Virus record (IMG/VR): IMGVR_UViG_3300046542_000248
Location: 1 to 64,000 of that record
Reading direction: 5' to 3' (one strand)
Length of the DNA stretch: 64,000 bases
The translations under genes and the position numbers were made by a program. This document shows positions 1 to 64,000 of this stretch, piece by piece (the first letter of the stretch is position 1; each line of letters begins with the position of its first letter). A model generated the notes under the pieces. That model was not told the origin of the DNA. It saw nothing but the letters and a program-made list of their open reading frames with translations, and did not search any database.

Positions 1-1
1 G

Positions 2-118
2 TCAGTAGTTAGTGCAATTATTTTGATGGCTTCATTGAGCGGACCAATAACAATTCCGGCGATTGAAGCTGAACGGTTGCGTATGCCTACAAATGAATAC
101 GCAAAGGAGATTTCATAA
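2..118 (+). CDS. 3' end of an upstream gene (partial; ...SVVSAIILMASLSGPITIPAIEAERLRMPTNEYAKEIS*)
   Basis: Frame 2 is open from the window start to TAA at 116-118, ending 1 nt before the next ATG; translated by hand. Confidence 0.5.
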   Translation, partial: SVVSAIILMASLSGPITIPAIEAERLRMPTNEYAKEIS

Positions 119-119
119 G

Positions 120-1139
120 ATGGATATAGTATTTCTTTCACCATTAACTGAATCATACGGTATCGAGAATTTCGCTGAAACTACTAGAGAGATTCTCAGA
201 GAAACCGATCTACTATTTAGCATGGTATGTCTTCAGGAGAATTCTGTCGATAATCTATTGCTAACTGAGGCTGTTGAAAGTAACAAGAATTTTCTAGTCA
301 ATGCACTGGAAAAAATGATTGTTGCTATTAAAGCATTAGGACAAAGATTTTCTAATATTGCTACTCGTCTTGTTACAAGTAATAAGGCTTGGATTGCAAA
401 AGCAAAGTCTATGGATATTGCTGCTTCTGTATCTGATAGATTCACTTATGAAATTTTCCCATACTGGAAAGCTGAGGGTAAATTGAGAAATTATCAATTT
501 CCTGAATTTAAAGAAACGCCTGAATTCATTCAGGAACTTTCGAATATGGATGAGTTTAAAATGAAATATTTTAAAGATCTCCATATTACGACAGACGGCA
601 AAACTGAATTCAATCCTAAGGAATTCTTCCAAGGTGGTCACACCAAGATCAAAATGAATAAAGCTATCTTCATGAGTCAAGTTTCTAATATGATTAGTTT
701 CGTAGAGACTTATGATGAATTGGCTAAATCTATTAATGTCCGTAATAATAAAATTATGGAATTCATAAAATCAATTATCAATAAAATTCGTTCTGGTTCC
801 CTAAGAGAAAGTAATGAAATACTTACTACTATCAATACTCTTTTGGAACAAGGTGATGCACCATCTACAACGAATAATATTGATGATAAGCCTACTGATC
901 CTAATAAGCCTGATGGTCGTGAAGAAGGTAAAGATTCTAATAAAGCAGGTAAGGATGTTATTAAAGCAAGAGAAGCTTATAACAAACTTATCTACTCTAT
1001 TAACTCCGCTAGAATGGGAGTTGCTGAATCTTGCTACAATGCATATGCTAATGCAATTCATCAGGCTATCAATAATAAGCCTCAGACTGAGCCTGCTAAA
1101 CAAGCTCAACCACAGCCTACTAATAAACCAACTAAATAA
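120..1139 (+). CDS. Putative internal head (virion) protein
   Basis: AAGGAG SD before ATG at 120; repeated L-x-E|S/A motifs (LTE|SY, LTE|AV, LRE|SN) resembling head-protease processing sites; low-complexity P/Q/K C-terminus. Confidence 0.55.
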   Translation: MDIVFLSPLTESYGIENFAETTREILRETDLLFSMVCLQENSVDNLLLTEAVESNKNFLVNALEKMIVAIKALGQRFSNIATRLVTSNKAWIAKAKSMDIAASVSDRFTYEIFPYWKAEGKLRNYQFPEFKETPEFIQELSNMDEFKMKYFKDLHITTDGKTEFNPKEFFQGGHTKIKMNKAIFMSQVSNMISFVETYDELAKSINVRNNKIMEFIKSIINKIRSGSLRESNEILTTINTLLEQGDAPSTTNNIDDKPTDPNKPDGREEGKDSNKAGKDVIKAREAYNKLIYSINSARMGVAESCYNAYANAIHQAINNKPQTEPAKQAQPQPTNKPTK

Positions 1140-1146
1140 TTCAGCG

Positions 1147-1175
1147 ATCCTAGCGGGAAATACTCCTGCTAGGAT
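1147..1175 (+). terminator. Intrinsic terminator hairpin
   Basis: ATCCTAGC...GCTAGGAT stem directly after the stop, followed by T-rich sequence. Confidence 0.7.
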
Positions 1176-1196
1176 TTCTACTTACTTTTATCTGCA

Positions 1197-1210
1197 AATT
1201 ATATATTATT
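1197..1210 (+). promoter_or_regulatory. Putative phage early promoter (AAWTATATATTATT)
   Basis: AATTATATATTATT; the motif recurs about 9 times at operon starts. Confidence 0.7.
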
Positions 1211-1254
1211 ATACTGAAGAAAGAATATAGAATATACTATGGGAGGAATTGAAC

Positions 1255-1812
1255 ATGAAAGATTTATCTGAAAAGATTCATCAAGTTGTAGCCAATCATT
1301 TTACGGCTTTTGAAGTGATCATTGACCCTGATCACGAGAACGATGTTATGTATAAACTAAAGCTTGATAAGCGAATGAACGTAACGGGGATTGCGATATT
1401 TCCTAAAATTATTGCAAATGTAATTAAGGAAAACTTCACAATCTTCGAACGAATACTCTACGGCAAAAAGATTCAAGATGCCGCTGTACTGGTATTATCT
1501 TCTACTATTTCTAATCTTACAAAATCCAGAGATTGTCTTGAATCGCTGGCAAATCATATCAGAACTGATATTCAAACTGAACTAGAGTACGAGCAATTGA
1601 AACCTCAGCTTGAAGCAACGCTTGCAAAACTTTCTAACTTGGTAATTCCCTATCAGGATAGAAATAAATATCTGATTCAACCTAACATTACAGTTAACTT
1701 AGAATCTAAGCTCCCTGTTATCTTTTCTAACATTGAGCTTAACAGCTTCATGAATGTAATTGGGTATAGACCAGAGAAAAATAGTAGAGGGAAGGTGTTA
1801 CCTTGGCAGTAG
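1255..1812 (+). CDS. Hypothetical protein upstream of RNAP beta' subunit
   Basis: GGAGG SD 8 nt before ATG 1255; stop overlaps the start of the next gene. Confidence 0.75.
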   Translation: MKDLSEKIHQVVANHFTAFEVIIDPDHENDVMYKLKLDKRMNVTGIAIFPKIIANVIKENFTIFERILYGKKIQDAAVLVLSSTISNLTKSRDCLESLANHIRTDIQTELEYEQLKPQLEATLAKLSNLVIPYQDRNKYLIQPNITVNLESKLPVIFSNIELNSFMNVIGYRPEKNSRGKVLPWQ

Positions 1813-3320
1813 CAACACTTGAAAAGATGTCGAACGGTGATGTCATTGACTTAGGAGATGTTAAGCAATTTAAACTTCCTAAGGTAGAAAGACATTTTGA
1901 AAAGTATGGAAAAGCTGTTACATCTGAACGGCTATTGAAACTTAATTTAGATGAAGAAGCCAAGCGGCGTATCAGGGATGAGAAAGATTTTCTCATCACT
2001 AATGCAGTTGCGGTTGAAAAGAACGGAACTAAAACCATGGACGGTATATTCTCTCCTAAGTTCGGTCATACACAATTCGATGATCAGCTTGGGACTAAAG
2101 ACATGTATCGCTGCCGTTGTGGTAATTTAGCAGGTGCAATTTACTTAGGAGAACTATGCCCTAAGTGTGATACTGATGTAGCATTTATTGATGCGGATCT
2201 ATCCGTTATGGGTTGGATTCCATTGAAAGAATATGCGATCATCAATGCAGGTATGTTTATCCATCTTCAAGATTTCATTGGTAAGACAGAAATTAGAAAC
2301 ATCCTGAAAGTGGATGTCTCTAAAATGGATTCCAATGGTAATTTGAAATATGAAAGAACAGCAAAATCTCCATACGCACATATTGGTATGTCAGAATTTA
2401 GAGAGAAGTTTGATGAGATTATCGACTTCTATCTTAAGCGATTCCCTAAGAAACGGGAATTGTACGATTTAATTCAGGAGTTTAAAGATTGTGTATTTAC
2501 ATCTCACATTCCTGTATACAGCTCAATCCTTCGTCCTCGTATTGAAGCTAATGAGAAGATTCGTTCATTCAAAGCGAATACTTATTACGATACGATCATG
2601 AAGCAATATGAATTAATCATGCTTGATGTAGGTAATATCTTAACAATCCTACCAGCTCTATTCGAGATTCAATATGAATACATGGAACTATATGAGTTCA
2701 TCGTTGAATCTTATACTGGTAAAGAAGGTTTATTCAGATCACAATTTGGTGGGATTCGAATCGACTATGGTGCACGGTCAGTTATCATCAATGGTAAAGA
2801 TCTTAAACCAGATGAAGTTGATATCCCTTATGTATCTGCAATTACCTTCCTTGAACTTGAAATCTTGTACTTATTACGGAAGCTTGATGACATTACCGAG
2901 AATGAAGCTTATATGATTCTCAATAAAGCAATGAGAGAATTTAATCCTAAGATTCATGCTCTATGTCAGAATATCATTAGTAAAAGTAAGACTCCGATGA
3001 ACGTATTGGTTAATAGACCACCATCCCTATCGGATAGATCATTCCGACTTCTGCGAGTTCGTAAGGTTAAGAATAACATCGACGATCTTACACTTAGCAT
3101 TAGCCCAAGTCTTTTGGATGGATTTGCAGGAGATTACGATGGTGACTCCTTGGCTTATATTCCACTCAAAGATTGGAGACTTATCAAGACATTCGAGCTT
3201 ACACTCGGACCAAGATACAACTATATCTCTAGAACCAATGGTAAGTACAGCGGACGTATGGCGTTCATTAAAGACTATGCTATCGTATTGTCTGAACTCT
3301 ATTCGCTTAGTGCTGCCTAG
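1803..3320 (+). CDS. rpoC: Phage multisubunit RNA polymerase beta' N-terminal subunit, probably non-virion (nvRNAP)
   Basis: DGIFSPKFG, Zn ribbon CRCG...CPKC, RIDYGARSVI, VLVNRPPSL and catalytic FAGDYDGD (NADFDGD equivalent); ends shortly after the catalytic loop, as in split jumbo-phage beta'. Confidence 0.9.
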   Translation: MAVATLEKMSNGDVIDLGDVKQFKLPKVERHFEKYGKAVTSERLLKLNLDEEAKRRIRDEKDFLITNAVAVEKNGTKTMDGIFSPKFGHTQFDDQLGTKDMYRCRCGNLAGAIYLGELCPKCDTDVAFIDADLSVMGWIPLKEYAIINAGMFIHLQDFIGKTEIRNILKVDVSKMDSNGNLKYERTAKSPYAHIGMSEFREKFDEIIDFYLKRFPKKRELYDLIQEFKDCVFTSHIPVYSSILRPRIEANEKIRSFKANTYYDTIMKQYELIMLDVGNILTILPALFEIQYEYMELYEFIVESYTGKEGLFRSQFGGIRIDYGARSVIINGKDLKPDEVDIPYVSAITFLELEILYLLRKLDDITENEAYMILNKAMREFNPKIHALCQNIISKSKTPMNVLVNRPPSLSDRSFRLLRVRKVKNNIDDLTLSISPSLLDGFAGDYDGDSLAYIPLKDWRLIKTFELTLGPRYNYISRTNGKYSGRMAFIKDYAIVLSELYSLSAA

Positions 3321-3331
3321 AGTAAAGATTG

Positions 3332-3356
3332 GAAGAGGGGTTAATTTCCCTCTTTC
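3332..3356 (+). terminator. Intrinsic terminator
   Basis: GAAGAGGG...CCCTCTTTC hairpin followed by a T-run. Confidence 0.65.
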
Positions 3357-3393
3357 AGTTTTATTTTTATTATGAAAATAGGAGGATTTAAAA

Positions 3394-3789
3394 ATGAAAG
3401 AACAAAAAGCTAAAGTAAGATGGTCAAAAGTATCAACTCAACCTCATGAAGTAACTGGTAAATATTATGCTTCTGAGGCTGATGGTACTTTGTATGAATC
3501 GGATAATGGTTATGAGTGGACTAAGATCAATACAGACCCACAAGCAACTATAACAACTGTTAGTTTGCAAATTACTAATATTGATGGTGAAGTGATTAAA
3601 GAAAAAATCCTTGAACTTACTGAGGGATCTACTCTTATTGCTAAAATTCCTTCAATTTATAGTACGCAAAATGTCGAAGAGATTTTTGATGCGTTAGCAT
3701 CAATTGGAGATTCTAAAGCAATAGCTATTCCTGATGATATTGAGCTGCAAATAATAACTATTAAAAACTCGAACTATAATAGGAGCTAA
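3394..3789 (+). CDS. Hypothetical protein
   Basis: AGGAGG SD, 131 aa ORF. Confidence 0.75.
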   Translation: MKEQKAKVRWSKVSTQPHEVTGKYYASEADGTLYESDNGYEWTKINTDPQATITTVSLQITNIDGEVIKEKILELTEGSTLIAKIPSIYSTQNVEEIFDALASIGDSKAIAIPDDIELQIITIKNSNYNRS

Positions 3790-3792
3790 TAC

Positions 3793-4221
3793 ATGACAAA
3801 ACCTTTAGGCTTTACAACTTTTAAACCATTCATGGTGAAGTACAGTATCAATCAAATCGAATTCAAAGAATTGGTGGATAAGTATTTTAAAGAATACATT
3901 AAAATTGAGCTTGAAACTGAAGTTACTGTCATTCCTAATCCTAATACTAAATCTACAGATAAATATATTGGGCAATTGGTATTTGTTGATATCGAAAATA
4001 TTCCTGATCAAAGCTATCATTCATTATTGGCACATGGTATTAATGATGAAACTGAACCGTCCCGCAATTTTGACATAATGATGGATATATTATTTGCTCA
4101 ACCTGAATGGTATGTAATTGATAAATCATCAGACGAGGGTGAATGGCATATGTTTATTCACTGCATGTTCGGAGATTACATAACGTTCAAAGGACCAACT
4201 GCTGAGCGTGAATCACTATAA
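3793..4221 (+). CDS. Hypothetical protein
   Basis: AGGAG SD, 142 aa ORF in tandem with the previous gene. Confidence 0.75.
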   Translation: MTKPLGFTTFKPFMVKYSINQIEFKELVDKYFKEYIKIELETEVTVIPNPNTKSTDKYIGQLVFVDIENIPDQSYHSLLAHGINDETEPSRNFDIMMDILFAQPEWYVIDKSSDEGEWHMFIHCMFGDYITFKGPTAERESL

Positions 4222-4249
4222 TTAGTTATTAACTTTATTAAAACACAGT

Positions 4250-4275
4250 ATGGATGGGGTTAAAACCTCATCCAT
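4250..4275 (+). terminator. Intrinsic terminator
   Basis: ATGGATGGGG...CCTCATCCAT stem plus T-run. Confidence 0.65.
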
Positions 4276-4317
4276 TATTTTTTAGTTAAAACTACATACT
4301 GTGGAGGAATAATAACT

Positions 4318-4773
4318 ATGACACAAACCGAAAGAGCTTTTAAACCAGGCATTTATACACACTTTAAAGAAGGTACTAAGTATCTTGCTTATGAATCTAC
4401 TACCGATGAAGAAACAAAACTTCCTCGTATTAGTTATCATTCACTTGAAAATCTTGATGAAAAATGGAACCGTAAACAAGAAGTATTTATGGCTCTTGCT
4501 GATCAGGATGAAACAAATAAAACTGGTCAAGAGTTTAAGTTTGAATTCCTGACTAATGAACATTGTCTGTATGACAGAACTATTGATCCGTCAACGTATA
4601 ACGTATTAGTAGGTTTACGTATGATAGATTTGGTTAAAATTGTATCGGTTGAAGGTACTTTTGCTGGACGGGTGCAAGCAATTAGTGTTGCAGGCGTGAT
4701 TATAGTTACTTTGGATAAAAATAAAATAACTATTTCATGGAACGATGTAAAGCGATTATATAAAATCTATTAA
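4318..4773 (+). CDS. DUF1653-like domain protein
   Basis: N-terminal PGIYTHFKEGTKY...EET...SYHSL...WNRKQEVF matches the DUF1653 pattern (G-Y-H-F-K-G...ET...VY...W-R...F). Confidence 0.65.
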   Translation: MTQTERAFKPGIYTHFKEGTKYLAYESTTDEETKLPRISYHSLENLDEKWNRKQEVFMALADQDETNKTGQEFKFEFLTNEHCLYDRTIDPSTYNVLVGLRMIDLVKIVSVEGTFAGRVQAISVAGVIIVTLDKNKITISWNDVKRLYKIY

Positions 4774-4783
4774 GAGGTGTCTA

Positions 4784-5122
4784 ATGGCAATTGATATTCA
4801 GTATACTTCTCTTGAAGCATCTAAATATGATGTAATCATAAAATTTCTAGAAGGTAAGAAATTTGTATGGGCATTTAAATCAATGTCTGTATGGATTGCA
4901 ATATACCCTATCATTATCAATGGTAAGGATACCTTTCTGATTCGATGCTCTAACAGTGATCAACTTGAAATTGCTGATTCGTTTAGAATAGTCAATACTA
5001 TTATTAAACGGGAAACATATCAAGCACAATGGTTGGACGATGGTGAGATTCTTAAAGTGCAAGAATTCTTAAAAGATACTGATAAAATTGATATGACTGA
5101 GGTGCTATTATGCGAAACGTAG
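4784..5122 (+). CDS. Hypothetical protein
   Basis: GAGGTG SD, 112 aa. Confidence 0.7.
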   Translation: MAIDIQYTSLEASKYDVIIKFLEGKKFVWAFKSMSVWIAIYPIIINGKDTFLIRCSNSDQLEIADSFRIVNTIIKRETYQAQWLDDGEILKVQEFLKDTDKIDMTEVLLCET

Positions 5123-5430
5123 AACGAATGCTTAATCATAAGAAACGTCGTATTCGCGATAAGTACTATAAGAAATATCGAAGAGAGTATTATTCAGATT
5201 TATACACTCTGAATAATACTTCTAGTATAGGTAGCGTTCTTTTAGATGCTACTGCCACAAGATTAGTAGAAGATGTTGATGCTGATATACATATGGATTT
5301 ATTAAAACTCGGTGTTCCGAATAAGAATCAACGTAGTTACAATCCCGAAGCTCTTAAACCTATGGTGATAGATAGTGGATTTCCATTGAAATCATTAGCT
5401 CGAAAGATTATTTCTTGGGTGAAACCATGA
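5110..5430 (+). CDS. Hypothetical basic protein
   Basis: GAGGTG SD, overlapping start; K/R-rich N-terminus. Confidence 0.65.
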   Translation: MRNVERMLNHKKRRIRDKYYKKYRREYYSDLYTLNNTSSIGSVLLDATATRLVEDVDADIHMDLLKLGVPNKNQRSYNPEALKPMVIDSGFPLKSLARKIISWVKP

Positions 5431-5684
5431 CAGATCTTATCTATGCTACAATTCCAGCTCATCGTATGCATCATAAGAATAACAGGATTGGAAAGAAATG
5501 GCGTAAGAAATACATGAAAGTTCAAGCTATTTATACAAACGTTATGCCAATAAATGCACCTACTAATTGCGATGAATGTAACAGTCATGAAATCACCTTT
5601 AAAGGTTCACTTAGCAAAACTCCTGAACTGGAGAAAATGGCTGAGAAAATTGGATTTAGATTTAAGTTACCTAGATTCATGTAA
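5427..5684 (+). CDS. Hypothetical protein
   Basis: ATGA start/stop overlap at 5427-5430. Confidence 0.6.
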   Translation: MTDLIYATIPAHRMHHKNNRIGKKWRKKYMKVQAIYTNVMPINAPTNCDECNSHEITFKGSLSKTPELEKMAEKIGFRFKLPRFM

Positions 5685-5763
5685 AAGCCTCTGAAGTCGT
5701 GTTTTAAATAATTATATGTAGACCATGATATTAGAAGTATATTCCGAAGGGAGTTCTAATATC

Positions 5764-6288
5764 ATGGCTAAATCTACATTAGTTATTTCCGCTTTCCCAG
5801 GTGCTGGTAAGACTACATTGTATAATGCAATGGAAGAATTGAAAAAAGTTAATACTGTATTTGAGGGGCAGCTTGATATCCTAGATTCGGACTCGTCCCA
5901 ATTTTCCTGGATCGAACCAGGTGTAAGACACCCAGATTTCCCTAATAACTACATTGCTCATATTAAAGAGAATATCGGCAAAGTAGATGTTATCATGACT
6001 TCGACTCACAAAGTTGTGCGTGATGCTCTTAAAGAAGCTGGTATTAACTTTGTTATCGTATTCCCTCTTAGAAATTTGAAAGAGGAATATATTGAACGCT
6101 ATCTGTTACGTGGTAGCCCAGATGGGTTTATCAAGTTAATGAATGAGAAATGGGATGACTTCATCACAGAACTCAAAGAAGAAGAGTATGTGAACAAAAT
6201 CAATTTGATGCCGGGTCAATTCTTGGGAAGTATCTTAAATGATTCTAACTCAATGACTCAGCAGTTCTTAGCTCAATGCTCTAATTAA
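5764..6288 (+). CDS. P-loop NTPase / nucleotide kinase-like protein
   Basis: Walker A-like VISAFPGAGKTT, then LDSDSS...PNNY..HIKEN, a pattern common in Bacillota phages; GAAGGGAG SD. Confidence 0.75.
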   Translation: MAKSTLVISAFPGAGKTTLYNAMEELKKVNTVFEGQLDILDSDSSQFSWIEPGVRHPDFPNNYIAHIKENIGKVDVIMTSTHKVVRDALKEAGINFVIVFPLRNLKEEYIERYLLRGSPDGFIKLMNEKWDDFITELKEEEYVNKINLMPGQFLGSILNDSNSMTQQFLAQCSN

Positions 6289-6317
6289 TATTCTTACATT
6301 ATAAGGGGCTGTACAAA

Positions 6318-6551
6318 ATGCAAAAAAATAATACTATTATGATCGACGGGCAACCAGTTGAGATGAACGATCCTGGATTCCAACAAAGGTTAGTGCAAGC
6401 AAAACTTGATGCTGAAAGCGGTACGTCCAATGGATCTGCATCAAGTCCTCACATAAACAGGAAACTTCGTCGAGAGATCGACAGAATCACTAAAGCTGGT
6501 CCAGCAAAAACTACAAGCAACAAAACTAAATCTAAAAGACGCAAAAAATAA
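6318..6551 (+). CDS. Small hypothetical protein with basic C-terminal tail
   Basis: 77 aa ORF with AAGGGG SD, followed by a terminator. Confidence 0.65.
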   Translation: MQKNNTIMIDGQPVEMNDPGFQQRLVQAKLDAESGTSNGSASSPHINRKLRREIDRITKAGPAKTTSNKTKSKRRKK

Positions 6552-6574
6552 GAAGAGGAGAAATTCCTCTTCTT
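6550..6574 (+). terminator. Intrinsic terminator
   Basis: AAGAAGAGGA-gaaat-TCCTCTTCTT perfect 10-bp stem. Confidence 0.75.
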
Positions 6575-6599
6575 GCTTTATTTTTGAAAACTAAAGGAG

Positions 6600-7136
6600 A
6601 TGATTAGTATGTCAACGGAAAGTAAATGTAATAATAAGTATAGTATTCATAATGAGAGTATTACAGATATGAAATTGCAATGGGTAACTGCACTAATGGA
6701 TTATATTCGTAATACATCAGTACCGTTATTTGATCATCCTGCGAATAATGATCTTCAAAAAATTGTTGGATATGTGTTATTGTATACTGGTACTTTTGGT
6801 GTGGTGATATATTGTGACACAACAAGAACGCATCAGGTTATATTTGCACATCATTATCTGGGTCAAGGTGCTTTTAACTTATTCATTTCATATAAAAATG
6901 AAGAAAGACATATTAAAAGTATGACTATACCAACAGGATCTGGTGATATACCTGATTTATATGCGTTAAATAATGAGCTTAAGAATCTCAAATTATCTTC
7001 AGTATATAAAGCTTATATAAATTCTGAAATTTGTAATGTGGCAGCTATACCTCCATCCAGCTTTGCCGGTTCTATAGATGAATGGGCTAGTAAAAATGGA
7101 TTTATTCGTCGTATACATATCAAATTGGAGGTGTAG
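6600..7136 (+). CDS. Hypothetical protein
   Basis: AAAGGAG SD (true start may be 6609), 178 aa. Confidence 0.7.
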   Translation: MISMSTESKCNNKYSIHNESITDMKLQWVTALMDYIRNTSVPLFDHPANNDLQKIVGYVLLYTGTFGVVIYCDTTRTHQVIFAHHYLGQGAFNLFISYKNEERHIKSMTIPTGSGDIPDLYALNNELKNLKLSSVYKAYINSEICNVAAIPPSSFAGSIDEWASKNGFIRRIHIKLEV

Positions 7137-7138
7137 AT

Positions 7139-7519
7139 ATGAGCGTGTTTGATAAGATTGCCAAGTTTATCCGTTCAATAGCTTACAGAACGCCAACTCC
7201 GCAAGAAATTATTAAACAAGAACCTCCAAAACCAGTCATTAAAGATCCTTGTCCTATATGCGGTCAGCAAATGACTATTCTTGAGAATAGATTATTCTAC
7301 TCTTTAAAATGTCATACTGGCTGTAGAGCATTCTATTATAGATGTGATAGTGGTGGAACTATTTTAGCTTCCACAATTATATCTATTGCACCAGCTCGTT
7401 ATGTAGAATTTCAAGTTGTAAGATGGGGTAGAAAATATACACAAGAAGAATATGACGGAACTCTTAAAATTGCTCGTGACAATTGGATTGCATCTCAATC
7501 AAATACGGAGGTTATATAA
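7139..7519 (+). CDS. Hypothetical protein with CxxC/CxxxC putative Zn site
   Basis: CPICG...CHTGC; GGAGGTG SD. Confidence 0.65.
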   Translation: MSVFDKIAKFIRSIAYRTPTPQEIIKQEPPKPVIKDPCPICGQQMTILENRLFYSLKCHTGCRAFYYRCDSGGTILASTIISIAPARYVEFQVVRWGRKYTQEEYDGTLKIARDNWIASQSNTEVI

Positions 7520-7521
7520 AT

Positions 7522-8214
7522 ATGTCAACTATTAAAATCCATGGTGTTGAATGTGCAAACCCTAATGGCATTGATATGATCGGTCAGAATATGTGGTTTA
7601 AAACTAAATGTGGTCAAATACATCAAGTATCTTATATTGATGTACAGCATCCGAAGAGTGCTGATGTAAAATTCGCAATAGTATATTCTACCGATAGAAA
7701 AACTTGTTGGGGCTTAGATAAGATTGTTAAAACAGCTTTGACTTCTGGAGGGCTGGATGATCCAAATACCAATATCGAATTAATTAGAAAAGCATTTAAG
7801 TTTTGGACTGAGATTGTGGATGAGGAGATTACTACACTATTCTCGATACAAGATTGTAAGTATATCTTCTTATCAGAACAGATTTTAGGATTTGATACGT
7901 ACAGCAGAGATTTGGATCTTCAGTTTGGTCGAATGTTTCTTGAGGTGATGGTTGTTATTGAAACTAGAACTAATCATCAATACATTAAATCGGCTGTGGC
8001 TCATCATAAGAATTATGTTATGGCGTGTCATTTCCTCAAAAACTGTATCGAGTATGGTACAAGTCTTCGTGGTGCTTGGTTTGATTATAATGATGGTAAA
8101 ATCTATCCTGACTTCTGCTTATCTAATATTAGTGGACATACAGAAGACTTTATTAAAATTGACGAACCATTCATGAAGTGGTTTATTAATTTCATCCAAG
8201 GAAAAGAAGAATAA
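7522..8214 (+). CDS. Hypothetical protein
   Basis: GGAGG SD before ATG 7522. Confidence 0.7.
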   Translation: MSTIKIHGVECANPNGIDMIGQNMWFKTKCGQIHQVSYIDVQHPKSADVKFAIVYSTDRKTCWGLDKIVKTALTSGGLDDPNTNIELIRKAFKFWTEIVDEEITTLFSIQDCKYIFLSEQILGFDTYSRDLDLQFGRMFLEVMVVIETRTNHQYIKSAVAHHKNYVMACHFLKNCIEYGTSLRGAWFDYNDGKIYPDFCLSNISGHTEDFIKIDEPFMKWFINFIQGKEE

Positions 8215-8220
8215 TAAGAG

Positions 8221-8247
8221 GAGTATGAGAAGAAATTCTCATACTTC
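8221..8247 (+). terminator. Intrinsic terminator
   Basis: GAGTATGAGA...TCTCATACT stem plus long T-run. Confidence 0.75.
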
Positions 8248-8264
8248 TTTTTTTTTCGTTCGAA

Positions 8265-8276
8265 GACATCTAATTA
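8265..8276 (+). promoter_or_regulatory. Putative late promoter (RACA-N6-TA)
   Basis: GACAtctaatTA about 27 nt upstream of a virion-type gene; one mismatch to AACA-N6-TA. Confidence 0.5.
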
Positions 8277-8302
8277 ATAAGACTATTGTAGGAGGTTTAT
8301 AA

Positions 8303-9574
8303 ATGCATATAGAATCTAAACTTAAGTTAATTATGGAAGGTCACTATGAAGAACTTGGACCTATTCTGAATGAAGCATATTATGGTGGGAATCCACAACT
8401 TGTAAAATGTGAAGAACTCTTTGCTAAAGCATTAGAGTCTAAAAGTGGCAGGCATGAAATAAAAGAAATTCAAAATATTCTTCAAAAGTTATTTAATTTC
8501 AAGAAACTTGTAATCTCGACTATCCCACTTAGTTTAGGTGCTACAATTCCAATTACAGTTTATAAATTTAAATTCATTAAAGAAGGTATTAAACTGGAAC
8601 GTACTAAAACTGGTGTTGCATTTAAAACTGAGGATGAAGTTGAGGCTGCAATGTTCTTGGATTTAAACATGATCAAACTGTTTAACATTACTCCAAGAGA
8701 AGCAATAGCAATTATACTTCATGAAATTGGACATTCGATGCAAATGATTCTTCCATCAGAGCAACTTGGAAATGCAATCGGTGCAATGAATTTTGTAACA
8801 AAAATATTCCCAATGCTTTTATTAAACATGTCAAAGACTAAAGATGGTAAAACTTATGCCGATGCATATGAGGATATGGATACGTTATATAATGATTTGA
8901 AAGATAGATTTGTTAAATATGAAAGAGATGTTCAGATCCAAGTTAAGAAATCAATATTCGTTGTACTTTCATTGGGTAATACTGCAATGGCATTAAAAAG
9001 ACTATGGGATGCATTTAAGGGAGATGTTGTAAAAAATATCGTTAAATCTGTTTTTAGTGGTATTGATACTAAAATTAAAATGGGTCTAGGTGTATTACGA
9101 TTACCTGCGTCATATAAAGCAGAACTCTTTGCTGATCATTTTGCAACTATATATGGTTATGGTCAAGATTTAACATCTGGCTTGGGTAAAGTTGTTAATA
9201 CAGTTAATGGAAGTATATTAAACAACGTATTATTTCGTTTAGCTAAATTACCATATAATATCATTGGTAGAGTATTAGATCCACATCCAAATGATTTAAC
9301 ACGTTTTAAAAGCATTATTACAACCCTTGAAACTGAATTGCAGAAAGATATAAACGAAGATATGTATGAGATCATCAAGAAAGATATTGATGCAGCAAAA
9401 CAAAACTTAGATGATTTCATAACTGAGATGAATAAACATAAGTTTAGAAATGCTGATATCATTGTCTTTAAGAAGATTATGGGATTACTTATGGATGGTA
9501 ATGATGATGTAAAGCATTTATTCTTTAATCTTAAACCAGAAGAAATTGAATACTTGGATACCTTGGAAAAATAA
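8303..9574 (+). CDS. Putative virion-associated zinc metallopeptidase (HExxH, M48/gluzincin-like)
   Basis: ILHEIGH, downstream ELFADHFATIYGYG (third-ligand E..AD motif), DPHP...R; N-terminal LNE|AYY processing-like site. Confidence 0.7.
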   Translation: MHIESKLKLIMEGHYEELGPILNEAYYGGNPQLVKCEELFAKALESKSGRHEIKEIQNILQKLFNFKKLVISTIPLSLGATIPITVYKFKFIKEGIKLERTKTGVAFKTEDEVEAAMFLDLNMIKLFNITPREAIAIILHEIGHSMQMILPSEQLGNAIGAMNFVTKIFPMLLLNMSKTKDGKTYADAYEDMDTLYNDLKDRFVKYERDVQIQVKKSIFVVLSLGNTAMALKRLWDAFKGDVVKNIVKSVFSGIDTKIKMGLGVLRLPASYKAELFADHFATIYGYGQDLTSGLGKVVNTVNGSILNNVLFRLAKLPYNIIGRVLDPHPNDLTRFKSIITTLETELQKDINEDMYEIIKKDIDAAKQNLDDFITEMNKHKFRNADIIVFKKIMGLLMDGNDDVKHLFFNLKPEEIEYLDTLEK

Positions 9575-9577
9575 TAA

Positions 9578-9610
9578 GAAGACATGAGGGATTTTCTCCT
9601 CATGTCTCTT
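9578..9610. terminator. Bidirectional terminator between convergent genes
   Basis: AGACATGAGG...CCTCATGTCT stem, T-run on + and A-rich flank. Confidence 0.7.
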
Positions 9611-9618
9611 TTTTTTTG

Positions 9619-11199
9619 TTAAAATTTAGCAACTCTTGAAAGGTTTTGGAATACGGGGATTCCGTCGCCAGGCTTCGGTTGCTTCGTCATTTGGTAGACT
9701 GTTTGGACGAAGTCCCTCTGAATGATTCTAGAGTTCTGTCCAATGAGCGTCATGATGTACTTCTTATCATTCATATATCTAGCAGCATCTTCATTGGCTT
9801 CTTCTGTAAGAGCGGCAGCCAGTGTAAGCATATCACCATCATAATCTCCACCCAATCCTGGTAGATAACTATTATGAACGTGAAGAGTATCAATAAATGA
9901 AATACTACTATTCTTATTGATCTCAATGTCTGGATAATAATCATAGTACTTATCACCAATCAATACAGATATAGTTTTCTTAGTAGTAAGAATAGTAAAT
10001 TTAGAAGGATTTACACCAAAGTTATCTTCAATTGGATAACGAGTGAAGTAAACGTGCTTTTCAGATAATCTGTCGTTACACACAATGAATAGGATATCTG
10101 TCCAAGTCAATGGGCGTGTTACAGAAGTTTGAGCTTGACCAAATCTTCCTGTCAAATATAGATTACCTTTTCTTCCTTCTTCATTTTCAGGAAGTTCGAT
10201 AGCTTTGAATCTGGAAGAAGTACCGTAGATGAACTTTTTGATCATCTTAATGATATATTCTTCAGAAGTATAATATTCGGGATTTGTTAATGTGAGATAC
10301 TCAACCTCACCTTTTTCATTCCTATATGGGTATTTACCCGATAGTTGGAATTCATTTTCTAAAAACTCTTTTACACCATGAATTACAAATGGCATAAAGA
10401 TAGCACAGATACTGGCAAGAGGAACACCAATTCGTCCAAATCTAACTTGAACTTGATCGTAAGTTTCTCCTCTGATAATTGGTGCAGAGATTACTAGTCG
10501 AGCACCTAAGTCTGTATTCTTACCCATTACAAACTTTTTAAAAGTACCATTCTTTGCTCTAAGTTGAGAATCAATGATTTGGTCATGAATCTCATTCAGA
10601 GTAAATTGGATACGAGCTTTGGAGATATTGGATGTTAGACCATATTGCGCTTGTTGAGTTACGCTGTTAACCTGACGAATAATGAATAGATATTTATCGT
10701 TCAATTCATCGTAAGAAGGACGTCCCTCTTCATTATAGTTTACATCACGATAGAAAGCAGGTAGAACGATCCAAGAAGATACCCAGGAGTTCTCTCTATC
10801 TGCTAAGTTCTTAATTCTTTCAGTAGCGAAGACCGACTTACGTTCTTTGAACTCAAGTTTATCCCAGTTATCATATAGGAAATCAAGCCCTGTTTCACCA
10901 TTAGGATCAGGAGTTAATTTCCCATTTTTAATGGAAAATGTCTGTGTTCCTGTAGCACAACTCTCGAAATTCCTATCTAATCGACTAAGATTATAGAACG
11001 TAAGAGGATGTAGATAATGTCCTTTTAAATCAATAAATGCTGGAATGTTCTGACGCTCATAAGAGGTTTGACCGAAGATTCCATAAGAGAATAGAGAATC
11101 ATCCGTTGGCAATCCTTTATCAATAGGAATTGGTCCAGAAACAGGTCTTAGCCCGTTAATAGCAACAACTCTATCAACCCGTGCTTTATGAAGTTTCAA
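9619..11199 (-). CDS. rpoC: Second phage RNA polymerase beta' N-terminal subunit, probably virion RNAP (vRNAP)
   Basis: LFSYGIFG, HYLHP, VLPAFYRD, MGKNTDLGARLVIS, FTRYP and catalytic LGGDYDGD; no Zn ribbon; co-transcribed behind an AACA-N6-TA promoter. Confidence 0.88.
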   Translation of the reverse strand: MKLHKARVDRVVAINGLRPVSGPIPIDKGLPTDDSLFSYGIFGQTSYERQNIPAFIDLKGHYLHPLTFYNLSRLDRNFESCATGTQTFSIKNGKLTPDPNGETGLDFLYDNWDKLEFKERKSVFATERIKNLADRENSWVSSWIVLPAFYRDVNYNEEGRPSYDELNDKYLFIIRQVNSVTQQAQYGLTSNISKARIQFTLNEIHDQIIDSQLRAKNGTFKKFVMGKNTDLGARLVISAPIIRGETYDQVQVRFGRIGVPLASICAIFMPFVIHGVKEFLENEFQLSGKYPYRNEKGEVEYLTLTNPEYYTSEEYIIKMIKKFIYGTSSRFKAIELPENEEGRKGNLYLTGRFGQAQTSVTRPLTWTDILFIVCNDRLSEKHVYFTRYPIEDNFGVNPSKFTILTTKKTISVLIGDKYYDYYPDIEINKNSSISFIDTLHVHNSYLPGLGGDYDGDMLTLAAALTEEANEDAARYMNDKKYIMTLIGQNSRIIQRDFVQTVYQMTKQPKPGDGIPVFQNLSRVAKF

Positions 11200-11215
11200 T
11201 TTAACTCACCTCGTA

Positions 11216-11464
11216 TTATGGTATAATTGCATCCTTACCCTCATCCTCTTCAATTGCACCAATACAATGATCTTTCTCAAAGAGGTTTAAAAATTTGCAA
11301 AGAAATCTACACATCCAACAGCTTGTATTATTACGTAAGTGTTTACCAAGTCTGCTACTAATAGTTTCATCAGGATCTCCACCCAAAATAGCGTTTGCTA
11401 ATTGGTCGATTCCAAATAATACATTCCAGATATACCGTATTAAAACTTGTTTGAATTTACTCAT
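11216..11464 (-). CDS. Small conserved phage protein (DQLANAILGGDPDETISSRLGK family)
   Basis: Widespread phage motif DQ..N...GG.PDETISSR.G plus C-terminal C..C...HC; AAAGGAG SD. Confidence 0.75.
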   Translation of the reverse strand: MSKFKQVLIRYIWNVLFGIDQLANAILGGDPDETISSRLGKHLRNNTSCWMCRFLCKFLNLFEKDHCIGAIEEDEGKDAIIP

Positions 11465-11499
11465 ATTATCCTGCTCCTTTCGACCAAGATTTAATTAAT

Positions 11500-11511
11500 T
11501 ATCTGGGTGTT
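11500..11511 (-). promoter_or_regulatory. Putative late promoter AACA-N6-TA
   Basis: Minus strand reads AACAcccagaTA, 35 nt upstream of the 11464 start. Confidence 0.6.
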
Positions 11512-11536
11512 TCCATCATCAAAAGAAAAAAAAAAT

Positions 11537-11562
11537 AAGATAGAGGATTTCTCCTCTATCTT
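11537..11562 (-). terminator. Intrinsic terminator (GAAA loop)
   Basis: Minus strand AAGATAGAGGA-gaaa-TCCTCTATCTT then long T-run. Confidence 0.75.
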
Positions 11563-11566
11563 GCTC

Positions 11567-11668
11567 TTATTTGATCATATGTAGAATTACTGACATCAGG
11601 AATCCTATAGATACGTAGAATATTACAGAATTCACATGATCATTATCGTTACTATGTATTTCATCCAC
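11567..11668 (-). CDS. Possible 33-aa membrane peptide (MDEIHSNDNDHVNSVIFYVSIGFLMSVILHMIK)
   Basis: Hand-translated; fills the gap between an ORF and a terminator; hydrophobic C-terminal half; SD spacing is poor. Confidence 0.3.
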   Translation of the reverse strand: MDEIHSNDNDHVNSVIFYVSIGFLMSVILHMIK

Positions 11669-11672
11669 CTCC

Positions 11673-12047
11673 CTATTTATCATAAAACTTAAGTCCTAGT
11701 TTTGCATATGGATATTTGCGACGCATCGCACCATACTCATCCATGTCAATAAATTTTACTTTAATATCTTTAAAGAATAACTCATTGTAATCATCTATTA
11801 GGATGCAAGCTTGATAGATTGCACCCATAATAGCTATTTGATTTTGGTCTAGATTTTTAATAGGGGTTGCATTAAATTCTCGAATCAACGTTCTAATCTT
11901 TTCAGTCCTTACAACTTGACTGAGTGTTATAAAGCGTTTCTTCTTTACACACAAATGCATTTCCTGTATAAACTTCTTAGGATGCTTATTAGGCTTCGTT
12001 AGATGCTTATACTTTCGCATCTTTTTTATCATATCTTTTGTATTCAC
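11673..12047 (-). CDS. Hypothetical basic protein
   Basis: 124 aa ORF in a minus-strand operon. Confidence 0.65.
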   Translation of the reverse strand: MNTKDMIKKMRKYKHLTKPNKHPKKFIQEMHLCVKKKRFITLSQVVRTEKIRTLIREFNATPIKNLDQNQIAIMGAIYQACILIDDYNELFFKDIKVKFIDMDEYGAMRRKYPYAKLGLKFYDK

Positions 12048-12567
12048 GAATCATATCAAGCAGAATCTCTTCAACAATACCAGTCCAAGGAAGATCCTGG
12101 GTATTTTTACGTTTAATATCATACATAAATATTGTACTGGATAATCCCTTGTCAAAATCATAATGAGCAACACGGCGAATAATCTCCATGTTTTTAAGCT
12201 GCATTCCAGCGGATCTGATATTTATAACCTCGCCTAATGTGAACATCGGTAATGGTACCTCAGTAACAACTTCATCATCTGTCTTATTAGGATAGATAGT
12301 TGCACATGTACCAATAGCTTGTGGTGTACCGTACATTGCAATGTAATCTTGATCGCCCATACGTTTAGTCAATACATATCTTGCATCCATCCAACCAATT
12401 CTTTCATCCATAAATTGATCGGCAGAGATTACAATATCAGCTTCGGTTATTGCACCACCATAACCTTTACAAACATAGGTTTTTAATTGTTCCTCGTTCA
12501 CAAACTCCATAGCTTCTGCTAAGGAGTCTACTAGTGTAGCTCGGTTTGGTCTGAAGATAATTGCCAT
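12007..12567 (-). CDS. Hypothetical protein
   Basis: AGGAGG SD, 186 aa; DERIGW motif. Confidence 0.7.
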   Translation of the reverse strand: MAIIFRPNRATLVDSLAEAMEFVNEEQLKTYVCKGYGGAITEADIVISADQFMDERIGWMDARYVLTKRMGDQDYIAMYGTPQAIGTCATIYPNKTDDEVVTEVPLPMFTLGEVINIRSAGMQLKNMEIIRRVAHYDFDKGLSSTIFMYDIKRKNTQDLPWTGIVEEILLDMIREYKRYDKKDAKV

Positions 12568-12569
12568 GA

Positions 12570-13025
12570 TTAATTTCCTCCTTGAATTGCTTCGAGTATT
12601 TTAATACCGGAGATAACATCATTAACGACATTATCAATTCGATCCATAAACGGTGATTCATAATACTTGATTTTATTATTTACAATATCCTCAGATTTTC
12701 TTTCTACGGGCATTGTTAATTTAGAATTATCTATTTCAAAATATGTATCAGTTGCCAATGCATATTCTTGTGGATTTATTTGATGTACTAATGCCAATTC
12801 AGCATCAGCCCACATCCATCCAATAATAACGCTTATAAAGTAGAATGAAGATTCACGATCTGCATTGCCAACTACTGTGAAAGCATCGTTAAACCCAGAT
12901 AACCGATGAGTTACTTTATAATGAGATAATCCATTCTGATCAAGATGTTCTTGTATCTTATTCATAATAACTTCTACAGTTTGTGATGATTTCTCAGCCC
13001 AACTATTTCCCATAATTTCGCTCAT
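12570..13025 (-). CDS. Hypothetical protein
   Basis: AGGAGG SD, 151 aa. Confidence 0.7.
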   Translation of the reverse strand: MSEIMGNSWAEKSSQTVEVIMNKIQEHLDQNGLSHYKVTHRLSGFNDAFTVVGNADRESSFYFISVIIGWMWADAELALVHQINPQEYALATDTYFEIDNSKLTMPVERKSEDIVNNKIKYYESPFMDRIDNVVNDVISGIKILEAIQGGN

Positions 13026-13026
13026 T

Positions 13027-13614
13027 TTAATTTCCTCCTAATTGATATCTTAATACCCATTTTTCATCAAGGAACGCACGAAATTCTTCAATGAATTCTG
13101 GAGTTAATTTTTGATATTTAGAAATATACTTCCAAGCCACATTATCCTTAAATTCTCTGATAAATGATTCAGATAGTTTCTGATGCATTGATATTTGCAA
13201 CCAGTCAACTTTATATCTGTATTTACGAATAAATGCTTCCGACATAACCTGACATCTACTTGCTACAACCCAGCTGAGTTTATCTCTGTGCTTGGTCATC
13301 ATCTCTTCTGATAGTTTTTGGTGTCTGGATATTACATCCCAAACAGATGGTTTATCAGTTAGATCGTACATATCTTCTGAAAATACCTGATGTTTTGCTA
13401 AAACTCTTAGTGGGAATTTTTTAGTATGAAGATTTCTCTTCATAAATTCAGGACTAAGATCCATATAGGTCATTGCACCATTCCAGAGCATCCAGTCAAG
13501 AGGACCTCTCTTCTCTAGAATTTCTTCAGTTACATTCACATAATCTTTTCCACGGTAATTCATTTGCCATTCATTTAATCTTGGATTGGCAGCCATCAGG
13601 TAATCACTCCTCAA
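13027..13614 (-). CDS. Tryptophan-repeat protein
   Basis: About 4 tandem 23-aa repeats W..IS..QKLSE.FI..F.D.V. Confidence 0.75.
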   Translation of the reverse strand: MRSDYLMAANPRLNEWQMNYRGKDYVNVTEEILEKRGPLDWMLWNGAMTYMDLSPEFMKRNLHTKKFPLRVLAKHQVFSEDMYDLTDKPSVWDVISRHQKLSEEMMTKHRDKLSWVVASRCQVMSEAFIRKYRYKVDWLQISMHQKLSESFIREFKDNVAWKYISKYQKLTPEFIEEFRAFLDEKWVLRYQLGGN

Positions 13615-13626
13615 TAAATTTAGTAG

Positions 13627-14388
13627 TTACTTCAATTTTATTCTCTTAGCAAATATAGGTTTAAACCTATCACATCCGCCAAGAATTTGTTCAATATCTT
13701 CATCGACTAATAAAAGTCTGTCGATTGTAGATCCCCAGAGAATAGATGCTGAAAATCCCCATCTATAATCTACGCCACTTAAATAACTTTTTGAATCTAT
13801 GTAGGTCCATAAGGAAAGATCCTCATCGACGTGCCATACAGGATTTGTAATACGAAGGTCTAACTTTCTTAACATATTTTTAATATTTCTTCCATAGCAT
13901 AGATCCAATATGGACATATTAACATTGCCCATAGAGAAGCAAGGAAGACGAGTTGTTGCACAGACATTTGGGCAATGGACCTTGATAGAATTAAAGGTCT
14001 TGCCACCGTAATAAGTTTCACCAATAATAACAATACCAGTATCGACGTTATAAGCTAATAATTGATAATCATTGCCGTAATCACTTTGGAACGGTCTTTC
14101 AAATCCAATCTTATAATTTAACAATTTTAGTACTTCTATAAATTCATCGTAACCAATATCATTATAATAATCATAAGCAATATTAATAGCTTCAACCATA
14201 ATAAACTTTTCACTTTCTTTAATAACATTTGTTACCTTTGCATATCCAATTTTAATGTCAGGACAATTAACAATAATAATTACTTTTCCAAATTCGGTAT
14301 AAGAAATAAAGGACTCATTTTTTCCAGGTTGGATAAGGATAATGTCGTCAAGTTTAATTTGACTTCTAACTTCAGTTACAAATGTCAT
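13627..14388 (-). CDS. Hypothetical protein
   Basis: GGAGG SD, 253 aa, first gene after an early-type promoter. Confidence 0.7.
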   Translation of the reverse strand: MTFVTEVRSQIKLDDIILIQPGKNESFISYTEFGKVIIIVNCPDIKIGYAKVTNVIKESEKFIMVEAINIAYDYYNDIGYDEFIEVLKLLNYKIGFERPFQSDYGNDYQLLAYNVDTGIVIIGETYYGGKTFNSIKVHCPNVCATTRLPCFSMGNVNMSILDLCYGRNIKNMLRKLDLRITNPVWHVDEDLSLWTYIDSKSYLSGVDYRWGFSASILWGSTIDRLLLVDEDIEQILGGCDRFKPIFAKRIKLK

Positions 14389-14430
14389 CTGTAGATCCTC
14401 CGATGGTTTTAGTAGTATTATTCACTATAT

Positions 14431-14444
14431 AATAATATATATTT
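14431..14444 (-). promoter_or_regulatory. Putative early promoter
   Basis: Minus strand AAATATATATTATT. Confidence 0.7.
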
Positions 14445-14477
14445 TATTATCCTAGGTACTTCGGTTACAAAAAAAAA

Positions 14478-14505
14478 GAGAAGTTCTGCTACTCAGCAGA
14501 ACCTC
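14478..14505 (-). terminator. Intrinsic terminator
   Basis: GTTCTGCT...AGCAGAAC stem, T-run on the minus strand. Confidence 0.65.
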
Positions 14506-14511
14506 CGTATA

Positions 14512-14949
14512 TTATTTATTACTGGTTAAGACATCCAACTTTTTAACCACCTGTAATCCATGTGTCCCCGTTGTAATCTGTACGGTAGATTGAGCAACTG
14601 CATAACCTTTCTTGAGTAGAAACTCAAATAAATCTTTTGCCATTTCAGGAGTTTTGCAGTATATAATATCTACCACGTTGGTTTGTTTCTGTCTTTCTGA
14701 AAATGGAACTGCACCCATAATCTTGTCTTTAAGTTTAATATATCCTTCAATGACTACTTCATTTTCACTATTGAAAATTTGTTCTTCACCTTCTGCACCG
14801 AATGCTTGCCAAACTTGTTGAACACACTCTTCTGCTTGGTCTAATGTTAATTGTTGACCTTGATCAATTGCATTGGTGATATTGTTAACTGCCATAAATC
14901 CTGTAAAGCATTTTATAATACGATCTGTTTCTTGGCGTTTTGTTTCCAT
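14512..14949 (-). CDS. Hypothetical early protein
   Basis: GGAGG SD; monocistronic between a promoter and a terminator. Confidence 0.75.
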   Translation of the reverse strand: METKRQETDRIIKCFTGFMAVNNITNAIDQGQQLTLDQAEECVQQVWQAFGAEGEEQIFNSENEVVIEGYIKLKDKIMGAVPFSERQKQTNVVDIIYCKTPEMAKDLFEFLLKKGYAVAQSTVQITTGTHGLQVVKKLDVLTSNK

Positions 14950-14989
14950 TTTCTATTCCTCCGATATAATTAATTTATCATTACTAATC

Positions 14990-15003
14990 AATAATATATA
15001 TTT
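14990..15003 (-). promoter_or_regulatory. Putative early promoter
   Basis: Minus strand AAATATATATTATT. Confidence 0.7.
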
Positions 15004-15020
15004 TACTTTGCAAGTAAAAA

Positions 15021-15044
15021 GAGCATAGGATTTCTCCTATACTC
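15021..15044 (-). terminator. Intrinsic terminator (GAAA loop)
   Basis: Minus strand GAGTATAGGA-gaaa-TCCTATGCTC plus T-run. Confidence 0.7.
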
Positions 15045-15055
15045 AGTCTATCAAT

Positions 15056-15412
15056 TTATTCTTCTTCCACCTTAGTGAACTTAACCTTAATTCCACTAGA
15101 CGTTTCCACAATAGTCACTTTAAAATCGTCAGATTCAAGATACTTCACCCTAAATTTTTTGGTTTCAAGGTATTCCATAATCTTTTTAGACGCTTTTCCA
15201 GGAAGGGAAATAGGGAAGGTTAATTCATCATTAAACACTTCAGGATTTTTAAACTTACATTTGTCAAGTATACTAGCACGTTTCAATATGTTATACAGCG
15301 AATAGCATTCCGAGTAATACGTTGGGATGAGTAAATCGAATATTTCTTCACTGTAAGAATTATTCTTTTTGATTAATTCTAGCAGCATATCAACCCGTGT
15401 CATATCATCCAT
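15056..15412 (-). CDS. Hypothetical protein in tail/baseplate operon
   Basis: AAGGGAGG SD, 118 aa. Confidence 0.7.
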   Translation of the reverse strand: MDDMTRVDMLLELIKKNNSYSEEIFDLLIPTYYSECYSLYNILKRASILDKCKFKNPEVFNDELTFPISLPGKASKKIMEYLETKKFRVKYLESDDFKVTIVETSSGIKVKFTKVEEE

Positions 15413-15427
15413 CTGCGCTCCTCCCTT

Positions 15428-15799
15428 CTATTTCCTATTCTGGTTAGAGCGCCTTTGCTCTTTCAGTTGCTCTTCCAGTTGCCTTTGTTCCATTTGTTTT
15501 CTATTTTTCTCGACGAATATGCGTCGTCGTTCAAGTTCAGATAGTAATTCCCGTAAAGGCATATTAGTTATCTTATCTTCAGAAAAGATGGCAGAGAGGA
15601 AATCGCGAGCGAAATCCAATAGCTTTTGATATTCCTCTATCCGCCTTGCTGCTACTTGCTTTCGTTTAAGGATTTCAGCTTTTCGCTGTTCTTGCGTTTC
15701 TCCAAGTTGTTCTTCATCCCCCTTATTCGGGACAAAGTAAAAAGCAAGTCGTCCATCTTTTGCCGTTGCTGTTTGTGAACACGTCCACAAGCAGGGCAA
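15428..15799 (-). CDS. T4 gp51-like / tail-assembly-chaperone downstream ORF, probably expressed by -1 frameshift from the upstream gene
   Basis: SEDKITNMPLRELLSELERR resembles the gp51-type motif; 148-nt overlap in the -1 frame; no convincing own start. Confidence 0.5.
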   Translation of the reverse strand: MPCLWTCSQTATAKDGRLAFYFVPNKGDEEQLGETQEQRKAEILKRKQVAARRIEEYQKLLDFARDFLSAIFSEDKITNMPLRELLSELERRRIFVEKNRKQMEQRQLEEQLKEQRRSNQNRK

Positions 15800-17256
15800 G
15801 TGAACCCTTTAATCCCGTATTGGATCTCCTTGGAGTTATCATATTCTTCGATTTGATTATCAATTTCATTGTGAGTTTCAGGTTCCATACCGATAAGAAC
15901 TTCGATAAGTTCCTCGATAGTATCATATTTCAGATACTCGCCATCAGGAGTTGGTAGACCAATGTATTCGATGAACATGAGGTATCCAAATACTACATTC
16001 AAGTTCGTAGTGTCTTTATTGGATTTAGTAACCCAGTTCTCGATTTTACTCATAGTAGTCAAACGATCATACAGGGAAGGAATACGAATTCCGACTACTG
16101 TGTAATCACTAAGAGTAACTTGCTTGATTTTGGACAATTTAGTTTGTTTGATAACATCCTTAATGTCCATATTTTGATATAGAATCGTGTCGATCTCTTC
16201 TTTGAATTCATCGCTGTTCAGAACAAGGTCTGCGCTATGAACTTTCAAGTTAAGGTCGATCTTACATTTTTCGTTAGCGCAATTCATCGGATAGTCGTTT
16301 TCTTCAGGGAATGTGGATACAAACATATTGAAGTAAAGTGTTTGCTCATCTTTGTAGTGAATAACCTTCATGAGATCTTGAAGATTTACCACTTTACCAA
16401 AAGATGTATCAACCAAATGCTTCTTGATTACGCTGAGTTTCTTAAACTCAAGCTCAAGAATGGATCTAGGGTTTTCGATGTTTGCAATTGCAATGATTTC
16501 TGGAATTGCAGCACCGGAAAGTGTAAGATGGAAGCCAGAGTTAACCAATGGAGTAGTAACATGGTTATGGCGTTGTGTGTAAGTCTTAAGCAGCGCTTGC
16601 TTAAGGTTACCCTTTTTGCTTGTTTTGAATTTAACTTCATTGGTTTCAAGTACGCCTTTAACCGTTTCTTCATACGTCTTATTGCGTTTAATTTCTACAC
16701 GCAATGCAGATGAAGTACGATCAAATTCTTTCGTCGCACCAGTTAATTCAGTATCAATAGCGTCGGCAAATTTACGTTCAATTTCACGGAATGCCCGTTC
16801 TTGAACATCTTCATCATCTTCAGCAGAATCTTGACCTTCAGCATCACGAAGAAGTGCCATGAATTCGTTATCTTCTTCAGATATTTCTTCTTCTGTGCGT
16901 TCTTCGATATATTCTTGTGCTTTGATTGCATCAGAAGTAAGTTCAGTTTTACCTTCAAGTTCACGAACACGGTTGATTTCACGAACTGTTTCAAGCTGCT
17001 GTTGAACTAGACCTTTATCAAGATCGTCCATTACTTTATCAGGATTTCCGCCGTTTTTAACAAATTCTTTGTGTTCCGACGAAAGATCTTTATACCATTG
17101 CGTTTGCATAAGCTCATCCAACGCTTTACGAGCTTCGTCAGTCATTGCAGGCTGTGTTGGACCTGTAATAGTACCGTCACCGGTTTTCTCATTCATCAAT
17201 TCTGTCATTGCCGTCCGTAATGTGGAATCTTGTTCCTTTGGATTTTGATCGTTCAT
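15652..17256 (-). CDS. T4 gp26-like baseplate hub / tail assembly protein
   Basis: Acidic N-terminal extension, C...C (CANEKC), RIPSL, C-terminal CPACG...DDLLF pattern typical of gp26-like proteins; next to a gp25-like gene. Confidence 0.5.
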   Translation of the reverse strand: MNDQNPKEQDSTLRTAMTELMNEKTGDGTITGPTQPAMTDEARKALDELMQTQWYKDLSSEHKEFVKNGGNPDKVMDDLDKGLVQQQLETVREINRVRELEGKTELTSDAIKAQEYIEERTEEEISEEDNEFMALLRDAEGQDSAEDDEDVQERAFREIERKFADAIDTELTGATKEFDRTSSALRVEIKRNKTYEETVKGVLETNEVKFKTSKKGNLKQALLKTYTQRHNHVTTPLVNSGFHLTLSGAAIPEIIAIANIENPRSILELEFKKLSVIKKHLVDTSFGKVVNLQDLMKVIHYKDEQTLYFNMFVSTFPEENDYPMNCANEKCKIDLNLKVHSADLVLNSDEFKEEIDTILYQNMDIKDVIKQTKLSKIKQVTLSDYTVVGIRIPSLYDRLTTMSKIENWVTKSNKDTTNLNVVFGYLMFIEYIGLPTPDGEYLKYDTIEELIEVLIGMEPETHNEIDNQIEEYDNSKEIQYGIKGFTCPACGRVHKQQRQKMDDLLFTLSRIRGMKNNLEKRKNSEKLKSLNESK

Positions 17257-17324
17257 ATTGTCTCAATCTCCTTCTAATTGGAATTAATGTAGTTTTTAGA
17301 CTGTTTTTAAAATTATTTTCAATC

Positions 17325-17687
17325 TTACACCGTAGACACTGTTAGTAGCACATCATCGCCATTTGTATTGAACAGAACAATCTCGTTAAAGCTCGGAGAC
17401 TGTATTCCGATATATAATTCCGAATCTTTTAGTTCGATAATCATATCATTGATAGAGAAATCACAGTATTCTTCTACCTGCTTATTTATCACAACTTTAA
17501 GATCATTGGCTACATCTTCAGAGAATGATACACGATATTGACCTATATCTATTCCCTTTTCCAAATCATCAGAATGATCACCTGGTTTCATAACCAATAA
17601 AATATATAACTGCATAGCCATCGCAAATGCGCCAGTATATACTTTACCTTTTGAAAATTCATCAATTTCAAATCCAACGTCTTTCAT
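17325..17687 (-). CDS. gp25-like baseplate wedge protein
   Basis: 120 aa; LLVMKPGDH...GIDIGQY...INKQVEEY matches the gp25/GpW pattern (L.t.pGe.P..GI.l..y). Confidence 0.6.
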   Translation of the reverse strand: MKDVGFEIDEFSKGKVYTGAFAMAMQLYILLVMKPGDHSDDLEKGIDIGQYRVSFSEDVANDLKVVINKQVEEYCDFSINDMIIELKDSELYIGIQSPSFNEIVLFNTNGDDVLLTVSTV

Positions 17688-17689
17688 GC

Positions 17690-17980
17690 TTATTCCTCCT
17701 CATCAAAACTATATTTATCTTTTGGAATTTCCGGTAAATCAACAGTGGTTCCTGATAATGAGTGTGTTGAATCTGATAGAAATTCTATTTTGCCATCTCT
17801 AATGAAAAGATGACAGGATGCGGGTTTGGTTGGAGTTGGACCTGTTAATAGTGAACCCTGCACATCAGGCTTATCAGTAAAATCCTTATTAAATCCCCAA
17901 CCTTCACCAAATGAGTGTAATGTTTCACAACCTGGGCAATACATAAGGTATGTGCTAGTACCTGCTTGTCTTATTTTCAT
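17690..17980 (-). CDS. Cys/His metal-binding protein, DUF6527-like (paralog 1)
   Basis: CPGC..LH...W.FN...P.V..S...CHLFIRDGKI.FL.DSTH. Confidence 0.65.
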   Translation of the reverse strand: MKIRQAGTSTYLMYCPGCETLHSFGEGWGFNKDFTDKPDVQGSLLTGPTPTKPASCHLFIRDGKIEFLSDSTHSLSGTTVDLPEIPKDKYSFDEEE

Positions 17981-18282
17981 TCTATTTCCTCCTTATCTGT
18001 AAACCACTCATCTTCAGGGAGAAGATCAATAGTTTTATTTGCAAATTTATGAGTAGTATCTCCAAGATATTGAATCTTTCCATCATTAATGAAACTATGA
18101 CAATTGAACCTTTGCCCTCCTCTAACTCCATCTATTACATATGAAGGAGATATCGTTGGGAGTTCCATATTACCATTAAATTGCCAACGACTGTCTATAC
18201 CGTGCAAGAATTCACATCCCTGGCAATAGAATATATAATTAAAATTTGGATCATTATCAGGCATCTTTCTGAATCTTGACAT
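17977..18282 (-). CDS. Cys/His metal-binding protein, DUF6527-like (paralog 2)
   Basis: CQGC..LH...WQFNGN..LPTISPS...CHSFINDGKIQYLGDTTH. Confidence 0.65.
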   Translation of the reverse strand: MSRFRKMPDNDPNFNYIFYCQGCEFLHGIDSRWQFNGNMELPTISPSYVIDGVRGGQRFNCHSFINDGKIQYLGDTTHKFANKTIDLLPEDEWFTDKEEIE

Positions 18283-18310
18283 AGTATCACCATCCTTTTT
18301 ATTTGTACAT

Positions 18311-18322
18311 TAATTTTGTGTT
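18311..18322 (-). promoter_or_regulatory. Putative late promoter AACA-N6-TA (leftward, baseplate operon)
   Basis: Minus strand AACAcaaaatTA. Confidence 0.65.
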
Positions 18323-18334
18323 TTCTATATAGAA

Positions 18335-18346
18335 AACAGCCAATTA
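18335..18346 (+). promoter_or_regulatory. Putative late promoter AACA-N6-TA (rightward)
   Basis: AACAgccaatTA; back-to-back with the leftward copy. Confidence 0.65.
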
Positions 18347-18375
18347 AAGTATATTAAACGAAAGGACTGAATCGA

Positions 18376-19737
18376 GTGAAATGTCCAATTTGCAGGAAAC
18401 CTATTCAATATAAAAAGGATATGATTCATCATCTCCATTTAAGACATGCAAGAGAACTTCCTGAGAATGTGAGTCCGGCAAAGTTTCTATTCTCTTCAAC
18501 CCATGGTGGAAGAACTGGTGGCTCTTGTCGAGTATGTAACAGTGAAACTTTATTCGATGAGAAAATCGGTAGACCTAGAGTATTTTGTACTAATCCTAAA
18601 TGTAAAGAGGCATTTGCCACTATTGCACAATCCAGGAACATAGAGAAATATGGAGTTCCACATCTATTAAACAACCAAAAACATCAGATGTTTATGCTTT
18701 CTAAAAGAAAGATCTCTGGTGAATATGATTGGTCTGATGGAAGAACTAAGATTCCATACGTTGGATCTTATGAAAGAAAATTTTTTGAGTTCTTAGATAA
18801 CTTCATGGATTTCGATCCATCGGTAATTCATTCCCCATGTCCTTTTGATATTCAATATGAATTTGAAGGTGAAATGCATACGTATACACCTGATGTTTAT
18901 ATTGATATCGTTGATCTCGTCGTTGAGATTAAACATGGTGGTGACAATCCTAATAATCATCATAAGATTCAAGCTGTTGATGTAGCTAAGGATAAAGCTA
19001 AGCAGGAAGCTATTAAAAAATCCACTAATCACAATTTCATTAAGATTGTGGATAATAAATTCGGACCTTTCCTCAAAGCAATGTTTAAATTAGTAGAAGA
19101 TGAAAAGTATGAAAGCAAACAAAGATTGTTTGTGATTAATGAATCTTCTCAAACTATAGCTGCTATAAGAGAAGCAGCCTCATCACCTCCACTTACTGGG
19201 ATTCCTGTTGCCCCTAAAGCTGATCCTGATTCTAGATATAATACACAGGTTTCTGTGAATATGTTCACTGCACTGGGTGGAGCTGCAAAATGTCCATCTA
19301 TGAAAGAAACTCAATCTCTTGCTAGTATTCATCCAATAGTCACTGGCTTTATTGGTCGAGAGATTGACGGTAATGAAAAGCCACTCTATATTACAGTATT
19401 TAATGATAGCAGTGATAATTACACAATTGGTGTAGCTATTGATCGCATGCGTGATCCTGCAATATATGAAAATAGTAAATTTATAACTTTTCTAGGTTCA
19501 GGTGATAGATTGGATGGTCAGGATTACTCAGTCTATAAGTATATTGGCAACGGTAATTATGATGAAAAACAATTCCTTAAAGCCTGTTATGAAACTACTG
19601 AACATCCATATGGTTCAGATGTAGAGGCATTTACTACTATATTAGAATCCGTATTCAAAAGACCTTTATATAATGTGGGTCAATTACTTATGAATCCAGA
19701 ATTCGTTAAAATTAAACAAGGAAGGGTTGAATACTAA
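18376..19737 (+). CDS. C2H2/C4 zinc-finger plus PD-(D/E)xK (TnsA-like) nuclease fused to a C-terminal domain of unknown function
   Basis: CPIC..HLHLRH, CRVC, CTNPKC; GSYERKF...YTPDVY...VVEIK; INE|SS and IRE|AA sites separate the halves. Confidence 0.7.
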   Translation: MKCPICRKPIQYKKDMIHHLHLRHARELPENVSPAKFLFSSTHGGRTGGSCRVCNSETLFDEKIGRPRVFCTNPKCKEAFATIAQSRNIEKYGVPHLLNNQKHQMFMLSKRKISGEYDWSDGRTKIPYVGSYERKFFEFLDNFMDFDPSVIHSPCPFDIQYEFEGEMHTYTPDVYIDIVDLVVEIKHGGDNPNNHHKIQAVDVAKDKAKQEAIKKSTNHNFIKIVDNKFGPFLKAMFKLVEDEKYESKQRLFVINESSQTIAAIREAASSPPLTGIPVAPKADPDSRYNTQVSVNMFTALGGAAKCPSMKETQSLASIHPIVTGFIGREIDGNEKPLYITVFNDSSDNYTIGVAIDRMRDPAIYENSKFITFLGSGDRLDGQDYSVYKYIGNGNYDEKQFLKACYETTEHPYGSDVEAFTTILESVFKRPLYNVGQLLMNPEFVKIKQGRVEY

Positions 19738-20807
19738 TGAAGAAAGATCAGTTAACGAGTATCCCAGCTAATCAATTCGGTCTTCCAAAAGATCGTAAGT
19801 TTCCAATGCAAGATGAGAAACATCTTAAAGCTGCTATCGGTTATTTTTATACAGCTAAACCAGAGAAGCGTAAAGAGCTTGCAAAGAATATTATCCGCAG
19901 GCATGGTGAGCTTAAATCATCTATTAAGATCTCCAAGAAGAATCCTTTGTTCAAATTCATTCCAGAAGAGATGAAGAATCTTAATGAATCTTCTCTATTT
20001 GAGAATGTAAGTTCTGAACATTTTGGACAACTATTTGGACCTAGAGGAAGGGAGATCATCGAATCTCTTATAGCTAAAGATGGTGTATCATGCGTTGATG
20101 ATATCGACTCTCAAGTCCCAAATGATTACAGAAATAAGCAGCGATTTGTAAATACTGTTAAATCCTATATTCTTAATGAAATGGGAGATAACTACCCAGT
20201 AGTTTATATGGATTATCCAGTAACTAAACAAGATCTTCGAGGAAATAACGGCGGTATCAGAACTCTATCTGAAACTTCCATTGTACTTGATTATAGATCT
20301 TACTTGAATGAATCTACTAGTATTGATGTGATTACAGAAATGAGTCATATTCAATTTGGTGCTCTATTACGTGAATGGGATGAGAATTATAGAGCTGGTC
20401 ATCGTAATCATACTTATGACCGCTTAGTAATTGAATCGTGGAAGACACGAGTTCATGATTTACTCACTGAAGGTGTTGATGAGGTTGGTAGTGTTAAATA
20501 CAAGGCTCAGCATCATGCTGATATTGAAACTAAACAAAAGCTTATTGATCTTGGTATTAAAGATCCTGATGAATATAAGCGGAATCATATTGATGGAGAT
20601 ATCTATGAAAGATCTCCTATTCATAAATCTGCTGAAATTGGATTTGACATTACCAAAGATATTATTGACAAGCATCATAATGAAAGTCATGGCAGCAATG
20701 TTATTGACGGTTCATTAAGTTTGAAACTATACACATATAAAGATGATGTATACATCCATCAAAAGGGTGTAGATATTACTGTAGATGAACTATGGAGGAT
20801 GGACTAA
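19737..20807 (+). CDS. Putative internal head protein with N-terminal DUF6582-like domain
   Basis: FGLPKDRKFPMQDEKHLKAAI motif; several L/I-x-E|S/M/G sites (LNE|SS, LNE|ST, ITE|MS, LTE|GV). Confidence 0.6.
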   Translation: MKKDQLTSIPANQFGLPKDRKFPMQDEKHLKAAIGYFYTAKPEKRKELAKNIIRRHGELKSSIKISKKNPLFKFIPEEMKNLNESSLFENVSSEHFGQLFGPRGREIIESLIAKDGVSCVDDIDSQVPNDYRNKQRFVNTVKSYILNEMGDNYPVVYMDYPVTKQDLRGNNGGIRTLSETSIVLDYRSYLNESTSIDVITEMSHIQFGALLREWDENYRAGHRNHTYDRLVIESWKTRVHDLLTEGVDEVGSVKYKAQHHADIETKQKLIDLGIKDPDEYKRNHIDGDIYERSPIHKSAEIGFDITKDIIDKHHNESHGSNVIDGSLSLKLYTYKDDVYIHQKGVDITVDELWRMD

Positions 20808-22135
20808 TGGAATTCTTTCCTTGCTTTATAGACATTGACAAACATCTTTCTACAGTTGCATTTGGATATAGTAATACAGAAGCTACTAAGTATGATATTG
20901 AAGAATACTTTAAATCTAGTCAGTTAAATACTATATTTGATAAGGATACAATCTTTCGTCTTGTGGATGATTATATGAATTACTATTATTTCATTAGGAG
21001 ACTTTTAAGATGGAGTAAGTGGTATATCTATGATAAGAATCCAGTTAACAAACCAGAAGGTAAAGAAACTGACGAGGATATGATTATCAAATGGAATACA
21101 ACTGTTAAGCAGCTATTCGAAAAACTTCGAATGTCTAATAGTTTCTATGAAAAAGTACTCTATACTCAATTGCTTAACGATCATCTTTGGAATCCTAAAT
21201 TCGATCCTATGAATCCTAAGATTCAGGAATATAACAGAGATAAATTATTAAGAGTATCTACTAAAGGTAGTGTAATAACTGAAGCTTCTGGGAAGGATGT
21301 TCACTTTAAACTTTACCATGTGAGTGAAGAAAACTTAAATGGTAAAGTATTAACTCCTAGAATTCCTGATAACTTCTTAACTAAGCATGGCTACGAAGAA
21401 AACAAAACTCCTAGAGTTAGTTTCAGTACATCTATAGATGGATGTTTAGTTGGACTTTCACAGAATATTAAGGATAAAGAATTCTTTGTATTCGAACCTG
21501 ATGATTACTCTAAAATTCAAGTTAAAGGTGTCAATGTAGCTTTGGTGCCTGACGCTCAATTAACTCATGAAAAATGGGTAACTACTTCTGTTAAGCTTAA
21601 GTTAGTTGGAAAGATAAAAGTGCATGATGCTAAAGATCCTGCATTAACTTATACGTATGGTCCTGATAATACTAAAGCAGAAATGTATGCTTGGAATTGG
21701 GAGCATGTAAAAGAAAAAATACATGAAGCCACACTGGAATATGATAGAGATTCTTACAAGCTCATGACTATGAAGTTAGAATCTAATATCATTGATATCT
21801 TTAATAATAGCACAGTTAAGTTACAAGCATTAACTGAAGCTGATGATATTGGAGGTATTAAACTTGAAACTGCTAAGCTTGAATTTATCAATACTTTGAT
21901 AGAAGCTAATTCTACTTTTTCGGATACTAAGCCTGATAGTAAGCTATTCAGTATTCGTGGAACTATACGAAAAGAGCTTCATAAGTTAATTAATAAATCT
22001 GTGGGCGTTGTAACACTCAAAGAATCTAGTTTTGATCTTAATAGTTTCTATGAGTCTACTGCATTCTATACTGCTGCTATTAATGAGTATAGACATCTAC
22101 AGAATTACAAGGAATTCATTAAAGTTAGTTTATAA
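20807..22135 (+). CDS. Putative internal head protein carrying an Arr-like ADP-ribosyltransferase-fold domain
   Basis: TAATG overlap and GGAGG SD; LYHVS...PRIP...RVSFSTSIDGCL...FVFEP...THEKW...LKLVGKI; domain flanked by ITE|AS and IHE|AT. Confidence 0.6.
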   Translation: MEFFPCFIDIDKHLSTVAFGYSNTEATKYDIEEYFKSSQLNTIFDKDTIFRLVDDYMNYYYFIRRLLRWSKWYIYDKNPVNKPEGKETDEDMIIKWNTTVKQLFEKLRMSNSFYEKVLYTQLLNDHLWNPKFDPMNPKIQEYNRDKLLRVSTKGSVITEASGKDVHFKLYHVSEENLNGKVLTPRIPDNFLTKHGYEENKTPRVSFSTSIDGCLVGLSQNIKDKEFFVFEPDDYSKIQVKGVNVALVPDAQLTHEKWVTTSVKLKLVGKIKVHDAKDPALTYTYGPDNTKAEMYAWNWEHVKEKIHEATLEYDRDSYKLMTMKLESNIIDIFNNSTVKLQALTEADDIGGIKLETAKLEFINTLIEANSTFSDTKPDSKLFSIRGTIRKELHKLINKSVGVVTLKESSFDLNSFYESTAFYTAAINEYRHLQNYKEFIKVSL

Positions 22136-22140
22136 ATAAA

Positions 22141-22173
22141 ACCCGGTATAGGACTTAGATCCTATACCGGTTT
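22141..22173. terminator. Bidirectional terminator
   Basis: CCGGTATAGGA...TCCTATACCGG 11-bp stem between convergent genes. Confidence 0.75.
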
Positions 22174-22174
22174 A

Positions 22175-23095
22175 TTATGCAACTGATTTTTTGATTCGCA
22201 GCAAGAAGGACTCACTGCATCCAAATTCACCAATGATATCAATATTTCTAATACCTTCTATGATTCTGGATTTTATAGCATCAATAGTTTCAGTGTTATA
22301 TCTATTATTCTCTTTGACTGGATTTTTAATATCAAATCTACTAGAGATTCCTTTATATTTCTTACCCAAATATACGGAAGATAGAATCTTTTTGAATGAT
22401 CGTCTGTAGGACATCTCTATTTGTAATGAGATACAAATTCCTTCATAACTCCAATTATCTTCTTCCATAAGTTTACAGGATCTTTCTATAATGTCTTTAC
22501 TAGCAATATTATCTCTGAATTTGATAGGTTCAGAGTTTTTAGCAACTCTTTTATATTTAGTCAGGATAGAACTATACTTAATATTCTTATCCACAGACAT
22601 TAGAATTTCAAATTTCTTATAGTCGGTATCTTTATCATATCCCAATTCTCTTAGGATGGTATGATAATTCCACGGTTTCATCATTAACGACCCAATCTTG
22701 TGAACTTCACCTTCTGTAAATCCTGCTTTATTTCTTTTAGATAATGCAGCATAGGTCACATCAGAATCTGACGCCCATTTAAGATTATGAGAGAAGTTAT
22801 TAGATTTATCACCATCAATATGAAGGACTTGATTAAAATTGTTTGGGTTTTTAATAAATGCCAAGGCAACTAATCTATGGAGTCCTCTATACGTCTTATT
22901 GAATAAACCTTTCTCCTCTAGTTGGACTCTCTCATATCCTCGATCATTTCTGTTGGATTGAATATATTTATCAGAATCTTTATCCAAGATTCGTCCGTAA
23001 GTAGAGATTACATAACGAGCACTTTTAACTAATATTCCATCAATATCCAAGATTAATGGTTTAACACATTCTTTACGCCTAAAAACTTTTATCAT
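22175..23095 (-). CDS. Free-standing HNH homing endonuclease
   Basis: GLHRLVALAFIKNP...VLHIDGDKSNN...NLKW (HNH_3 type) with helical C-terminal repeats; oriented opposite to its neighbours. Confidence 0.85.
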   Translation of the reverse strand: MIKVFRRKECVKPLILDIDGILVKSARYVISTYGRILDKDSDKYIQSNRNDRGYERVQLEEKGLFNKTYRGLHRLVALAFIKNPNNFNQVLHIDGDKSNNFSHNLKWASDSDVTYAALSKRNKAGFTEGEVHKIGSLMMKPWNYHTILRELGYDKDTDYKKFEILMSVDKNIKYSSILTKYKRVAKNSEPIKFRDNIASKDIIERSCKLMEEDNWSYEGICISLQIEMSYRRSFKKILSSVYLGKKYKGISSRFDIKNPVKENNRYNTETIDAIKSRIIEGIRNIDIIGEFGCSESFLLRIKKSVA

Positions 23096-23176
23096 GATGA
23101 TATCACTCCTTATGACGAGATTTATTCTGCGTTTAGAGTATCTAGAGTAATCCTTGCGACTAAGAGGCGTATAAAA

Positions 23177-23207
23177 AATAATATATCACAACCAAATATA
23201 TATTATT
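23177..23207. promoter_or_regulatory. Divergent pair of early-type promoters
   Basis: Minus strand GATATATTATT (23177-23187) and plus strand AAATATATATTATT (23194-23207). Confidence 0.65.
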
Positions 23208-23247
23208 AAAATGTGATATACATACTACTAGAAAGGAATTGATTTAA

Positions 23248-23877
23248 TTGAGTACTGAGCTTCTGGACAGATTACTAGCCGATAAAGAAAAGTTCTATCA
23301 ATCAGTTACTAAAGAACTAGATCAGTACTATTATGATTTGCAAGACATGGTTTGTGTTAAATTCATTAAAACTAAATCTAATGATTATGTTATTGAATTC
23401 CATGTCGCCAATGATGATTTCGATACCCCAATACGTTTAATGGGTATTGCAATTGAAGCTGCTAATGATTTAATGACTGAAATTATTCATAACATTAATA
23501 GGTTACCGGCTGTATTGAGAGCTTATAATATCGACATGTCTAAGTCTGGTGCAAATCAAACTACTATAGAATATGTCGCTAAAATGACTAAGATCTGTAT
23601 TACATTTATTGAGAAATATGAAGTATGCTTTTTAGCATATGATGATTTGAATAAACCAGAACGGCAGATTAACTTTGTTCTTATTGGTAATTTATCAGCA
23701 AAGCCAATTAAGAGAGGTTATCCGTTATCTAGATTAGCATTGCGTCATACTATACGCAAGTTATTTCGAGACGCAGGTAAAACAAGTGTTCTCGATGTAA
23801 TGATGAGAAGATATTCAGAAATATTTATGGAACTGTGTATTGTAAGAAATGAAGATAATATTCCGCTATATCATTAA
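23248..23877 (+). CDS. Hypothetical protein
   Basis: AAAGGA SD, TTG start, 209 aa. Confidence 0.7.
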   Translation: MSTELLDRLLADKEKFYQSVTKELDQYYYDLQDMVCVKFIKTKSNDYVIEFHVANDDFDTPIRLMGIAIEAANDLMTEIIHNINRLPAVLRAYNIDMSKSGANQTTIEYVAKMTKICITFIEKYEVCFLAYDDLNKPERQINFVLIGNLSAKPIKRGYPLSRLALRHTIRKLFRDAGKTSVLDVMMRRYSEIFMELCIVRNEDNIPLYH

Positions 23878-23901
23878 TGACTGCATGTTCAAGTACCTAG
23901 C

Positions 23902-23915
23902 AATTATATATTATT
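23902..23915 (+). promoter_or_regulatory. Putative early promoter
   Basis: AATTATATATTATT. Confidence 0.7.
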
Positions 23916-23992
23916 ATAGTGAATAATAGAGAGAATAGTTAATTATTATCAACTAGACTTTCTATAAATACTCTTAAGGAGGAAAAAAAGCA

Positions 23993-24646
23993 ATGTCAAA
24001 AAATCTAGCAGCAGTAAAAGGTTTAGTAACTCAACCGGATCAAGAGGTATTTAAAGTTGGTCCAGATGTGATTCAAGATTTCATCGGTAAAGTTATTATT
24101 ATCATGGGCGGCTCTCCGGACGATATCGAAAATATTCAAGTAGCTCAAGACAAAAAGCGCCTGCGCATTTTGGCAATGATTGATAAAGAATCCAATATCT
24201 TTGCATGTGACGAAGACAATCGTCAAACACATGGCGGCCTAACGTTAATGGGCGCTTCAGAAGTACAAGACAATACCGAACTTACAGCTACTGCAAAAGC
24301 AGCTCTGGAAGACATCGGTTATTCGTACCGCGATGCTGATGATCGTCGTGTTTCGCTGGTAACAGTAGTCGAGTACAAAAAAGGTATTGAGCTTGAATTT
24401 GATTCTCAAATCACAATGGCCATTATCACTGATACTGATTACAGCGATAAGAACTTCATCGTTGACGCAGTGGAAGAAGTGTTTAAGAAAAAGAAACACA
24501 ACTCCCACAAATTCAAAGACAAGAAGAAGACAATCGTATTTGCAAAAGTTTATCGTGCAGTTGGCGATGACAAAGTTGGATTCGATCCAGAGCAAGTTGC
24601 TGACTGGAAAGAAAACAGCAATGAAGATGATGATGATGACTGCTAA
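23993..24646 (+). CDS. Hypothetical protein with acidic C-terminal tail (high-expression-like codon usage)
   Basis: AAGGAGG SD; ends NEDDDDDC. Confidence 0.8.
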   Translation: MSKNLAAVKGLVTQPDQEVFKVGPDVIQDFIGKVIIIMGGSPDDIENIQVAQDKKRLRILAMIDKESNIFACDEDNRQTHGGLTLMGASEVQDNTELTATAKAALEDIGYSYRDADDRRVSLVTVVEYKKGIELEFDSQITMAIITDTDYSDKNFIVDAVEEVFKKKKHNSHKFKDKKKTIVFAKVYRAVGDDKVGFDPEQVADWKENSNEDDDDDC

Positions 24647-24663
24647 TATTAGCAGTAGTAAAC

Positions 24664-24691
24664 GGGTGGTATGAGGAAACTCATACCATCC
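24664..24691 (+). terminator. Intrinsic terminator (GAAA loop)
   Basis: GGGTGGTATGAG-gaaa-CTCATACCATCC plus T-run. Confidence 0.75.
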
Positions 24692-24734
24692 TTTATTTTT
24701 TGAAAACTATAAAACGTAGAGGAATGATCTGCTA

Positions 24735-25322
24735 ATGGAAACTAATAACTTAACACTTACTAATGAAGAATTTAGTAATTTTACTACTTATACTAAAAAA
24801 GTTCTTGCGCTCCTGAATGGAATTGCATACACAAAAACTATCTCGGCAATCAGTACTGAATTGGAAACTCCTGCTCTTGATTGGGCTGCATTAATATTGA
24901 AACATCATCACAATTTAAACCACAGTCATATTTCGCTGCTAATATCGGAATTAATTCGTGTGAAAAATTCAGACCTATATGATGATGAATCAATCACGGA
25001 AATTCCATTCAATGCTATGCCACAAGAAATAAAAGCATTGAAACAAGTTGTTCATGATTTCTCCAACCTTGCTAATCTAATCTTAATAGGATTGGCTGAT
25101 CATAAACGTAAGCATAAAGAAGATGTTGATGCTGTTAGAGCACTCTACAAAGAAGTAAGTGCTAAGTATGGTATTTATGTTCCTAAAGAAATCAATGAGG
25201 AAGCTTTTATGGATGATTCTATATGGATGCATACTTATCAAGTTTGCAAATATATTCACGATCACTATATCGAGTTTGTAGATATTATTACTAGAATTCA
25301 AGCTCAGTATCCTACTAAGTAA
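24735..25322 (+). CDS. Hypothetical helical protein
   Basis: AGAGGA SD, 195 aa. Confidence 0.7.
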   Translation: METNNLTLTNEEFSNFTTYTKKVLALLNGIAYTKTISAISTELETPALDWAALILKHHHNLNHSHISLLISELIRVKNSDLYDDESITEIPFNAMPQEIKALKQVVHDFSNLANLILIGLADHKRKHKEDVDAVRALYKEVSAKYGIYVPKEINEEAFMDDSIWMHTYQVCKYIHDHYIEFVDIITRIQAQYPTK

Positions 25323-25327
25323 TACAG

Positions 25328-25353
25328 GAGTCCAGGTAGAAATATCTGGACTT
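25328..25353 (+). terminator. Intrinsic terminator (GAAA loop)
   Basis: GAGTCCAGGTA-gaaa-TATCTGGACTT plus T-run. Confidence 0.7.
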
Positions 25354-25383
25354 ATTTTTTTTTCTGTCTTTCGAGCCTTGTGG

Positions 25384-25397
25384 AAATATATATTATT
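25384..25397 (+). promoter_or_regulatory. Putative early promoter
   Basis: AAATATATATTATT. Confidence 0.7.
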
Positions 25398-25440
25398 ATA
25401 GAGTAATATACAAACTACTATGGACTCTGGAGGAATTAAA

Positions 25441-26031
25441 ATGGTTGAACATGAAGAAAGCTACACGTTAGGTGAACTTGCAAAAAGAACTGGTCAAACT
25501 ACTGATGTATTGCGTGCTTATGTACTTGCTGATAAGCTGGAAGCTACAAAGGTAACTAGAGGTTATCGAGTAGCTAAAAGTGAAGCAGATAGATTCATGA
25601 AAGAGATTAACAGTGGTGAAGTGATGCAGTTCGAAGATGTTACAATTAAGAAACCTATCGAGTATGGTTTCGATGGAACTGTAAGTACGATCTTCGGAAT
25701 CTCCACTGGCGAAATCTTTCAGTTTATGATGAAGGTATTGGAATCTATTAAGGATTACAATTCTGGTGGTTCACGTGATGAACAAATTAAAGTTACAAGT
25801 GAAGATGTTCGTCTTCTTCATCACTTAATCAAAGAAGGTAAGATTGATGTGGTACCAAGAGAAAATAGGGTTGTAGTTATGGATTCAGATCCAACAACTG
25901 CATTCCTAGTGAAAGCAATGGCTACGGGAATTTCCTGTACATTTACTGAGCTTGCAACTCAACAGAACTTTTCAGTTGAGTCCGATAAGATCAAAGCAGC
26001 ATCTGATTATATTGTACAGATGCTTGAGTAG
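25441..26031 (+). CDS. MerR/excisionase-like HTH DNA-binding protein
   Basis: YTLGELAKRTGQTTDVLRAYVLADKLEATKVTRGYRV winged-HTH pattern; GGAGG SD before ATG 25441. Confidence 0.7.
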   Translation: MVEHEESYTLGELAKRTGQTTDVLRAYVLADKLEATKVTRGYRVAKSEADRFMKEINSGEVMQFEDVTIKKPIEYGFDGTVSTIFGISTGEIFQFMMKVLESIKDYNSGGSRDEQIKVTSEDVRLLHHLIKEGKIDVVPRENRVVVMDSDPTTAFLVKAMATGISCTFTELATQQNFSVESDKIKAASDYIVQMLE

Positions 26032-26040
26032 TTAAATGGA

Positions 26041-26070
26041 TAGGCTGGAATGCTTCTATGTTCCAGCTTA
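26041..26070 (+). terminator. Intrinsic terminator
   Basis: TAGGCTGGAA...TTCCAGCTTA plus T-run. Confidence 0.65.
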
Positions 26071-26100
26071 TTTTTTCTAATCAAATGAATAACTTTAAAG

Positions 26101-26114
26101 AAATATATATTATT
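26101..26114 (+). promoter_or_regulatory. Putative early promoter
   Basis: AAATATATATTATT. Confidence 0.7.
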
Positions 26115-26155
26115 AATACGTAATAATATAAATCTATATGAAAAGGAATGATACT

Positions 26156-26734
26156 ATGTACGTTGGAGAGAAGACACATCTATTCTCATTTGATGTGGAA
26201 ACTGATGATCTCTATGGAGAGACATTCGCAGTTGGAGTTTCTATATGGGACTTGAAAACAAAAGAAATTATTAGCACTTTAGGTTTATACGCAGAACTTA
26301 GTGCGGTTAAATCCCAATGGTGTCAAGACAATATTGTAAAAACTCTACTTACAGTTGAGCATAATGCTCAATTTGTACAGCTACCATGTCGTAAAGATAT
26401 GCGTGAAATCTTTTGGAATTTCTACATGGCATGGAGGGATAAAGCTATCATCTTAGGCGATTTCCAATCTCCATGTGAAAGCGGATTCATGCGTCAATGT
26501 GTTATGGATAATCTGAAGAAACGGGAATGGCTTGGCCCATATCCTATGCATGAATTAGGTACAATGTTAGCTATGGTAAATCTTGATCCTGATTTGGATC
26601 GGTTCATATTTAGCGGCTGCAATAATCTTGTAAAGCATAATCCGATTCATGATTCAATCACCGCAGGAAAAACTTATTTTATGGTCAACGATATTATGTA
26701 CAATATGGTAGAAGCAAATAACTTGAAAGCATAG
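26156..26734 (+). CDS. DEDDh (DnaQ-like) 3'-5' exonuclease
   Basis: FSFDVETD (ExoI), ILGDF (ExoII), HNPIHDS (ExoIII); AAAGGA SD before ATG 26156. Confidence 0.75.
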   Translation: MYVGEKTHLFSFDVETDDLYGETFAVGVSIWDLKTKEIISTLGLYAELSAVKSQWCQDNIVKTLLTVEHNAQFVQLPCRKDMREIFWNFYMAWRDKAIILGDFQSPCESGFMRQCVMDNLKKREWLGPYPMHELGTMLAMVNLDPDLDRFIFSGCNNLVKHNPIHDSITAGKTYFMVNDIMYNMVEANNLKA

Positions 26735-26794
26735 TTACATCCTGCCACTGGCAGTTGTATATAAAAATCAAAATAAACCTTGGAGGTTATAACC

Positions 26795-27286
26795 ATGGCA
26801 AAAGATATTGATTGTGAAATTAAATCTATTATCGGCGAAATCACTGAAGTTAATTCAAAGAACGAGCAGAAAGTTGTCGCTCTAGCATCGTGGAACGGCC
26901 GTGAAGAAAAAATTGAAATTCGTAATTACAATGTATCTGCTGAAATGCTGCTTAAAGGAATTGGTTTTACACCAGAAGAAGCTGGTGAATTACTATATAT
27001 TCTTTTAGCTTCGACAGATGTTAAATATGATCCAGACCGTGTTCGTGAAATTCTTCAAGAACAAGAAGATCGTGACGTGGATGTACAAAAGCTGGTTTCA
27101 GATCTTCCACCGGAACAAGAAGTAGTTGACGTTGCTGCGCTTATCGCGGCAGAAGAATACGATCCTATTAATAACGCTGACGCTTATGAGACTGCATCGT
27201 ATGGTAATCGCCGTCCTTCTAATAAAACTGGTTTACACCGCATTACACCGAAGAAAAATGGGCTATTCGCCCACATGTATCAATAA
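26795..27286 (+). CDS. YdbC/PC4-like single-stranded DNA-binding protein with C-terminal extension
   Basis: IDCEIKSIIGEI...KVVALASWNGREEKIEIRNY...KGIGFTPEE closely follows the YdbC consensus. Confidence 0.8.
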   Translation: MAKDIDCEIKSIIGEITEVNSKNEQKVVALASWNGREEKIEIRNYNVSAEMLLKGIGFTPEEAGELLYILLASTDVKYDPDRVREILQEQEDRDVDVQKLVSDLPPEQEVVDVAALIAAEEYDPINNADAYETASYGNRRPSNKTGLHRITPKKNGLFAHMYQ

Positions 27287-27321
27287 TACTAAATTCGAAT
27301 TAAAGGGAGACTACTAAAACC

Positions 27322-27849
27322 ATGGAAACTAATAACACTACAGAACAACAACCACAAATCGAACCACAACAGGTTGCAATGCACGCGCTGTTTGCACGCT
27401 TCATGCGCTATGCTGAAGCTAATATTCTTAACGCTAAAGCAGCCGATGAAACGTTGAGTCTTGATCAATTCAAGCAAATTGAAAAAGACAAAACTGAACA
27501 AACTGAAATGGAAAGATATCTTGATGCAGTTGCAATCAATGCATGTTCCGGTATCTTAGATATCATCGTAACAAAAGTACGTATTGTAACTGGTGAAGAT
27601 ATTTCGGAAGCTGATTCAGACGTTGTATTTGAGCAAACGTATACATGCTTTAGAGATGCTGTTGCACATGCGGAAAATGTGTATAACGGTGAGAATAACA
27701 GCTTGTATGAAATGCCGCTATTTACAATCATTGACGTGGTTAGCTCGGTAGCAGCACAAAACGTTGTTGAGCGCTATTTTGTCAATGATCCTGGGGCTGC
27801 TGAAGATGCTGAGGAGCAAGAGTCCGAAGAAACATCGGAGGAAGCGTAA
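27322..27849 (+). CDS. Hypothetical acidic protein
   Basis: AAGGGAG SD, 175 aa. Confidence 0.75.
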   Translation: METNNTTEQQPQIEPQQVAMHALFARFMRYAEANILNAKAADETLSLDQFKQIEKDKTEQTEMERYLDAVAINACSGILDIIVTKVRIVTGEDISEADSDVVFEQTYTCFRDAVAHAENVYNGENNSLYEMPLFTIIDVVSSVAAQNVVERYFVNDPGAAEDAEEQESEETSEEA

Positions 27850-27966
27850 ATGCTACAAGAATATCATGAACGTCTTCTTGCCGAAAAAGAAGCAGCAATT
27901 GCAGCTGGCGATCATATTCGCCTAGCTGAGATTGAAAAATCTCTTGAAGCTTTAAATGAATTTTAA
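27850..27966 (+). CDS. 38-aa helical peptide (MLQEYHERLLAEKEAAIAAGDHIRLAEIEKSLEALNEF), missing from the ORF track
   Basis: TAA-ATG junction, GGAGG SD 8 nt upstream, typical codon usage, terminator follows. Confidence 0.65.
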   Translation: MLQEYHERLLAEKEAAIAAGDHIRLAEIEKSLEALNEF

Positions 27967-27975
27967 ATAAACTTA

Positions 27976-28003
27976 CCGGTTATGGGAGCAATTCCATAAC
28001 CGG
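27976..28003 (+). terminator. Intrinsic terminator
   Basis: CCGGTTATGG...CCATAACCGG plus T-run. Confidence 0.7.
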
Positions 28004-28020
28004 ATTTTAATTTTTTCGTC

Positions 28021-28032
28021 TACATATTATTA
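28021..28032 (+). promoter_or_regulatory. Possible late-type promoter (TACA-N6-TA variant)
   Basis: TACAtattatTA, 20 nt upstream of the CDS. Confidence 0.4.
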
Positions 28033-28052
28033 GATGAAAGGATGGGATATAG

Positions 28053-29132
28053 TTGATTGAGAAAATTATTAACATGAACAGGATTAAGTTCGCCGTACTG
28101 GATGAGCTTTTCAAAGATAAGTTCGAGAAGAAGCATAAAGAAGTTTCAATCCATATAGATCTTCATACTATATTGGAACCGCTATACGATTCAAAGAATT
28201 ATGAAGAAACCAATTGGTTGAATGATAAGACCAATACTGTAATGACCGCTTGTATCATCAATCTATGTGCTCACTATAGATTATATTTCGGAAAGAATAA
28301 ATTGGCTACAAAAATCTACCTATATTTTGGTAGTGAGAAACCAAGAAACAATTCCGAATACTATAATGAGTATGGATATAAATTCTTCGATAAATCTTCT
28401 AAAGATAACGAAGACTACAAGCCTATTAATAAAGAAGTATATTTCTCTTTAAACCTTATTAAAACTATAGCTACGTATATACCTGGCGTATACTATATTG
28501 ACTGTAAGAATACTGAGCCGATGAATTCAGCTTCTTACATGATCACTAAAGACCCAAGTGATTTTAATTTGGTTCTTTCCAAAGATCCATTATGGTATCA
28601 ATGTATCGCTTTAACTAATACAGAAATTCTCCGTCTTAAACGTGATGAAAGTATGTTAATTACTAGAGAGAATATTCTGGAGTTTCTATTAAAAGGTGCT
28701 GCATATGAGAATCAATTTGTTTCATATGAGCAACTATCTATCCTGTATTCATTTGCAGGTCTTAAATCTAGAGATATCAAAGGATTATCCGGTTATGGAT
28801 ATACAAAGATTGTAAAGATCCTTGATCTAGCTATTGAACGAGGATTACTTCGATCTAAGTATACTCATATCAAAAATATCATTGATGAGATCTATAACGG
28901 CAATCAAGAAGATTACCTAGTCAATGTATTTAGAGCAATTGATCTGACGTTCCAGCTTAATAATATGACTACTGCACAAAAAACTAGTTTAACCGACTGC
29001 ATTAAGGATAAGTACAATAAGCGTGATATGCTTAAATTAAATCAGTTAGTATTCACTGGAGAGAATTCTCTTATGCTCGATGAGCTTTTCAAATATGCAG
29101 AACAACCTAAGTCAACTAATCTAAAATGGTAA
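28053..29132 (+). CDS. 5'-3' exonuclease/FEN (T4 RNase H-like) fold protein; catalytic residues look partly degenerate
   Basis: IHIDL N-terminal strand, LVLSKD, H3TH-like AGLKSRDIKGLSGYG..K. Confidence 0.55.
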   Translation: MIEKIINMNRIKFAVLDELFKDKFEKKHKEVSIHIDLHTILEPLYDSKNYEETNWLNDKTNTVMTACIINLCAHYRLYFGKNKLATKIYLYFGSEKPRNNSEYYNEYGYKFFDKSSKDNEDYKPINKEVYFSLNLIKTIATYIPGVYYIDCKNTEPMNSASYMITKDPSDFNLVLSKDPLWYQCIALTNTEILRLKRDESMLITRENILEFLLKGAAYENQFVSYEQLSILYSFAGLKSRDIKGLSGYGYTKIVKILDLAIERGLLRSKYTHIKNIIDEIYNGNQEDYLVNVFRAIDLTFQLNNMTTAQKTSLTDCIKDKYNKRDMLKLNQLVFTGENSLMLDELFKYAEQPKSTNLKW

Positions 29133-29144
29133 GGAGATTAATAC

Positions 29145-29372
29145 ATGTCAGTGATAAATGTTAAATTTGTTAGTGAGTGGAATCATGAAACGAAAGTTAT
29201 AACTGATGCTAAATATGATAAAGAATCAAAAAAGGTATTTGATATTGAACCGTCATCCCAAGAAATAGAGGGTGTGGTTACACGAGAATATATAATCTTA
29301 CCAGATGGTTCTGAAAAAGAAGTTGAGTATGATCATTCCGACCCCGAATCGGATGTACACACAATAGATTAA
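29145..29372 (+). CDS. Hypothetical protein
   Basis: AAGGAG SD, 75 aa. Confidence 0.7.
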   Translation: MSVINVKFVSEWNHETKVITDAKYDKESKKVFDIEPSSQEIEGVVTREYIILPDGSEKEVEYDHSDPESDVHTID

Positions 29373-29392
29373 AATGGTAAAGGAGTTTTAAT

Positions 29393-29845
29393 ATGCACGA
29401 ATTTACAGAAAAAGAACAGGAAGCGATTATTAATTATATTAAATACGAGTCAGGGTTTACACTCCCTGACTGGTTTATGAAAGGTAATATTAAACTTGAT
29501 CCTATTAAAGTACCCGATCCAGATATGTGGTATGGTGTGTGTACATTTTATTTCTCATGTGATACCATGCCATCTGATGGAGAACCTTATTGGGTTTCAA
29601 TTCTTAAACACGAAGTTATTAGAATCTTACGAGATGCAAACAGACCACCTATTATTATTTGGGATGTGAAGAATAATAAACCATGTGAAGATGATAAGGT
29701 CTTTATTAATCGTCGTGGTGAAATCTGTCGAATACTCCCACTTTATGCAAATTTCTTTCACGAACAACCACTCGGTTCAGAAGAATTTGTTATCAAATAT
29801 AGAAAGGAAAATGAATCGAATGAATCTAACTCTATTCTCAAATAA
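29393..29845 (+). CDS. Hypothetical protein
   Basis: AAGGAG SD, 150 aa. Confidence 0.65.
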   Translation: MHEFTEKEQEAIINYIKYESGFTLPDWFMKGNIKLDPIKVPDPDMWYGVCTFYFSCDTMPSDGEPYWVSILKHEVIRILRDANRPPIIIWDVKNNKPCEDDKVFINRRGEICRILPLYANFFHEQPLGSEEFVIKYRKENESNESNSILK

Positions 29846-30434
29846 TAGTGATTTATGTTTAGCATGGGAATGCGAATTTCAAGGTACAAAAGTAGATATC
29901 GTATATGGTGATTTTAGAGATGATTATAATAGAATGAATATCAGTGCTCTTGTAAGTCCTGCAAATTCTTTCGGTCTTATGGATGGAGGATTCGATCAAG
30001 TTATCATTGATATCGTTGGTCCAAAGGTAATGGAAAGTGTACAAAGACGTATTAATCTTGATTATGGTGGGGAGCAACCTGTTGGGACTGCTTTTGCAGT
30101 TAAAACAGATCATTTTTCAATCCCATTAGTAATCCATTCACCAACTATGAGAACACCAATGAATATAGTTGGTACAAATAACTGCTTCCATTCTACTAGA
30201 GCAGCATTACTTGTGGGTAGAAGATTGTCCGCAAGTGATCCAAATTTTAGAAATGTTGCAATGACTGGAATGGGAACACTTACTGGTGGTCTTGATTTCA
30301 ATTTTGCCGCAAGACAAATGAGATTGGCGTATGATGTCACTATGAATTTCAATGTCACTGAACTACCAACGTGGAGTGGTGTGGATAATCTTGGTACATT
30401 ACTCCTTCAAACTCATATTGGAAGGAGGTTATAA
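29820..30434 (+). CDS. Macrodomain protein (ADP-ribose binding / ADP-ribosyl hydrolase)
   Basis: GDF...ALVSPANSFGLMDGGFD...GEQPVG...IHSPTMR...VAMTGMGTLTGG; start 29811 or 29820. Confidence 0.88.
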   Translation: MNLTLFSNNSDLCLAWECEFQGTKVDIVYGDFRDDYNRMNISALVSPANSFGLMDGGFDQVIIDIVGPKVMESVQRRINLDYGGEQPVGTAFAVKTDHFSIPLVIHSPTMRTPMNIVGTNNCFHSTRAALLVGRRLSASDPNFRNVAMTGMGTLTGGLDFNFAARQMRLAYDVTMNFNVTELPTWSGVDNLGTLLLQTHIGRRL

Positions 30435-30437
30435 ACT

Positions 30438-30644
30438 ATGGCAATTGATCCTATGAAAGTTGGTACAGTTTATCTCCATGTATTTCATGATGATATTTAC
30501 GATCATATAAAAGAAGAAACGGATTTTAATGAAACTAAACCTAAAGGAGATGTTGGCTATGTTAACTTGGCTACAGGACTTTCTATCTTCACATCCCCTA
30601 GTCCCATTTTGTATCCTCAATCTTATCTTTTACATCGTCGCTAA
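30438..30644 (+). CDS. Small hypothetical protein
   Basis: Strong GGAAGGAGG SD; overlaps the next gene by 86 nt. Confidence 0.5.
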   Translation: MAIDPMKVGTVYLHVFHDDIYDHIKEETDFNETKPKGDVGYVNLATGLSIFTSPSPILYPQSYLLHRR

Positions 30645-30975
30645 TATTTACAGAGTGAGATACTATGATAAAACTACGAAATCATACTTTCCAATAGTTA
30701 AACATAATAAAGTTGCCACAATCCATTTAGCAACTCTTAAATTGTCGGTATTGCTTGCTACATTAGTGGCAGCGATAGGAATTCAATTTATTAGGTTACT
30801 AACGTTTGGTAAGTTTATTATACCTAGATATAGACACATTCATGGCCCTTATACGGTATTGGTCTATTTTCCAGTGATGATACTCATATTCTTTCCAGTC
30901 TTAGCTTTGATGTCATTGATCGGATTATTCGTCCAGTTTGACCTCAGGGATTTGCAATTAGATCCGCCAAAATAA
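30559..30975 (+). CDS. Putative membrane protein (about 3 transmembrane segments)
   Basis: AAAGGAG SD 9 nt before ATG 30559; three hydrophobic stretches. Confidence 0.55.
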   Translation: MLTWLQDFLSSHPLVPFCILNLIFYIVANIYRVRYYDKTTKSYFPIVKHNKVATIHLATLKLSVLLATLVAAIGIQFIRLLTFGKFIIPRYRHIHGPYTVLVYFPVMILIFFPVLALMSLIGLFVQFDLRDLQLDPPK

Positions 30976-31058
30976 AAATTTATGTTATTTTTAGAAATGT
31001 ACTCAGGAGTGGCTTATGATTAAAAAATAAGCCTCTTTTGAACATTTTTATAAGCCAG

Positions 31059-31091
31059 ATTATTAACCCTCGGTTTCGTTGGGTTAATAAT
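31059..31091 (+). terminator. Intrinsic terminator
   Basis: ATTATTAACCC...GGGTTAATAAT plus T-run. Confidence 0.65.
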
Positions 31092-31128
31092 TTTTTTTAT
31101 AAATTTACCACGAAAGTGATGTGATACA

Positions 31129-31527
31129 TTGAGTAGCCCGCTTATAGTGTTCGATACTCGATTCGGAAACGTGAGAAGATTTGTTAAGAAGCTAGGGATG
31201 AGAGCTGTCTTCCTTAGAGAAGTTGAGAAAGTGGAAGAACCGTATATACTTATTACTTATACTGATACGTTTGGAACTGTTCCAATTACAACTCAGAATT
31301 TTTTACATAATAACAGCCAACTTCTTCTTGGTGTAGCATCAAGTGGTAATAGAAGATGGCATGAAACATACTGCAAAGCAGCAGATGTAATTTCAGATGA
31401 ATACGGAATACCTGTCATTTCCAAGTTTGAATTATCAGGGAATGTCGATACAATAAAATCATTTATCGAAAGGGTTGGTCAAATTGACTACAGCGTCATT
31501 AGAAAACATGAATTACTACGAGCTTAA
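31129..31527 (+). CDS. nrdI: Class Ib ribonucleotide reductase flavodoxin NrdI
   Basis: GNVRRFVKKL...EPYILITYT...G.VP...LLGVASSGNRRW...KFELSG. Confidence 0.95.
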   Translation: MSSPLIVFDTRFGNVRRFVKKLGMRAVFLREVEKVEEPYILITYTDTFGTVPITTQNFLHNNSQLLLGVASSGNRRWHETYCKAADVISDEYGIPVISKFELSGNVDTIKSFIERVGQIDYSVIRKHELLRA

Positions 31528-33805
31528 TAATAGTATTATGCTCAAAGATGAGGATGGCTTCTTGCGTCTTGATAATGACAAGCTTGCCATTGTAAAATAT
31601 CTTGAATACGTGGATGAAAACCGTTTGAAGTTTACAAACGTTGTTCAACGTATGAAATACCTTGTTGAGCAGCATTCAGTCGTTAAAAAGACGATGGATG
31701 TAGAAAAAATCATCGGCTATCTTGAAAAGATAAAAGTGGATATATCAGATCCATACTATTCTAAAATACTTGATGATGTTATGGCTAATCTTCCTGAAGA
31801 ATGTTTTATGGAAGAAACCACTCTTCCATTCTATGATAAAAATATTATTGCTAAGTATACCGATGAGCAGATCGTCGAGTTACATACATTAGCTTCCGAT
31901 TATCAATTCAATTATAAAACTTTTATGCAAGCATACAAATTCTATGAAGATTATGCCCTTAAGAGTGATGACAAAAAAACATTCTTGGAAACTTTTGAAG
32001 AGCACAATGTTATCGTTTCTATGTATCTTGGAAATGGTGATTATGAAAAAGCAAAAGAATTCTTAGCTTCTTTTATGGAGCAACGAGTACAACCTGCAAC
32101 TCCAACATATCTAAATGCTGGTAGAGCACGTCGTGGTGAAATGGTAAGTTGTTTCTTACTTGCACTTGATGATTCTACTGAATCTATTCAACACAATCTT
32201 ACTAACATGGCTAATCTTAGTCGTATTGGTGGTGGGGTTGCATTTGATGTAAGTAACCTTCGTGCATTCGGCGATCCAATCATGGGTGTTGAAGAAGCAG
32301 CAAAAGGTCCTTTACATGTATTGCTTATTGCTGAAAGAATCTTCTCTTTCTATGATCAACTCGGTCAACGTTCTGGTAGTGGAGCAGGTTATATTAACGT
32401 ATTCCATCCAGATGTAAATATGGTAATTGACTCCAAGAAAGAAAATGCTGATGATGCTACTCGTCTGAAATCATTGTCTCTTGGATTAACTGTACCACAG
32501 AAGTTCTACGATCTTGCAGAAGCAGATCTAGACTTCTACGGATTCAGTCCTTACGATGTGAAGAAATACTACGGTATGGCATTCACAGAAGTTGATTTCG
32601 ATATCTTCTATGATCTATTCATGATGGATGATCGTATTAGAAAAACTAAGATTATGAGTGCTCGTGCATTCCTTAACAAGATTGCTCAAGTTCAACTCGA
32701 ATCTGGTTATCCTTATATCTTCAATATCACTAATGCTAATAAACAGCATGCTCTTAAAAACGAAGGTCGAATTTTGATGACTAATCTTTGTACTGAAATT
32801 ATGCAGTTGCAAGAAGTTTCAAAAATCGGCAGATACTTCGAGCAAGATGATATTCGACGTGATATTTCTTGTAACCTTGATTCAATCAATATTACTAACA
32901 CAATGCTAAGCAGAGATATTGCTGGTACTGTATATACTGCAATGGATGTAGTTACAGCAGTATCAGATTTTACAAGAATCAGTACAGTTCCAGGTGTACT
33001 TAAAGCCAATGATGAAATGCATTCAGTTGGCGTTGGGGCAATGGATCTTAATGGTTATCTTGCTAAAAATATGATCAAGTATGAATCATTCGAAGCTCGT
33101 GACTTTGCAAGAACTTTCTTCATGATGATGAACTTCTACAGTTTGAAGCGTTCATGTGAAATTGCAAAAGAACGTGGTATTACATTCAAAGGATTCAAAG
33201 GTTCTGAATATGATACAGGTGTATATTTCACTAAGTATCGTAACAAAAACTATGCTCCTTTATCTGCTAAAGCAATTGCACTATTTGAAGGAATCTACAT
33301 TCCTACTCCTCAAGATTGGATCGAACTTGAAGCAGATATCAAAGAACATGGTTTATACCATGCTTATCGCTTAACAATCGCTCCTACTCAAAGTATTAGC
33401 TATGTACAGAATGCTACGAGTTCTGTAATGCCGATTATCGACGTTGTCGAAATTCGTTCGTACAAAAAAGGTAAGATCTTCTATCCAGTACCTCATTATT
33501 CCCGTGAGAATAAATGGTATTATAAATCTGCTTATCAAATGGATCAAAGAGCAGTTATTGATATGATTGCTGTAATCCAAGAGCATATTGATCAAGGCAT
33601 TAGCTGTATCTTACATGTAAACAAAGATGTAGCTACTGGTGATCTTGCAGGTCATTACCTTTATGCCAATTATAGAGGTTTGAAATCTCTTTACTACACT
33701 AGGACTAACCGTCCTAAGCAAGAAAAAATTAAAACAGGCATTCGCAGAGTTATGAGACAGGTTGAATCGGATAACGAACCTGGCTGCGTATCCTGTAGCG
33801 TATAA
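31484..33805 (+). CDS. nrdE: Class Ib ribonucleotide reductase alpha subunit
   Basis: QPATPTYLNAGR, VSCFLL, GGGVA, TNLCTEI, APTQSISY, GLKSLYYTR, C-terminal CVSC; start uncertain (31484 TTG or 31508 ATG). Confidence 0.95.
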   Translation: MTTASLENMNYYELNNSIMLKDEDGFLRLDNDKLAIVKYLEYVDENRLKFTNVVQRMKYLVEQHSVVKKTMDVEKIIGYLEKIKVDISDPYYSKILDDVMANLPEECFMEETTLPFYDKNIIAKYTDEQIVELHTLASDYQFNYKTFMQAYKFYEDYALKSDDKKTFLETFEEHNVIVSMYLGNGDYEKAKEFLASFMEQRVQPATPTYLNAGRARRGEMVSCFLLALDDSTESIQHNLTNMANLSRIGGGVAFDVSNLRAFGDPIMGVEEAAKGPLHVLLIAERIFSFYDQLGQRSGSGAGYINVFHPDVNMVIDSKKENADDATRLKSLSLGLTVPQKFYDLAEADLDFYGFSPYDVKKYYGMAFTEVDFDIFYDLFMMDDRIRKTKIMSARAFLNKIAQVQLESGYPYIFNITNANKQHALKNEGRILMTNLCTEIMQLQEVSKIGRYFEQDDIRRDISCNLDSINITNTMLSRDIAGTVYTAMDVVTAVSDFTRISTVPGVLKANDEMHSVGVGAMDLNGYLAKNMIKYESFEARDFARTFFMMMNFYSLKRSCEIAKERGITFKGFKGSEYDTGVYFTKYRNKNYAPLSAKAIALFEGIYIPTPQDWIELEADIKEHGLYHAYRLTIAPTQSISYVQNATSSVMPIIDVVEIRSYKKGKIFYPVPHYSRENKWYYKSAYQMDQRAVIDMIAVIQEHIDQGISCILHVNKDVATGDLAGHYLYANYRGLKSLYYTRTNRPKQEKIKTGIRRVMRQVESDNEPGCVSCSV

Positions 33806-33816
33806 GGAGATAAACA

Positions 33817-34983
33817 ATGACAACCACAACTGATTCAATTATCTTAAACGCCCAAGGTGTTCTACAATATACCGAAGAAAATCCATTCGCTGCTGTAAAC
33901 TGGAACGAACCAGATGATGATTATACCAAAGATATTATCGACACTTCACTATCTGCTTTCTGGCATGACCAACGTCTAATCTTCAGTGATGATGCATTGG
34001 ATTGGAAAAACATGACTGATGATCAGCGTGGAACTTACATGCATGTATTCGGTGGATTAACCCTACTTGATACTAAACAATCCTCTATCGGTATGACTAC
34101 TATTTCTATTCTTGCAGGAAATGAACAACGTCGGATGGCGTTTAATAACTTCGCATTTATGGAAAGTATTCATGCTAAGATGTACAGTTCAGTATTTACA
34201 ACACTTCTTTCCCGTGAGCAAATTAAAGATGTATTTGCTTGGATCAAAGAAAATCCTTATCTTCAAAAGAAAGTATCTATTATTGAAGCTTACTATAGAA
34301 GGGCGTTGCAAGTATATGTCTCAAATTTTAAATTCGATGCGCGGTCTTTTTATCTCTGCTTGGCTTGCTCAGTCATGCTTGAGAGTTTCCTCTTCTATTC
34401 AGGATTCTTCTATCCGTTATACCTTTCCGGACAAAAAACAATGCGGGCAAGCGGAGAAGGAATCGGCTTAATCTGTCGTGATGAAGCAATCCACGGATTG
34501 TATACAGGAGCAGTAGCTCAAGAAGTATTTGAGTTGATTCCTGAAGAGGAGCAGCAAGATGTACTTGATGAGGTAATGAGAATCTTTACGGTATTGATGG
34601 ATAACGAGGTTGAATATACTACAGATTTGTACACTAAACTTGGTCTAGTTGACGAGGTAGTTACATTCCTTAAGTATAATGCAAACTTGGCTTTCCAAAA
34701 CTTGGGACTTGAAGATCCATATCCTGAGATCACTGAGAATAGTGTAAACCCTGTAGTCCTGAATGGATTAAGTCAAGCGACTGTTCAACAAGACTTCTTC
34801 TCTGGTGGTGCAGGTGGTATCGGTAATGGTTACTCTATTGCAATGAACGTTAGTCCAGTAACTGATGAGCATTTCAAATTTAACAAAGTTGATGAATTTG
34901 CTGAGTATGAGAAATCCTTCAAACCAGATCCTGAAGCTGATGAGGCTCTCAGAACTTTAAATGCACTGTTACCTGATGCTTAA
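33817..34983 (+). CDS. nrdF: Class Ib ribonucleotide reductase beta subunit
   Basis: AVNWN, GGLTLLDT.Q, MESIHAKMYS, LESFLFYSGF, RDEAIHG. Confidence 0.95.
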   Translation: MTTTTDSIILNAQGVLQYTEENPFAAVNWNEPDDDYTKDIIDTSLSAFWHDQRLIFSDDALDWKNMTDDQRGTYMHVFGGLTLLDTKQSSIGMTTISILAGNEQRRMAFNNFAFMESIHAKMYSSVFTTLLSREQIKDVFAWIKENPYLQKKVSIIEAYYRRALQVYVSNFKFDARSFYLCLACSVMLESFLFYSGFFYPLYLSGQKTMRASGEGIGLICRDEAIHGLYTGAVAQEVFELIPEEEQQDVLDEVMRIFTVLMDNEVEYTTDLYTKLGLVDEVVTFLKYNANLAFQNLGLEDPYPEITENSVNPVVLNGLSQATVQQDFFSGGAGGIGNGYSIAMNVSPVTDEHFKFNKVDEFAEYEKSFKPDPEADEALRTLNALLPDA

Positions 34984-34994
34984 ATAATAAGAAG

Positions 34995-35020
34995 ATCCAA
35001 TCCCACTTTAGGGATTGGAT
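34995..35020 (+). terminator. Intrinsic terminator
   Basis: ATCCAATCCC...GGGATTGGAT plus T-run. Confidence 0.75.
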
Positions 35021-35050
35021 TTCTTTTTTGCTGCAAGTTTGAATCTTCTA

Positions 35051-35064
35051 AAATATATATTATT
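35051..35064 (+). promoter_or_regulatory. Putative early promoter
   Basis: AAATATATATTATT. Confidence 0.7.
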
Positions 35065-35105
35065 CTATTGGAATATACTACTCAATTACTGAAAGGATTG
35101 ATTAA

Positions 35106-36065
35106 ATGCCTGTAATTAATTTTGAACGTCCGATTATAATTCAAAAGTGTCAAAAGAACTATCCGTTTGAAGTTGATGAATACAGAGTTGAAATACATGG
35201 ATTCAATACGGATACAGATAATTTTATCTTTAGATTCTATGCGCCAAGTATGGTTGATGGTAAGATTGTATCTGGTTTTAAAGAATTAGAAGATGAACGA
35301 AGTATTATTGTTCTTGGTGATGTAGTACTTGATCCAGAGTACTATACTTCTGATTTAAAAGTTTTACAGCTCCTACAATCAGTTGGTGCAATAAATAAAG
35401 TTATTGGTATTCCACTCAGTATTAGGTTACAGTTGGATATAGAGTATATTAAAGATGATGATAACAGAAAAAGATTAAATGATCTTAGTGAATCTTTACT
35501 AAAAATTGAAAATGAGGAGTCTGACAAAATGCAAGAAAAACTACAATCTCAATTTATTAAACAAAAGCTTGAAGAAAAAGGTGTGAATCTTGAAATGTAT
35601 AAAAACTCAGCCCTTGAATTGATTCAACCATCAGGACAATCTGCGATTGGTGGTCTTACAGCTAAAAAACCAGGTGAGTATGTTGCCACTAAAACATGGC
35701 AGGATGCTTTCAAAGAAACTACTATTAATGATCTTCATGAATTTATTGAATTCTTGGATCAGATTAATGGTGGTATGTATATCGTTGAAAGTACAAAGAT
35801 TGTGGATAATGATTATAATAACGATCCAGAAGAAGGAAACCTGTCTCCTAATTTAAATGGTCAATCATCTATTACAGATCCGGATGATCATCTTGGTTCA
35901 TTGGCAAGTGGATTTCTAATTGGTGACGAAGGTAGACCACATTGGGCAAATATTAGAATTATGAAGAATCATAAATTTGATGTATTCGCTGGTGAATCTG
36001 ATAGCTTCGGCTGGTTAACTGGTGTGGTGAGATTACCTAGAGGATTACTAATCTTCTTCGGCTAG
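35106..36065 (+). CDS. Hypothetical protein with C-terminal phage domain (AGESDSFGWLTG motif)
   Basis: AAAGGA SD, 319 aa. Confidence 0.7.
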   Translation: MPVINFERPIIIQKCQKNYPFEVDEYRVEIHGFNTDTDNFIFRFYAPSMVDGKIVSGFKELEDERSIIVLGDVVLDPEYYTSDLKVLQLLQSVGAINKVIGIPLSIRLQLDIEYIKDDDNRKRLNDLSESLLKIENEESDKMQEKLQSQFIKQKLEEKGVNLEMYKNSALELIQPSGQSAIGGLTAKKPGEYVATKTWQDAFKETTINDLHEFIEFLDQINGGMYIVESTKIVDNDYNNDPEEGNLSPNLNGQSSITDPDDHLGSLASGFLIGDEGRPHWANIRIMKNHKFDVFAGESDSFGWLTGVVRLPRGLLIFFG

Positions 36066-36095
36066 ACGTATCAATATTTAAAAACTTATAATTAA

Positions 36096-36129
36096 ATGAA
36101 CTAGGGATTAAGATAAATTCCTAGTTCAT
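36096..36129 (+). terminator. Intrinsic terminator
   Basis: ATGAACTAGG...CCTAGTTCAT plus T-run. Confidence 0.7.
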
Positions 36130-36154
36130 ATTTTTTTCCAAGGGAGAGATACTT

Positions 36155-36688
36155 ATTAACATCAATGATATCACATTCAAGGTAATTGAACATGGTAAGT
36201 TTAAAAACTTTCCAATTACTTATGCTTCCTACAGTTGCCCATTTGAAGTAATCGAAATTAGCCCAACTGTACTGCTAGTAACAATTAGAGCTGTATACGA
36301 CATTGTTATGACACCCGGTGAAAGTAAATGTATTGACACAGGTCTGAAGATTGCTATCGGTGATAAGTCAACGTTAATTGCACAATCAACCGATACTATG
36401 TATTTCAAAACTAAATTGGAAGTAAAGCATCATGCTTTCTTCAAAGAAGGTACCGAATCTACTCATAATACAGAAACGTTCAAATTCATATTACATAATT
36501 ATGAGATGCCTATTATGTTTCCTGTAAAAAGTCCAGGTGATAGACCAGTGCACATGCAGTCTAATAAGGTTAAACTTATTAACGGTGAAGAAGCGACTAT
36601 CCCTGCACAATTAGTTCCAGTAAACAGTTATTTTATTAAGAAGAATGATATCATAGCGAGTATTATAATCGCAAAATTGGAGGAATAG
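36155..36688 (+). CDS. Degenerate dUTPase-fold protein, probably with a non-canonical (ATT) start
   Basis: TIRAVYDIVMTPGESKCIDTGLKIAI aligns by eye with the dUTPase beta-strand region, but motifs II, III and V are absent; frame open from 36125 with no ATG/GTG/TTG before 36308; AAGGGAG SD at 36140-36146. Confidence 0.55.
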   Translation: MNINDITFKVIEHGKFKNFPITYASYSCPFEVIEISPTVLLVTIRAVYDIVMTPGESKCIDTGLKIAIGDKSTLIAQSTDTMYFKTKLEVKHHAFFKEGTESTHNTETFKFILHNYEMPIMFPVKSPGDRPVHMQSNKVKLINGEEATIPAQLVPVNSYFIKKNDIIASIIIAKLEE

Positions 36689-36691
36689 ACA

Positions 36692-37432
36692 ATGAAAGAA
36701 AATGAAAAATATATAGGTTATAAACCACCACAAATATTAGATGAGGGTGCTAGAGCAGTTGCACATGGTACACAAGGTGGTGTAATTTTTACAGGTAATC
36801 CTGAAGCAGATCCACTATTCAATAAAACTATCTATGATCCGTATCCATTTACAGTTCCTGTTGGTATAAAAAGAATCAATCCTGAAGCTGAAATTCCTGT
36901 CTATAATAAGCGGGGAGATTCAGGATATGATCTTGTCGCTATGGAAGATGTGATTATTCTTCCTGGTGAAACTGCTTTAATTCCAACTGGATTAGCATTT
37001 GAAACTCCACTAGGATTAGAAGTTCAAATTCGTCCTAGATCTGGATTAAGTGCTAAGACTAAATCTCGTGTAACTTTAGGTACTGGTGATTCTAATTATC
37101 GTGGTGAACTTAAAGTTAACATGGATAATATCACTCAGATACGATGGGAATTTAATCAAAAGGAGCAATCAGTTGTGATGCAAACTAGTGATGAACTAGT
37201 AACTTTGGAGAATTATCCTGTCAGCATTCATGATATTGATCCTTTAACTAAGGGTCTTATTTATGAAGATGGCGATCTTCAGGAAATTCCTGTAGGTTCA
37301 ATCATTGTATTTAAAGGACAACGTGTTGCTCAAGGTGTACTTGCTTCTGTGTGGAAAGGTATTTTCACTGAGAAAGAAGTTCTATCTGAAACAGAACGTG
37401 GTACTACAGGATTTGGTCATACTGGCGTTTAA
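36692..37432 (+). CDS. dut: Trimeric dUTPase with a long insertion between motifs III and IV
   Basis: Five motifs: GDSGYDL, QIRPRSGLS, GTGDSNYRGE, GQRVAQG, ERGTTGFGHTG. Confidence 0.93.
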   Translation: MKENEKYIGYKPPQILDEGARAVAHGTQGGVIFTGNPEADPLFNKTIYDPYPFTVPVGIKRINPEAEIPVYNKRGDSGYDLVAMEDVIILPGETALIPTGLAFETPLGLEVQIRPRSGLSAKTKSRVTLGTGDSNYRGELKVNMDNITQIRWEFNQKEQSVVMQTSDELVTLENYPVSIHDIDPLTKGLIYEDGDLQEIPVGSIIVFKGQRVAQGVLASVWKGIFTEKEVLSETERGTTGFGHTGV

Positions 37433-37444
37433 TATATAAATTAT

Positions 37445-37476
37445 ATCACGAACCTTTAAATAATAGGGTTCGTGAT
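37445..37476 (+). terminator. Intrinsic terminator
   Basis: ATCACGAACC...GGTTCGTGAT plus T-run. Confidence 0.7.
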
Positions 37477-37502
37477 TTTTTTATTTTAATTATAAAGGAT
37501 GT

Positions 37503-38732
37503 GTGACAATGTTAAGATCTGTTGGAGATTTGGATGAATACAAATATGTGTTAAACGATATCATAATCTCGAAAAAAGGTAGCAATGATCAGTTAATCAT
37601 TAAATCAGCATTTATTAAAAGTATTACTATTGTCAATAAGTATGATGAAAATATCATACCTATTATTCAAGTTATTGCTTCAGTTACTAAAGATGTATAT
37701 AAAGCACTTACAATTGATGAAGCGGATTTAAAAGCTCTTGTTATCATGTATAAGAATATTGTTAATACTGACGTTAAAGCTCGTGAGTTAGTATTCAATA
37801 AATCATTCTCTATTAGAAATGAATACGACTTTCAACCTGAAGAACTTCGTACAATGACTGGTGAGAAGGATAATGGTGATGAGATTGATGCTAATAGTCC
37901 TAATGCTTTAGTAGATGCATCATTCTATTTACTAGATAATATGAATATTACAATGTATAGAAAAGTTAAATCATTAAGTGTGGTCGATTCATTGACGAAT
38001 GCATTAGCAGCAGCGTTTGCATCAAGAGGATTCACTTCAATATTAATGAATGCTATTCCGTATGACAAAGTTTCTAATATCATTGTACCGACAGGTAATC
38101 TTTTAGCTACCTTGGATTATATCAATAAGAATAATGGATTATTTGTTACCCCTTATACATTCTATATGGGTTTAACTCATAACTATATGCTAGATAGAAT
38201 AAATCTTGGAAAAGCAGTTGAAGAGGATACACCTTCAAATGTTGCTATGTTCCTGGAAGAAGATGGGTCTAATGAGCAATCTGATGTGGGATGTTCCAAA
38301 GAAGGTAATGCTTATATTGCCAATATGACAGAGCCTCCTAAGATTGTGAAACTAGACAATTACTCAGAACTTATTGACGGTTCAAGTATTATGAGTATAG
38401 ATTCTTTACAAACTGTCACAACTTTTGACGGTGGTGATGATGCATTAGTAAAACCTGTATATGTATCAAGTCATAAAATATCTAGACAATTAAGACACAG
38501 ATCTAAAGAAATGAAATCTGCTTTAATGGTAAATTTAATAGATATTGATTATGAAATGATTGGACCAAATCTTCTATACAAAGTGACAGCTCATAAGAAA
38601 TTTGAAGAGCTTAATCCTGTGAATGGAGATTACCGTCTATCTACTTCTGTAATAAATATTACTAAAGCTACCGATACTGATTTTTCTCTTACTGCGAGTC
38701 TAACACTCAAGAAGATAGTCCAAGACGAATAA
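37503..38732 (+). CDS. Putative virion structural protein, possibly gp27-like baseplate hub
   Basis: 409 aa beta-rich; IKSITIVNKYD..IIPII, IIVP.GNLL.TL.YI...G pattern seen in myophage hub proteins. Confidence 0.45.
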   Translation: MTMLRSVGDLDEYKYVLNDIIISKKGSNDQLIIKSAFIKSITIVNKYDENIIPIIQVIASVTKDVYKALTIDEADLKALVIMYKNIVNTDVKARELVFNKSFSIRNEYDFQPEELRTMTGEKDNGDEIDANSPNALVDASFYLLDNMNITMYRKVKSLSVVDSLTNALAAAFASRGFTSILMNAIPYDKVSNIIVPTGNLLATLDYINKNNGLFVTPYTFYMGLTHNYMLDRINLGKAVEEDTPSNVAMFLEEDGSNEQSDVGCSKEGNAYIANMTEPPKIVKLDNYSELIDGSSIMSIDSLQTVTTFDGGDDALVKPVYVSSHKISRQLRHRSKEMKSALMVNLIDIDYEMIGPNLLYKVTAHKKFEELNPVNGDYRLSTSVINITKATDTDFSLTASLTLKKIVQDE

Positions 38733-38737
38733 AACAA

Positions 38738-38749
38738 AACAGCTTATTA
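38738..38749 (+). promoter_or_regulatory. Putative late promoter AACA-N6-TA
   Basis: AACAgcttatTA, 28 nt upstream of ATG 38778. Confidence 0.65.
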
Positions 38750-38777
38750 AGACCAACAATTGGAGGATGATAAACAA

Positions 38778-39737
38778 ATGGCAAAATTAACCCCACTTAA
38801 TCTTACATCTGTTTTTGCCTATGCTGAAGAAGCATCGGACTCTAACCTGACTAAGACAGTCATGGCATATAGTCTAGGTAAAAACGGAACTATCACGCTT
38901 GATTATGATGCAGTAGCGGATGCTATGATGGATGTGACTAATAGAACATCCCCATTCCCATCTAAATACGTTATCGACCGATTAGTAAAAAGTGGTCAAC
39001 TTGAACTGGTCTATAATGATCAGCAGCGTTTGACTACCGCAGTTCCTTTTTTTAGAAGAGTAGTTAATGAGAAACCTGTTATGGTTATCAATGTAACTAA
39101 CTTCGGTAAATTGGGTCAGGATAATATTCTTAGGATCTCTCCTAATATCTTGTACGCATCTTTACTTTCAGCAGCATTCTCTACAATTATTGATCAAACG
39201 ATCATTACATTTGCTAGAGATATTGCTCCTATCTATGCTCGTTTATTCTCTAACGTGGTGTCCAATCTTGGATTCATGGATAATATTAAGAAAGAGAAGT
39301 TTAACTTCTTGATTACTAACTTCTTCTATTATCAAATCTATGGACATGACCAAATGTTTACTAATCCAATGTACGATCAGCTTCGTTACAATAGTAAAGA
39401 AGTTATCAAAGCATTGGATTCTAAGATTCCTATGTATACAGATGATTCTGGTTACAAGAATCTTAAGATCTTTATTGATAATCTTGCTAGAGTATTCCCT
39501 GAGATGAAGAAATTGAATTATAAGAACTTCATTGACAGATGGGTCACGTCTTATGGCTCCTCTACTCTATTTGCAACTGAATACATTCCTTACTTTTTCT
39601 ATATGATTATTAGCGCTGCTGTGATGTCCCCTACTGTCAACCTTAACAAGATTTCTATTGAGGTTGGTGATCAATTGACCTCATTATACAGAAAGATCGA
39701 ACAAAAAGTAAGTGACAAGTATTCAACCGTTCGTTAA
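38778..39737 (+). CDS. Hypothetical protein (late-type expression)
   Basis: GGAGG SD, ATG 38778, high-expression-like codons. Confidence 0.75.
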   Translation: MAKLTPLNLTSVFAYAEEASDSNLTKTVMAYSLGKNGTITLDYDAVADAMMDVTNRTSPFPSKYVIDRLVKSGQLELVYNDQQRLTTAVPFFRRVVNEKPVMVINVTNFGKLGQDNILRISPNILYASLLSAAFSTIIDQTIITFARDIAPIYARLFSNVVSNLGFMDNIKKEKFNFLITNFFYYQIYGHDQMFTNPMYDQLRYNSKEVIKALDSKIPMYTDDSGYKNLKIFIDNLARVFPEMKKLNYKNFIDRWVTSYGSSTLFATEYIPYFFYMIISAAVMSPTVNLNKISIEVGDQLTSLYRKIEQKVSDKYSTVR

Positions 39738-39748
39738 CAAAAAAAAAG

Positions 39749-39776
39749 CTCTAGAAGGGACAGTTTCCTTCTAGAG
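39749..39776. terminator. Bidirectional terminator
   Basis: CTCTAGAAGG...CCTTCTAGAG between convergent genes; A-run on the left. Confidence 0.75.
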
Positions 39777-40481
39777 TCAGTTTTGTATTTTCATTTTAAA
39801 ATTATTGTATGATGCCATAGTATTAAACACCGAGAGATTAATCGACATATCTTTATTCATACTTAATATGCCGCCTATAGTATCAGCAGTTGTGTCATTA
39901 GCAATAGCCGATAGCGTGTATATCATTTTCTTTCTATTTACAACGAAGTTTTTAAATCCGGTGTATGGTTCTACAGTAAATTTATTCCCGATCATTTTCT
40001 CAATCCGAGCGACATCCTGATAGATATATTCTCGTTCAGGAAATTCCGTTGTTCCTGTTTTATTTTGCATGTACTTGTAGGTTAAACCCACAATCTTTTT
40101 ATCCTGCTCATATAGAGTTAAATAGTTAACTCCGTAAATATCATATATCTTATAGATACCTGATTTTACATAATGATCAATTTGACCAAAGTTATAATCA
40201 GAGATCTTTTCATAAGACATTGTTTTATTGATAAAACTCTTAGCCGCATGATAGGTTAACGGATTATCGTCTATCACAATATGTTCAAAGTTTGACGCTG
40301 GATAGACTCTAACGATTTCCTGATTTTGATCAACAATCGTTACAAAAGGAAAGTCATATTTATTTTCTTTTGTAAAATTTGTAAATATCACTATGCCGAT
40401 AGTGATTGCAAGCAATACTGAAATTAGAATGAACCTGGAATAGTATTTGAATGGTATCACATTCTTTTTCTCTTCACCCAT
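39777..40481 (-). CDS. Membrane-anchored hypothetical protein
   Basis: N-terminal transmembrane segment FILISVLLAITIGIVIF; AAGGAGG SD. Confidence 0.75.
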   Translation of the reverse strand: MGEEKKNVIPFKYYSRFILISVLLAITIGIVIFTNFTKENKYDFPFVTIVDQNQEIVRVYPASNFEHIVIDDNPLTYHAAKSFINKTMSYEKISDYNFGQIDHYVKSGIYKIYDIYGVNYLTLYEQDKKIVGLTYKYMQNKTGTTEFPEREYIYQDVARIEKMIGNKFTVEPYTGFKNFVVNRKKMIYTLSAIANDTTADTIGGILSMNKDMSINLSVFNTMASYNNFKMKIQN

Positions 40482-40519
40482 TAATTGCTTCCCTCCTTCT
40501 TTAATAGAAAAAAAATATA

Positions 40520-40531
40520 TACGGTGGTGTT
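40520..40531 (-). promoter_or_regulatory. Putative late promoter AACA-N6-TA
   Basis: Minus strand AACAccaccgTA. Confidence 0.55.
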
Positions 40532-40784
40532 TTGACCCGAAGACAAAATGTCTTCGAGTCTAATCCATTTTTAATTAGTAGTTTAAATTATTATATTAAA
40601 TTAAATGATTATTTATTATGTATAACCATGTAGTTATCTGTGTTAGGTCTTATATTGTGTATGGTTTTTAATTAAATAAATTTTTTATATGATATATAGT
40701 ATATGGTTTAAATTCTTAATAAATCGCAGATAGAATGGTCAATTCTATCTCACTTCCACGTGTCGTCGAAAACTAATAGTTAGT

Positions 40785-41783
40785 TTATAGTTTAAGTTTT
40801 CGTCCACGCTTCTTGTATCTTTTCTTCTCTTCCCATCTGCTCTTCTCGTATTTTGGGAGAGCATCTCTTTTTTTGTTTTCTTCTTCCTTTAATTTAGATA
40901 CGATTGCAGAATCCGTTAAGATATGATTATCTTTCAAGACTATACGAATTGTTCTTCTTCGAAGTTCATTTGCATATTCCACTTTATCAATCTTTGGCTC
41001 TTTACAATAAATAACTTCGCGATTGTCCAGATAGTCAAATTGCTCAAGCTCTTTTGTCTTATCTTCAATAAGTTTTTTAAGTTCAAGTCTAATCCTTTCT
41101 CTTTTAGATAGCAATGTGAATATTTCTTTATCATGTAATTCAATTTCACGCATTTTACTGATATCATACGATTCACAACTAGGGCATCTATGCATTTGAT
41201 ATTTCTTGTAAAAGTTCTTTACAGAAATCTGGCACTTGCAATAGTTACATTTATAGAACGGATGACTTCTAGTAGTTTTCTTATTATTGGATCGAAAGAA
41301 TTTAATAAATTCGTCTTCAGATTTAAAGAAGTTTGTTATTAACTTACCTTCAGGATTATCTGAGCAGGTATGGCAGAATACATTTACGCCATTCTCATGA
41401 TCAGTAATTTCACATCGTAGATGATGATGTATGTGCTCTTGCCAATTTTGGCGATCATCAACTTTAACTTCAGGTTCAAATAATTCAGGAAATAGATCTT
41501 TGGGCATTTGTGCAATGCCAATTTCACCACATTTGAATCTACGGATATAAGTTTCCTTTAAACGCAGATCAAGTTTTTCTTTAATTCTCCGATTCTTCTC
41601 CTTATTAGATTTAGATTCCTTGTAAGTAAATCCTGTTGCTTCAAGCCGCTTTAAGCGTTTCAGCATGCGTTTTGTGTCTCGATCAACCTTTTCGTCGAGA
41701 CTAAGTTCTTTCTTAGAGCTTGCTTTAGGCTCGTTCATCTTCCTCCATTCGGAGTAGGTCGATGGATACTCTGCAATTGACAT
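40785..41783 (-). CDS. Basic zinc-ribbon protein (possible regulator)
   Basis: CHTC, CNYC...CPSC; K/R-rich ends; GGGGAG SD 8 nt before ATG 41783. Confidence 0.7.
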   Translation of the reverse strand: MSIAEYPSTYSEWRKMNEPKASSKKELSLDEKVDRDTKRMLKRLKRLEATGFTYKESKSNKEKNRRIKEKLDLRLKETYIRRFKCGEIGIAQMPKDLFPELFEPEVKVDDRQNWQEHIHHHLRCEITDHENGVNVFCHTCSDNPEGKLITNFFKSEDEFIKFFRSNNKKTTRSHPFYKCNYCKCQISVKNFYKKYQMHRCPSCESYDISKMREIELHDKEIFTLLSKRERIRLELKKLIEDKTKELEQFDYLDNREVIYCKEPKIDKVEYANELRRRTIRIVLKDNHILTDSAIVSKLKEEENKKRDALPKYEKSRWEEKKRYKKRGRKLKL

Positions 41784-41872
41784 GCGAAACACTCCCCGTT
41801 TAGTTATTTATATATTGGAGACAAATAGTGTGAATCAATTTAGTACAATAGTAATCCAATATATACTATAAT

Positions 41873-41886
41873 AATAATATATAACT
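41873..41886 (-). promoter_or_regulatory. Putative early promoter
   Basis: Minus strand AGTTATATATTATT. Confidence 0.6.
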
Positions 41887-41924
41887 GCCTTTTATTTCAA
41901 ATATGACTGGATCGCAAATAAATT

Positions 41925-41952
41925 AAGATACTGAACCTTGATTCAGTATCTT
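41925..41952. terminator. Hairpin/terminator between divergent units
   Basis: AAGATACTGAA...TTCAGTATCTT plus T-run. Confidence 0.55.
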
Positions 41953-41977
41953 TTTTGAGGTCTAAAATGACGTCTGG

Positions 41978-41989
41978 AACACACAGATA
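41978..41989 (+). promoter_or_regulatory. Putative late promoter AACA-N6-TA
   Basis: AACAcacagaTA upstream of the tail gene block. Confidence 0.65.
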
Positions 41990-42029
41990 ATTAAATTTAT
42001 GCATCCAAAATAGGAGGTTAAATAAACCA

Positions 42030-45000
42030 ATGAGAGCTAATGAAGATATTTATAAACGAATATACACTAAAACTCTAGTACGGAAAAATGAACTAAGTAA
42101 AATCAATAATCTCAGAACAAACGTGTTTCCCTCTAGTGTAATTGAGACAGATTCATATCTCGATTTCGGTAAATCTAAAAAGAATCTTCTACCTAGTAAT
42201 AGTGCTGTAGTATATCTCTATGAGGATGTACTAAATGATAAGGCATTACTAGATAGAAAGTCCATTGTACCACACACTGTGTATAAACTTACTGATTTTG
42301 GAGTAAGAACTAAAGTAGGTATGATAATATCTGATGAAACTGGATTAATTGATCCAGATCTTGTTAGCGTATACGTTACTGATATGAATACACTGGTATT
42401 TATGATCAATAAAGACACATCTGTTTATATTTCAATTATCTATTTAAAGGGTGTATTGATGTATGCCAGATATAATAACAACGTGGATGTTCCTATTCCA
42501 GCGAGTTATAAAAACTCATTTGTCGTATGGACTAAACTTGACAATTCTCCTAGTGGAGCAGTTGAATGGATTGATCCGGTTCTTAATAATGGTCAATATT
42601 ATATTCCCATCAGAGCACAAGGTAAGTTCTCATTACTAATGCTTTCTGATACTTTCAAATTCTATAACATCATTCCCCAAACTAATAGCCAATATAGTTA
42701 TATTAAATTCCCTGATGAAATTGGTTATACTGATTTAAATAACGTGTTTATGTGGAGAAATAGAAGCATTGGATTTAGCCAGCCGATTGGTCATACTCCA
42801 CTATATGATGGATTTAAAGTAGAAGGTGTTACAAGAACATCTCTTACTCTTAATGGTACTACCGGTTATGTTTCCTTTGGATCATATCCTTCTCGCAGTG
42901 AGCTAACAATTCATATCAAATTTAAGATCAATGCATTTGGTGATCTCGCTCGTGTTATTCAACGGGGTAATTCTGATGGATTTGGATGGTGTCTTCGTAC
43001 CACTACAGATAATCGAATAGCATTCCAATTTAAGAAATATGATATTCTTAAGAATATCACTTCTAATCCTTTAACTGCTAATACATGGTATAGCATGACT
43101 ATAACTGCTGCTACTGGCGAAGTACCTACAATGTACGTCAATAGTATTCAGCAACCTAGTAATTTTATTGATAATAGTGCAAGTGATAGTGGTACTGATT
43201 TCCTTGTCTTAGGTAGACGTGCAAATGCTAGTCAAGACTACACATCTATAGATATTGATTTTGTCCGTATTTATAATAGGAAATTGAAATTCTCTGAGGT
43301 ATTGGATGGATATAATTCTATTTATCCTTCTACTGGAATGGTAAATGAATGGCTATTTGATGAGAATACTGGAGCCACTCTTAATGATACTAAAGGATCA
43401 AACCCTGGAACTATTTCTGGCGGAACTACATGGGTTAATGGTCCAGATAATACAGTTGGAAGACTTGTAGGTTTCTCCAAACGTATTGAATATACTTCAA
43501 AGTATGCTGATCTTCGTCATCAGTATAATAAATTTAATGACTACATGACTCAGTATTTAGCTAATACACTACCTGTATTCATTAAGAATTACACTCCTTA
43601 TGTGCCTAATATTACTTTAGATACTCTTACATCTGATTTTCAGGATAGAATGGTATTGGCTTCCAAAGACTATCCTAATATTGTGAAAGAATATCTCGAA
43701 GAAACTGAAAGTATTAAGTTTACTGACTATGTTACTACAGATATAAATCCTATTTATACCCGAGCTAATACAGCTACAAGTGTAGATGGTACTTATTCTG
43801 TAATTGCTACTGATACTCCTAGATATGTTAAAGATAGTAATCCTATGAAAAAAGGTATTATTATTGAAGATATTGTCAATAATAAAATGCCTGATCCGTT
43901 ATTCAATACACCAGTTGCATTAATAGCTGCTGGTATATCGAATCCAACTGTTTGGACTGTGAATTATACTGCCACTGTTCAAACTACAGTAGTTGTAGCA
44001 AATAATGTATTGCGACACACTGGATTTAATAATAACAGTAACTCAATCAGATTGACTTCTCCTTCATTCACTGTGGATAAGACTAAACCTCTTACTATCC
44101 AATTCAAAGTGAAATATATTAAAAACACAGGTACTAATCAGCTATATGGATTTGGAACTGTTACCAATGGTGTAGAAGTTTTATTAGATAGCTTCTTATT
44201 CACATCATATGTAGATGCTGACGGATTTACCTATAAAGAATATCGAATTCCTGCAAATACATTCACAGGATCTGGAACTTCAATTAATATTGGATTCTGG
44301 GGTGGATGGAATACTTACGAGGAAAAAGATTATTATCTTAAAGAAGTTCAAGTTACTGAACTTGGTTATGGTGGATTAACATTTACTGCCGTAAATAAAG
44401 CTGCCGATTTTCTTAGAGTACCATCTCCAAATGTTTTAAATCCAACGGTAGGGACTCTTGAAATTTGGTATACTCCAAAAGTAGTTACTGATCGTGCACT
44501 ACTTCAAACTAATGATTCAAACGTTGCTACAAAGTTTGCTGTTAGAATACAAGCTGATGGTTCTGTGATGTTCTCTAATGCAGGAAATGATACTGCCGCT
44601 AAACGCATAGTATCTGCTGCTGGTTTAATTACTGCTAGAAATGTACATTACATCGTAATGGCATGGGAAAATAAAACTCTATATGCGTATATTAATGGGG
44701 TATTAATTGGGTCATTAGTGACTGTTTCTGATGCTATTATTAAAGATCTCTTACACATTGGTGCTGATGTCAGTGCTAACTATGTAAATGGTATTATCCA
44801 TGATTTTAGAGCCTCCAATACTAGAAGATCTCTTGCTGAGATTCAAGCTGCTTATACTGCAAAAACAGCATTAGCTGTGGATGCAAATACTACAATGAAG
44901 TTAAACTTCGATGAAACTATTAAACCTCCTAATACCGTGATACACTCACTTAAACTTGTGACAAATCACGATTTAAGAAAACGTTTATTATTCATAAACG

Positions 45001-46136
45001 GTCTAAACATTTCTCCAGCATCAGCTACTTATAATGTCCCTACTAGAAAATGGACATCTTCATTTAGAGCTAATGATGTTAAAGGATCTAAAATTACTGA
45101 AGTTGACACTGGAATGACGAAAACTCCATACTATGATAGTAAAATTATCAGTCAACAAGCTACAGTATTTGGGCCATCTACTAAAATTACATCTGAACTA
45201 TTATTCGATGTATTTGAACTTGATACTCCAGCAGATTCACTTGGTACTATTACTATAATGGACCCAAGTAAATATACTTACACAATAGCTGAGAATATTA
45301 TTAAGTTTAATTTCAATTCTGATAGAATTGGCAAATCTATTTATGTCTGCGAGAAACGCTACAATCAATTTATCTTTGAAGGTTATAGCAATGATGGCTT
45401 ACTTCAAAAACTACCTACATGGATAAGCTTCCTTCCTAAAGAGAAGATGTTAATATTCTTAAATGGTAGACTTCTTGAAAAAGAAAGATACTATCTATTT
45501 GATCCTTTTAGATATCAAGTTCTTAAAGGTGATACAGTATTAGTCACAGATTTGGATACCAATACCATAGATGGTGAAATATTCAATGGGTATTTTACAT
45601 CTAGACTTGAATTGGCTGAATATAATGTGACACTAACTGATGGTGCTCAAATTGTCGCACTTAATGATAAGAGTTTCCCATTCTCTAAGAAATACAATCT
45701 TGTATTTGTAGATGGTAAACTTATTCATCCTGATGATATTAAAGAGATTGACAACTACAGATTCTCTGTTAAAACCACATCTACTAATAATATGTGTGTA
45801 TTTAGAAGACGTATGGATCTTGCTGGAAGAGAGAAATTCTCTGGAGTAAAAGATAAATGGACTGAATATCTTGAAACTTTAACAACTCCTCAAATAGCTA
45901 CACTACTTGGGACTCTTAACACCGTTGTTACTGGTGAAAATAATTCAAGATCAGTCTTTTTAGCTGAACGTCATTTATTTGAAGTATTGTATTATTATTG
46001 CTTAAAGGGAAGAGATCATTTGACTGATAATGATAATATTCGAATCCCTATTGAACTTCCTGGAACTATGTTATCTGATGGTCGTATTCCTATTTCAACT
46101 ATGAGAGCTGGGTTATATCCTCGTTATCAGTTATAG
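42030..46136 (+). CDS. Large virion (baseplate/tail) protein with inserted LamG/concanavalin-A-like domains
   Basis: Two LamG signatures (LTIHIKFK...WYSMTIT...MYVN...IDFVRIYNRKL; GTLEIWY...HYIVMAW...YINGV...IHDFRAS); repeated L.F.NG.L motifs. Confidence 0.75.
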   Translation: MRANEDIYKRIYTKTLVRKNELSKINNLRTNVFPSSVIETDSYLDFGKSKKNLLPSNSAVVYLYEDVLNDKALLDRKSIVPHTVYKLTDFGVRTKVGMIISDETGLIDPDLVSVYVTDMNTLVFMINKDTSVYISIIYLKGVLMYARYNNNVDVPIPASYKNSFVVWTKLDNSPSGAVEWIDPVLNNGQYYIPIRAQGKFSLLMLSDTFKFYNIIPQTNSQYSYIKFPDEIGYTDLNNVFMWRNRSIGFSQPIGHTPLYDGFKVEGVTRTSLTLNGTTGYVSFGSYPSRSELTIHIKFKINAFGDLARVIQRGNSDGFGWCLRTTTDNRIAFQFKKYDILKNITSNPLTANTWYSMTITAATGEVPTMYVNSIQQPSNFIDNSASDSGTDFLVLGRRANASQDYTSIDIDFVRIYNRKLKFSEVLDGYNSIYPSTGMVNEWLFDENTGATLNDTKGSNPGTISGGTTWVNGPDNTVGRLVGFSKRIEYTSKYADLRHQYNKFNDYMTQYLANTLPVFIKNYTPYVPNITLDTLTSDFQDRMVLASKDYPNIVKEYLEETESIKFTDYVTTDINPIYTRANTATSVDGTYSVIATDTPRYVKDSNPMKKGIIIEDIVNNKMPDPLFNTPVALIAAGISNPTVWTVNYTATVQTTVVVANNVLRHTGFNNNSNSIRLTSPSFTVDKTKPLTIQFKVKYIKNTGTNQLYGFGTVTNGVEVLLDSFLFTSYVDADGFTYKEYRIPANTFTGSGTSINIGFWGGWNTYEEKDYYLKEVQVTELGYGGLTFTAVNKAADFLRVPSPNVLNPTVGTLEIWYTPKVVTDRALLQTNDSNVATKFAVRIQADGSVMFSNAGNDTAAKRIVSAAGLITARNVHYIVMAWENKTLYAYINGVLIGSLVTVSDAIIKDLLHIGADVSANYVNGIIHDFRASNTRRSLAEIQAAYTAKTALAVDANTTMKLNFDETIKPPNTVIHSLKLVTNHDLRKRLLFINGLNISPASATYNVPTRKWTSSFRANDVKGSKITEVDTGMTKTPYYDSKIISQQATVFGPSTKITSELLFDVFELDTPADSLGTITIMDPSKYTYTIAENIIKFNFNSDRIGKSIYVCEKRYNQFIFEGYSNDGLLQKLPTWISFLPKEKMLIFLNGRLLEKERYYLFDPFRYQVLKGDTVLVTDLDTNTIDGEIFNGYFTSRLELAEYNVTLTDGAQIVALNDKSFPFSKKYNLVFVDGKLIHPDDIKEIDNYRFSVKTTSTNNMCVFRRRMDLAGREKFSGVKDKWTEYLETLTTPQIATLLGTLNTVVTGENNSRSVFLAERHLFEVLYYYCLKGRDHLTDNDNIRIPIELPGTMLSDGRIPISTMRAGLYPRYQL

Positions 46137-46138
46137 GG

Positions 46139-46150
46139 AACAAATTATTA
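46139..46150 (+). promoter_or_regulatory. Possible late promoter AACA-N6-TA
   Basis: AACAaattatTA; followed by a strong hairpin at 46157-46183, so function is uncertain. Confidence 0.4.
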
Positions 46151-46156
46151 GAATAT

Positions 46157-46183
46157 GGAGAAGATCTAGTTCGGATCTTCTCC
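46157..46183 (+). terminator. Hairpin (terminator or 5' leader stem)
   Basis: GGAGAAGATC-tagttcg-GATCTTCTCC, short T-run. Confidence 0.5.
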
Positions 46184-46203
46184 TTTAACTCCAATGAGGG
46201 ACG

Positions 46204-49200
46204 GTGAAAGATAATATGCCACCAGATGTAACGAAGATTAGCTTTGCTAACTTTTTTAATGTATTCACGGATACATCTAAGATGCAAAATAATGAGTTAG
46301 CGTTTGATTCCAGCTATCGGCTAGTATATAAAGATAATACTGGCGTACTACGAAATATCGTAAGTGTAAACGACTATGCAAATATTTATGCTCCAAATTC
46401 TGTAAATATTACACAAATTGTAAAATCTGCTAAAGTTGGTGTTGGTACTGAGGGCGATTTTTCAGCTAAAGTAACCAAATCAATGCCGTTAAGTAATATT
46501 GTCACAGCAACTGGTATTCATAATAGACTTATGCTAGTTCAGTATGACAATAATAACAATCTTAAAGATACCATTCTATTCCCTGAATATTTCTGTAAAC
46601 TTGGTACTTATGCTGATACAATGGATATCAATAAAGGTATTATTACCGAGATTATTAGAAAAGTAAAGATTGATGCTAATTTGGGAGTAACTACTCTTAC
46701 AAATAACAAAATCTTTAAAATCTATTTAACTGAAACTACGGATGTTGCAACTACTTTAAATCTTCCTCTAACAGTTGAAGCTAATAAAGATGTGATTGCA
46801 AATCGTAACCAAATGTATATTGGTGCTGACGGATATCTTTATATTATCAAAGATAAGGCTGTATCTGACCTGACGTATTCATTCTGGGTATTTAATAGAC
46901 GTACTACTAGTGTTAAGGTTAAAGTTAATACTACGATTCCTTTGCTAGAAAAAAATGATAATTTTGTTTTTGAATCTTACAGATACGTGTCTGATAACAT
47001 CGTTGGTACATCATACCAATTTGTGGGTTCAGGTGAAACTGTACAGATCACTAAGATATTATCAGCAATTAAAACAAGCAGTCTTGGTAAAGAGGATGTT
47101 ACTCTTACTATCTCTGGTGATAAAAAGAGTGTTAATGGCATTCAAAATGGTGCATATTATACAATCAATGTAATCACCGATGAAACTCCTGTTATCCCAT
47201 CTTTAGTATATCAATTCTTGGATGTTCAAGATGGTTTCTTTGGTTATTTATATACCATTCTTAAAAGTATCAATGATAATGAACATCAAACTCCTATTGA
47301 TATTGATGCTATCGTTGAAACAGTTCGACTTGCTTTATTATCATATATGGATGATAAACTTCTTCCTAAAGCTGATTTGGATTCTCCTAACTTTATTGGA
47401 GTTCCTAAAGTTCCTACAGCCGCTGTTAATACTAATACTACTCAAGCAGCATCAACTGCATGGGTTATTGGTCAAGCCAGTTCAGCTTCACCGTTAATGG
47501 ATGGTGCTGCGACAATTGGTGTTTCTCTTAAATATTCTAGAGAAGATCACGTGCATCCTATTGACACAAGTAGAGCGCCTGCGGCTTCTCCTACATTTAC
47601 TGGAACTGTAACTATTCCTACCGCTGGTGTTAACACTAATACTACTCAAGCAGCATCTACTGCATTCGTTATTGGTCAAGCAGCAACAGCAACTCCTCTT
47701 ATGGCTGGTGTTGCAGCTGTTGGTACTGCTACTAGATTTGCTAGAGAAGATCATAAGCATCCCATTGATACATCTAGAGCAGCAGTGGATTCACCTACAT
47801 TTACTACAATAGTAAAAACTCCTGATATTGATATGCTTGGCAATGAACTTTGGAACTCTGCAAATCTACCTATAATAAATATGATACCAGATTCTGGTAG
47901 ATTTATGGGCAATCAGCAAGATCCATATGCAATTCAATCAGGCATTGCATTTACTATTAATAATGAATTTTTTGCCCCATATAATGGAGGAAATAATTCT
48001 ACTGGTGGTAAATTTATTCATAATAATACAGATAATGGTGGTTCTGCTGGAAGCATGACTGCTGATGCGATTGCACTTGTGAATGCGATGAATACTATTG
48101 CTGGAGCAGATAAAAGATATGGAGCAGAATTTCATATTCTTGATATTACTCAAGGTTCTGGTACATCACTTCCGCATGCAACTAACACATCGCATTATCT
48201 TTTAACTACAAATAACTCTAAAAATATAGCAGGTGGCGGTGATTATTTCACATTCAGCTTCTGGGTTAGACTTAAAACCGGATCTGGTGCCACAATTAGT
48301 AGAAGTATAAAATTGGCTAAAAATGGTATTGATGTCACTGCATCATTTTTAAACATTTCAACGGCTGATGGTTGGATGCATATTCAATCCGTTTATAAAC
48401 CATCGACAGGGTATGATAATACCGCTCCTCAAATTTATGCACCTAGTGGTGCTGTTATCGAAATTGCAATACCTGTTATAGCTTCTGGTGGATCTGGTAC
48501 TGGTATTCATACGTCACCAATTCCAAGACTGGATCTCGGGTTTACTGCTGCATCTACGGCTTCACCTACATTTACTGGAACTGTAACATTACCAGCTACG
48601 ACGTCCATTGGACCAGTAACTGCTACTGAACTTGGATATATTTCTGGAGTAACTAGTTCTATTCAAACACAGTTAAATGCTAGAGCAACATCTGCTTCTC
48701 CTACATTTACTGGAACTGTAACTATTCCTACCGCTGCTGTTAATACTAATACTACTCAAGCTGCTTCTACTGCTTTCGTGTTAGGTCAAGCAGCAACTGC
48801 TTCTCCATTAATGGCTGGTGTTGCAACTGTTGGTACAGCTACTAAATTTGCTAGAGAAGATCATGTACATCCTAGTGACACTTCTAGAGCACCTACGGCT
48901 TCTCCTACATTTACTGGAACTGTAACTATTCCTACAGCTGCTGTTAATACTAATACTACTCAAGCTGCTTCTACTGCTTTCGTATTAGGTCAAGCTGGCT
49001 CTGCTTCTCCTGTTATGAATGGCACTGCAACTGTTGGTGTTGCAACTAAATTTGCTAGAGAAGATCATGTACATCCTAGTGATACAGCTAAAGCAGATAC
49101 TGCTTCTCCTACATTTACTGGGACTGTAACTATTCCTACTGCCGCTGTTAATACTAATACTACTCAAGCAGCTTCTACTGCATTCGTTATTGGTCAAGCT

Positions 49201-51183
49201 GGCTCTGCGGCACCATTGATGTCTGGTACTGCAACTGTTGGTACAGCTACTAAATTTTCTAGGGAAGATCATATTCACCCTAGTGACACAAGTAGAGCAC
49301 CTGCGGCTTCTCCTACTTTTACTGGGACTGTAACTATTCCTACGGCAACTGTTAATACTAATACGACTCAAGCTGCTTCTACTGCATTCGTTATTGGTCA
49401 AGCAGCAACTGCTTCTCCTCTTATGGCAGGCACTGCAACTGTTGGTGTTGCAACTAGATTTGCTAGAGAAGATCATATTCATCCTAGTGATACGTCTAGA
49501 GCACCTACGGCTTCTCCTACATTTACTGGGATTGTAACTGTTCCTACACCAGCAAATGGTGATAATTCAACAAAAGCTGCAACAACTGCCTTTATTAATA
49601 ACTTATTGTCAGGGAATAGTATTTCTGATGGTATTACTTGGACAGCACGAACAAGTGCTGCTGATAATCAATGGCAGTCAATCTGTTATGGTAATGGATT
49701 ATATGTAGCAGTTGCTGGAACTGGTACGGGTAACAGGGTCATGACTTCCCCTGACGGTATTACTTGGACAACAAGAACAAGTGCTGCTGATAATAGCTGG
49801 GTTTCTGTTTGTTATGGTAATGGATTATTTGTAGCAGTTGCTTATGGTAGTTCCCCAAATACTGTTATGACATCAACTGATGGTATTACTTGGACAATAA
49901 GAAGTTCTGGTAGTTGGTTAAGAGCAGTTTGTTATGGTAATGGATTATTTGTGGCTGTAACTGATACTACTAGTGTTATGACATCTCCTGATGGTATTAC
50001 TTGGTCAACAAGAACGGGTGCCAATGCTAATCAATGGAATTCAGTTATTTATGCTGCTGGATTATTTGTAGCCGTAGCGTCTACTGGTACTGGTAATAGA
50101 GTTATGACATCACCTGATGGTATCACCTGGACAGCACGAACAAGTGCTGCTGATAATGGTTGGTATTCAATTTGTTATGGTGCTGGTTTATTTGTAGCCG
50201 TTGCGATTGATGGTACAGGTAACCGTGTAATGACATCTCCTGATGCTATCACTTGGACAATAAGAACAAGTGCTGCTGATGTTGTTTGGAGATCAGTTGC
50301 TTATGGTGGTGGAATATTTGTAGCTGTTGCACAATCATCTACATTAATGACATCTCCTGATGGTATCACTTGGACCGCAAGAACGGCTTCTTCTGGTAAT
50401 AACTGGTTTTCAGTCTGTTATAATAACGGTTTATTTGTAGCTGTAGCAACTTCAGGTACAGGTAATAGAGTTATGACAAATAGTGGAACCCCGGCAGCAC
50501 CACTATCAGTTACTACTGCCGCTGTTAATACTAATACAAATCAAATAGCATCTACAGCGTTTGTATTAGGTCAAGCAGCAACTGCTTCCCCATTAATGGA
50601 TGGAGTTGCAACTGTCGGTACTTCTACTAAATTTGCTAGAGAAGATCATGTTCATGCTAGTGACACTTCTAGAGCACCTACGGCTTCACCTACATTTACT
50701 GGAACTGTAGTATTACCTTCAACTACTAGTATCGGTTCTGTAACTGCAACTGAACTTGGATACTTATCCGGTGTAACTAGCTCTATTCAAACACAATTAA
50801 ATGCTAGAGCAACATCTGCTTCTCCTACATTTACTGGAACTGTGATCGCTCCTACACCAGCAGTTGATAATAGTTCTACTCAAGTATCAACAACTGCATG
50901 GTATATGGGTCAACGTGCACCAAGTGTACCTGTTATGAATGGAGCTGCTGCAATAGGGTCATCTTTAAAATGGGCAGCTTCTGACCATGTTCATCCAAGT
51001 GATACAAGCAGAGCGGCTGCGGCTTCTCCTACTATTACAGGAGTTCTTACAGCAAGTGGTTCTATCGTAACTCCTTTAATCACTGCAAATGCTGTTGAGG
51101 TAAAATCTAGTGCTACCACTAAGAAATTTACTTTAGATTATAATGAAACTGAAGATTCACTTGATTTTATCTATACACCGTAA
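46204..51183 (+). CDS. Long tail fibre protein with HxH fibre repeats and one 7-bladed beta-propeller
   Basis: Repeated SPTFTG..PT....NTTQAASTAFV and AREDHxHP; 7 W..VCYGNG.FVAV...TSPDGITW blades; C-terminal YNETEDSLDF; start 46204 or 46216. Confidence 0.85.
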   Translation: MKDNMPPDVTKISFANFFNVFTDTSKMQNNELAFDSSYRLVYKDNTGVLRNIVSVNDYANIYAPNSVNITQIVKSAKVGVGTEGDFSAKVTKSMPLSNIVTATGIHNRLMLVQYDNNNNLKDTILFPEYFCKLGTYADTMDINKGIITEIIRKVKIDANLGVTTLTNNKIFKIYLTETTDVATTLNLPLTVEANKDVIANRNQMYIGADGYLYIIKDKAVSDLTYSFWVFNRRTTSVKVKVNTTIPLLEKNDNFVFESYRYVSDNIVGTSYQFVGSGETVQITKILSAIKTSSLGKEDVTLTISGDKKSVNGIQNGAYYTINVITDETPVIPSLVYQFLDVQDGFFGYLYTILKSINDNEHQTPIDIDAIVETVRLALLSYMDDKLLPKADLDSPNFIGVPKVPTAAVNTNTTQAASTAWVIGQASSASPLMDGAATIGVSLKYSREDHVHPIDTSRAPAASPTFTGTVTIPTAGVNTNTTQAASTAFVIGQAATATPLMAGVAAVGTATRFAREDHKHPIDTSRAAVDSPTFTTIVKTPDIDMLGNELWNSANLPIINMIPDSGRFMGNQQDPYAIQSGIAFTINNEFFAPYNGGNNSTGGKFIHNNTDNGGSAGSMTADAIALVNAMNTIAGADKRYGAEFHILDITQGSGTSLPHATNTSHYLLTTNNSKNIAGGGDYFTFSFWVRLKTGSGATISRSIKLAKNGIDVTASFLNISTADGWMHIQSVYKPSTGYDNTAPQIYAPSGAVIEIAIPVIASGGSGTGIHTSPIPRLDLGFTAASTASPTFTGTVTLPATTSIGPVTATELGYISGVTSSIQTQLNARATSASPTFTGTVTIPTAAVNTNTTQAASTAFVLGQAATASPLMAGVATVGTATKFAREDHVHPSDTSRAPTASPTFTGTVTIPTAAVNTNTTQAASTAFVLGQAGSASPVMNGTATVGVATKFAREDHVHPSDTAKADTASPTFTGTVTIPTAAVNTNTTQAASTAFVIGQAGSAAPLMSGTATVGTATKFSREDHIHPSDTSRAPAASPTFTGTVTIPTATVNTNTTQAASTAFVIGQAATASPLMAGTATVGVATRFAREDHIHPSDTSRAPTASPTFTGIVTVPTPANGDNSTKAATTAFINNLLSGNSISDGITWTARTSAADNQWQSICYGNGLYVAVAGTGTGNRVMTSPDGITWTTRTSAADNSWVSVCYGNGLFVAVAYGSSPNTVMTSTDGITWTIRSSGSWLRAVCYGNGLFVAVTDTTSVMTSPDGITWSTRTGANANQWNSVIYAAGLFVAVASTGTGNRVMTSPDGITWTARTSAADNGWYSICYGAGLFVAVAIDGTGNRVMTSPDAITWTIRTSAADVVWRSVAYGGGIFVAVAQSSTLMTSPDGITWTARTASSGNNWFSVCYNNGLFVAVATSGTGNRVMTNSGTPAAPLSVTTAAVNTNTNQIASTAFVLGQAATASPLMDGVATVGTSTKFAREDHVHASDTSRAPTASPTFTGTVVLPSTTSIGSVTATELGYLSGVTSSIQTQLNARATSASPTFTGTVIAPTPAVDNSSTQVSTTAWYMGQRAPSVPVMNGAAAIGSSLKWAASDHVHPSDTSRAAAASPTITGVLTASGSIVTPLITANAVEVKSSATTKKFTLDYNETEDSLDFIYTP
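48697..49512 (+). repeat. Four tandem 204-bp (68-aa) coding repeats in the tail fibre
   Basis: TCTCCTAC unit starts at 48697, 48901, 49105, 49309 and 49513, exactly 204 nt apart. Confidence 0.9.
49633..50478 (+). repeat. Seven ~126-bp blade repeats (one beta-propeller)
   Basis: Seven W-x-x-[VI]-[CAI]-Y units with Asp-box-like TSPDGITW. Confidence 0.85.
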
Positions 51184-51184
51184 C

Positions 51185-51224
51185 AAAAAGACTGGATGGC
51201 TCCCTATTTGGGACCATCCAGTTT
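51185..51224 (+). terminator. Intrinsic terminator
   Basis: ACTGGATGG...CCATCCAGT stem plus TTTT. Confidence 0.65.
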
Positions 51225-51275
51225 TATCTGTTAAACCATATATAAATCTAATAACGTGAAAGGTGTGAAATATAA

Positions 51276-54200
51276 ATGCCTACAATTGGTAGACTTAAAT
51301 TTGGTGATTTAATGGTTGCTGGGAAAATAAATGAAAGAACACAAGCTATTACTAATGGATTAATAGCACATTACCCATTCGATAATACTGCTATTGGTGA
51401 GGATTGGAATAAGAAAAGAAATTTGGTAGATTACAGTCAATGGAAGTTAGGAACTTCCGGTTCTCAAGGAAGTTTCAATCAAAATGGTACTACTAGTGAG
51501 AATCAGATTGTCAGATATCCAAATCCATGGGGTATAGATGATACGATATGGGGATGTTTAAATAATGATGTAACTAGTGATGCAGATGGTGGATGGAATT
51601 ATAATTCTGCACCTGTAGATAATACAAAAACTTATAGATTTTCTGTTTGGGTTAGACGTGAAGATGTTGGTGATGGGTACACATACTTTGGCCCTCAAAC
51701 AAGTACTGTGTCGCCATTAGGTTCGACCACTGCTGATAGTAATCCATATTTTACAAGTAAAAATGCTTCAAATCTTCCACAATCTGTAAATCAATGGTTA
51801 TTGTGGGTTGCACATGTTAGACCGTATGATTATGCAGGAGTAACTGCTCATAATGATTCTGGTATATATGATATTACCGGTAAAAAGGTAATGAATACTA
51901 TGATTGATTGGAAATGGCTAAATACAACTACCAGTAGTGGTCATAGAGCATATCTATACTATTCAACAGTTACTACAGAAAAACAATACATGTATCACCC
52001 AAGAATGGAAATGCTCGATGGCTATGAAAATACAGTACAAGAATTAATAATGGGTATTGAAGATAAAATCGACCCAGCTATTAATACTAACACCACTCTT
52101 AGAACTACTGGTTTATCTGTAGATTCTGCTACTGTTAATCTAGCAGATGGTGTATCATATGGAGCCTATGCTAGTGCTACACAGATTGGTGATTATTATG
52201 CATTACCAAACCCTGAAGATAAAACTTCTCAAAAATATGTAGTAAATGGAGTCGGATCTGTTGCAAGAGGTAGAAAAAATTTACCAGCAGTTACTGGAAA
52301 AACATATATCATGTCAATAGTAATGAAAATTACTGGAGCTGGTAGTATGTATGTAAGTCCATCTAAACCAAATCCTGAAGCATCGAATACGATAAATGTA
52401 ACAACTGTTCGATTAGCAACTATAGATCTTGGTGGTGGATGGTTTAAAATTATTGAATTATATACGATTGTATCTAACACCGTGGCATCTTGCATCTTCT
52501 GCTTTGGTATCTCTGGCGGAGCTGTAAATGATGAATTTTACGTGTATGATCTTCAATGGGAAGATAAAGCTTATCCTACAAGCTACGTTGCCGGAACTCG
52601 TGCCAGTAATAGTGTTTTCTCAATACCGAAATCAATGGTTCCTTCTACTGGTACATTCGTATTTGAATTTATGCCTAGAGCTTTTAGTGCTAATATGCCA
52701 ATTTTTTCTACTGGTGTAGATGGCTCTTCTGGCGGATTTGATTTGTTAATGCCAACTGCCGCAGGTTCAGGCGACACACTGTTTAGATGCTACAATGCTT
52801 CAAATTATTTTCAAGCATCAGGATCATCATCATGGTTCCCTACCTTATTTGCATGGTATGAAGTTGCTATTGCTTATACAAATAACGGAAGTGTCACGAT
52901 GTATATAAATGGAGATCCAGTTATAACTGTACCAAGTATAGGTGACTGGTTTGCAGCATTTACAGCATCTGGAACTGGTTTATATTTAGGAAGTGGCATA
53001 AGATCAGCAACCTCAATGGAATTTAGAAATGTATCTCTATATAACAGAGTCTTAACTGCTGCTGAGGTTTTAGAGAATTATTCTCCTACAAAATTTAAAT
53101 TATCTATTGATGGTAATATAAATATGCCAGTTGTAGAAAAACCTATTGGGATTCCTTCTGATGCATATTATTGGCCTCTTGGTGAAACTACACTTGATAC
53201 CACTTTCAAGTTTGATGCGATTGTTAAGGATGCTCTTACTTATAGGGACGGATATGCATGGGTACATTCAACTACTCAAGCAAATTTATTTCCAACTTAT
53301 CAAGATACATCAAATTTTGGGGTTAAAGGTGCTAGTAATTTTAAAACAATACAATTTGATGATTCAAATGTTATTTATAGATATGACTATTTTGGAGAAG
53401 GTACAAACTATAAAGGTCATGATATTGCTGTAACTTCTGGTACTAGTTACTTTTTTAGTATTGATGTTTTTGTATCTTCTGACTTTAATGGTAATACTAC
53501 GATGGTTGCCGGAATAGAAAATATCGTTGCTAATTATTTTAATTATAATATGAACAGAAAAGGAGTATGGCAACGGTTTACTTATACATTTACTGCACCT
53601 TCTTCTGGGATTGCTAGATTATTAATGTACCCTTGTGCTAATAATTCATCTGGTACTAAAGGTTATGTTTTGTATAGAAATCCTATGTTTACAGCTAGTG
53701 CTTATGAAGTTCCATTTTATAAAACAACTCGCATGAAAGGAAATCTTCAATTCAATCTGTATAATACAATAGGTCTTGACTGGAATAGTAACTGGTCAAT
53801 TGTTTATACAAAAATTCCTAAAGGTACAAGTAGTATTGGTAACTTAACAAATTACAATATTGATACTCTTGGTGCAAACTCGAACAGTGTTGGTGGAGGA
53901 TATAAATACTGGGGCAAAACAACTGGTGCTGATACTTTGAATATCACTAATGGTGGTATAATTGCAACTCTTACACCATCAGATTATTTTAACAGACCTC
54001 ATATGATTTCCATAGTAAAGAATGGGACTAATATTACATGGAAATTCTATGGAATCAATGGAACAATTACTTCACATACTCAGTCTATAGGAACAATCGC
54101 ATCTAATTATTTCGTAAATCAGTATGGTTATGACTTAAAGCTTGGTGGATGGGATAATACTAATGATTGTGGATCAATGTTTAAAGATCTATTCGTTGTA

Positions 54201-54311
54201 AAACGAGCAATGCTTGATGCTGATCTTGATCTTATGTGGAAAAGACAAATGAGAGTTAAGAATGGTAGACTCGAAGTTCAGGGCGGCATTTCTGATGGTT
54301 ACGTATTCTAA
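51276..54311 (+). CDS. Tail/receptor-binding protein with LamG and carbohydrate-binding-like beta-sandwich domains
   Basis: GLIAHYPFD, TYRFSVWV, GTFVFEF...WYEVAI...MYINGD...VSLYNRVL; N/G/T/S-rich. Confidence 0.75.
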   Translation: MPTIGRLKFGDLMVAGKINERTQAITNGLIAHYPFDNTAIGEDWNKKRNLVDYSQWKLGTSGSQGSFNQNGTTSENQIVRYPNPWGIDDTIWGCLNNDVTSDADGGWNYNSAPVDNTKTYRFSVWVRREDVGDGYTYFGPQTSTVSPLGSTTADSNPYFTSKNASNLPQSVNQWLLWVAHVRPYDYAGVTAHNDSGIYDITGKKVMNTMIDWKWLNTTTSSGHRAYLYYSTVTTEKQYMYHPRMEMLDGYENTVQELIMGIEDKIDPAINTNTTLRTTGLSVDSATVNLADGVSYGAYASATQIGDYYALPNPEDKTSQKYVVNGVGSVARGRKNLPAVTGKTYIMSIVMKITGAGSMYVSPSKPNPEASNTINVTTVRLATIDLGGGWFKIIELYTIVSNTVASCIFCFGISGGAVNDEFYVYDLQWEDKAYPTSYVAGTRASNSVFSIPKSMVPSTGTFVFEFMPRAFSANMPIFSTGVDGSSGGFDLLMPTAAGSGDTLFRCYNASNYFQASGSSSWFPTLFAWYEVAIAYTNNGSVTMYINGDPVITVPSIGDWFAAFTASGTGLYLGSGIRSATSMEFRNVSLYNRVLTAAEVLENYSPTKFKLSIDGNINMPVVEKPIGIPSDAYYWPLGETTLDTTFKFDAIVKDALTYRDGYAWVHSTTQANLFPTYQDTSNFGVKGASNFKTIQFDDSNVIYRYDYFGEGTNYKGHDIAVTSGTSYFFSIDVFVSSDFNGNTTMVAGIENIVANYFNYNMNRKGVWQRFTYTFTAPSSGIARLLMYPCANNSSGTKGYVLYRNPMFTASAYEVPFYKTTRMKGNLQFNLYNTIGLDWNSNWSIVYTKIPKGTSSIGNLTNYNIDTLGANSNSVGGGYKYWGKTTGADTLNITNGGIIATLTPSDYFNRPHMISIVKNGTNITWKFYGINGTITSHTQSIGTIASNYFVNQYGYDLKLGGWDNTNDCGSMFKDLFVVKRAMLDADLDLMWKRQMRVKNGRLEVQGGISDGYVF

Positions 54312-54370
54312 ATTATTACGTATTTAACTATCTATAAATCCCATCCCATAAACGAGGAGTTGTTATTTTC

Positions 54371-54748
54371 ATGAGTCATAATCATCACTTTTTCACGAAT
54401 CAAAGTATTCACACTTTAAACGATTGTATTGATACTGCAATGCGTCAAAATGGTATTGATGTTCTGCAAGATATTAATGCAGTATTGTATGAATTTACAA
54501 ATAACGTGGCTTCGGTTGAAGCTAACCACGACAAAGTTATTGCTCTTACACCGGCAGTTGCCGAAGTGGTTAAATCATTTGCAGATCTACACTTGAAAGT
54601 TAAAGGTGCTGCGGTAATCAAAGCAGTCGGGGTTATTCTTGATACAATTGATAATCCTCTTGCACCACCGCAACCGCAAGAACCGGTAGAAGAAGCTGCC
54701 CAAGAAGAAGTTGTTGAAGCAGCTGCTAGTCCCGAATCACAACAATAA
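54371..54748 (+). CDS. Small protein in the tail fibre cluster (possible chaperone/accessory)
   Basis: GAGGAG SD, 125 aa, high-expression-like codons, own terminator. Confidence 0.7.
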   Translation: MSHNHHFFTNQSIHTLNDCIDTAMRQNGIDVLQDINAVLYEFTNNVASVEANHDKVIALTPAVAEVVKSFADLHLKVKGAAVIKAVGVILDTIDNPLAPPQPQEPVEEAAQEEVVEAAASPESQQ

Positions 54749-54756
54749 ACCAATTA

Positions 54757-54789
54757 ATCAGGAAGAGTCTAAAAAGGCTCTTCCTGGTT
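54757..54789 (+). terminator. Intrinsic terminator
   Basis: AATCAGGAAGAG...CTCTTCCTGGTT plus T-run. Confidence 0.75.
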
Positions 54790-54815
54790 TTTTGTTTGTC
54801 AACTTTATATTATGA

Positions 54816-54827
54816 AACATCAAAATA
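54816..54827 (+). promoter_or_regulatory. Putative late promoter AACA-N6-TA
   Basis: AACAtcaaaaTA, 40 nt upstream of the CDS. Confidence 0.6.
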
Positions 54828-54866
54828 AGATACTTTATAATGGAAATGTGATAAGGAGGCTTATAT

Positions 54867-57800
54867 ATGGGCGAGTGGCATGGTGGGTCTACATTAGGTG
54901 GATATCCACTTGTAGTTAAAGCTGGTACTGACAATTATTTACCCAGATTTTCTGGGAGACTTTTAGTAAATAGTTCCATCACTGATGATGGGACAACTGC
55001 AACTTTAGGAAATGCTAATATTACTGGGACAGTTTCTTTTTCTGGTCCAGTTACTTTTTCAGGAACAACTTCTTTTAGTAGTGGTCTTACTGCGACTACT
55101 GCCGCAGTTAATACGAATACTACTCAACTCGCTACAACCGCATTCGTTATTGGTCAAGCAGCAACAGCAACTCCTCTTATGGATGGTACAGCTACAATTG
55201 GTGTAGCTACTAGATTTGCTAGAGAAGATCATATTCATCCTACTGATACAAGTAGAGCGCCAACAGCATCTCCTACGTTTACGGGAACTGTAACTATTCC
55301 GACAGCAGCTGCTAATACCAATACAACTCAAGCTGCGTCTACTGCATTCGTTATTGGTCAAGCTTCAAATGCTTTACCAGTAATAAACGGTACTATTACG
55401 GCTGGTGTTTCGAGTAAATTTTCAAGGGACGACCATGTACATCCTGTGGATATAAGTAGAGCGCCTATAACCTCACCGGCTTTTTTAGGAACGCCAACAG
55501 CTCAGATCCAACCACCAGGTACAAATTCAACAGCACTTGCTAATACTCAATTCGTTCAAGCTGCAATTACAACACCTAGTGTTTGGGCTACAAGAACAAG
55601 TGCTGCTGATAATCAATGGATGACAGTTTGTTATGGTAATGGAACATTTGTAGCTGTGGCAAATACAGGTACAGGTAATAGAGTTATGACATCAACTGAT
55701 GGTATTACTTGGACAATAAGAACAACCCCTGCCGATAATGGATGGAGATTTGTTTGTTATGGTAATGGTTTATTTGTAGCTGTAGCAGAAACTACAGGTA
55801 CAGGGAATCGTGTAATGACTTCTCCTGATGGTACTACTTGGACCATAAGAACAAGTGCTGCTGATAATGACTGGAAAGCAGTTTGCTTTGGTAATGGATT
55901 ATTCGTTGCAGTAGCAGCTACAGGTACAGGGAATCGTGTAATGACTTCTCCTGATGGTATCACTTGGACAATAAGAACAAGTGCTGCTGATAATAGCTGG
56001 GTTTCAGTTTGTTATGGTGCTGGATTATTTGTAGCTGTGGCAAATACAGGCACAGGTAATAGAGTAATGACATCTCCTGACGGTATTACTTGGACAATAA
56101 GAACAAGTGCTGCCAATAATACTTGGAGATCAATATGTTATGGTAATGGTATATTTGTAGTAATTTCATTTGATACACCGTCTAATAGAGTTATGACATC
56201 AACGGATGGTATTAACTGGACTTTAAGATCAAGCTATGTTGATAATACATGGATTTCAGTTTGTTATGGTGGTGGATTATTTGTAGCTGTAGGTAACAGT
56301 GGTACAGGTAATAGAGTTATGACATCAACTGATGGTATTACTTGGGCAGCAAAAGCAAGTGCTGCCGATTATGCATGGAACTCGGTTTGTTATGGTAATG
56401 GATTATTTGTAGCTATATCATATGATGGTACAGGTAATAGAGTTATGACAATGACTCGTTCAGTCGATGTTGTTGATCAAATACAGTCTGTTATTTCATC
56501 ATATAAAAGTGATATTAACAATCTTGCAGGAGTATTTGATACTTGGACTGCAAGAACAACTCCTATTGATAATGCATGGCTTGGTATCTGCTATGGTAAT
56601 GGTTTATTTGTAGCTATTGCTAATAGTGGTACAGGAAATCGTGTAATGACTTCTCCTGATGGTATCACTTGGACAATAAGAACAAGTGCTGCCGATAATA
56701 ACTGGGCTAAAGTATGCTATGGTGCTGGATTATTTGTAGCTGTTGCAACCACTGGTACTGGTAACCGTGTAATGACTTCTCCTGATGGTATCACTTGGAC
56801 AATACGAACAAGTGCTGCTGATAATAACTGGGCTGGTATATGCTATGATAATGGATTATTTGTAGCAGTTGCAACTTCTGGTACTGGCAATAGAGTAATG
56901 ACTTCTCCTGATGGTATCACTTGGACAATACGAACAAGCGCTGCTGATAATAACTGGTCTTCAGTATGTTATGGTAATGGATTATATGTGGCAATTGCAG
57001 GATCTGGTACAGGTAACCGTGTTATGACTTCTCCTAATGGTATTACTTGGACAATAAGAACATCCCCCGCTGATAATAACTGGTATACAGTTTGTTTCGG
57101 TAATGGATTATTCGTATCTGTGGCTTGGAGTGGTACAGGTAACCGTGTTATGACTTCTCCTGATGGTATTACTTGGACTTTAAGAGTATCTCCTGCCGAT
57201 ATTTGGTGGATGGCACTTTGTTATGGTAATGGAGTATTTATATCTTTGGCACAAACTGGTACTGGTAACCGTGTTATGACTTCACCAGATGGTATTAACT
57301 GGACGCAACGATTAACACCTGTTGATAACCAGTGGACTGCAATATGTTATGGTAACGGATTATTTGTAGGTGTATCACTTGATGGTGCAGGTAATAGAGT
57401 TATGACTAGTGCTGGGCCTATTACAGTTGCAACTAGATTAAGTAATCTAGATACAATTGATGTTACTAGTAAAAAGAATTTAGATTCTGTAACTCAACAT
57501 ACGTGGGTAAATAGAACAAGTGCTGCTGATAACCAATGGGTTTCAGTTTGTTATGCTATTGGTTTATTTGTAGCTGTGGCTCAATCGGGTACAGGTAACC
57601 GTGTTATGACTTCTCCTGATGGTATTAACTGGACAATAAGAACAAGCGCCGCTGATAATAACTGGCAAGCAGTTTGTTATGGTGCTGGATTATTTGTAGC
57701 TGTTGCATCTACTGGTACTGGTAATAGAGTTATGACTTCTCCTGATGGTATCACTTGGACAATACGAACAAGTGCTGCTGATAATAGCTGGACTGCTGTT

Positions 57801-58658
57801 TGCTATGCTATTGGTTTATTTGTAGCTGTAGGGTTGAGTGGTACTGGTAACAGGGTTATGACTTCTCCTGATGGTATTACTTGGACTATTAGAACAAGTT
57901 CTGTTGATAATGCCTGGAGATCAGTTGTCTATGGTAATGGTTTATTTGTAGCGATATCTAATAGTGGTTTCCCTTCTATGGTTATGACTTCTCCTGATGG
58001 TATTACTTGGACTACAAGATCTGCTTCTGCTAATAATAACTGGCTCGCAGTTTGTTTTTCTAATGGTTTATTTGTAGCCGTAGGCGCTGCAGGTACTGGT
58101 AATAGAGTTATGACTTCTCCTGATGGTATCACTTGGACTACTAGAACAAGTGCTGCTGATAATAGCTGGACTACAATTTGTTATGCTAATGGTTTATTTG
58201 TAGCTATTGCATCGGATGGTCCAGGTAATAGAGTTATGACTTCTCCAGATGGTATCACTTGGACTATTAGATCAAGTGTCGCCGATAACGGCTGGGATTC
58301 AGTTTGTTATGGTAATGGATTATTTGTAGCTGTCGCACAATCGGGTACAGGTAACCGTGTTATGACAATGTATCGTTCAGATGAAGCAACTGATCAGATC
58401 TTACAAACTGTAACTAAACTTGCAACTAATTACAATACGGTTAGAAGTAGTAAAGATTCTAATGGAATATTTACTACTATTACAGTAAAAAGACCTGATA
58501 ACACCGTGTATCAAACATCTGTACTTTCTGGTGGAACAAGTCCAACTTATACTACTAGAACCATTACAACGTATGATACAAATGGTACTACAGTTTTAAG
58601 TACTAAATCATATGCATTAACTTACGACTCTGATGGAGATCTGGTAAGTGAGCTTTAA
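54867..58658 (+). CDS. Tail fibre/receptor-binding protein with three 7-bladed beta-propellers and a C-terminal adaptor-like domain
   Basis: N-terminal fibre repeats with two REDHxHP-type motifs; 21 blades in 3 groups of 7; C-terminal KDSNGIFTT...SVLSGGTSP.YTTRT...YDSDGDLVSE. Confidence 0.85.
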   Translation: MGEWHGGSTLGGYPLVVKAGTDNYLPRFSGRLLVNSSITDDGTTATLGNANITGTVSFSGPVTFSGTTSFSSGLTATTAAVNTNTTQLATTAFVIGQAATATPLMDGTATIGVATRFAREDHIHPTDTSRAPTASPTFTGTVTIPTAAANTNTTQAASTAFVIGQASNALPVINGTITAGVSSKFSRDDHVHPVDISRAPITSPAFLGTPTAQIQPPGTNSTALANTQFVQAAITTPSVWATRTSAADNQWMTVCYGNGTFVAVANTGTGNRVMTSTDGITWTIRTTPADNGWRFVCYGNGLFVAVAETTGTGNRVMTSPDGTTWTIRTSAADNDWKAVCFGNGLFVAVAATGTGNRVMTSPDGITWTIRTSAADNSWVSVCYGAGLFVAVANTGTGNRVMTSPDGITWTIRTSAANNTWRSICYGNGIFVVISFDTPSNRVMTSTDGINWTLRSSYVDNTWISVCYGGGLFVAVGNSGTGNRVMTSTDGITWAAKASAADYAWNSVCYGNGLFVAISYDGTGNRVMTMTRSVDVVDQIQSVISSYKSDINNLAGVFDTWTARTTPIDNAWLGICYGNGLFVAIANSGTGNRVMTSPDGITWTIRTSAADNNWAKVCYGAGLFVAVATTGTGNRVMTSPDGITWTIRTSAADNNWAGICYDNGLFVAVATSGTGNRVMTSPDGITWTIRTSAADNNWSSVCYGNGLYVAIAGSGTGNRVMTSPNGITWTIRTSPADNNWYTVCFGNGLFVSVAWSGTGNRVMTSPDGITWTLRVSPADIWWMALCYGNGVFISLAQTGTGNRVMTSPDGINWTQRLTPVDNQWTAICYGNGLFVGVSLDGAGNRVMTSAGPITVATRLSNLDTIDVTSKKNLDSVTQHTWVNRTSAADNQWVSVCYAIGLFVAVAQSGTGNRVMTSPDGINWTIRTSAADNNWQAVCYGAGLFVAVASTGTGNRVMTSPDGITWTIRTSAADNSWTAVCYAIGLFVAVGLSGTGNRVMTSPDGITWTIRTSSVDNAWRSVVYGNGLFVAISNSGFPSMVMTSPDGITWTTRSASANNNWLAVCFSNGLFVAVGAAGTGNRVMTSPDGITWTTRTSAADNSWTTICYANGLFVAIASDGPGNRVMTSPDGITWTIRSSVADNGWDSVCYGNGLFVAVAQSGTGNRVMTMYRSDEATDQILQTVTKLATNYNTVRSSKDSNGIFTTITVKRPDNTVYQTSVLSGGTSPTYTTRTITTYDTNGTTVLSTKSYALTYDSDGDLVSEL
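55583..58370 (+). repeat. 21 ~126-bp blade repeats
   Basis: Unit spacing 126 nt (for example 56682 to 56808); near-identical ATGACTTCTCCTGATGGTATYACTTGGAC cores. Confidence 0.9.
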
Positions 58659-58690
58659 GAATTTTATCATAGCTATTAAACAGTAAAACA

Positions 58691-58724
58691 TAAAGATAGG
58701 GAGGACAATTTCTCCCTATCTTTA
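58691..58724 (+). terminator. Intrinsic terminator
   Basis: TAAAGATAGGGAG...CTCCCTATCTTTA 13-bp stem. Confidence 0.7.
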
Positions 58725-58777
58725 TTAGTTATATTTAAACTATATAAAATTTATAATATTAAAAAGGAGGTTTCCTT

Positions 58778-61700
58778 ATGTTAGATATATTTCAACATGG
58801 TGTAGGTCAAACAAAAAAAACATTAGCCCCAGCTAGTAAATGGGATATAAGAACGGGTGCTGTAGATAATTTCTGGAAAGGTATTTGTTATGGTAATGGT
58901 TTATTTGTGGCTGTAGCTTATGCTGGTACAAATAGAATAATGACTTCTCCTGATGGTATTACTTGGACATCACGGACAAGTACTTATGAAAATGCATGGA
59001 ATTCAATCTGTTATGGTAATGGTTTATTTGTAGCTGTAGCTTATGCTGGTCAAGTTGGAACGCTTATATTGACTTCTCCTGATGGTATTACTTGGACACA
59101 TAGAACAAACCCTAATGCTAATCAATGGTGGGCAGTCTGTTATGGTAATGGAGTATTTGTAGCTGTCGCACAAACTGGTACTGGTAATAGAGCAATGACC
59201 TCTCCTGATGGGGTTAACTGGACAGCAAGAACAACTCCCGCTGATAATCAATGGCGTGGACTTACTTATGGTAATGGTTTATTTGTAGCAGTTTCAAATG
59301 ATGGTACAGGTAATAGAGTCATGACTTCCCCTGATGGTATTACCTGGACTATTAGAACAAGTTCCTCCGATGATGGGTGGATTTCAGTCTGTTATGGTAA
59401 TGCATTATTTGTGGCCGTTTCAAATTCAAGCAAAAAAGTAATGACTTCCCCTGATGGTATTAACTGGACAACAAGAACTGGAGGCATTACCAATGGAGCT
59501 ATATTAGTCACATATGATAACGGTATATTTGTAGCGGTATCATATGATGCAGCAGGTAGCAATGTAATGACTTCTCCTGATGGTGTTACCTGGATTACAA
59601 GAACTACATCTACTACCAATACTTGGCAAGCAGTTTGTTATGGTAATGGATTATTTGTAGCTGTAGCGTCTACTGGCACAGGTAATAGAGTAATGACAAG
59701 CGGTAGCATAAATATTCCCACACTTAGTAAAAATGTTGGAACTACGTGGCAAGTACAATCAAGCGCTGCTGATAATACATGGAGATCTGTATGTTATGGT
59801 AATGGATTATTTGTAGCAGTATCTGATTCGGGTACTGCCGGATATCGTATAATGACATCTCCTGATGGTATTAACTGGACTTTAAGAGCTACTCCTGGCG
59901 ATTATGCATACTATTCAGTATGCTATGGTAATGGTATATTTGTGGCACTTGCAGTTTCTGGTGGTGTATATATGACATCATTCGATGGTATTAACTGGAC
60001 ATTAAGAACACCTCCTATTGCTCTTGCATGGAGGTGGGCTTGTTATGGTAATGGATTATTTGTAGCAGTTGCACAAGGTGGTACAAATAACCAAGTTATG
60101 ACCTCCCCAGATGGGATTACCTGGACTGTAAGAACAACTCCTGGCGCTAATCAATGGAATTCAGTTGTTTATGGCAATGGACTATTTGTAGCTGTTGCAT
60201 CGCTTGGTACGAATAATAGGGTTATGACTTCTCCTGATGGTATTACTTGGACATTAAGAACTACAGGTATTAGTGGTAGCGGTACTACTACAATAGTAAA
60301 TTCAGGTGGAGTGTTTGTACAAGTTTCATTAGCCTATGCACCTGACACATTAAACTTAACATCTGGAGCACACACTATTTCATACACATCAGCAACTCCT
60401 GACAGATATGTTATAGATGGTGTAACGAAATTATTCTCCTCTGAGGGTGGATATGTAAATTCTACAGGATTCAAACTCTGGTTAACACCTTGGGGATTAA
60501 GTGCGGGAGCATCAGTAAACTGGTCTAGCACTGCGGATAATGGATGGTTTTCAGTCTGTTACGGTGCTGGTTTATTTGTAGCTACTGCAATGACAGGTAC
60601 AGGAAATCGTATAATGACATCTCCTGATGGTATCACATGGACATCACAAATAAGTCCTGCTGATAATGATTGGTATTGTGTTTGTTATGCTAATGGATTA
60701 TTTGTATCTGTGGGTGCTACTGGTACTGGAGATAGAATTATGACCTCTAAAGATGGTATTACTTGGGTTACACGAGCAAGTATTGATAATACTTGGAGAG
60801 GTGTTTGTTTTGGTAATGGTATATTTGTAGCTGTTGGTATTGATGGGGTAGGTAATAGGGCAATGAATTCTGGCACCGTAATTGATAATACTCTTTCTGC
60901 TGAATTTGCTATAAGAAAACCTGAACTCGGATCTACATGGCAAATAAGGTCAACCCCTGTTGATAATCAATGGCTTTCAGTTTGTTATGGTGGTGGTATA
61001 TTTGTAGCTGTAGCAATTTCTGGTACTGGGAATCGTATCATGGCTTCTGCAGATGGAGTTAACTGGACAACACAAACAAGCCCTTCTGATAATATGTGGT
61101 ATTCAATCTGCTACGGTAACGGAATGTTTGTAGCTGTGGCTGCTGGTGGGTATATAATGTATTCTTCAGATGGAGTTGTCTGGGCTTCAAAACAAGTTCC
61201 ATGGAATCATGCATGGTATAGTATTTGTTATGGTAATGGGACATTTGTAGCTGTATCAGCTAATAGTGTAGGTGGTAACACCGCAGCAATGACTTCTAAA
61301 GATGCTATTAACTGGACTTTAAGATCAACCCCTGCCGATAATCAATGGTACGGTCTTGCGTATGGTAATGGATTATTTGTAGCCGTAGCAATCTCTGGTA
61401 CAGGTAATAGAGTTATGACTTCTCCTGATGGTATTACATGGACAATAAGAACAACACCCATGGATAATGCTTGGATTGCAGTTTGTTATGGTGCTGGTTT
61501 ATTTGTAGCTGTAGGTTTTGATGGCACTATAAATAACTGTGTAATGACTTCTCCTGATGGTATTACTTGGACAATAAGAACTGCCGCATCTAATAATAAA
61601 TGGGTTAGTATAGCATACGGTAGTGGATTATTTGTAGCTATTTCCTTTGATGCTACCGGTAATAAAGTTATGGTATCTTCAAATGGTATTAATTGGTCAT

Positions 61701-63646
61701 TAAAACCGAGTGCAGGAAATAATCTATGGAGAGGTATTTGTTATGGTAACGGTATATTTGTAGCTGTAGCATATACTGGAAGTACCGGTAATCTGGTAAT
61801 GACAAGCTCAGGTGGTGCTAATACTGATACTAGCCTAGCTAAATCATACTCAGATACAATAGTTAAAGCGGGTATAAAATGGTCAGCAAAAAACGCATTA
61901 CCTAGTTTTGGTGCTAATAATTTGTGCTATGGTAATGGTTTATTTGTGGCTGTAATGTACACAGGTACAGATAGAGTTGCAATTTCTCAAGATGGTGTCA
62001 ATTGGACCTCAATAAATAGCCCTCTTGGTAATAACTGGTCTGCTGTTTGTTATGGTAACGGTGTATTTGTAGCAGTTTCAAATGGTGGTGTAGGTACTAG
62101 AGCCATGTCTTCTTTTGACGGGGTTACATGGACTCAACGAACAAGTGCTGCTGATAATAACTGGGCTGCTGTTTGTTACGGTAATGGATTATTTGTAGCT
62201 GTTGCAGTTACTGGTACAGGTAACCGTGTTATGACTTCACCTGATGGTGCTACTTGGACAGCAAGAACTACACCTGCTGATAATAACTGGAGTTCAGTTT
62301 GTTACGGTGCTGGTATATTTGTAGCTGTAGCAACTACAGGTACGGGTAATAGAGTTATGTCTTCTCCTGATGGAATTACTTGGACACTAAGAACAAGTGT
62401 TGCTGATAATAGTTGGTATGATGTTTGTTATGGTAACGGTATATTTGTAGCTGTAGCATATAACGGCACCACAGCTAATCAAATTATGACTTCTCCTGAT
62501 GGTATTACGTGGACAGCAAGAACTAGCCCATCAGCCAATGGATGGTATCTAACATGTTTTGGTAATGGTGTATTTGTATCTATTGGGGATACAGGCACTA
62601 GTAAAATTATGATTTCTGTAGATGGAGTTAACTGGACCTTAAGAACTGGAACAATTACTGGTAGTTCTTGGATGGGCTTCGTCTATGGCAATGGTATATA
62701 TTTAGTAGTCTCAGATAGTAATGGTAAATCAATGGTATCAAATGATGGTATAAAATGGTCGGCACCATATTTTACTGTAGATAATAACTGGAGTTCAGTA
62801 TGCTACGGTAATGGATTATTTGTAGCTGTTGGTACATCAGGAACTGGAAATCGCGTTATGACGTCACCTGATGGTCTTACTTGGACTACTAGAACAAGCG
62901 CTGCTGATAATAGCTGGACTGCTGTTTGTTATGGTAATGGATTATTTGTAGCGGTGGCGCTTAGTGGTACTGCATCGACTAGAGTTATGACCTCGCCTGA
63001 TGGTATTACTTGGACAACTAGATCAGCCACTACTACCAATTTTTGGAGATCTGTTTGTTATGGTAATGGATTATTTGTAGCCATCGCATCTACCGGTTCA
63101 CCTTCTCAAATTATGACTTCTCCTGATGGTATTACTTGGACCGCAAGAACTACTCCTCTTGATAACAGTTGGCAGTCAGTTTGTTATGGTGCTGGATTAT
63201 TTGTGGCTGTAGGACCCCTCACTGCATCAGTGGATGGAGTTATGACTTCTCCTGATGGAATTACTTGGACTGTTAGGTTAGGAGCTTCTCTTAATTACTG
63301 GTGTTCAGTTTGTTATGGTAATGGTTTATATGTAGCAGTTTCAAACGCTACTGGTACAGGTAATCGTGTAATGACTTCTTCTGATGGTCTTACTTGGACA
63401 TCAAGAACAACTCCTGCTGATAATGGATGGAATTCAGTATGCTACGGTAATGGATTATTTGTAGCTACTGCAATGTCAGGCACTGGTAATAGAGTAATGA
63501 CATCACCTGATGGTATCACTTGGACTTTACGAGCAACCAATGTTGATAATCAATGGGGTTCGGTATGTTATGGTATTGGCACATTTGTATCTGTATCAGT
63601 CGATGGTACAGGTAACAGAGCCATGACTTCATCTCTACAATATTAA
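58778..63646 (+). CDS. Receptor-binding-type protein with five 7-bladed beta-propellers
   Basis: 35 blades in 5 groups of 7; short N-terminal MLDIFQHGVG peptide; AAGGAGG SD. Confidence 0.85.
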   Translation: MLDIFQHGVGQTKKTLAPASKWDIRTGAVDNFWKGICYGNGLFVAVAYAGTNRIMTSPDGITWTSRTSTYENAWNSICYGNGLFVAVAYAGQVGTLILTSPDGITWTHRTNPNANQWWAVCYGNGVFVAVAQTGTGNRAMTSPDGVNWTARTTPADNQWRGLTYGNGLFVAVSNDGTGNRVMTSPDGITWTIRTSSSDDGWISVCYGNALFVAVSNSSKKVMTSPDGINWTTRTGGITNGAILVTYDNGIFVAVSYDAAGSNVMTSPDGVTWITRTTSTTNTWQAVCYGNGLFVAVASTGTGNRVMTSGSINIPTLSKNVGTTWQVQSSAADNTWRSVCYGNGLFVAVSDSGTAGYRIMTSPDGINWTLRATPGDYAYYSVCYGNGIFVALAVSGGVYMTSFDGINWTLRTPPIALAWRWACYGNGLFVAVAQGGTNNQVMTSPDGITWTVRTTPGANQWNSVVYGNGLFVAVASLGTNNRVMTSPDGITWTLRTTGISGSGTTTIVNSGGVFVQVSLAYAPDTLNLTSGAHTISYTSATPDRYVIDGVTKLFSSEGGYVNSTGFKLWLTPWGLSAGASVNWSSTADNGWFSVCYGAGLFVATAMTGTGNRIMTSPDGITWTSQISPADNDWYCVCYANGLFVSVGATGTGDRIMTSKDGITWVTRASIDNTWRGVCFGNGIFVAVGIDGVGNRAMNSGTVIDNTLSAEFAIRKPELGSTWQIRSTPVDNQWLSVCYGGGIFVAVAISGTGNRIMASADGVNWTTQTSPSDNMWYSICYGNGMFVAVAAGGYIMYSSDGVVWASKQVPWNHAWYSICYGNGTFVAVSANSVGGNTAAMTSKDAINWTLRSTPADNQWYGLAYGNGLFVAVAISGTGNRVMTSPDGITWTIRTTPMDNAWIAVCYGAGLFVAVGFDGTINNCVMTSPDGITWTIRTAASNNKWVSIAYGSGLFVAISFDATGNKVMVSSNGINWSLKPSAGNNLWRGICYGNGIFVAVAYTGSTGNLVMTSSGGANTDTSLAKSYSDTIVKAGIKWSAKNALPSFGANNLCYGNGLFVAVMYTGTDRVAISQDGVNWTSINSPLGNNWSAVCYGNGVFVAVSNGGVGTRAMSSFDGVTWTQRTSAADNNWAAVCYGNGLFVAVAVTGTGNRVMTSPDGATWTARTTPADNNWSSVCYGAGIFVAVATTGTGNRVMSSPDGITWTLRTSVADNSWYDVCYGNGIFVAVAYNGTTANQIMTSPDGITWTARTSPSANGWYLTCFGNGVFVSIGDTGTSKIMISVDGVNWTLRTGTITGSSWMGFVYGNGIYLVVSDSNGKSMVSNDGIKWSAPYFTVDNNWSSVCYGNGLFVAVGTSGTGNRVMTSPDGLTWTTRTSAADNSWTAVCYGNGLFVAVALSGTASTRVMTSPDGITWTTRSATTTNFWRSVCYGNGLFVAIASTGSPSQIMTSPDGITWTARTTPLDNSWQSVCYGAGLFVAVGPLTASVDGVMTSPDGITWTVRLGASLNYWCSVCYGNGLYVAVSNATGTGNRVMTSSDGLTWTSRTTPADNGWNSVCYGNGLFVATAMSGTGNRVMTSPDGITWTLRATNVDNQWGSVCYGIGTFVSVSVDGTGNRAMTSSLQY
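58841..63630 (+). repeat. 35 ~126-bp blade repeats
   Basis: Counted from the translation; linkers of about 20-30 aa after every 7th blade. Confidence 0.88.
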
Positions 63647-63684
63647 AGATAGGAATTGTTAATATTTTCATGGCTAAACAATAA

Positions 63685-63719
63685 AAATAAGGAATGTGTT
63701 CTTTACACATTCCTTATTT
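63685..63719 (+). terminator. Intrinsic terminator
   Basis: AAATAAGGAATGTGT...ACACATTCCTTATTT 15-bp perfect stem. Confidence 0.75.
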
Positions 63720-63760
63720 AATAAATTTATTAATTAAATTTATAATAGATGGGAGAGAAT

Positions 63761-64000
63761 ATGAACATGATAGAATCATATGTACATGGATTAGGAAGTA
63801 AAAGTAGTACTAGTAGTGATCCAGGTGTTAAATGGACTCCAAGAGTAACTCCTGCCGATAATGATTGGAGAGGCATCTGTTATGGTGCTGGTTTGTTTGT
63901 AGCTGTAGGGGCTTCAGGTACGGGTAATAGAGTAATGACTTCCCCTGATGGTATTAACTGGACTGCAAGAACAACTCCTATTGATAATAACTGGTTTGCG
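63761..64000 (+). CDS. Further beta-propeller repeat protein (5' partial, runs off the window)
   Basis: GGGAG SD; MNMIESYVHGLGSKSSTSSDPGVKWTPRVTPADNDWRGICYGAGLFVAV...TSPDGINW. Confidence 0.8.
   Translation, partial: MNMIESYVHGLGSKSSTSSDPGVKWTPRVTPADNDWRGICYGAGLFVAVGASGTGNRVMTSPDGINWTARTTPIDNNWFA

Follow-up and report, generated by a model that had tools for sequence, protein, structure and literature searches.

Can a phage whose genes point to ordinary thymine DNA use the late promoter of a phage whose polymerase demands uracil? This question arose from a 64,000-nucleotide window, the whole stretch analysed (positions 1 to 64,000 of IMG/VR record IMGVR_UViG_3300046542_000248), which belongs to an uncultured soil (rhizosphere) jumbo phage with a 246,901-bp genome of 35% GC. 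The original prediction held that AACA-N6-TA, the late promoter of the uracil-DNA Bacillus phage AR9, precedes structural or late genes in a phage that encodes an intact dUTPase. It proposed that the phage probably has thymine DNA and that the specificity subunit of its non-virion RNA polymerase (nvRNAP) would read T where AR9 needs U or, alternatively, that dUTPase activity is timed or inhibited. We found that the observation is correct. The interpretation was supported by every computational test available to us, although this support is indirect.

The late-promoter motif and its placement

To test whether the motif is present as described, we examined each site and its downstream gene. All seven sites listed as strong are exact matches. 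Of the three listed as weaker, 46139 is also an exact match, whereas 8265 and 28021 are one-mismatch variants.

11500..11511 (−): late (nvRNAP-type) promoter AACA-N6-TA, intergenic and in sense orientation, 47 nt before the start of the operon 11464->9619, which includes the virion-RNAP beta'-N homolog
18311..18322 (−): late promoter for the minus-strand operon 18282->15652, sharing a 20-bp perfect palindrome (18319-18338) with the divergent promoter at 18335
18335..18346 (+): late promoter for 18376-19737, the ortholog of the AR9 g233 endonuclease, which also has the motif in AR9 and in the relative G005
38738..38749 (+): late promoter for the virion structural protein gene 38760-39737 (ortholog of AR9 g281), with the motif conserved in AR9 and in the relatives G003 and G005
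40520..40531 (−): late promoter for 39777-40481(−)
41978..41989 (+): late promoter for the 1368-aa ORF 42030-46136, with the motif conserved before its orthologs in the relatives G002 and G003
54816..54827 (+): late promoter for the tail-fibre-like 1263-aa ORF 54867-58658
8265..8276 (+): one-mismatch variant (GACA-N6-TA), 38 nt before 8303-9574; a possible weak late promoter
28021..28032 (+): one-mismatch variant (TACA-N6-TA), 32 nt before 28053-29132 (AR9 g220 homolog); a possible weak late promoter
46139..46150 (+): exact copy 65 nt before 46204, running straight into a terminator-like hairpin; doubtful as a promoter, as is a further site at 58687 that had not been listed

Because a motif with only six specified bases has appreciable background in AT-rich DNA, a comparison with shuffled sequence had been proposed in advance. 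The raw count did not exceed chance: the window contains 30 hits against 75.7±8.3 expected from shuffles, so the motif is depleted overall, and part of the depletion in coding regions is generic to all spacings. What is non-random is where the motif lies. In the whole genome, 44 of 136 hits fall in the 7.1% that is intergenic, a 6.3-fold higher density. We found that 35 of 250 genes carry the motif in sense orientation within 80 nt of the start, against 11.7-12.0±3.3-3.5 in Markov-1 simulations (maximum 26 of 500 in one set and 21 of 200 in another), whereas the antisense count is 14 and the reversed-pattern count is 10. This enrichment is specific to the N6 spacing, as N3-N5 and N7-N9 gave only 7-15 genes. 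Positions that were not fixed in the search also carry information, giving the logo aAACA-N5-W-TA-A.

To determine whether the motif behaves as the AR9 late promoter, we applied the same test to AR9 as a positive control and to three relatives of the phage. AR9 gave 68 genes against 15.4±3.8, and G002, G003 and G005 gave 24 against 7.7, 26 against 10.2 and 50 against 15.8, so that the motif is equally enriched in the relatives. The motif also co-occurred at orthologous genes, with odds ratios of 7.9 against G002 (p 2e-4), 13 against G003 (p 8e-6), 4.4 against G005 (p 0.018) and 5.7 against AR9 (p 0.013); 11 of 15 motif-bearing genes with an AR9 ortholog also carry it in AR9, in which the promoter was mapped experimentally (PMC5312081). 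The targets include tail sheath, tape measure, vRNAP beta, virion proteins, terminase and prohead protease. In AR9, transcription starts at the last base of the T(A/G) element; only DNA runs hold the present sequence, and transcript 5′ ends were not mapped. The start-site element here is TAA, with A after TA in 73% of sites against 33% in AR9. Given the specificity for spacing and orientation, the conservation at orthologous genes in four other genomes and the informative flanking positions, we consider it very unlikely that the motif is mere background of AT-rich intergenic DNA.

Polymerase subunits and early promoters

We next asked whether the phage encodes the machinery that reads this promoter in AR9. 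Homologs of all four split beta/beta' core subunits of nvRNAP (AR9 g270, g154, g105 and g089) and of the virion RNAP (vRNAP) subunits are present, although protein identity to AR9 is only 21-48%. The RNAP genes are not interrupted by introns or homing endonucleases. A search of the rest of the genome for a gp226-like specificity subunit, which had been named as a test, identified a homolog at genome 207245-208759 (phmmer E 1.6e-22) that is syntenic with the g227 and GroEL homologs, as in AR9. A profile of this clade matched the AR9 structure 7S01_A at E 3.9e-52, and an AlphaFold model (pLDDT 77) had 7S01_A as its top Foldseek hit at E 3.8e-16, followed by phiKZ gp68 (8QUE_B, the third-best structural match, E 2.5e-7). 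Phage phiKZ is a thymine-DNA jumbo phage with a homologous five-subunit nvRNAP, but it uses a different late-promoter consensus (TATG), whereas this phage keeps that of AR9. The phage also has AR9-type early promoters with the core TATATTAT. Late and early motifs are almost mutually exclusive (39 late, 44 early, 1 both).

1803..3320 (+): nvRNAP beta'-N subunit homolog (AR9 g270), behind an early promoter core at 1202
9619..11199 (−): virion RNAP beta'-N subunit homolog (AR9 g145)
35056..35063 (+): AR9-type early (vRNAP) promoter core TATATTAT, 50 nt before 35106; the nearest same-strand promoter motif upstream of the dUTPase (35106-36065, 36308-36688, 36692-37432)

Nucleotide-metabolism genes

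To examine whether gene content fits a thymine or a uracil genome, we first confirmed the dUTPase.

36692..37432 (+): trimeric-type dUTPase of 246 aa with all five catalytic motifs intact (GDSGYDL, RPRSG, GDSNYRGE, GQRVAQ and RGTTGFGHTG), a 56-aa N-terminal extension and a roughly 57-aa insertion between motifs III and IV; an independent contig spans it without any difference
31129..34983 (+): NrdI-NrdE-NrdF class Ib ribonucleotide reductase genes (38-48% identical to AR9 g224-g222); in AR9 the dCTP deaminase Dcd follows NrdF, but here no deaminase follows it

The dUTPase matched PF00692 (E 5.8e-20), phrog_135 (E 1e-48) and the NCBIfam dUTP diphosphatase equivalog NF001862 (116.7 bits against a cut-off of 103). 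It is a xenolog, about 32% identical to the relatives' enzymes but 44-49% identical to Duts of temperate Bacillus/Paenibacillus phages, so the function was kept through a gene replacement. The genome-wide search for a thymidylate synthase suggested by the original prediction returned a candidate flavin-dependent enzyme, ThyX, which scored 69.5 bits against a Pfam cut-off of 24.8. This protein is atypical: it is 401 aa long, its RHR motif lies only in the C-terminal half, it falls below the NCBIfam thyX equivalog cut-off (43 against 88 bits) and it had no PDB hit by simple sequence search, so the scores leave its assignment to the family undecided. In G002, however, a bona fide ThyA above the thymidylate synthase equivalog cut-off occupies the identical genomic slot. 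The dUTPase and the candidate ThyX both lie in predicted early operons.

By contrast, we did not detect genes of the dU-DNA pathway. PF00383 gave no hit at E≤1, indicating that there is no member of the dCMP-deaminase family that includes Dcd. Neither phmmer nor tblastn found a homolog of the dTMP phosphatase Dtm (AR9 g151) at E≤10, and there was no PF06941 hit, although a very divergent analogue cannot be excluded. The uracil-DNA glycosylase inhibitor (UGI), for which a search had likewise been proposed, gave no homolog of the AR9 protein even at E≤10; as such inhibitors are small, evolve fast and have several unrelated folds, this absence does not settle whether the phage has one. Five dU phages (AR9, BpSp, LPJP1, S6 and phiR1-37) showed the opposite profile, with Dcd in 5/5, dUTPase in 0/5 and ThyX in 0/5. 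All five relatives whose genomes we retrieved, none of which has valine at the pocket position described below, have a dUTPase, and the four complete ones also have ThyX or ThyA.

One alternative is that the phage still packages uracil DNA, with the dUTPase inhibited, separated in time from replication or serving a moonlighting or signalling role. All cultured members of this phage group are dU phages, PBS2 induces a dUTPase inhibitor (PMC12697855), phage trimeric dUTPases can have signalling roles, and the staphylococcal-phage-like insertion and N-terminal extension of this dUTPase could indicate a non-metabolic role. However, the predicted early operon, the undetected dU pathway genes, the candidate ThyX here and the thymidylate synthase genes in all four complete relatives, and the replaced uracil-discriminating valine all disfavour this reading, which we consider improbable. 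The phage and several relatives were also assembled to full length from ordinary metagenome libraries, whereas dU DNA is reported to be poorly recovered by standard library preparation, but this point is weak because the library method is unknown. A second alternative is that the DNA carries a C5-substituted pyrimidine, such as a post-replicative thymidine hypermodification. Jumbo and Bacillus phages often modify thymidine (PMC5889632, PMC8989533), many ORFs in this genome have no known function, and a glycine in the base pocket would accommodate any C5 substituent. Modification genes were not searched for systematically and this possibility is not excluded, but it is unlikely, as known hypermodification routes start from 5-hmdU made by a ThyA-family dUMP hydroxymethylase and this genome has no ThyA-family gene.

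The −10 base pocket and a proposed thymine-reading polymerase

A comparison of the uracil pocket had also been named as a test of the idea. In AR9 gp226, the side chain of V206, in the 2.1bis helix, excludes the thymine methyl at −10, and the engineered V206G mutant holoenzyme uses −10U and −10T promoters equally well in vitro (Fraser et al. 2022, PMC9209446). We found that this valine is invariant in seven dU-phage orthologs but is glycine (G233) in this phage and in 13 relatives, which was confirmed by pairwise and profile alignments with high posterior probability. Other gp226 changes are I207 to M, Y210 to R, F261 to G and Y263 to D, and on the other face of the pocket beta-N Y-R363 becomes N-Y only in the G clade. 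The relationship is not universal, or the alignment fails at this distance: G003 and the sequences P0014/P0015 read D-G-R-M-W, with R rather than G in the aligned column, and the distant dUTPase-bearing relatives G004 and G005 align P and I within a divergent helix. Moreover, the link between V206 and dU gene content rests on a single branch of the beta-N tree (support 93/95), and is thus one independent contrast. Together with the dUTPase, the candidate ThyX and the undetected dU pathway genes, the loss of V206 argues, by proxy only and without biochemical assay, against the AR9 requirement for template-strand deoxyuridine at −11 and −10. The dU phages S6/MarsHill (Staphylococcus), LPJP1 (Listeria) and phiR1-37 (Yersinia) belong to the same RNAP and gp226 lineage, and they and the AR9/PBS1-type Bacillus phages are the only cultured relatives detectable with beta-N or gp226; S6/MarsHill, LPJP1 and phiR1-37 all keep V206 and a Dcd and lack dUTPase and ThyX.

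The pocket changes might instead be incidental, if the conserved AACA, which contains no T or U, were read mainly on the non-template strand. The AR9 gp226 N-terminal domain has pockets that bind the non-template AACA-like segment (PMC9209446), and the non-template groove residues S245 and Y246 are also changed here, to N and L. We regard this as unlikely, because AR9 nvRNAP initiates specifically on single-stranded template DNA with specificity defined by the template strand, and because the substitutions cluster on both faces of the template −10 pocket (V206, I207, Y210 and beta-N Y-R363), which looks like adaptation of that pocket rather than drift.

The explanation that we favour, with a probability of roughly 0.7, is that the phage represents a deep sister lineage of the AR9/PBS1, S6, LPJP1 and phiR1-37 group that runs the AR9 two-polymerase programme on thymine DNA. 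In this model, an injected virion RNAP reads early promoters (AAATATATATTAT), and a five-subunit nvRNAP reads AACA-N6-TA(A), most likely starting at the A of TA. Early expression of the dUTPase and ThyX would remove dUTP and make dTMP, the template-strand element would be 3'-TTGT-5' rather than 3'-UUGU-5', and the −10 pocket would have been remodelled to fit, with G233 removing the side chain that would clash with the C5 methyl. Our data establish the motif statistics, the conservation of the motif at orthologous genes, the gene content and the residue substitutions, whereas thymine in the virion DNA, the transcription start position, the role of G233 in allowing T to be read and the way in which the −11 thymine is accommodated are inferences; neither base composition nor enzyme activity was measured, and sequence data do not distinguish U from T. 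In AR9 the −11 uracil is also obligatory, and it is excluded by the DNA backbone rather than by V206, so G233 alone cannot explain reading of TTGT. A broader reading, which we consider somewhat more likely than not, is that this clade is a natural record of a genome-wide switch between U and T inside one phage lineage, in which the base-reading pocket co-evolved with genome chemistry through V206G plus compensating changes on both faces while the promoter stayed fixed. If so, AR9 and this phage offer a ready-made pair of orthologous RNA polymerases for dissecting how a protein distinguishes U from T, and dU genomes could be gained or lost without rewiring the transcription programme.

AR9 nvRNAP, its gp226 subunit and its late promoter AACA-N6-T(A/G) are already described (PMC5312081, PMC5449584, PMC9209446), and it is the only RNA polymerase known to demand deoxyuridine in its template-strand promoter, a demand relaxed by the single substitution V206G. 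That mutant is a laboratory construct in a dU phage background and does not address the −11 position. Here the change is natural, fixed across a clade of at least 14 sequences and accompanied by further pocket substitutions and a thymine-type nucleotide metabolism, which turns a laboratory observation into an evolutionary one. It points to further residues relevant to the still unexplained −11 position (Y210R, F261G, Y263D and beta-N Y-R363 to N-Y), and gives a simple sequence marker for predicting dU or T genomes from metagenomes, namely V or G in the D-x-[V/G]-[I/M]-W motif together with Dcd or Dut/Thy gene content. These findings extend the AR9 group beyond its cultured, all-dU members and suggest how a phage can change its DNA chemistry while keeping about 40 late promoters unchanged.

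The phage genome and its two promoter motifs

The 64-kb window is the first quarter of a 246,901-bp IMG/VR virus record, which CheckV rates as 100% complete and which has a GC content of 35%. To look for close relatives, we compared 10 kb with 50,697 phage records by megablast and found no match, so no close cultured relative exists at the nucleotide level among these records. A search for related loci with the single protein found only one relative, whereas an alignment query reached six. At the protein level, 52 of about 250 ORFs match Bacillus phage AR9 at 21-48% identity (no alternative genetic code was used). These include homologs of all four split beta/beta' subunits of the non-virion RNA polymerase (nvRNAP) and of the virion RNAP (vRNAP) subunits, among them the following:

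Window 1803-3320, nvRNAP beta'-N homolog
Window 9619-11199, virion RNAP subunit homolog
Genome 142858-144936, nvRNAP beta-C homolog
Genome 150133-152004, nvRNAP beta-N homolog
Genome 173220-175337, nvRNAP beta'-C homolog

The RNAP subunit genes (window 1803-3320 and 9619-11199; genome 86807-90961) are uninterrupted ORFs, whereas in AR9 several are split by introns with homing endonucleases. A free-standing HNH gene at window 22175-23095(-) resembles the AR9 intron-encoded endonuclease g271. The second-best conserved protein shared with AR9, after NrdE, is encoded at window 5725-6288 (46% identity to g174, a small P-loop 'AAA family ATPase'). It has no confident family assignment and is a candidate nucleotide kinase, which is of note because the phage dUMP/dNMP kinase gene of PBS-type phages has not been identified.

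To test whether AACA-N6-TA behaves as a late promoter, we first examined the sites listed in the original prediction. All of them exist, with those at 8265 and 28021 being one-mismatch variants, and the observation that the motif precedes structural or late genes holds. Enrichment against shuffled intergenic sequence had been proposed in advance as a check. The raw count is below chance (30 hits in the window against 75.7±8.3 expected) and would have misled. By contrast, the placement of the motif is significant. Genome-wide, 44 of 136 hits lie in the 7.1% of intergenic DNA, and 35 of 250 genes have a sense-strand copy within 80 nt of the start, against about 12±3.5 in Markov-1 simulations, 14 for the antisense orientation and 10 for the reversed pattern. 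The enrichment exists only at the 6-nt spacing (35 genes, against 7-15 for N3-N5 and N7-N9), and unconstrained flanking positions are informative, giving aAACA-N5-W-TA-A. We also asked whether depletion of the motif inside genes is a signature of selection against spurious promoters. N6 is the most depleted spacing (observed/expected 0.52 sense, 0.41 antisense), but other spacings are also depleted (0.6-0.85), so most of the effect is generic and we do not lean on it. The same pipeline applied to AR9, in which this motif was mapped by dRNA-seq as the late promoter with its last base as the start site (PMC5312081), gave 68 genes against 15.4±3.8, and three metagenomic relatives fetched whole gave 24 against 7.7, 26 against 10.2 and 50 against 15.8.

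The motif also recurs in front of orthologous genes, with odds ratios of 7.9 (p 2e-4) and 13 (p 8e-6) against the close relatives G002 and G003, 4.4 (p 0.018) against the relative G005 and 5.7 (p 0.013) against AR9. The genes concerned are orthologs of AR9 tail sheath, tape measure, vRNAP beta and several virion proteins, plus terminase and prohead protease. In the window they include virion structural and tail-fibre-like proteins. The tail-fibre-like 1263-aa ORF at 54867-58658 has short internal matches to HNH-endonuclease and unknown PHROG families around residues 570-840, which are weak and unexplained. A search for RNA-seq or metatranscriptome runs containing the sequence found only two rhizosphere metagenome DNA runs, so no start-site evidence is available. 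In logos made from whole genomes, the start element of the dUTPase-bearing phages (G000, G002, G003 and G005) is TAA, with A after TA in 73-89% of sites against 33% in AR9, which may be a subtle difference in start-site preference. At window 18319-18338, a perfect 20-bp palindrome, TGTTTTCTATATAGAAAACA, holds the AACA elements of two divergent late promoters (18311 minus strand and 18335 plus strand), such that each AACA is the reverse complement of the other promoter's upstream flank. Similar back-to-back late promoter pairs occur at genome 80581/80607, 116533/116551 and 155004/155051. Two exact motif copies, at window 46139-46190 and 58687-58730, overlap or directly precede terminator-like GC-rich hairpins that follow the long ORFs ending at 46136 and 58658, and are probably not promoters.

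A second motif, the AR9 early-promoter (virion RNAP) core TATATTAT (extended form AAATATATATTAT), lies at these window positions:

1202, 14432(-), 14991(-), 23178(-), 23199, 23907, 25389, 26106, 35056 and 41874(-)

The raw count of this core in the window is at chance (15 against 14.3), and only its placement and orientation are informative: genome-wide it precedes 44 genes in sense orientation against 10 in antisense. It is almost mutually exclusive with the late motif (39 late, 44 early, 1 both). The AR9 two-class transcription programme is therefore conserved.

dUTPase and pyrimidine metabolism

The ORF at 36692-37432 encodes a trimeric-type dUTPase of 246 aa (PF00692 E 5.8e-20) that scores above the NCBIfam equivalog cut-off. 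All five motifs are present, with a 56-aa N-terminal extension and an insertion of about 57 aa between motifs III and IV. In an assembly check with 5,901 nt, one 118-kb Logan contig spanned the dUTPase block without a single difference, so the region is not an assembly chimera, although this contig probably comes from the source sample and is a second assembly of the same reads rather than independent data. The dUTPase is only about 32% identical to those of G002 and G003, which are 50% identical to each other, but is 44-49% identical to dUTPases of temperate Bacillus and Paenibacillus phages, and is thus a xenolog. It sits in an 8.3-kb block specific to this phage (29145-37432), which also contains NrdI/E/F and several unknown ORFs and is inserted between two genes (28053-29132 and 37503-38732) whose orthologs are adjacent in G002. 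In G002 and G003 the dUTPase instead lies a few genes downstream of the ThyA or ThyX. The function has therefore been retained through a gene replacement. Given the affinities of the dUTPase, the class Ib Nrd genes and the strong GGAGG ribosome-binding sites, soil Bacillus or Paenibacillus-type Firmicutes are the obvious candidate hosts.

The original prediction had named a thymidylate synthase and a UDG inhibitor as genes to seek in the rest of the genome. We found a ThyX-family protein at genome 177868-179073 (13868-15073 of L011, a locus outside the window), which scores 69.5 bits against a Pfam cut-off of 24.8. By contrast, we found no ThyA, no dCMP-deaminase-family protein, no homolog of AR9 Dtm or UGI even at E≤10, no phage-encoded UDG (PF03167) and no NT5C-type nucleotidase (PF06941) in the genome. 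The ThyX is atypical: at 401 aa it is about twice the usual size, and its N-terminal half matches most of the Pfam profile but has N-N-E where RHR is expected, the RHR signature being in the C-terminal half. It may be a fused pseudo-dimer, and it had no PDB hit by phmmer. Orthologs of 394-418 aa occur in G003 and in another relative, G001. In G002, a ThyA lies exactly where ThyX lies in this phage and in G003, between the same two orthologous genes, and scores above the thymidylate synthase equivalog cut-off (154.8 against 108 bits). We interpret this as an in-situ non-orthologous displacement, which supports a thymidylate synthase role for the atypical ThyX.

PBS1-type dU-DNA synthesis needs the deaminase-family Dcd, the phosphatase Dtm, a dUTPase inhibitor and UGI (PMC12697855). 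To compare gene content directly, we tested five dU phages (AR9, BpSp, LPJP1, S6 and phiR1-37) and found Dcd in 5/5, dUTPase in 0/5 and ThyX in 0/5. Five metagenomic relatives of this phage showed the opposite: dUTPase in 5/5, ThyX in two, ThyA in two, and a deaminase only in the most distant one. The nearest upstream promoter motifs of the dUTPase operon (35056) and the ThyX operon are of the early type. Early expression of both enzymes is what a thymine-DNA phage needs, and it is what a dU phage must avoid.

The promoter-specificity subunit

A gp226-like subunit, and a comparison of its uracil pocket with that of AR9, had also been set out beforehand as points to examine. The gp226 homolog (genome 207245-208759, 504 aa) lies next to the g227 and GroEL homologs, as in AR9. 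A profile of its clade matched the solved AR9 gp226 (7S01 chain A) at E 3.9e-52, and its AlphaFold model (pLDDT 77) retrieved 7S01_A first and phiKZ gp68 next. A homolog 64% identical to it (P0006) is deposited at NCBI as a protein of a 'Chitinophagaceae bacterium' MAG, on a contig of about 200 kb that is most likely a jumbo phage contig binned with a bacterial genome.

Fraser et al. (PMC9209446) showed that the obligatory -10 uracil is buried between gp226 I207 and beta-N R363, that its C5 atom lies 3.9 Å from the C-beta of V206, so that a thymine methyl would clash, and that V206G makes the enzyme accept -10T, the valine being invariant in homologs from dU phages. In pairwise, multiple and profile alignments anchored by the invariant D204 and W208, we found that AR9 D-V-V206-I-W-T-Y corresponds to D-S-G233-M-W-K-R in this phage. 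All seven dU-phage orthologs have V, whereas this phage and 13 metagenomic relatives have G, together with Y210R, Y246L, F261G and Y263D. On the other face of the pocket, the 'Y-R363' dipeptide conserved in all five dU phages is 'N-Y' in the G clade. However, the -11 uracil of AR9 is excluded by the DNA backbone rather than by V206, so G233 cannot be the whole story, and the accompanying substitutions are only candidates. In addition, G003-type sequences read D-G-R-M-W, and the very distant G004, G005 and P0016 homologs have P, I or S in the aligned column. Their helix is too divergent for residue-level inference, which we abandoned; either the alignment fails there or other solutions exist. 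A beta-N tree placed all V-type dU phages on one side of a single branch (support 93/95) and all dUTPase-bearing phages on the other. The correlation is therefore one independent contrast, explained by one switch between U and T; a rooted direction for this switch was not attempted, because no outgroup could be aligned reliably, and its direction is unknown.

Relation to the AR9 system

The system works like the AR9 nvRNAP-gp226-late-promoter system and by homology belongs to the gp226/gp68 family. It fails the feature that defines the AR9 promoter mechanism, dependence on template deoxyuridine, although this failure is judged by proxy. No measurement of base composition, start sites or activity is available. 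In the searchable literature, V206G appears only in the Fraser et al. paper and its preprint, and we found no description of a thymine-type member of the AR9 group or of AACA-N6-TA promoters outside dU phages. The only cultured relatives detectable with beta-N or gp226 are the same 21 dU-type records. We therefore regard this phage as a new natural variant that, judged by proxy, differs from the AR9 system in this dependence. The inference of the original prediction, that the phage probably has thymine DNA yet keeps the same promoter and that its specificity subunit would read T where AR9 needs U, is supported, and it is sharpened by the V-to-G finding. Because the early core TATATTAT is likewise conserved in this presumed thymine-DNA phage, early promoter recognition, like late, appears to be unchanged across the U/T divide.

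What the first reader, a model, noticed from the sequence alone, without database searches (positions are those of the whole stretch)
15428..15799. Probable programmed -1 ribosomal frameshift joining gp26-like and gp51-like tail assembly ORFs
Seen in sequence (minus strand): the last 148 nt of the 534-aa ORF overlap an open -1 frame. After ...CTT TTT ACT TTG TCC CGA ATA AGG GGG, the zero frame uses atypical G/C-ending codons (AAG AAC AAC TTG GAG...AGC AAG). The -1 frame uses this genome's usual A/T-ending codons (GAA GAA CAA CTT GGA GAA...GCT GAA ATC CTT AAA) and encodes a charged helical domain with no good start. Candidate slip runs are T5 (forward 15739-15743) and G5 (forward 15718-15722). 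Established: tail assembly chaperones (lambda gpG/gpGT, P2, Mu) use -1 frameshifts. Inference: a short form and a fusion of about 610 aa are made; the slip sites are non-canonical heptamers.
Basis: partly seen in the sequence, partly recalled or inferred. Interest (0 to 1): 0.65.

Follow-up and report, generated by a model that had tools for sequence, protein, structure and literature searches.

The report
Conserved -1 frameshift in jumbo-phage baseplate gene
A baseplate-assembly-like gene of this soil jumbo phage, and of its relatives including Bacillus phage AR9, very probably makes a second, longer protein by a ribosome slipping back one base on a conserved run of T's; public annotations list this as two separate genes.

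Summary
The 534-aa ORF (15652..17256, minus strand) overlaps an open -1 frame by 148 nt. Its zero-frame tail has abnormal G/C-ending codons (GC3 0.71 against 0.34 in the gene body), while the -1 frame looks normal (0.32).

Comparison of about 23 homologous loci supports a programmed -1 frameshift at the T run (window 15739-15743, codons CTT TTT). These are 14 distinct metagenomic relatives, 3 more distant ones, and Bacillus AR9 and BpSp, Staphylococcus PALS_2, MarsHill and AH12, and Yersinia phiR1-37.
- The Leu, Phe and nearby Ser codons are invariant at synonymous sites, while neighbouring invariant residues vary freely.
- The small ORF is always in the -1 frame.
- That frame is open from the T run onward in all lineages but one.
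- From the T run it is 100-104 codons long in the window's own clade, and those sequences align without gaps.
- It has no conserved start codon and no Shine-Dalgarno sequence in the window or its 13 closest relatives.
- It is under purifying selection upstream of any candidate start.

The predicted products are 534 aa and 609 aa (506 + 103 residues, the addition being a helical hairpin). The G5 site is not conserved and is rejected.

The gp26-like label has only structural support. The gp51-like label has none. No conserved stimulatory RNA structure was shown, and there is no RNA or protein evidence.

The parts
15652..17256 (-). Zero-frame gene, 534 aa (P0001). The N-terminal ~170 residues are predicted to be disordered or helical. 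The C-terminal domain (~230-500) has four invariant Cys (C326, C331, C487, C490). Its predicted fold resembles T4-like baseplate hub assembly proteins.
   Evidence: phrog_18873 of unknown function; no Pfam match
15738..15744 (-). Proposed slip site C TTT TTA. The zero-frame codons are CTT (15744-15742), TTT (15741-15739) and A of ACT. tRNA-Phe on UUU re-pairs one base back on UUU (15742-15740), and the next codon read is UAC (15739-15737).
   Evidence: NTT TT[T/C] is kept in all ~23 lineages. CTT is used at 13/13 Leu and TTT at 14/14 Phe, against within-gene usage of 13-54% and 19-71%. In six window-clade loci (L001, L005, L010, L015, L017, L018), -1-frame stops lie 10 nt 5' of the Phe codon.
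15428..15739 (-). Trans-frame (-1) segment read after the shift: 103 codons (YFVPNKGDEE...SNQNRK) plus stop TAG 15430-15428. The predicted structure is a coil of ~10 residues followed by a helix-turn-helix hairpin.
   Evidence: The length from the slip site is 100-104 codons in 14 lineages, and the alignment A3 is gapless. pN/pS is 0.32 upstream of the conserved ATGs.
15652..15741 (-). Dual-coding overlap: zero-frame tail of 28 codons plus stop, and -1 codons 1-29.
   Evidence: Zero-frame synonymous conservation is 0.80 here, against a gene median of 0.54 and a maximum of 0.75 in any other window. pS is depressed to 0.44 in both frames. GC3 is 0.71 in the zero frame against 0.32 in the -1 frame.
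15712..15737 (-). 9-bp hairpin (CUUUGUCCC / 8-nt loop / GGGAUGAAG) that starts one base after the slip motif. It is a possible stimulator but is unproven.
   Evidence: -12.4 kcal/mol, z -2.3. It is 94% paired in the 7 close relatives, but there is only one compensatory pair and 166/500 shuffles do as well. It is not conserved in distant relatives, and RNAalifold finds no consensus structure.
15652..15654 (-). Zero-frame stop codon TAG, which ends the 534-aa short form.
17325..17687 (-). Upstream 120-aa ORF in the position of the gp25-like baseplate wedge gene of AR9, BpSp and MarsHill. This is synteny context, not part of the recoding signal.
   Evidence: Synteny. Direct similarity to AR9 gp231 is not significant (E 0.53).
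15056..15412 (-). Downstream 118-aa ORF with a strong Shine-Dalgarno sequence (GGGAGGAG) 6 nt before its ATG. It is the next conserved gene of the module.

Best explanation
The gene at 15652..17256(-) is a recoded gene.

The two products. Most ribosomes read it in the zero frame and stop at TAG 15652-15654, giving a 534-aa protein. A fraction slip one base backwards when tRNA-Phe sits on UUU (15741-15739), preceded by U 15742. These ribosomes continue in the -1 frame to TAG 15430-15428. The result is a 609-aa protein: residues 1-506 of the short form, then a ~10-residue linker, then a 90-residue helical hairpin.

What the comparisons show (not inferred):
- the slip motif is conserved;
- the -1 frame relation, its openness and its length are conserved;
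- there is no conserved initiation signal;
- both frames are under selection in the overlap.

What is inferred:
- The shift is ribosomal, by single-tRNA P-site slippage on U_UUY rather than tandem slippage.
- Its efficiency is unknown.
- Both isoforms act in baseplate hub assembly. In this reading the protein is a gp26-like, non-virion chaperone, and the added hairpin is a docking or oligomerisation module, by analogy with lambda G/GT.
For: (1) Slip motif. In 14 distinct relatives (34-78% aa identity) the codons are CTT/ATT TTT A. AR9 has CTT TTT C, BpSp CTT TTT TTT, PALS_2 and MarsHill CTT TTT C, AH12 CTT TTC and phiR1-37 CTT TTT A. L031-L033 have ATT TTT A or CTT TTT TTC. From each gene's own codon usage, the product of the chances of CTT and TTT over 14 lineages is about 1e-12. 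The motif holds even in lineages with 44-48% GC, where TTT is 19-27% of Phe codons. Invariant Gly, Cys, Pro, Cys and His codons a few positions upstream vary freely at third positions (19/91 to 46/91 identical pairs), against 78/78 and 91/91 at the motif.

(2) Frame. The small ORF is in the -1 frame in every lineage. It is open from the motif to its end in 14 of 15 window-clade loci and in all 9 others, although -1 stops occur about every 4 codons elsewhere.

(3) Length. The -1 reading frame from the motif is 100-104 codons in all 14 lineages and aligns without gaps. The zero-frame tail varies from 23 to 33 codons, and is 7-10 in AR9-like phages.

(4) No initiation signal. No ATG, GTG or TTG with a Shine-Dalgarno core lies near the start of the -1 ORF in any window-clade relative, in a genome where Shine-Dalgarno use is the rule. 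Annotators and gene callers chose CTG, TTG, GTG or ATG at 12 different positions.

(5) Translation upstream of candidate starts. pN/pS is 0.32 for -1 codons 30-51, the same as for codons 52-95 (0.30). AlphaFold puts one continuous helix over residues 11-49, which spans the zero-frame stop and TTG 15619.

(6) Dual coding. Zero-frame synonymous conservation is the highest of the whole gene in the overlap. The codon bias follows the -1 frame.

(7) The sequence is not an assembly error.
Against: - There is no RNA, ribosome-profiling or protein evidence. Only one DNA run holds this genome.
- The motif is a tetranucleotide, not an X XXY YYZ heptamer. NNT TTY occurs 101 times and NTT TTT 9 times in 11,345 codons of this window's long ORFs. 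The motif alone therefore cannot make the site special, and some stimulator or context is missing.
- The hairpin next to the site lacks significant covariation and is not conserved in distant relatives. It also starts only 1 nt after the motif, closer than classical stimulators.
- One relative (L016) has a TAG in the -1 frame 13 codons after the motif.
- One distant relative (L032) has GGAGG-N7-ATG inside the overlap, which could start the small protein independently there.
- No natural in-frame fusion of the two parts was found among 1.84 billion proteins.
Confidence: 0.78

Rival explanations
1. There are two separate genes. The small protein is started independently inside or just after the overlap, at TTG 15619, ATG 15562 or a near-cognate codon, perhaps by termination-reinitiation at the zero-frame stop. 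On this reading the long overlap is an accident of gene packing.
For: All public annotations treat them as two genes. L032 has GGAGG-N7-ATG in the overlap. L016 carries a -1 stop after the T run yet keeps the small ORF. No in-frame fusion exists in nature.
Against: - No start codon position is shared. The residue at the commonest called start is I, V, A or T across lineages.
- There is no Shine-Dalgarno core in the window or its 13 relatives.
- The sequence upstream of TTG 15619 is under the same purifying selection as the rest and belongs to one predicted helix.
- This reading does not explain the invariant CTT TTT and TCC codons, the constant -1 phase, the constant 100-104 codon distance from the T run, or the codon bias of the overlap.
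Confidence: 0.1
2. Transcriptional slippage. The phage or host RNA polymerase adds one extra U in the T run, so a fraction of mRNAs encode the fusion in a single frame.
For: The product would be identical (LF-YFVP...). Some relatives have longer runs: T8 in BpSp, T7 in L032 and L033. These phages use unusual multisubunit RNA polymerases (phrog_2986 hit at 9619..11199).
Against: Most lineages have only five T's, and AH12 has four (CTT TTC). From general knowledge, known slippage sites need about 7-9 or more identical bases. There is no RNA data to test this.
Confidence: 0.06
3. There is no second product. The conserved T run and the open -1 frame reflect another constraint, such as a nucleic-acid signal or a requirement of the zero-frame protein, and the small ORF's upstream part is untranslated.
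For: L-F-T is conserved as protein sequence. No experimental product is known.
Against: A protein constraint does not fix synonymous positions. A nucleic-acid signal does not explain why stops are absent from the -1 frame for 26-52 codons in 14 of 15 lineages, the gapless protein-like conservation of the -1 frame, or pN/pS of 0.32.
Confidence: 0.04

Closest known systems
Lambda gpG/gpGT-type tail assembly chaperone frameshift (long-tailed phages)
   Same: A -1 shift near the 3' end of a morphogenesis-chaperone gene gives a minor, C-terminally extended isoform. The arrangement of two overlapping ORFs is conserved even where the sequence is not.
   Different: - It is not homologous.
- It lies in the baseplate module (gp25-like gene upstream, chaperonin downstream in AR9-like phages), not between the tube and tape-measure genes.
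- The slip motif is U_UUY, not an X XXY YYZ heptamer.
- The added part is a 90-residue helical hairpin.
T4 gp26 (baseplate hub assembly chaperone; gene 26 also yields the nested product 26')
   Same: - The predicted fold of residues ~230-500 matches viral models annotated as T4-like baseplate hub assembly protein or hub subunit.
- The C-terminal CPxCG..H knuckle aligns at the same terminal position.
- It sits next to a gp25-like gene.
- T4 gene 26 also gives two products (annotation).
- The homologue is absent from the BpSp virion proteome, and in phiR1-37 it lacks the 'structural protein' note that its upstream neighbours carry. This fits a chaperone role. T4 gp26 and gp51 are listed as hub assembly chaperones in PMC3004832.
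   Different: - The sequence family test is not met (PF12322 E 0.31).
- The protein is 2.5 times longer, with a long acidic, helical N-terminal part.
- T4's second product comes from internal in-frame initiation, not from frameshifting.
Single-tRNA (tetranucleotide Z_ZZN) -1 slippage sites, e.g. A_AAG in B. subtilis cdd and tetramer motifs studied in E. coli (from my own knowledge; not checked in a paper here)
   Same: Only one tRNA can re-pair perfectly (UUU to UUU). The neighbouring zero-frame codons (CUU before, ACU after) cannot.
   Different: Here the site is conserved across a broad phage clade, and no upstream Shine-Dalgarno-like or downstream structured stimulator could be shown.
AR9 gp230/gp229, BpSp gp286/gp285, MarsHill 176/177, phiR1-37 g241/g242
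   Same: These are direct homologues with the same T run, the same -1 phase, an open frame and the same synteny.
   Different: They are annotated as two independent hypothetical proteins with start codons CTG, ATG, TTG and TTG. Their zero-frame tail after the motif is only 7-10 codons, and the linker is Ser/Gly-rich (AR9: F-SSSSSGGLKGG).

Membership tests
Canonical tandem-slippage -1 PRF cassette | Heptamer X XXY YYZ in the zero-frame phase, so that both the P- and A-site tRNAs re-pair | tested here: not met
   The zero-frame codons are CTT TTT ACT. Only TTT re-pairs; CTT to GCT and ACT to TAC do not. The neighbouring codons are not conserved in AR9-like phages.
Canonical tandem-slippage -1 PRF cassette | Conserved stimulatory hairpin or pseudoknot 5-9 nt downstream, or a Shine-Dalgarno-like element upstream | tested here: inconclusive
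   A 9-bp hairpin is present in the 7 close relatives, but covariation is not significant. There is no consensus across 14 relatives. No convincing Shine-Dalgarno-like element is visible upstream (by eye).
Programmed -1 frameshift (general) | Slip-prone motif conserved at synonymous sites, at the 5' edge of a conserved open -1 frame that lacks its own start | tested here: met
Programmed -1 frameshift (general) | Trans-frame protein product demonstrated | not testable with these tools
   No RNA or proteome data for this genome. It needs mass spectrometry, a western blot or a reporter.
Programmed -1 frameshift (general) | Both frames under selection in the overlap | tested here: met
   Synonymous conservation is 0.80 against a median of 0.54. 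pS is 0.44 in both frames against 0.75-0.84 outside the overlap.
Lambda G/GT tail assembly chaperones | Homology to G/T families, and a position between the major tail and tape-measure genes | tested here: not met
   No Pfam or PHROG tail-chaperone match. The neighbours are a gp25-like ORF and, in relatives, a chaperonin.
T4 gp26 / Pfam PF12322 T4_baseplate | Sequence match to the family model above the gathering score | tested here: not met
   E 0.31 in 1 of 12 members. No hit in the whole genome. hhalign probability 22%.
T4 gp26 / Pfam PF12322 T4_baseplate | Shared fold | tested here: inconclusive
   Foldseek against BFVD gives E 5e-7 to 1e-4 and TM (target) 0.55-0.62 to models named T4-like baseplate hub assembly protein or hub subunit. 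Those are predicted models with automatic names, there is no PDB match, and my model has pLDDT 68.
T4 gp51 | Sequence similarity of the downstream (-1) part to gp51 | tested here: not met
   hhalign probability 0.4%. For the large protein against gp51 it is 8.5%.

The most novel reading that the evidence does not exclude
An ancient recoding event may be maintained across the whole AR9/PBS1-like jumbo-phage lineage, with hosts in Bacillus, Staphylococcus, Yersinia and unknown soil bacteria. It would work from a bare U_UUY tetranucleotide without a classical heptamer or conserved RNA structure. That implies an unrecognised stimulator, such as the conserved nascent peptide M-[DE]-[DE]-x-L-F or a phage-encoded factor. 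The ratio of the two isoforms would control baseplate hub assembly.
Probability: 0.25. Interest if true: 0.8.

Novelty: new variant of a known kind. Interest (0 to 1): 0.62.

Why it matters
If the shift is real, several consequences follow.
- The public records examined here (AR9, BpSp, PALS_2, AH12, MarsHill, phiR1-37), and probably those of their close relatives, misannotate this locus as two hypothetical genes. Some give the small gene odd starts such as CTG.
- One more conserved core gene of these phages gains a defined product and a testable role in baseplate hub assembly.
- It adds a second, non-homologous case to the G/GT paradigm, in which tail morphogenesis uses a fixed ratio of a short and an extended chaperone.
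- It offers a naturally conserved tetranucleotide slip site whose stimulator is unknown, which is useful for studying single-tRNA slippage in Gram-positive hosts.
- Published AR9, phiR1-37 and Staphylococcus jumbo-phage proteomic and RNA-seq data could be re-searched at once.

Tried and rejected
- **G5 run (A AGG GGG) as slip site:** rejected because it is not conserved.
- **TTG 15799 as the start of a 123-aa ORF:** rejected. In L001, L005, L010, L015, L017 and L018 a -1 stop lies between that position and the T run.
- **Assembly or sequencing indel:** rejected (and more than 20 independent genomes).
- **Consensus RNA structure over 14 relatives:** none found. The hairpin in the close clade has no significant covariation.
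- **Natural in-frame fusions:** searched with a profile of the -1 product against 1.84 billion proteins. Only short ORFs of 52-103 aa were found, plus one likely coiled-coil false hit.
- **Fold of the -1 product against BFVD:** nothing below E 0.9.
- **Fold of P0001 against the PDB:** nothing.
- **Nucleotide search of the phage collection:** no match.
- **Sequence tests against T4 gp26, gp51 and PF12322:** not met.
- **Literature:** no paper in the library links a frameshift with AR9, PBS1 or phiR1-37.
- **RNA evidence:** no RNA run holds this DNA.

Full report
**1. The observation**

The sequence is as described. On the minus strand, a 534-aa ORF (17256..15652, P0001) ends with TAG at 15654-15652. 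The -1 frame is open from 15808 to TAG 15430-15428, so the ORFs overlap by 148 nt. The T5 run is at 15743-15739, read in the zero frame as CTT TTT A. The G5 run is at 15722-15718.

The 28 zero-frame codons after the T run have GC3 0.71. The rest of the gene has 0.34, and no 28-codon window of it exceeds 0.54. The -1 frame has 0.32 over the same bases.

Elsewhere in this gene the -1 frame has 73 stops, with a median gap of 4 codons and a largest gap of 24. It is nevertheless open for 52 codons before the zero-frame stop.

A second, independent assembly of the only public run that holds this DNA (a rhizosphere metagenome) is identical over 15300-17300.

**2. What the genome and the gene are**

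The window is the first 64 kb of a 246.9-kb single-contig virus genome. P0001's only named relatives are hypothetical proteins of the Bacillus jumbo phages AR9 and PBS1 (21% identity).

The window also encodes:
- an RNA-polymerase beta-subunit-like protein (phrog_2986, E 1e-77, at 9619..11199);
- ribonucleotide reductase;
- giant tail-fibre-like proteins.

P0001 matches only phrog_18873, of unknown function, and no Pfam family. AlphaFold gives a confident C-terminal domain at about residues 230-500 (whole-protein pLDDT 68). That domain has four invariant cysteines.

Foldseek finds uncharacterised proteins of many jumbo phages. At E 5e-7 to 1e-4 and TM about 0.6 it also finds ~250-aa viral models named T4-like baseplate hub assembly protein or hub subunit. 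Nothing is found in the PDB. hhalign against T4 gp26 aligns only the terminal CPxCG..H knuckle (probability 22%), and gp51 does not align.

In the five annotated isolate loci I fetched (AR9, BpSp, PALS_2, AH12, MarsHill), the gene order is: gp25-like baseplate protein, this gene, a small ORF, a ~100-aa ORF, then a GroEL-like chaperonin. PhiR1-37 lacks the ~100-aa ORF.

BpSp's virion proteome contains the gp25-like protein but neither of the two genes discussed here (PMC4870245). PhiR1-37's annotation marks the upstream neighbours as structural, but not this gene.

So 'gp26-like baseplate hub chaperone' is a reasonable working label. It rests on fold and synteny, not on sequence.

**3. Comparative test of the frameshift**

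I collected three sets of loci:
- 14 distinct relatives of 34-78% identity;
- six isolate phages;
- three more distant contigs found with a profile of the -1 product.

3a. *The motif.* Every one reads NTT TT[T/C] at the conserved L/I-F residues:
- CTT TTT AC in 12 of the 14;
- ATT TTT AC in L015/L016 and L031;
- CTT TTT AT in L017;
- CTT TTT C in AR9, PALS_2 and MarsHill;
- CTT TTC in AH12;
- CTT TTT TT in BpSp, L032 and L033;
- CTT TTT ACC in phiR1-37.

Within these same genes CTT is 13-54% of Leu codons and TTT is 19-71% of Phe codons. The joint chance over 14 lineages is about 1e-12. As an internal control, invariant Gly, Cys, Pro, Cys and His residues 12-25 codons upstream show ordinary third-position variation. 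The motif codons, and a Ser TCC three codons later, show none.

3b. *The frame.* The small ORF is in the -1 frame in all lineages, and that frame is open from the motif onward in all but L016. In six window-clade loci (L001, L005, L010, L015, L017, L018) a -1 stop lies just 10 nt 5' of the Phe codon. That fixes the 5' limit of any shift at the T run.

3c. *The length.* Counted from the motif, the -1 frame is 100-104 codons in all 14 window-clade relatives and aligns without gaps. The zero-frame tail is 23-33 codons, and only 7-10 in AR9-like phages.

3d. *Starts.* No window-clade relative has an ATG, GTG or TTG with a Shine-Dalgarno core near the beginning of the -1 ORF. In this genome, 69% of ORFs of 100 aa or more have such a core, against 5.6% of internal start-like codons. 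Annotators chose CTG (AR9), ATG within a truncated ORF (BpSp, AH12) and TTG (PALS_2, MarsHill, phiR1-37). In the 1.84-billion-protein library the family appears as 12 short ORFs whose N-termini fall at almost as many different profile positions.

3e. *Selection.* The -1 codons 30-51 lie after the zero-frame stop and before the conserved Met codons. Their pN/pS is 0.32, the same as codons 52-95 (0.30). In the overlap both frames have pN/pS of about 0.55, with pS depressed to 0.44 against 0.75-0.84 nearby. Zero-frame synonymous conservation in the overlap (0.80) is the highest of the whole gene, whose median is 0.54.

3f. *Structure.* The -1 product folds confidently (pLDDT 84) as a coil at residues 1-10, a helix at 11-49 and a helix at 63-103. 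The first helix runs across the zero-frame stop and across TTG 15619. In AR9 the junction would read ...EEMLF-SSSSSGGLKGG..., a typical flexible linker.

**4. Mechanism**

The only perfect re-pairing is tRNA-Phe moving from UUU (or UUC in AH12) to the UUU one base 5'. The codon before (CUU to GCU) and the codon after (ACU to UAC) cannot re-pair, and they are not conserved in AR9-like phages. I therefore propose single-tRNA, P-site -1 slippage on U_UUY. This gives 506 + 103 = 609 residues.

That step is inference, and so is the efficiency. The motif is not rare: NNT TTY occurs 101 times and NTT TTT 9 times in 11,345 codons of long ORFs. Something else must make this site special, or the shift is of low efficiency.

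The 9-bp hairpin that starts one base after the motif (15737-15712, -12.4 kcal/mol, z -2.3) is kept in the seven closest relatives. It has only one compensatory change and no statistical support. It is not found in distant relatives. It also overlaps the conserved R-G-M / G-D-E codons. Its role is open.

The G5 run straddles the loop and the 3' arm of that hairpin and is not conserved (AAG GAG in L005), so it is not the slip site.

Transcriptional slippage would give the same protein. With four or five T's in most lineages it is unlikely, though I could not test it.

**5. Evidence that does not fit the frameshift**

- L016 is 99.2% identical to L015 over 2.1 kb, but 11 of its 16 differences fall in a 16-nt patch that puts a TAG in the -1 frame 13 codons after the motif. 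This is either a natural loss of the long form or a local assembly fault.
- L032 has GGAGG-N7-ATG inside the overlap, so independent initiation may exist in some lineages.
- No natural in-frame fusion exists.
- There are no expression data.

**6. Comparison with known systems, and novelty**

The arrangement works like the lambda G/GT tail-chaperone frameshift, but it is not a member of that family. It fails the heptamer test of the canonical cassette. Its large protein is gp26-like by fold only, and the 'gp51-like' label has no support.

No paper in the searchable library links a frameshift with AR9, PBS1 or phiR1-37, and all the GenBank records seen annotate two genes. I rate it a new variant of a known kind: a conserved, unannotated -1 recoding site with a tetranucleotide motif in the baseplate module of AR9-like jumbo phages.

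My confidence in the trans-frame product is about 0.78. My confidence in the exact slip mechanism is lower.

Noticed in passing
L016:2340-2400 (same contig as L007), compared with L015: The two contigs are 99.2% identical over 2.1 kb, but 11 of the 16 differences cluster in a 16-nt patch (mostly G to A) just after the slip motif. The patch creates a TAG in the -1 frame. It could be a natural knock-out of the long isoform or an assembly artefact.
   Followed up: partly
L003:4731-5121: The relative on a 257.7-kb contig carries a local duplication. A second 72-aa ORF joins the N-terminus of the next gene (MAPLDKSRVDLLLE...) to a near-identical copy of the last ~55 residues of the small -1 ORF.
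   Followed up: no
L024:4720-4920 (AR9 gp229); L025-L029: Public records give the small ORF inconsistent starts: CTG in AR9, and TTG in PALS_2, MarsHill and phiR1-37. BpSp and AH12 have truncated ATG ORFs of 46-50 aa. MarsHill annotates ribosome-binding sites for both neighbours but none for this ORF.
   Followed up: yes
L025:2420-2435 (BpSp); L032, L033: In BpSp the T run is eight long (CTT TTT TTT), and in two metagenomic relatives it is seven long. At those lengths transcriptional slippage becomes conceivable.
   Followed up: no
window 9619-11199 (-): This 526-aa ORF matches phrog_2986, RNA polymerase beta subunit (E 1e-77), but no Pfam family at E 1e-3. It is the split multisubunit RNA polymerase typical of AR9/phiKZ-like jumbo phages. 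In relatives, a ~527-aa gene sits just two genes after the frameshift locus. In this window six extra ORFs (11673-14949) lie between them.
   Followed up: partly
window 17690-18282 (-): Two adjacent small ORFs (96 and 101 aa, overlapping by 4 nt) both match DUF6527 (PF20137). This is a tandem pair upstream of the gp25-position ORF.
   Followed up: no
window 18376-19737 (+): This 453-aa ORF has an N-terminal match to phrog_15137, endonuclease (E 2e-45). It is divergently transcribed from the baseplate module. The AR9 gp232 endonuclease has the same placement.
   Followed up: no
window 46204-51183 and 54867-58658 (+): Giant ORFs (1659 and 1263 aa) carry tail-fibre PHROG segments. The second also has short matches to an HNH-endonuclease PHROG (residues 608-628), which may be repeat or low-complexity matches.
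   Followed up: no
window long ORFs (14 ORFs, 11,345 codons): NNT TTY makes up 101 of 488 Phe codons. That looks lower than the T-ending codon frequency of this AT-rich genome would suggest. It may reflect avoidance of slip-prone U_UUY, but I did not test it against an expectation.
   Followed up: no

Follow-up and report, generated by a model that had tools for sequence, protein, structure and literature searches.

An ADP-ribosyltransferase-fold module between candidate head-protease sites in a multi-module protein of an AR9-like jumbo phage

Open reading frame 20807–22135 (+), here ORF3, encodes a three-module protein whose middle module is predicted to have the fold of an ADP-ribosyltransferase (ART) and is bracketed by two candidate cleavage sites of the head-protease type. 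It lies in a window of 64,000 nt, the whole stretch of DNA that was analysed, from IMG/VR record IMGVR_UViG_3300046542_000248. The architecture of ORF3 and its flanking sites suggests an enzyme that would travel in the virion, be released by cleavage and enter the host with the DNA. Below we describe the protein and its fold, the large family to which the module belongs, the conservation of the border sites, and the phage that encodes them.

ORF3 layout and the surrounding cassette

Translation of ORF3 yields 442 aa without a stop and contains every motif quoted in the original prediction, including the segment of ~148 aa that it had placed between V-I-T-E159, followed by A160-S, and K-I-H-E307, followed by A308-T. 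This segment, A160–E307 (148 aa), corresponds exactly to nucleotides 21284–21727. In the AF2 model (pTM 0.43) the protein folds as three independent parts, with a helical part on either side of the 148-aa middle module. The N-terminal helical module (aa 28–124; 20888–21178, +) has a pLDDT of ~80 and is preceded by residues 1–21, which are conserved in orthologues, are modelled with low confidence and are not followed by a cleavage motif. A linker at aa 122–165 (21170–21301, +), which holds the upstream site, is modelled with a pLDDT <50 and is probably flexible. The ART-fold core spans aa 166–303 (21302–21715, +), with a pLDDT of 92–97 for the middle module, and is joined through a second linker of pLDDT <50 (aa 304–316) to the C-terminal helical bundle (aa 314–441; 21746–22129, +). 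Both outer parts also occur apart from the middle one: P0002–P0005 and P0013, orthologues of 300 aa, have the N module and no ART-like module, and the C-terminal bundle is likewise kept in orthologues that lack the ART-like module. Pfam and language-model searches with the N module gave no informative family, and the language-model search with the C module was also uninformative.

Two accounts of how the module might have entered the protein were considered and rejected. Inteins have Cys, Ser or Thr at the N-terminal junction, and His-Asn followed by Cys, Ser or Thr at the C-terminal one; the junctions here (E159↓A160-S and H306-E307↓A308, the arrow marking the candidate cut) do not have the required residues, and the fold is ART rather than Hint. 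A 16-nt imperfect direct repeat (21226–21241 and 21736–21751) brackets the module, but with ~0.5 such pairs expected by chance and no step in GC content at the module it was not accepted as an insertion footprint.

ORF3 is the last of three translationally coupled ORFs that form a cassette at 18376–22135. ORF1 (453 aa; 18376–19737, +; GTG start) opens with a Zn-finger and endonuclease-like module (aa 1–240) resembling AR9 g233, to which ORF1 is 37% identical, and phrog_15137 matches aa 1–239 with an E value of 2e-45. Its linker carries VINE256↓S and IRE266↓A, with a C-terminal module beyond. ORF2 (356 aa; 19737–20807, +; weak PF20223 match) starts with a DUF6582-like N-terminal motif followed by LNE84↓S, and its later modules are set apart by IIE109↓S, LNE192↓S and VIE233↓S. 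In relative P0010, the DUF6582-like module of ORF2 is fused to the ART-like module.

The middle module has a predicted ART fold

On the strength of the model, A160–E307 has an ART fold and belongs to the ART superfamily. In an unbiased search of 48,161 PDB chains, ART-superfamily structures made up nearly all of the top 50 matches, and four independent structure searches, including Foldseek, VIA-align and Atlas, returned matches almost only from this superfamily, with Arr among the best. The ART-fold match anticipated for a Foldseek search was thus obtained, the top named PDB matches being Arr, cholera toxin A and TreX, while the Atlas shape matches were enterotoxin A, Arr-ms, RES and DUF3990. 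In language-model features, Arr-ms accounted for 66 of 100 named matches (score 0.95, 171–177 shared features). Arr is the nearest named family to the module by both Foldseek and language-model features.

Sequence comparison draws a sharper boundary. By these searches the module falls outside the Arr family: the Arr-ms model PF12120 has no match in ORF3 at E≤1, and an hhalign comparison of the 151-member family with 23 Bacilli Arr sequences reached only P = 0.06, which is not significant, although the motifs in the 59 aligned columns are colinear. PF12120 also had no match at E≤10 in 58 relatives, and a six-frame search of the genome was empty. More generally, Pfam searches of ORF3 and the 58 relatives gave noise only, with no ART model matching; PF18760 (ART-PolyVal) matched neither ORF3 nor the 58 relatives, and PDB sequence searches with ORF3 and with the family profile found no matches. 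The likeness to the rifampin enzyme Arr noted at first therefore stands as structural proximity with colinear motifs and falls as family membership.

A large family with its own invariant residues

By homology searches the ART-like module is a real domain with a large family. phrog_10766 and phrog_5043 match the segment (E 3e-9 and 8e-8), as do, at E≤1e-3, representatives of 741 clusters formed at 50% identity. The proteins concerned are 146 to 2928 aa long and carry one to four copies. Partner domains in these relatives include SNF2, GNAT, NUDIX, metallophosphatase and transglutaminase-like domains, and relatives of 1996–2928 aa combine the module with several unrelated enzyme domains. At the same locus, relatives encode a single giant of the ‘polyvalent’ kind, which can reach 2928 aa: locus L007 has a giant version in a matching gene neighbourhood, L009 the same in less complete form, and L001 and L002 have a syntenic orthologue without the ART-like module. 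Stand-alone copies occur in phages of Erwinia, Klebsiella, Pseudomonas and Rhizobium that have been cultured, among them Erwinia AH06 (gp79), Ea35-70 (gp168) and Klebsiella Eowyn. The family records examined carry no Pfam family match and no functional annotation. Whole ORF3 had no tblastn match at 1e-5 among 50,697 phage records, the domain alone gave weak matches only, to small hypothetical proteins of jumbo phages (two of them homologues by HMM), and an IMG/VR related-loci search with the single ART-like domain returned no matches.

Conservation was measured by column across 151 relatives, among which S173, N189, E197, R203, D249, T253, E255 and W257 are invariant residues of the family. 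Strand 1 carries Y-x-x-S, 98% conserved, within which H171 of Y-H-V-S (21317–21319, +) pairs with the Arr His in hhalign; its column is His in 52% of relatives, Phe in 44% and Arg in 2%. On strand 2 (R203 to S205; 21413–21421, +; located by family conservation and hhalign), R203 is 100% conserved, while the S205 column is Cys in 71% and Ser in 27%. By strand position and hhalign, S205 occupies the position of the Arr Tyr and the TreX Ser (for the TreX triad topology, see PMC11606950). ORF3 reads S207-T-S209 further along, and column 207 is Ser in 54% and Ala in 34%. At the start of strand 5, as placed by family conservation and the AF2 strands, lies V-P-D249-x-x-x-T253-x-E255-x-W257 (21551–21571, +), with D249 conserved in 99%, T253 in 96%, and E255 and W257 in 100% of relatives. 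E255, the first residue of strand 255–258 in the AF2 model, is a candidate catalytic Glu.

At the three canonical ART positions, ORF3 itself carries His, Ser and Glu. Across the alignment, the invariant set of the family differs from the classical H-Y-E/D and R-S-E triads, and the His-Tyr-Asp pattern of Arr is absent, with Ser205 at the Tyr position, a variable His and a conserved Asp-equivalent, D249. Of the ART hallmarks first proposed from the letters, the fold and the late Glu were borne out, while the His and the S-x-S strand are not conserved family-wide. With Phe replacing the His in 44% of relatives, and either Cys or Ser occupying the Tyr/Ser position, the chemistry may differ from ADP-ribosyl transfer.

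Glu-specific sites at the module borders

A motif scan placed the two candidate sites at I157-T158-E159↓A160 (21275–21283, +) and I305-H306-E307↓A308 (21719–21727, +), both in stretches of pLDDT <50. The motif [LIVM]-x-E-[SA] occurs five times in ORF3, compared with 0.83 times in composition shuffles (P ~0.001), and the probability of a site in both linkers is ~0.0009 by the same shuffles. The three further matches (LTE344↓A, LIE366↓A and LKE406↓S) lie in the C-terminal bundle. In relatives, the motif is found at 80 of 113 N-terminal borders of the module (71%) and 67 of 120 C-terminal borders (56%), compared with 12.6% of random windows, and is enriched 8-fold at both borders. Swapping P1 to Asp, Gln, Lys or Asn leaves at most 7% of borders matching, and P1′ at borders is Ser in 85%. 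P0012, P0028 and P0057 have sites at successive module junctions. Hydrophobic-x-Glu sites are a conserved, Glu-specific border feature in ~150 relatives.

An AR9-like phage with a gp21-family head protease

The 247-kb genome is that of an uncultured AR9/PBS1-like jumbo phage. It is not T4-like, which corrects the initial comparison with T4. A gp21-family head protease, in line with that comparison, is encoded at 154104–154970 (−) of the phage's own genome, matching phrog_207 and phrog_3014 ‘head maturation protease’ and, at 28% identity, AR9 g114, annotated as ‘prohead core scaffold protein and protease’. Proteases of the gp21 family all cleave after Glu (PMC5694885). The C-tail of this protease has sites at E214, E228 and E244, similar to those in the auto-cleaved tail of SPN3US gp245 (PMC5694885), and the N-terminal propeptide of the capsid protein has LFE30↓S, LAE63↓S and LTE97↓A, two of which are in register with AR9 sites despite 25% identity. 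The reading of the flanking sites as head-protease-type gained support: they are Glu-specific, border-enriched, in low-confidence linkers and shared with the capsid propeptide and protease tail. A precedent comes from AR9 g078, whose annotation reads ‘proteolysed protein, only RNAP domain found in virions’. A 120-aa gene near the cassette (17325–17687, −) was considered as a homologue of the AR9 g232 ‘base plate wedge’ and rejected; it has the same position, but a BLASTP E value of 0.53 and no PHROG.

A late-type promoter motif, AACA-N6-TA (18335–18346, +), lies 30 nt upstream of the ORF1 GTG start and matches the AR9 late-promoter consensus AACA-(6N)-TA/G (PMC5312081). Intergenic regions of the phage's own genome are 3.3-fold enriched in this motif, and a copy also stands ahead of the head-protease gene; the motif is short, and the chance of one in the intergenic region before ORF1 is roughly 0.1. 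The early motif A[AT]ATATATTAT was not found upstream of ORF1–3.

Proposed mechanism and alternative explanations

Our preferred reading, to which we assign about an even chance, is that ORF1–3 form a late cassette of linker-joined modules from which the ART-fold module is packaged, cut free and injected. ORF1–3 encode a chain of unrelated modules on probably flexible linkers, each linker with an [I/V/L]-x-Glu↓Ser/Ala site. Their proteins would be made late, alongside head proteins, as the promoter motifs suggest, and would then enter the prohead, a step that we infer from the late-type promoter motif together with the head-protease-type sites. There the gp21-family protease may cut after Glu159 and Glu307, as the conservation of the motif suggests, leaving the 148-aa ART-fold domain free of its helical N and C partners. 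To judge by its fold, the domain, once ejected with the DNA, could use NAD+ early in infection to modify a macromolecule or a small molecule of the host.

Chance likeness in an ordinary hypothetical protein, for the ART resemblance and the flanking sites alike, can be considered effectively refuted. Pfam is empty, structural scores of the module are individually modest and short motifs are frequent, as such an explanation would have it, but there are 741 homologues with invariant residues, the structural matches are almost exclusively ART-fold, the shuffles give P ~0.001 for the sites, and the motif is enriched at module borders family-wide. We consider it unlikely that ORF3 is a cytoplasmic, non-packaged multi-domain enzyme whose [LIVM]-x-E-[SA] linkers are spared by the head protease. 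The linkers would then be flexible junctions, sites of another protease, or joints tolerating module shuffling, for which the VENN or DPxGL pre-toxin motifs of polymorphic toxins offer a parallel; however, a motif of four residues is too short to guide homologous recombination by itself. Another protease might be supplied in cis, since some relatives, P0057 among them, have transglutaminase-like (papain-fold) modules and autoproteolysis by in-built peptidases has been proposed for polyvalent proteins (PMC5512222), but ORF1–3 and most relatives have no peptidase module of their own, and the strict P1 Glu, with I/V/L at P3 and Ser/Ala at P1′, fits gp21-family proteases. The surroundings also speak for a non-packaged enzyme, as most genes nearby are of the early or metabolic kind (early promoters at 23196, 25386 and 26103; RNR; Macro), whereas the operon itself has the late-type motif and not the early one. 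Homologues point the same way: AR9 g233, the homologue of the first ORF1 module, has no virion-protein label, the ORF1 homologue of Staphylococcus phage DC4 appears in its paper only in the genome-annotation table, and RAY gp169, a stand-alone homologue, is not among the proteins listed in the consulted passages and table rows of the RAY/Deimos-Minion crude-lysate MS survey. A T4-like N-terminal capsid-targeting peptide is likewise not evident in ORF3. Against a non-packaged enzyme, the phage's own capsid propeptide and protease tail contain the linker motif as well.

A separate question is the chemistry of the ART-fold module, packaged or not. It is somewhat unlikely that the module is no protein or nucleic-acid ADP-ribosyltransferase and acts instead as an NADase, an NAD+ phosphorylase (RES/MbcT-like), a 2′-phosphotransferase-like enzyme, an Arr-like small-molecule modifier or a non-catalytic binder. 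The unconserved classical triads point that way, as do the invariant R203, E197 and N189 outside the classical motifs and such structural neighbours as RES toxins, NatT, Tpt1 and Arr, which do chemistry other than protein ADP-ribosylation; a Macro-domain gene 8 kb downstream (29685–30434 of the window) is compatible with any NAD or ADP-ribose chemistry. The conservation of E255, D249 and the strand-1 Y-x-x-S, on the other hand, favours a working enzyme that uses the ART catalytic framework, and the ORF3 copy retains all three canonical positions.

Significance and relation to known systems

Injected phage enzymes decide the first minutes of infection, and to our knowledge few are known beyond T4 Alt and the N4 and phiKZ virion RNA polymerases. 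If the proposed mechanism is true, the four-residue linker motif would be a sequence rule for cleavable cargo modules in uncultured jumbo phages and would predict exactly where each mature module begins and ends; a fold and candidate catalytic residues would be assigned to a large family (741 clusters), and the head protease would be a second processing route for polyvalent proteins, beside built-in peptidases. The stand-alone copies in cultured phages make genetic study possible. More tentatively, and with the balance of probability somewhat against it, jumbo phages, AR9-like and others, may encode effector polyproteins whose beads are cut at [I/V/L]-x-Glu↓Ser by the capsid protease, releasing up to about 20 enzymes in the head for injection. 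One of the commonest beads would be an ART-fold family not recognised before, closest to Arr and absent from Pfam, with invariant S-N-E-R-D-T-E-W instead of the classical triads. Polyprotein processing by a protease would then resemble that of eukaryotic RNA viruses.

Among known systems, Arr (PF12120 Arr-ms; PDB 2HW2, 9IAF) shares with the ORF3 module a small (~140 aa), minimal ART fold. Motifs follow each other in the same order in both: strand 1 has aromatic-His-x-Ser/Thr, strand 2 x-F-S/T and strand 3 hydrophobic-V-x-E-P, with P-D/D-P ahead of strand 5. The strand-1 Y-H-x-S of ORF3 is comparable to the Y-H-G-T found in Arr and diphtheria toxin. The strand-2 Tyr of Arr, the ‘Y’ of the H-Y-D pattern of its clade, is placed here by the hhalign alignment. 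Unlike Arr, the ORF3 family has Ser or Cys at this Tyr position, a His that becomes Phe in 44% of relatives, additional invariant residues (R203, E197, N189, E255 and W257) and, in the ORF3 module, a long C-terminal beta-hairpin; Arr is a stand-alone bacterial resistance enzyme, whereas the ORF3 module sits inside phage multi-module proteins. TreX, one of the TreX/Tre1-type Rhs ART toxins (PDB 8S2M), has a classical R-S-ExE site, unlike the ORF3 module, and is freed by Rhs aspartyl autoproteolysis at DPxGL and delivered by the T6SS rather than from a phage head.

In T4, gp21 processes the ejected Alt and internal proteins, cutting after hydrophobic-x-Glu (PMC7411985). For Alt the logic is the one proposed here for ORF3 from sequence, namely late synthesis, entry into the prohead, trimming by a gp21-family protease and injection. 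Alt, however, is an ART of the R-S-E (Alt/VIP2) type that sheds only a short N-terminal targeting peptide, whereas ORF3 belongs to another ART family, has two candidate cuts mid-protein and has no recognised targeting peptide. A parallel in architecture is with the polyvalent proteins, in which ART domains often occur beside GNAT and for which packaging and injection have been predicted (Iyer et al. 2017, PMC5512222). ART-PolyVal (PF18760, ‘N4-ART’), like the ORF3-type module, is present in one or several copies in huge phage proteins with unrelated enzymes; the ORF3 module differs in having no PF18760 match and an active-site pattern that is not H-Y-D. In the published polyvalent model, processing is by in-built metallopeptidase or assemblin-like domains (PMC5512222), whereas the proteins described here carry regular Glu sites of the head-protease type.

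Modular architecture of ORF3 and spread of the middle module

ORF3 is a 442-aa open reading frame on the plus strand (20807–22135) that likely starts at 20807 and not at the upstream ATG at 20792, because its orthologues begin at the same M-E-F-F. Nucleotides 21284–21727 code for A160–E307, a segment preceded by V-I-T-E159 and ending in K-I-H-E307, after which comes A308; the segment, reading frame and motifs quoted in the original prediction are all present in the ORF3 translation. The protein is modular. The closest relatives, ∼300 aa in length (P0002–P0005 and P0013), align to residues 1–165 and 310–442 without the ADP-ribosyltransferase (ART)-like module, and we regard P0002 as the ORF3 orthologue since its contig is fully syntenic with the same flanking genes, while in other relatives the N or C module is joined to the ART-like module in varying orders. 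When full-length ORF3 was modeled by AlphaFold2, the three parts folded separately (overall pTM 0.43) as helices (aa 28–124), a beta-rich ART-like module (aa 166–303, pLDDT 97) and a helical bundle (aa 314–441), and both candidate cleavage sites lie inside the connecting stretches (aa 122–165 and 304–316), where pLDDT is <50. A 16-nt imperfect direct repeat (21226–21241 and 21736–21751, 14/16 identical, coding E-Y-N-R-D and E-Y-D-R-D) bounds a 510-nt segment containing the linker and the ART-like module; as the frequency of such a repeat is about that expected by chance, we do not take it as evidence of an insertion event.

The ART-like module is real and widespread. It matches two PHROG families of no assigned function, 12 proteins in a 90%-clustered collection and 741 representatives in a 50%-clustered library (408 at E≤1e-10), and is present as a single copy in the phage's own genome. 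The smallest carrier, at 146 aa, is just the domain, and the largest has 2928 aa; two to four copies occur in 28 of the 150 best-matching proteins, and the partner domains of large carriers include SNF2 helicase, GNAT acetyltransferase, NUDIX, metallophosphatase, DUF362 and transglutaminase-like domains. Pfam models matched neither the ORF3 protein nor any of 58 relatives. Matches in the BFVD viral library came from Erwinia Ea35-70 and Stratton, Klebsiella Eowyn, Pseudomonas Noxifer and SL2, and Rhizobium RHph_Y68, none with a functional annotation for the module: all were ‘uncharacterized’ except two, whose names (acetyltransferase, cysteine peptidase) reflect co-resident domains. Homology to AH06 gp79 and Ea35-70 gp168 was confirmed by HMM.

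The modeled middle module has an ART fold and is not Arr

A model of the ART-like domain (pLDDT 92) was used as the query in four structure searches. The decisive point for the ART fold is that an unbiased search of 48,161 PDB chains returned almost exclusively members of the ART superfamily among its top 50, though individual scores were modest. Foldseek against the PDB ranked Arr (9IAF, probability 0.87; 2HW2, 0.77), cholera toxin A and TreX highest, with weak E-values of ∼0.1, which bears out the ART-fold match foreseen in the original prediction. A shape search of the ESM Atlas returned clusters of the module's own family first, then enterotoxin A, DUF6886, Arr-ms, RES, FRG and DUF3990, and in a comparison of language-model features Arr-ms accounted for 66 of the 100 nearest named clusters (score 0.95, 171–177 shared features).

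The resemblance to Arr proposed earlier therefore holds as nearest likeness, in both the Foldseek PDB search and language-model features, but not as family membership: by the Arr family's own criteria the module is not Arr, with no PF12120 (Arr-ms) match in the ORF3 protein, its relatives or the six-frame translation of the genome. Comparing the module family with 23 bona fide Arr sequences from Bacilli, hhalign gave P = 0.06 over 59 columns in a colinear alignment, pairing Y-H-V-S of strand 1 with Arr F-H-G-T, R-V-S-F-S-T-S with Y-I-Y-F-T-A-T, and F-V-F-E-P with Y-L-V-E-P; the Tyr position of Arr is occupied by Ser205 in the ORF3 module.

Across 151 distinct copies (ORF3 numbering), R203, E255 and W257 are conserved in 100%, N189, E197 and D249 in 99%, S173 and P184 in 98%, P187 in 97%, T253 in 96%, F206 in 93% and Y170 in 86%, while position 171 is His in 52% and Phe in 44%, position 205 Cys in 71% and Ser in 27%, position 207 Ser in 54% and Ala in 34%, and position 209 Ser in 81% and Thr in 11%. 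In TreX, the active-site R closes strand 1, the S sits midway along strand 2 and ExE opens strand 5 (PMC11606950), and the module's equivalents by strand position are H171/S173, S205 and T253-x-E255. Among the proposed ART hallmarks, the late Glu thus stood up fully (E255), and the strand-1 His only in about half of the copies. That the acidic residue at strand 5 is invariant speaks for a functional enzyme built on the ART framework, and since the His is variable and R203, E197 and N189 are additionally invariant, we consider this a distinct family, whose chemistry may differ from ADP-ribosyl transfer.

Glu motifs mark the module borders

ORF3 contains five [LIVM]-x-E-[SA] matches versus 0.83 expected from shuffles (P about 0.001), and the chance of one site in each linker is about 0.0009. 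Among relatives, site density reaches ∼4.4 per 100 aa in 10-aa border bins versus 0.54 overall, with the domain interior far under the border value. A site falls within a 32-aa window at 80 of 113 N-borders and 67 of 120 C-borders, versus 12.6% of random windows; swapping the P1 Glu for Asp, Gln, Lys or Asn leaves only 1–8 matching borders, and the phiKZ-type [SAG]xE motif shows no border enrichment among the relatives' modules. Border sites have Ser at P1′ in about 85%, I, V or L at P3, and most often Asn at P2. In the relative P0012, sites lie at the metallophosphatase/GNAT junction, the GNAT/ART-like junction and the end of the ART-like module, and P0057 has 20 sites over 2928 aa, spaced mostly 100–250 aa apart and mostly outside domain cores. 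In the cassette itself, VINE|S and IRE|A immediately follow the AR9 g233-like domain of ORF1, and LNE|S immediately follows the DUF6582-like motif of ORF2. This pattern identifies a functional linker motif, for which proteolysis after Glu is the simplest reading.

ORF1 (18376–19737, +) and ORF2 (19737–20807, +) are themselves multi-module, with modules separated by [LIVM]xE[SA] linkers: ORF1 has an AR9 g233-like Zn-finger/endonuclease-like domain and an extra 190-aa module, and ORF2 the DUF6582-like motif and modules without assigned function. The relatives P0008, P0010 and P0028 carry modules of these two proteins as fusions with the ART-like module.

Phage group and head protease

At 246,901 bp and 35% GC, the genome is judged complete. 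Among its genes are those for split multisubunit RNA polymerase subunits, including beta/beta′-like split genes in the window at 1803–3320 (+) and 9619–11199 (−) (phrog_2987 and phrog_2986), which places it with phiKZ/AR9-type jumbo phages. Its nearest cultured relatives, at only ∼34% identity, are AR9/PBS1, Staphylococcus S6-like phages, Listeria LPJP1 and Yersinia phiR1-37. A class I ribonucleotide reductase large subunit in the window (31475–33805, +) shares ∼50% identity with its counterparts in Paenibacillus, Brevibacillus and Cohnella, a hint that the host belongs to the Bacillota.

Using the AR9 annotation, we located the head-maturation protease (own genome 154104–154970, −; 28% to AR9 g114; phrog_207, phrog_3014) and the major capsid protein (156638–158281; phrog_20655). 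Within the first 100 residues of the capsid protein lie LFE30|S, LAE63|S and LTE97|A; the remaining 447 residues contain a single site. LFE30|S and LAE63|S align in register with LKE|S and LSE|A of AR9, although overall identity is 25%. The protease has C-tail sites LME214|S, VLE228|A and LEE244|S, a layout that mirrors SPN3US gp245, whose auto-cleaved tail also has three motifs, and all characterised proteases of this family cut after Glu (PMC5694885). Because the capsid and protease-tail sites match and the family cuts after Glu, recognition of [LIVM]-x-E|[SA] by this protease is well grounded, though not proven. The claim of head-protease-type sites thus gains from a border motif that is enriched and shared with the capsid N-terminus and protease tail, but the T4-like context in which it was made gives way to the AR9/PBS1 group.

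Outside the window, five other proteins of the genome, at 229249–231543 (−), 172592–173098 (+), 241822–242991 (+), 196070–197302 (−) and 240648–241721 (+), are rich in [LIVM]xE[SA] and have no PHROG match. One of them, 764 aa long, has 15 sites, and in several others 3–5 sites cluster within residues 1–60, as in the propeptides of head-internal proteins; all are additional candidate protease substrates or ejection proteins.

Expression and surroundings of the cassette

The AR9 early-promoter core is ATATATATTAT, and a late consensus is also described (PMC5312081). The core occurs 34 times in the genome, 31 of them intergenic and typically 30–80 nt before starts, and these exact, mostly intergenic copies indicate that AR9's early (virion RNA polymerase) promoter is common to this phage. 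Exact copies in the window, at 23196, 25386, 26103 and 35053 (+) and 14432 and 14991 (−), lie 30–55 nt upstream of genes starting at 23248, 25420, 26138 and 35106 (+) and 14388 and 14949 (−); none precedes ORF1–3. AACA-GCCAAT-TA at 18335–18346, 30 nt before the ORF1 GTG, fits the AR9 late consensus, a motif with 3.3-fold intergenic enrichment that is also found before the protease gene and neighbouring head-module genes. As a short motif it is supportive only of possible late expression.

The stop and start codons of ORF1, ORF2 and ORF3 overlap, and the three genes are kept in the relative's contig L001. The contigs L007 (a scaffold of 255.8 kb) and L009 have a locus of similar arrangement that holds a single protein, of 2928 and 1996 aa respectively. 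The genes upstream of it are divergent and, in L007, PC4-like and family-B DNA-polymerase genes lie downstream; synteny was judged here from the order, sizes and Pfam labels of the genes and not from an alignment. Upstream of the cassette on the opposite strand are an AR9 g231 homologue and a small gene located where AR9 has its ‘base plate wedge’ gene g232, a positional likeness only.

A Macro-domain gene (29685–30434, +; PF01661, E 1.4e-9) lies 8 kb downstream of the ART-like gene, and is conserved at the same place in the relatives' contigs L001 and L002. Macro domains remove ADP-ribose, so its product may act on the same chemistry as the ART-like module or counter host ARTs. An HNH/NUMOD4 homing-endonuclease-like gene (22175–23095, −) is convergent with ORF3 and is not linked to the module's presence, since it also occurs in a relative without it. 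Further along (42030–63646, +) are five very large ORFs of 1011–1659 aa, two with tail-fibre-like and virion-structural matches and three with none or only a weak match to a family of no assigned function.

Proposed mechanism and known systems

We infer a course of events in which the cassette would be expressed late and its products would enter the prohead, where the head protease would cut at the linker Glu sites and free A160–E307 as an ART-fold enzyme, which would then be ejected with the DNA to act on a host target using NAD+. Of its elements, the analysis itself establishes the ART fold, the modular build, the border motif, a head-protease gene and the sharing of that motif with the capsid protein and protease tail. 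Several observations count against this. The genes around the cassette are mostly early or metabolic, a capsid-targeting peptide was not recognised in ORF3, homologues of the first ORF1 module in AR9 and a Staphylococcus phage are not reported as virion proteins, and the classical NAD-contact residues are degenerate in the module family.

In the literature, apart from the supplementary tables of a viral NAD survey, we found no description of this ART-fold family or of head-protease-type module sites. What appears new is the family itself, which is absent from Pfam and to which neither the phage records nor the BFVD entries examined assign a function, together with regular head-protease-type sites delimiting the modules of polyvalent proteins. 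Neither polyvalent proteins nor ART effectors carried in phage heads are new in themselves: precedents for the proposed mechanism are T4 Alt and the internal proteins (PMC7411985) and polyvalent proteins, of which an ART adjoining GNAT is typical (PMC5512222). A further precedent, from within this phage group, is AR9 g078 (12476–15571 of the AR9 record, L012), a virion RNA-polymerase subunit recorded as a ‘proteolysed protein’: according to the record, virions contain only its RNAP domain, and its remaining part is an HD phosphohydrolase. Here the loss of a module by a packaged protein is documented.
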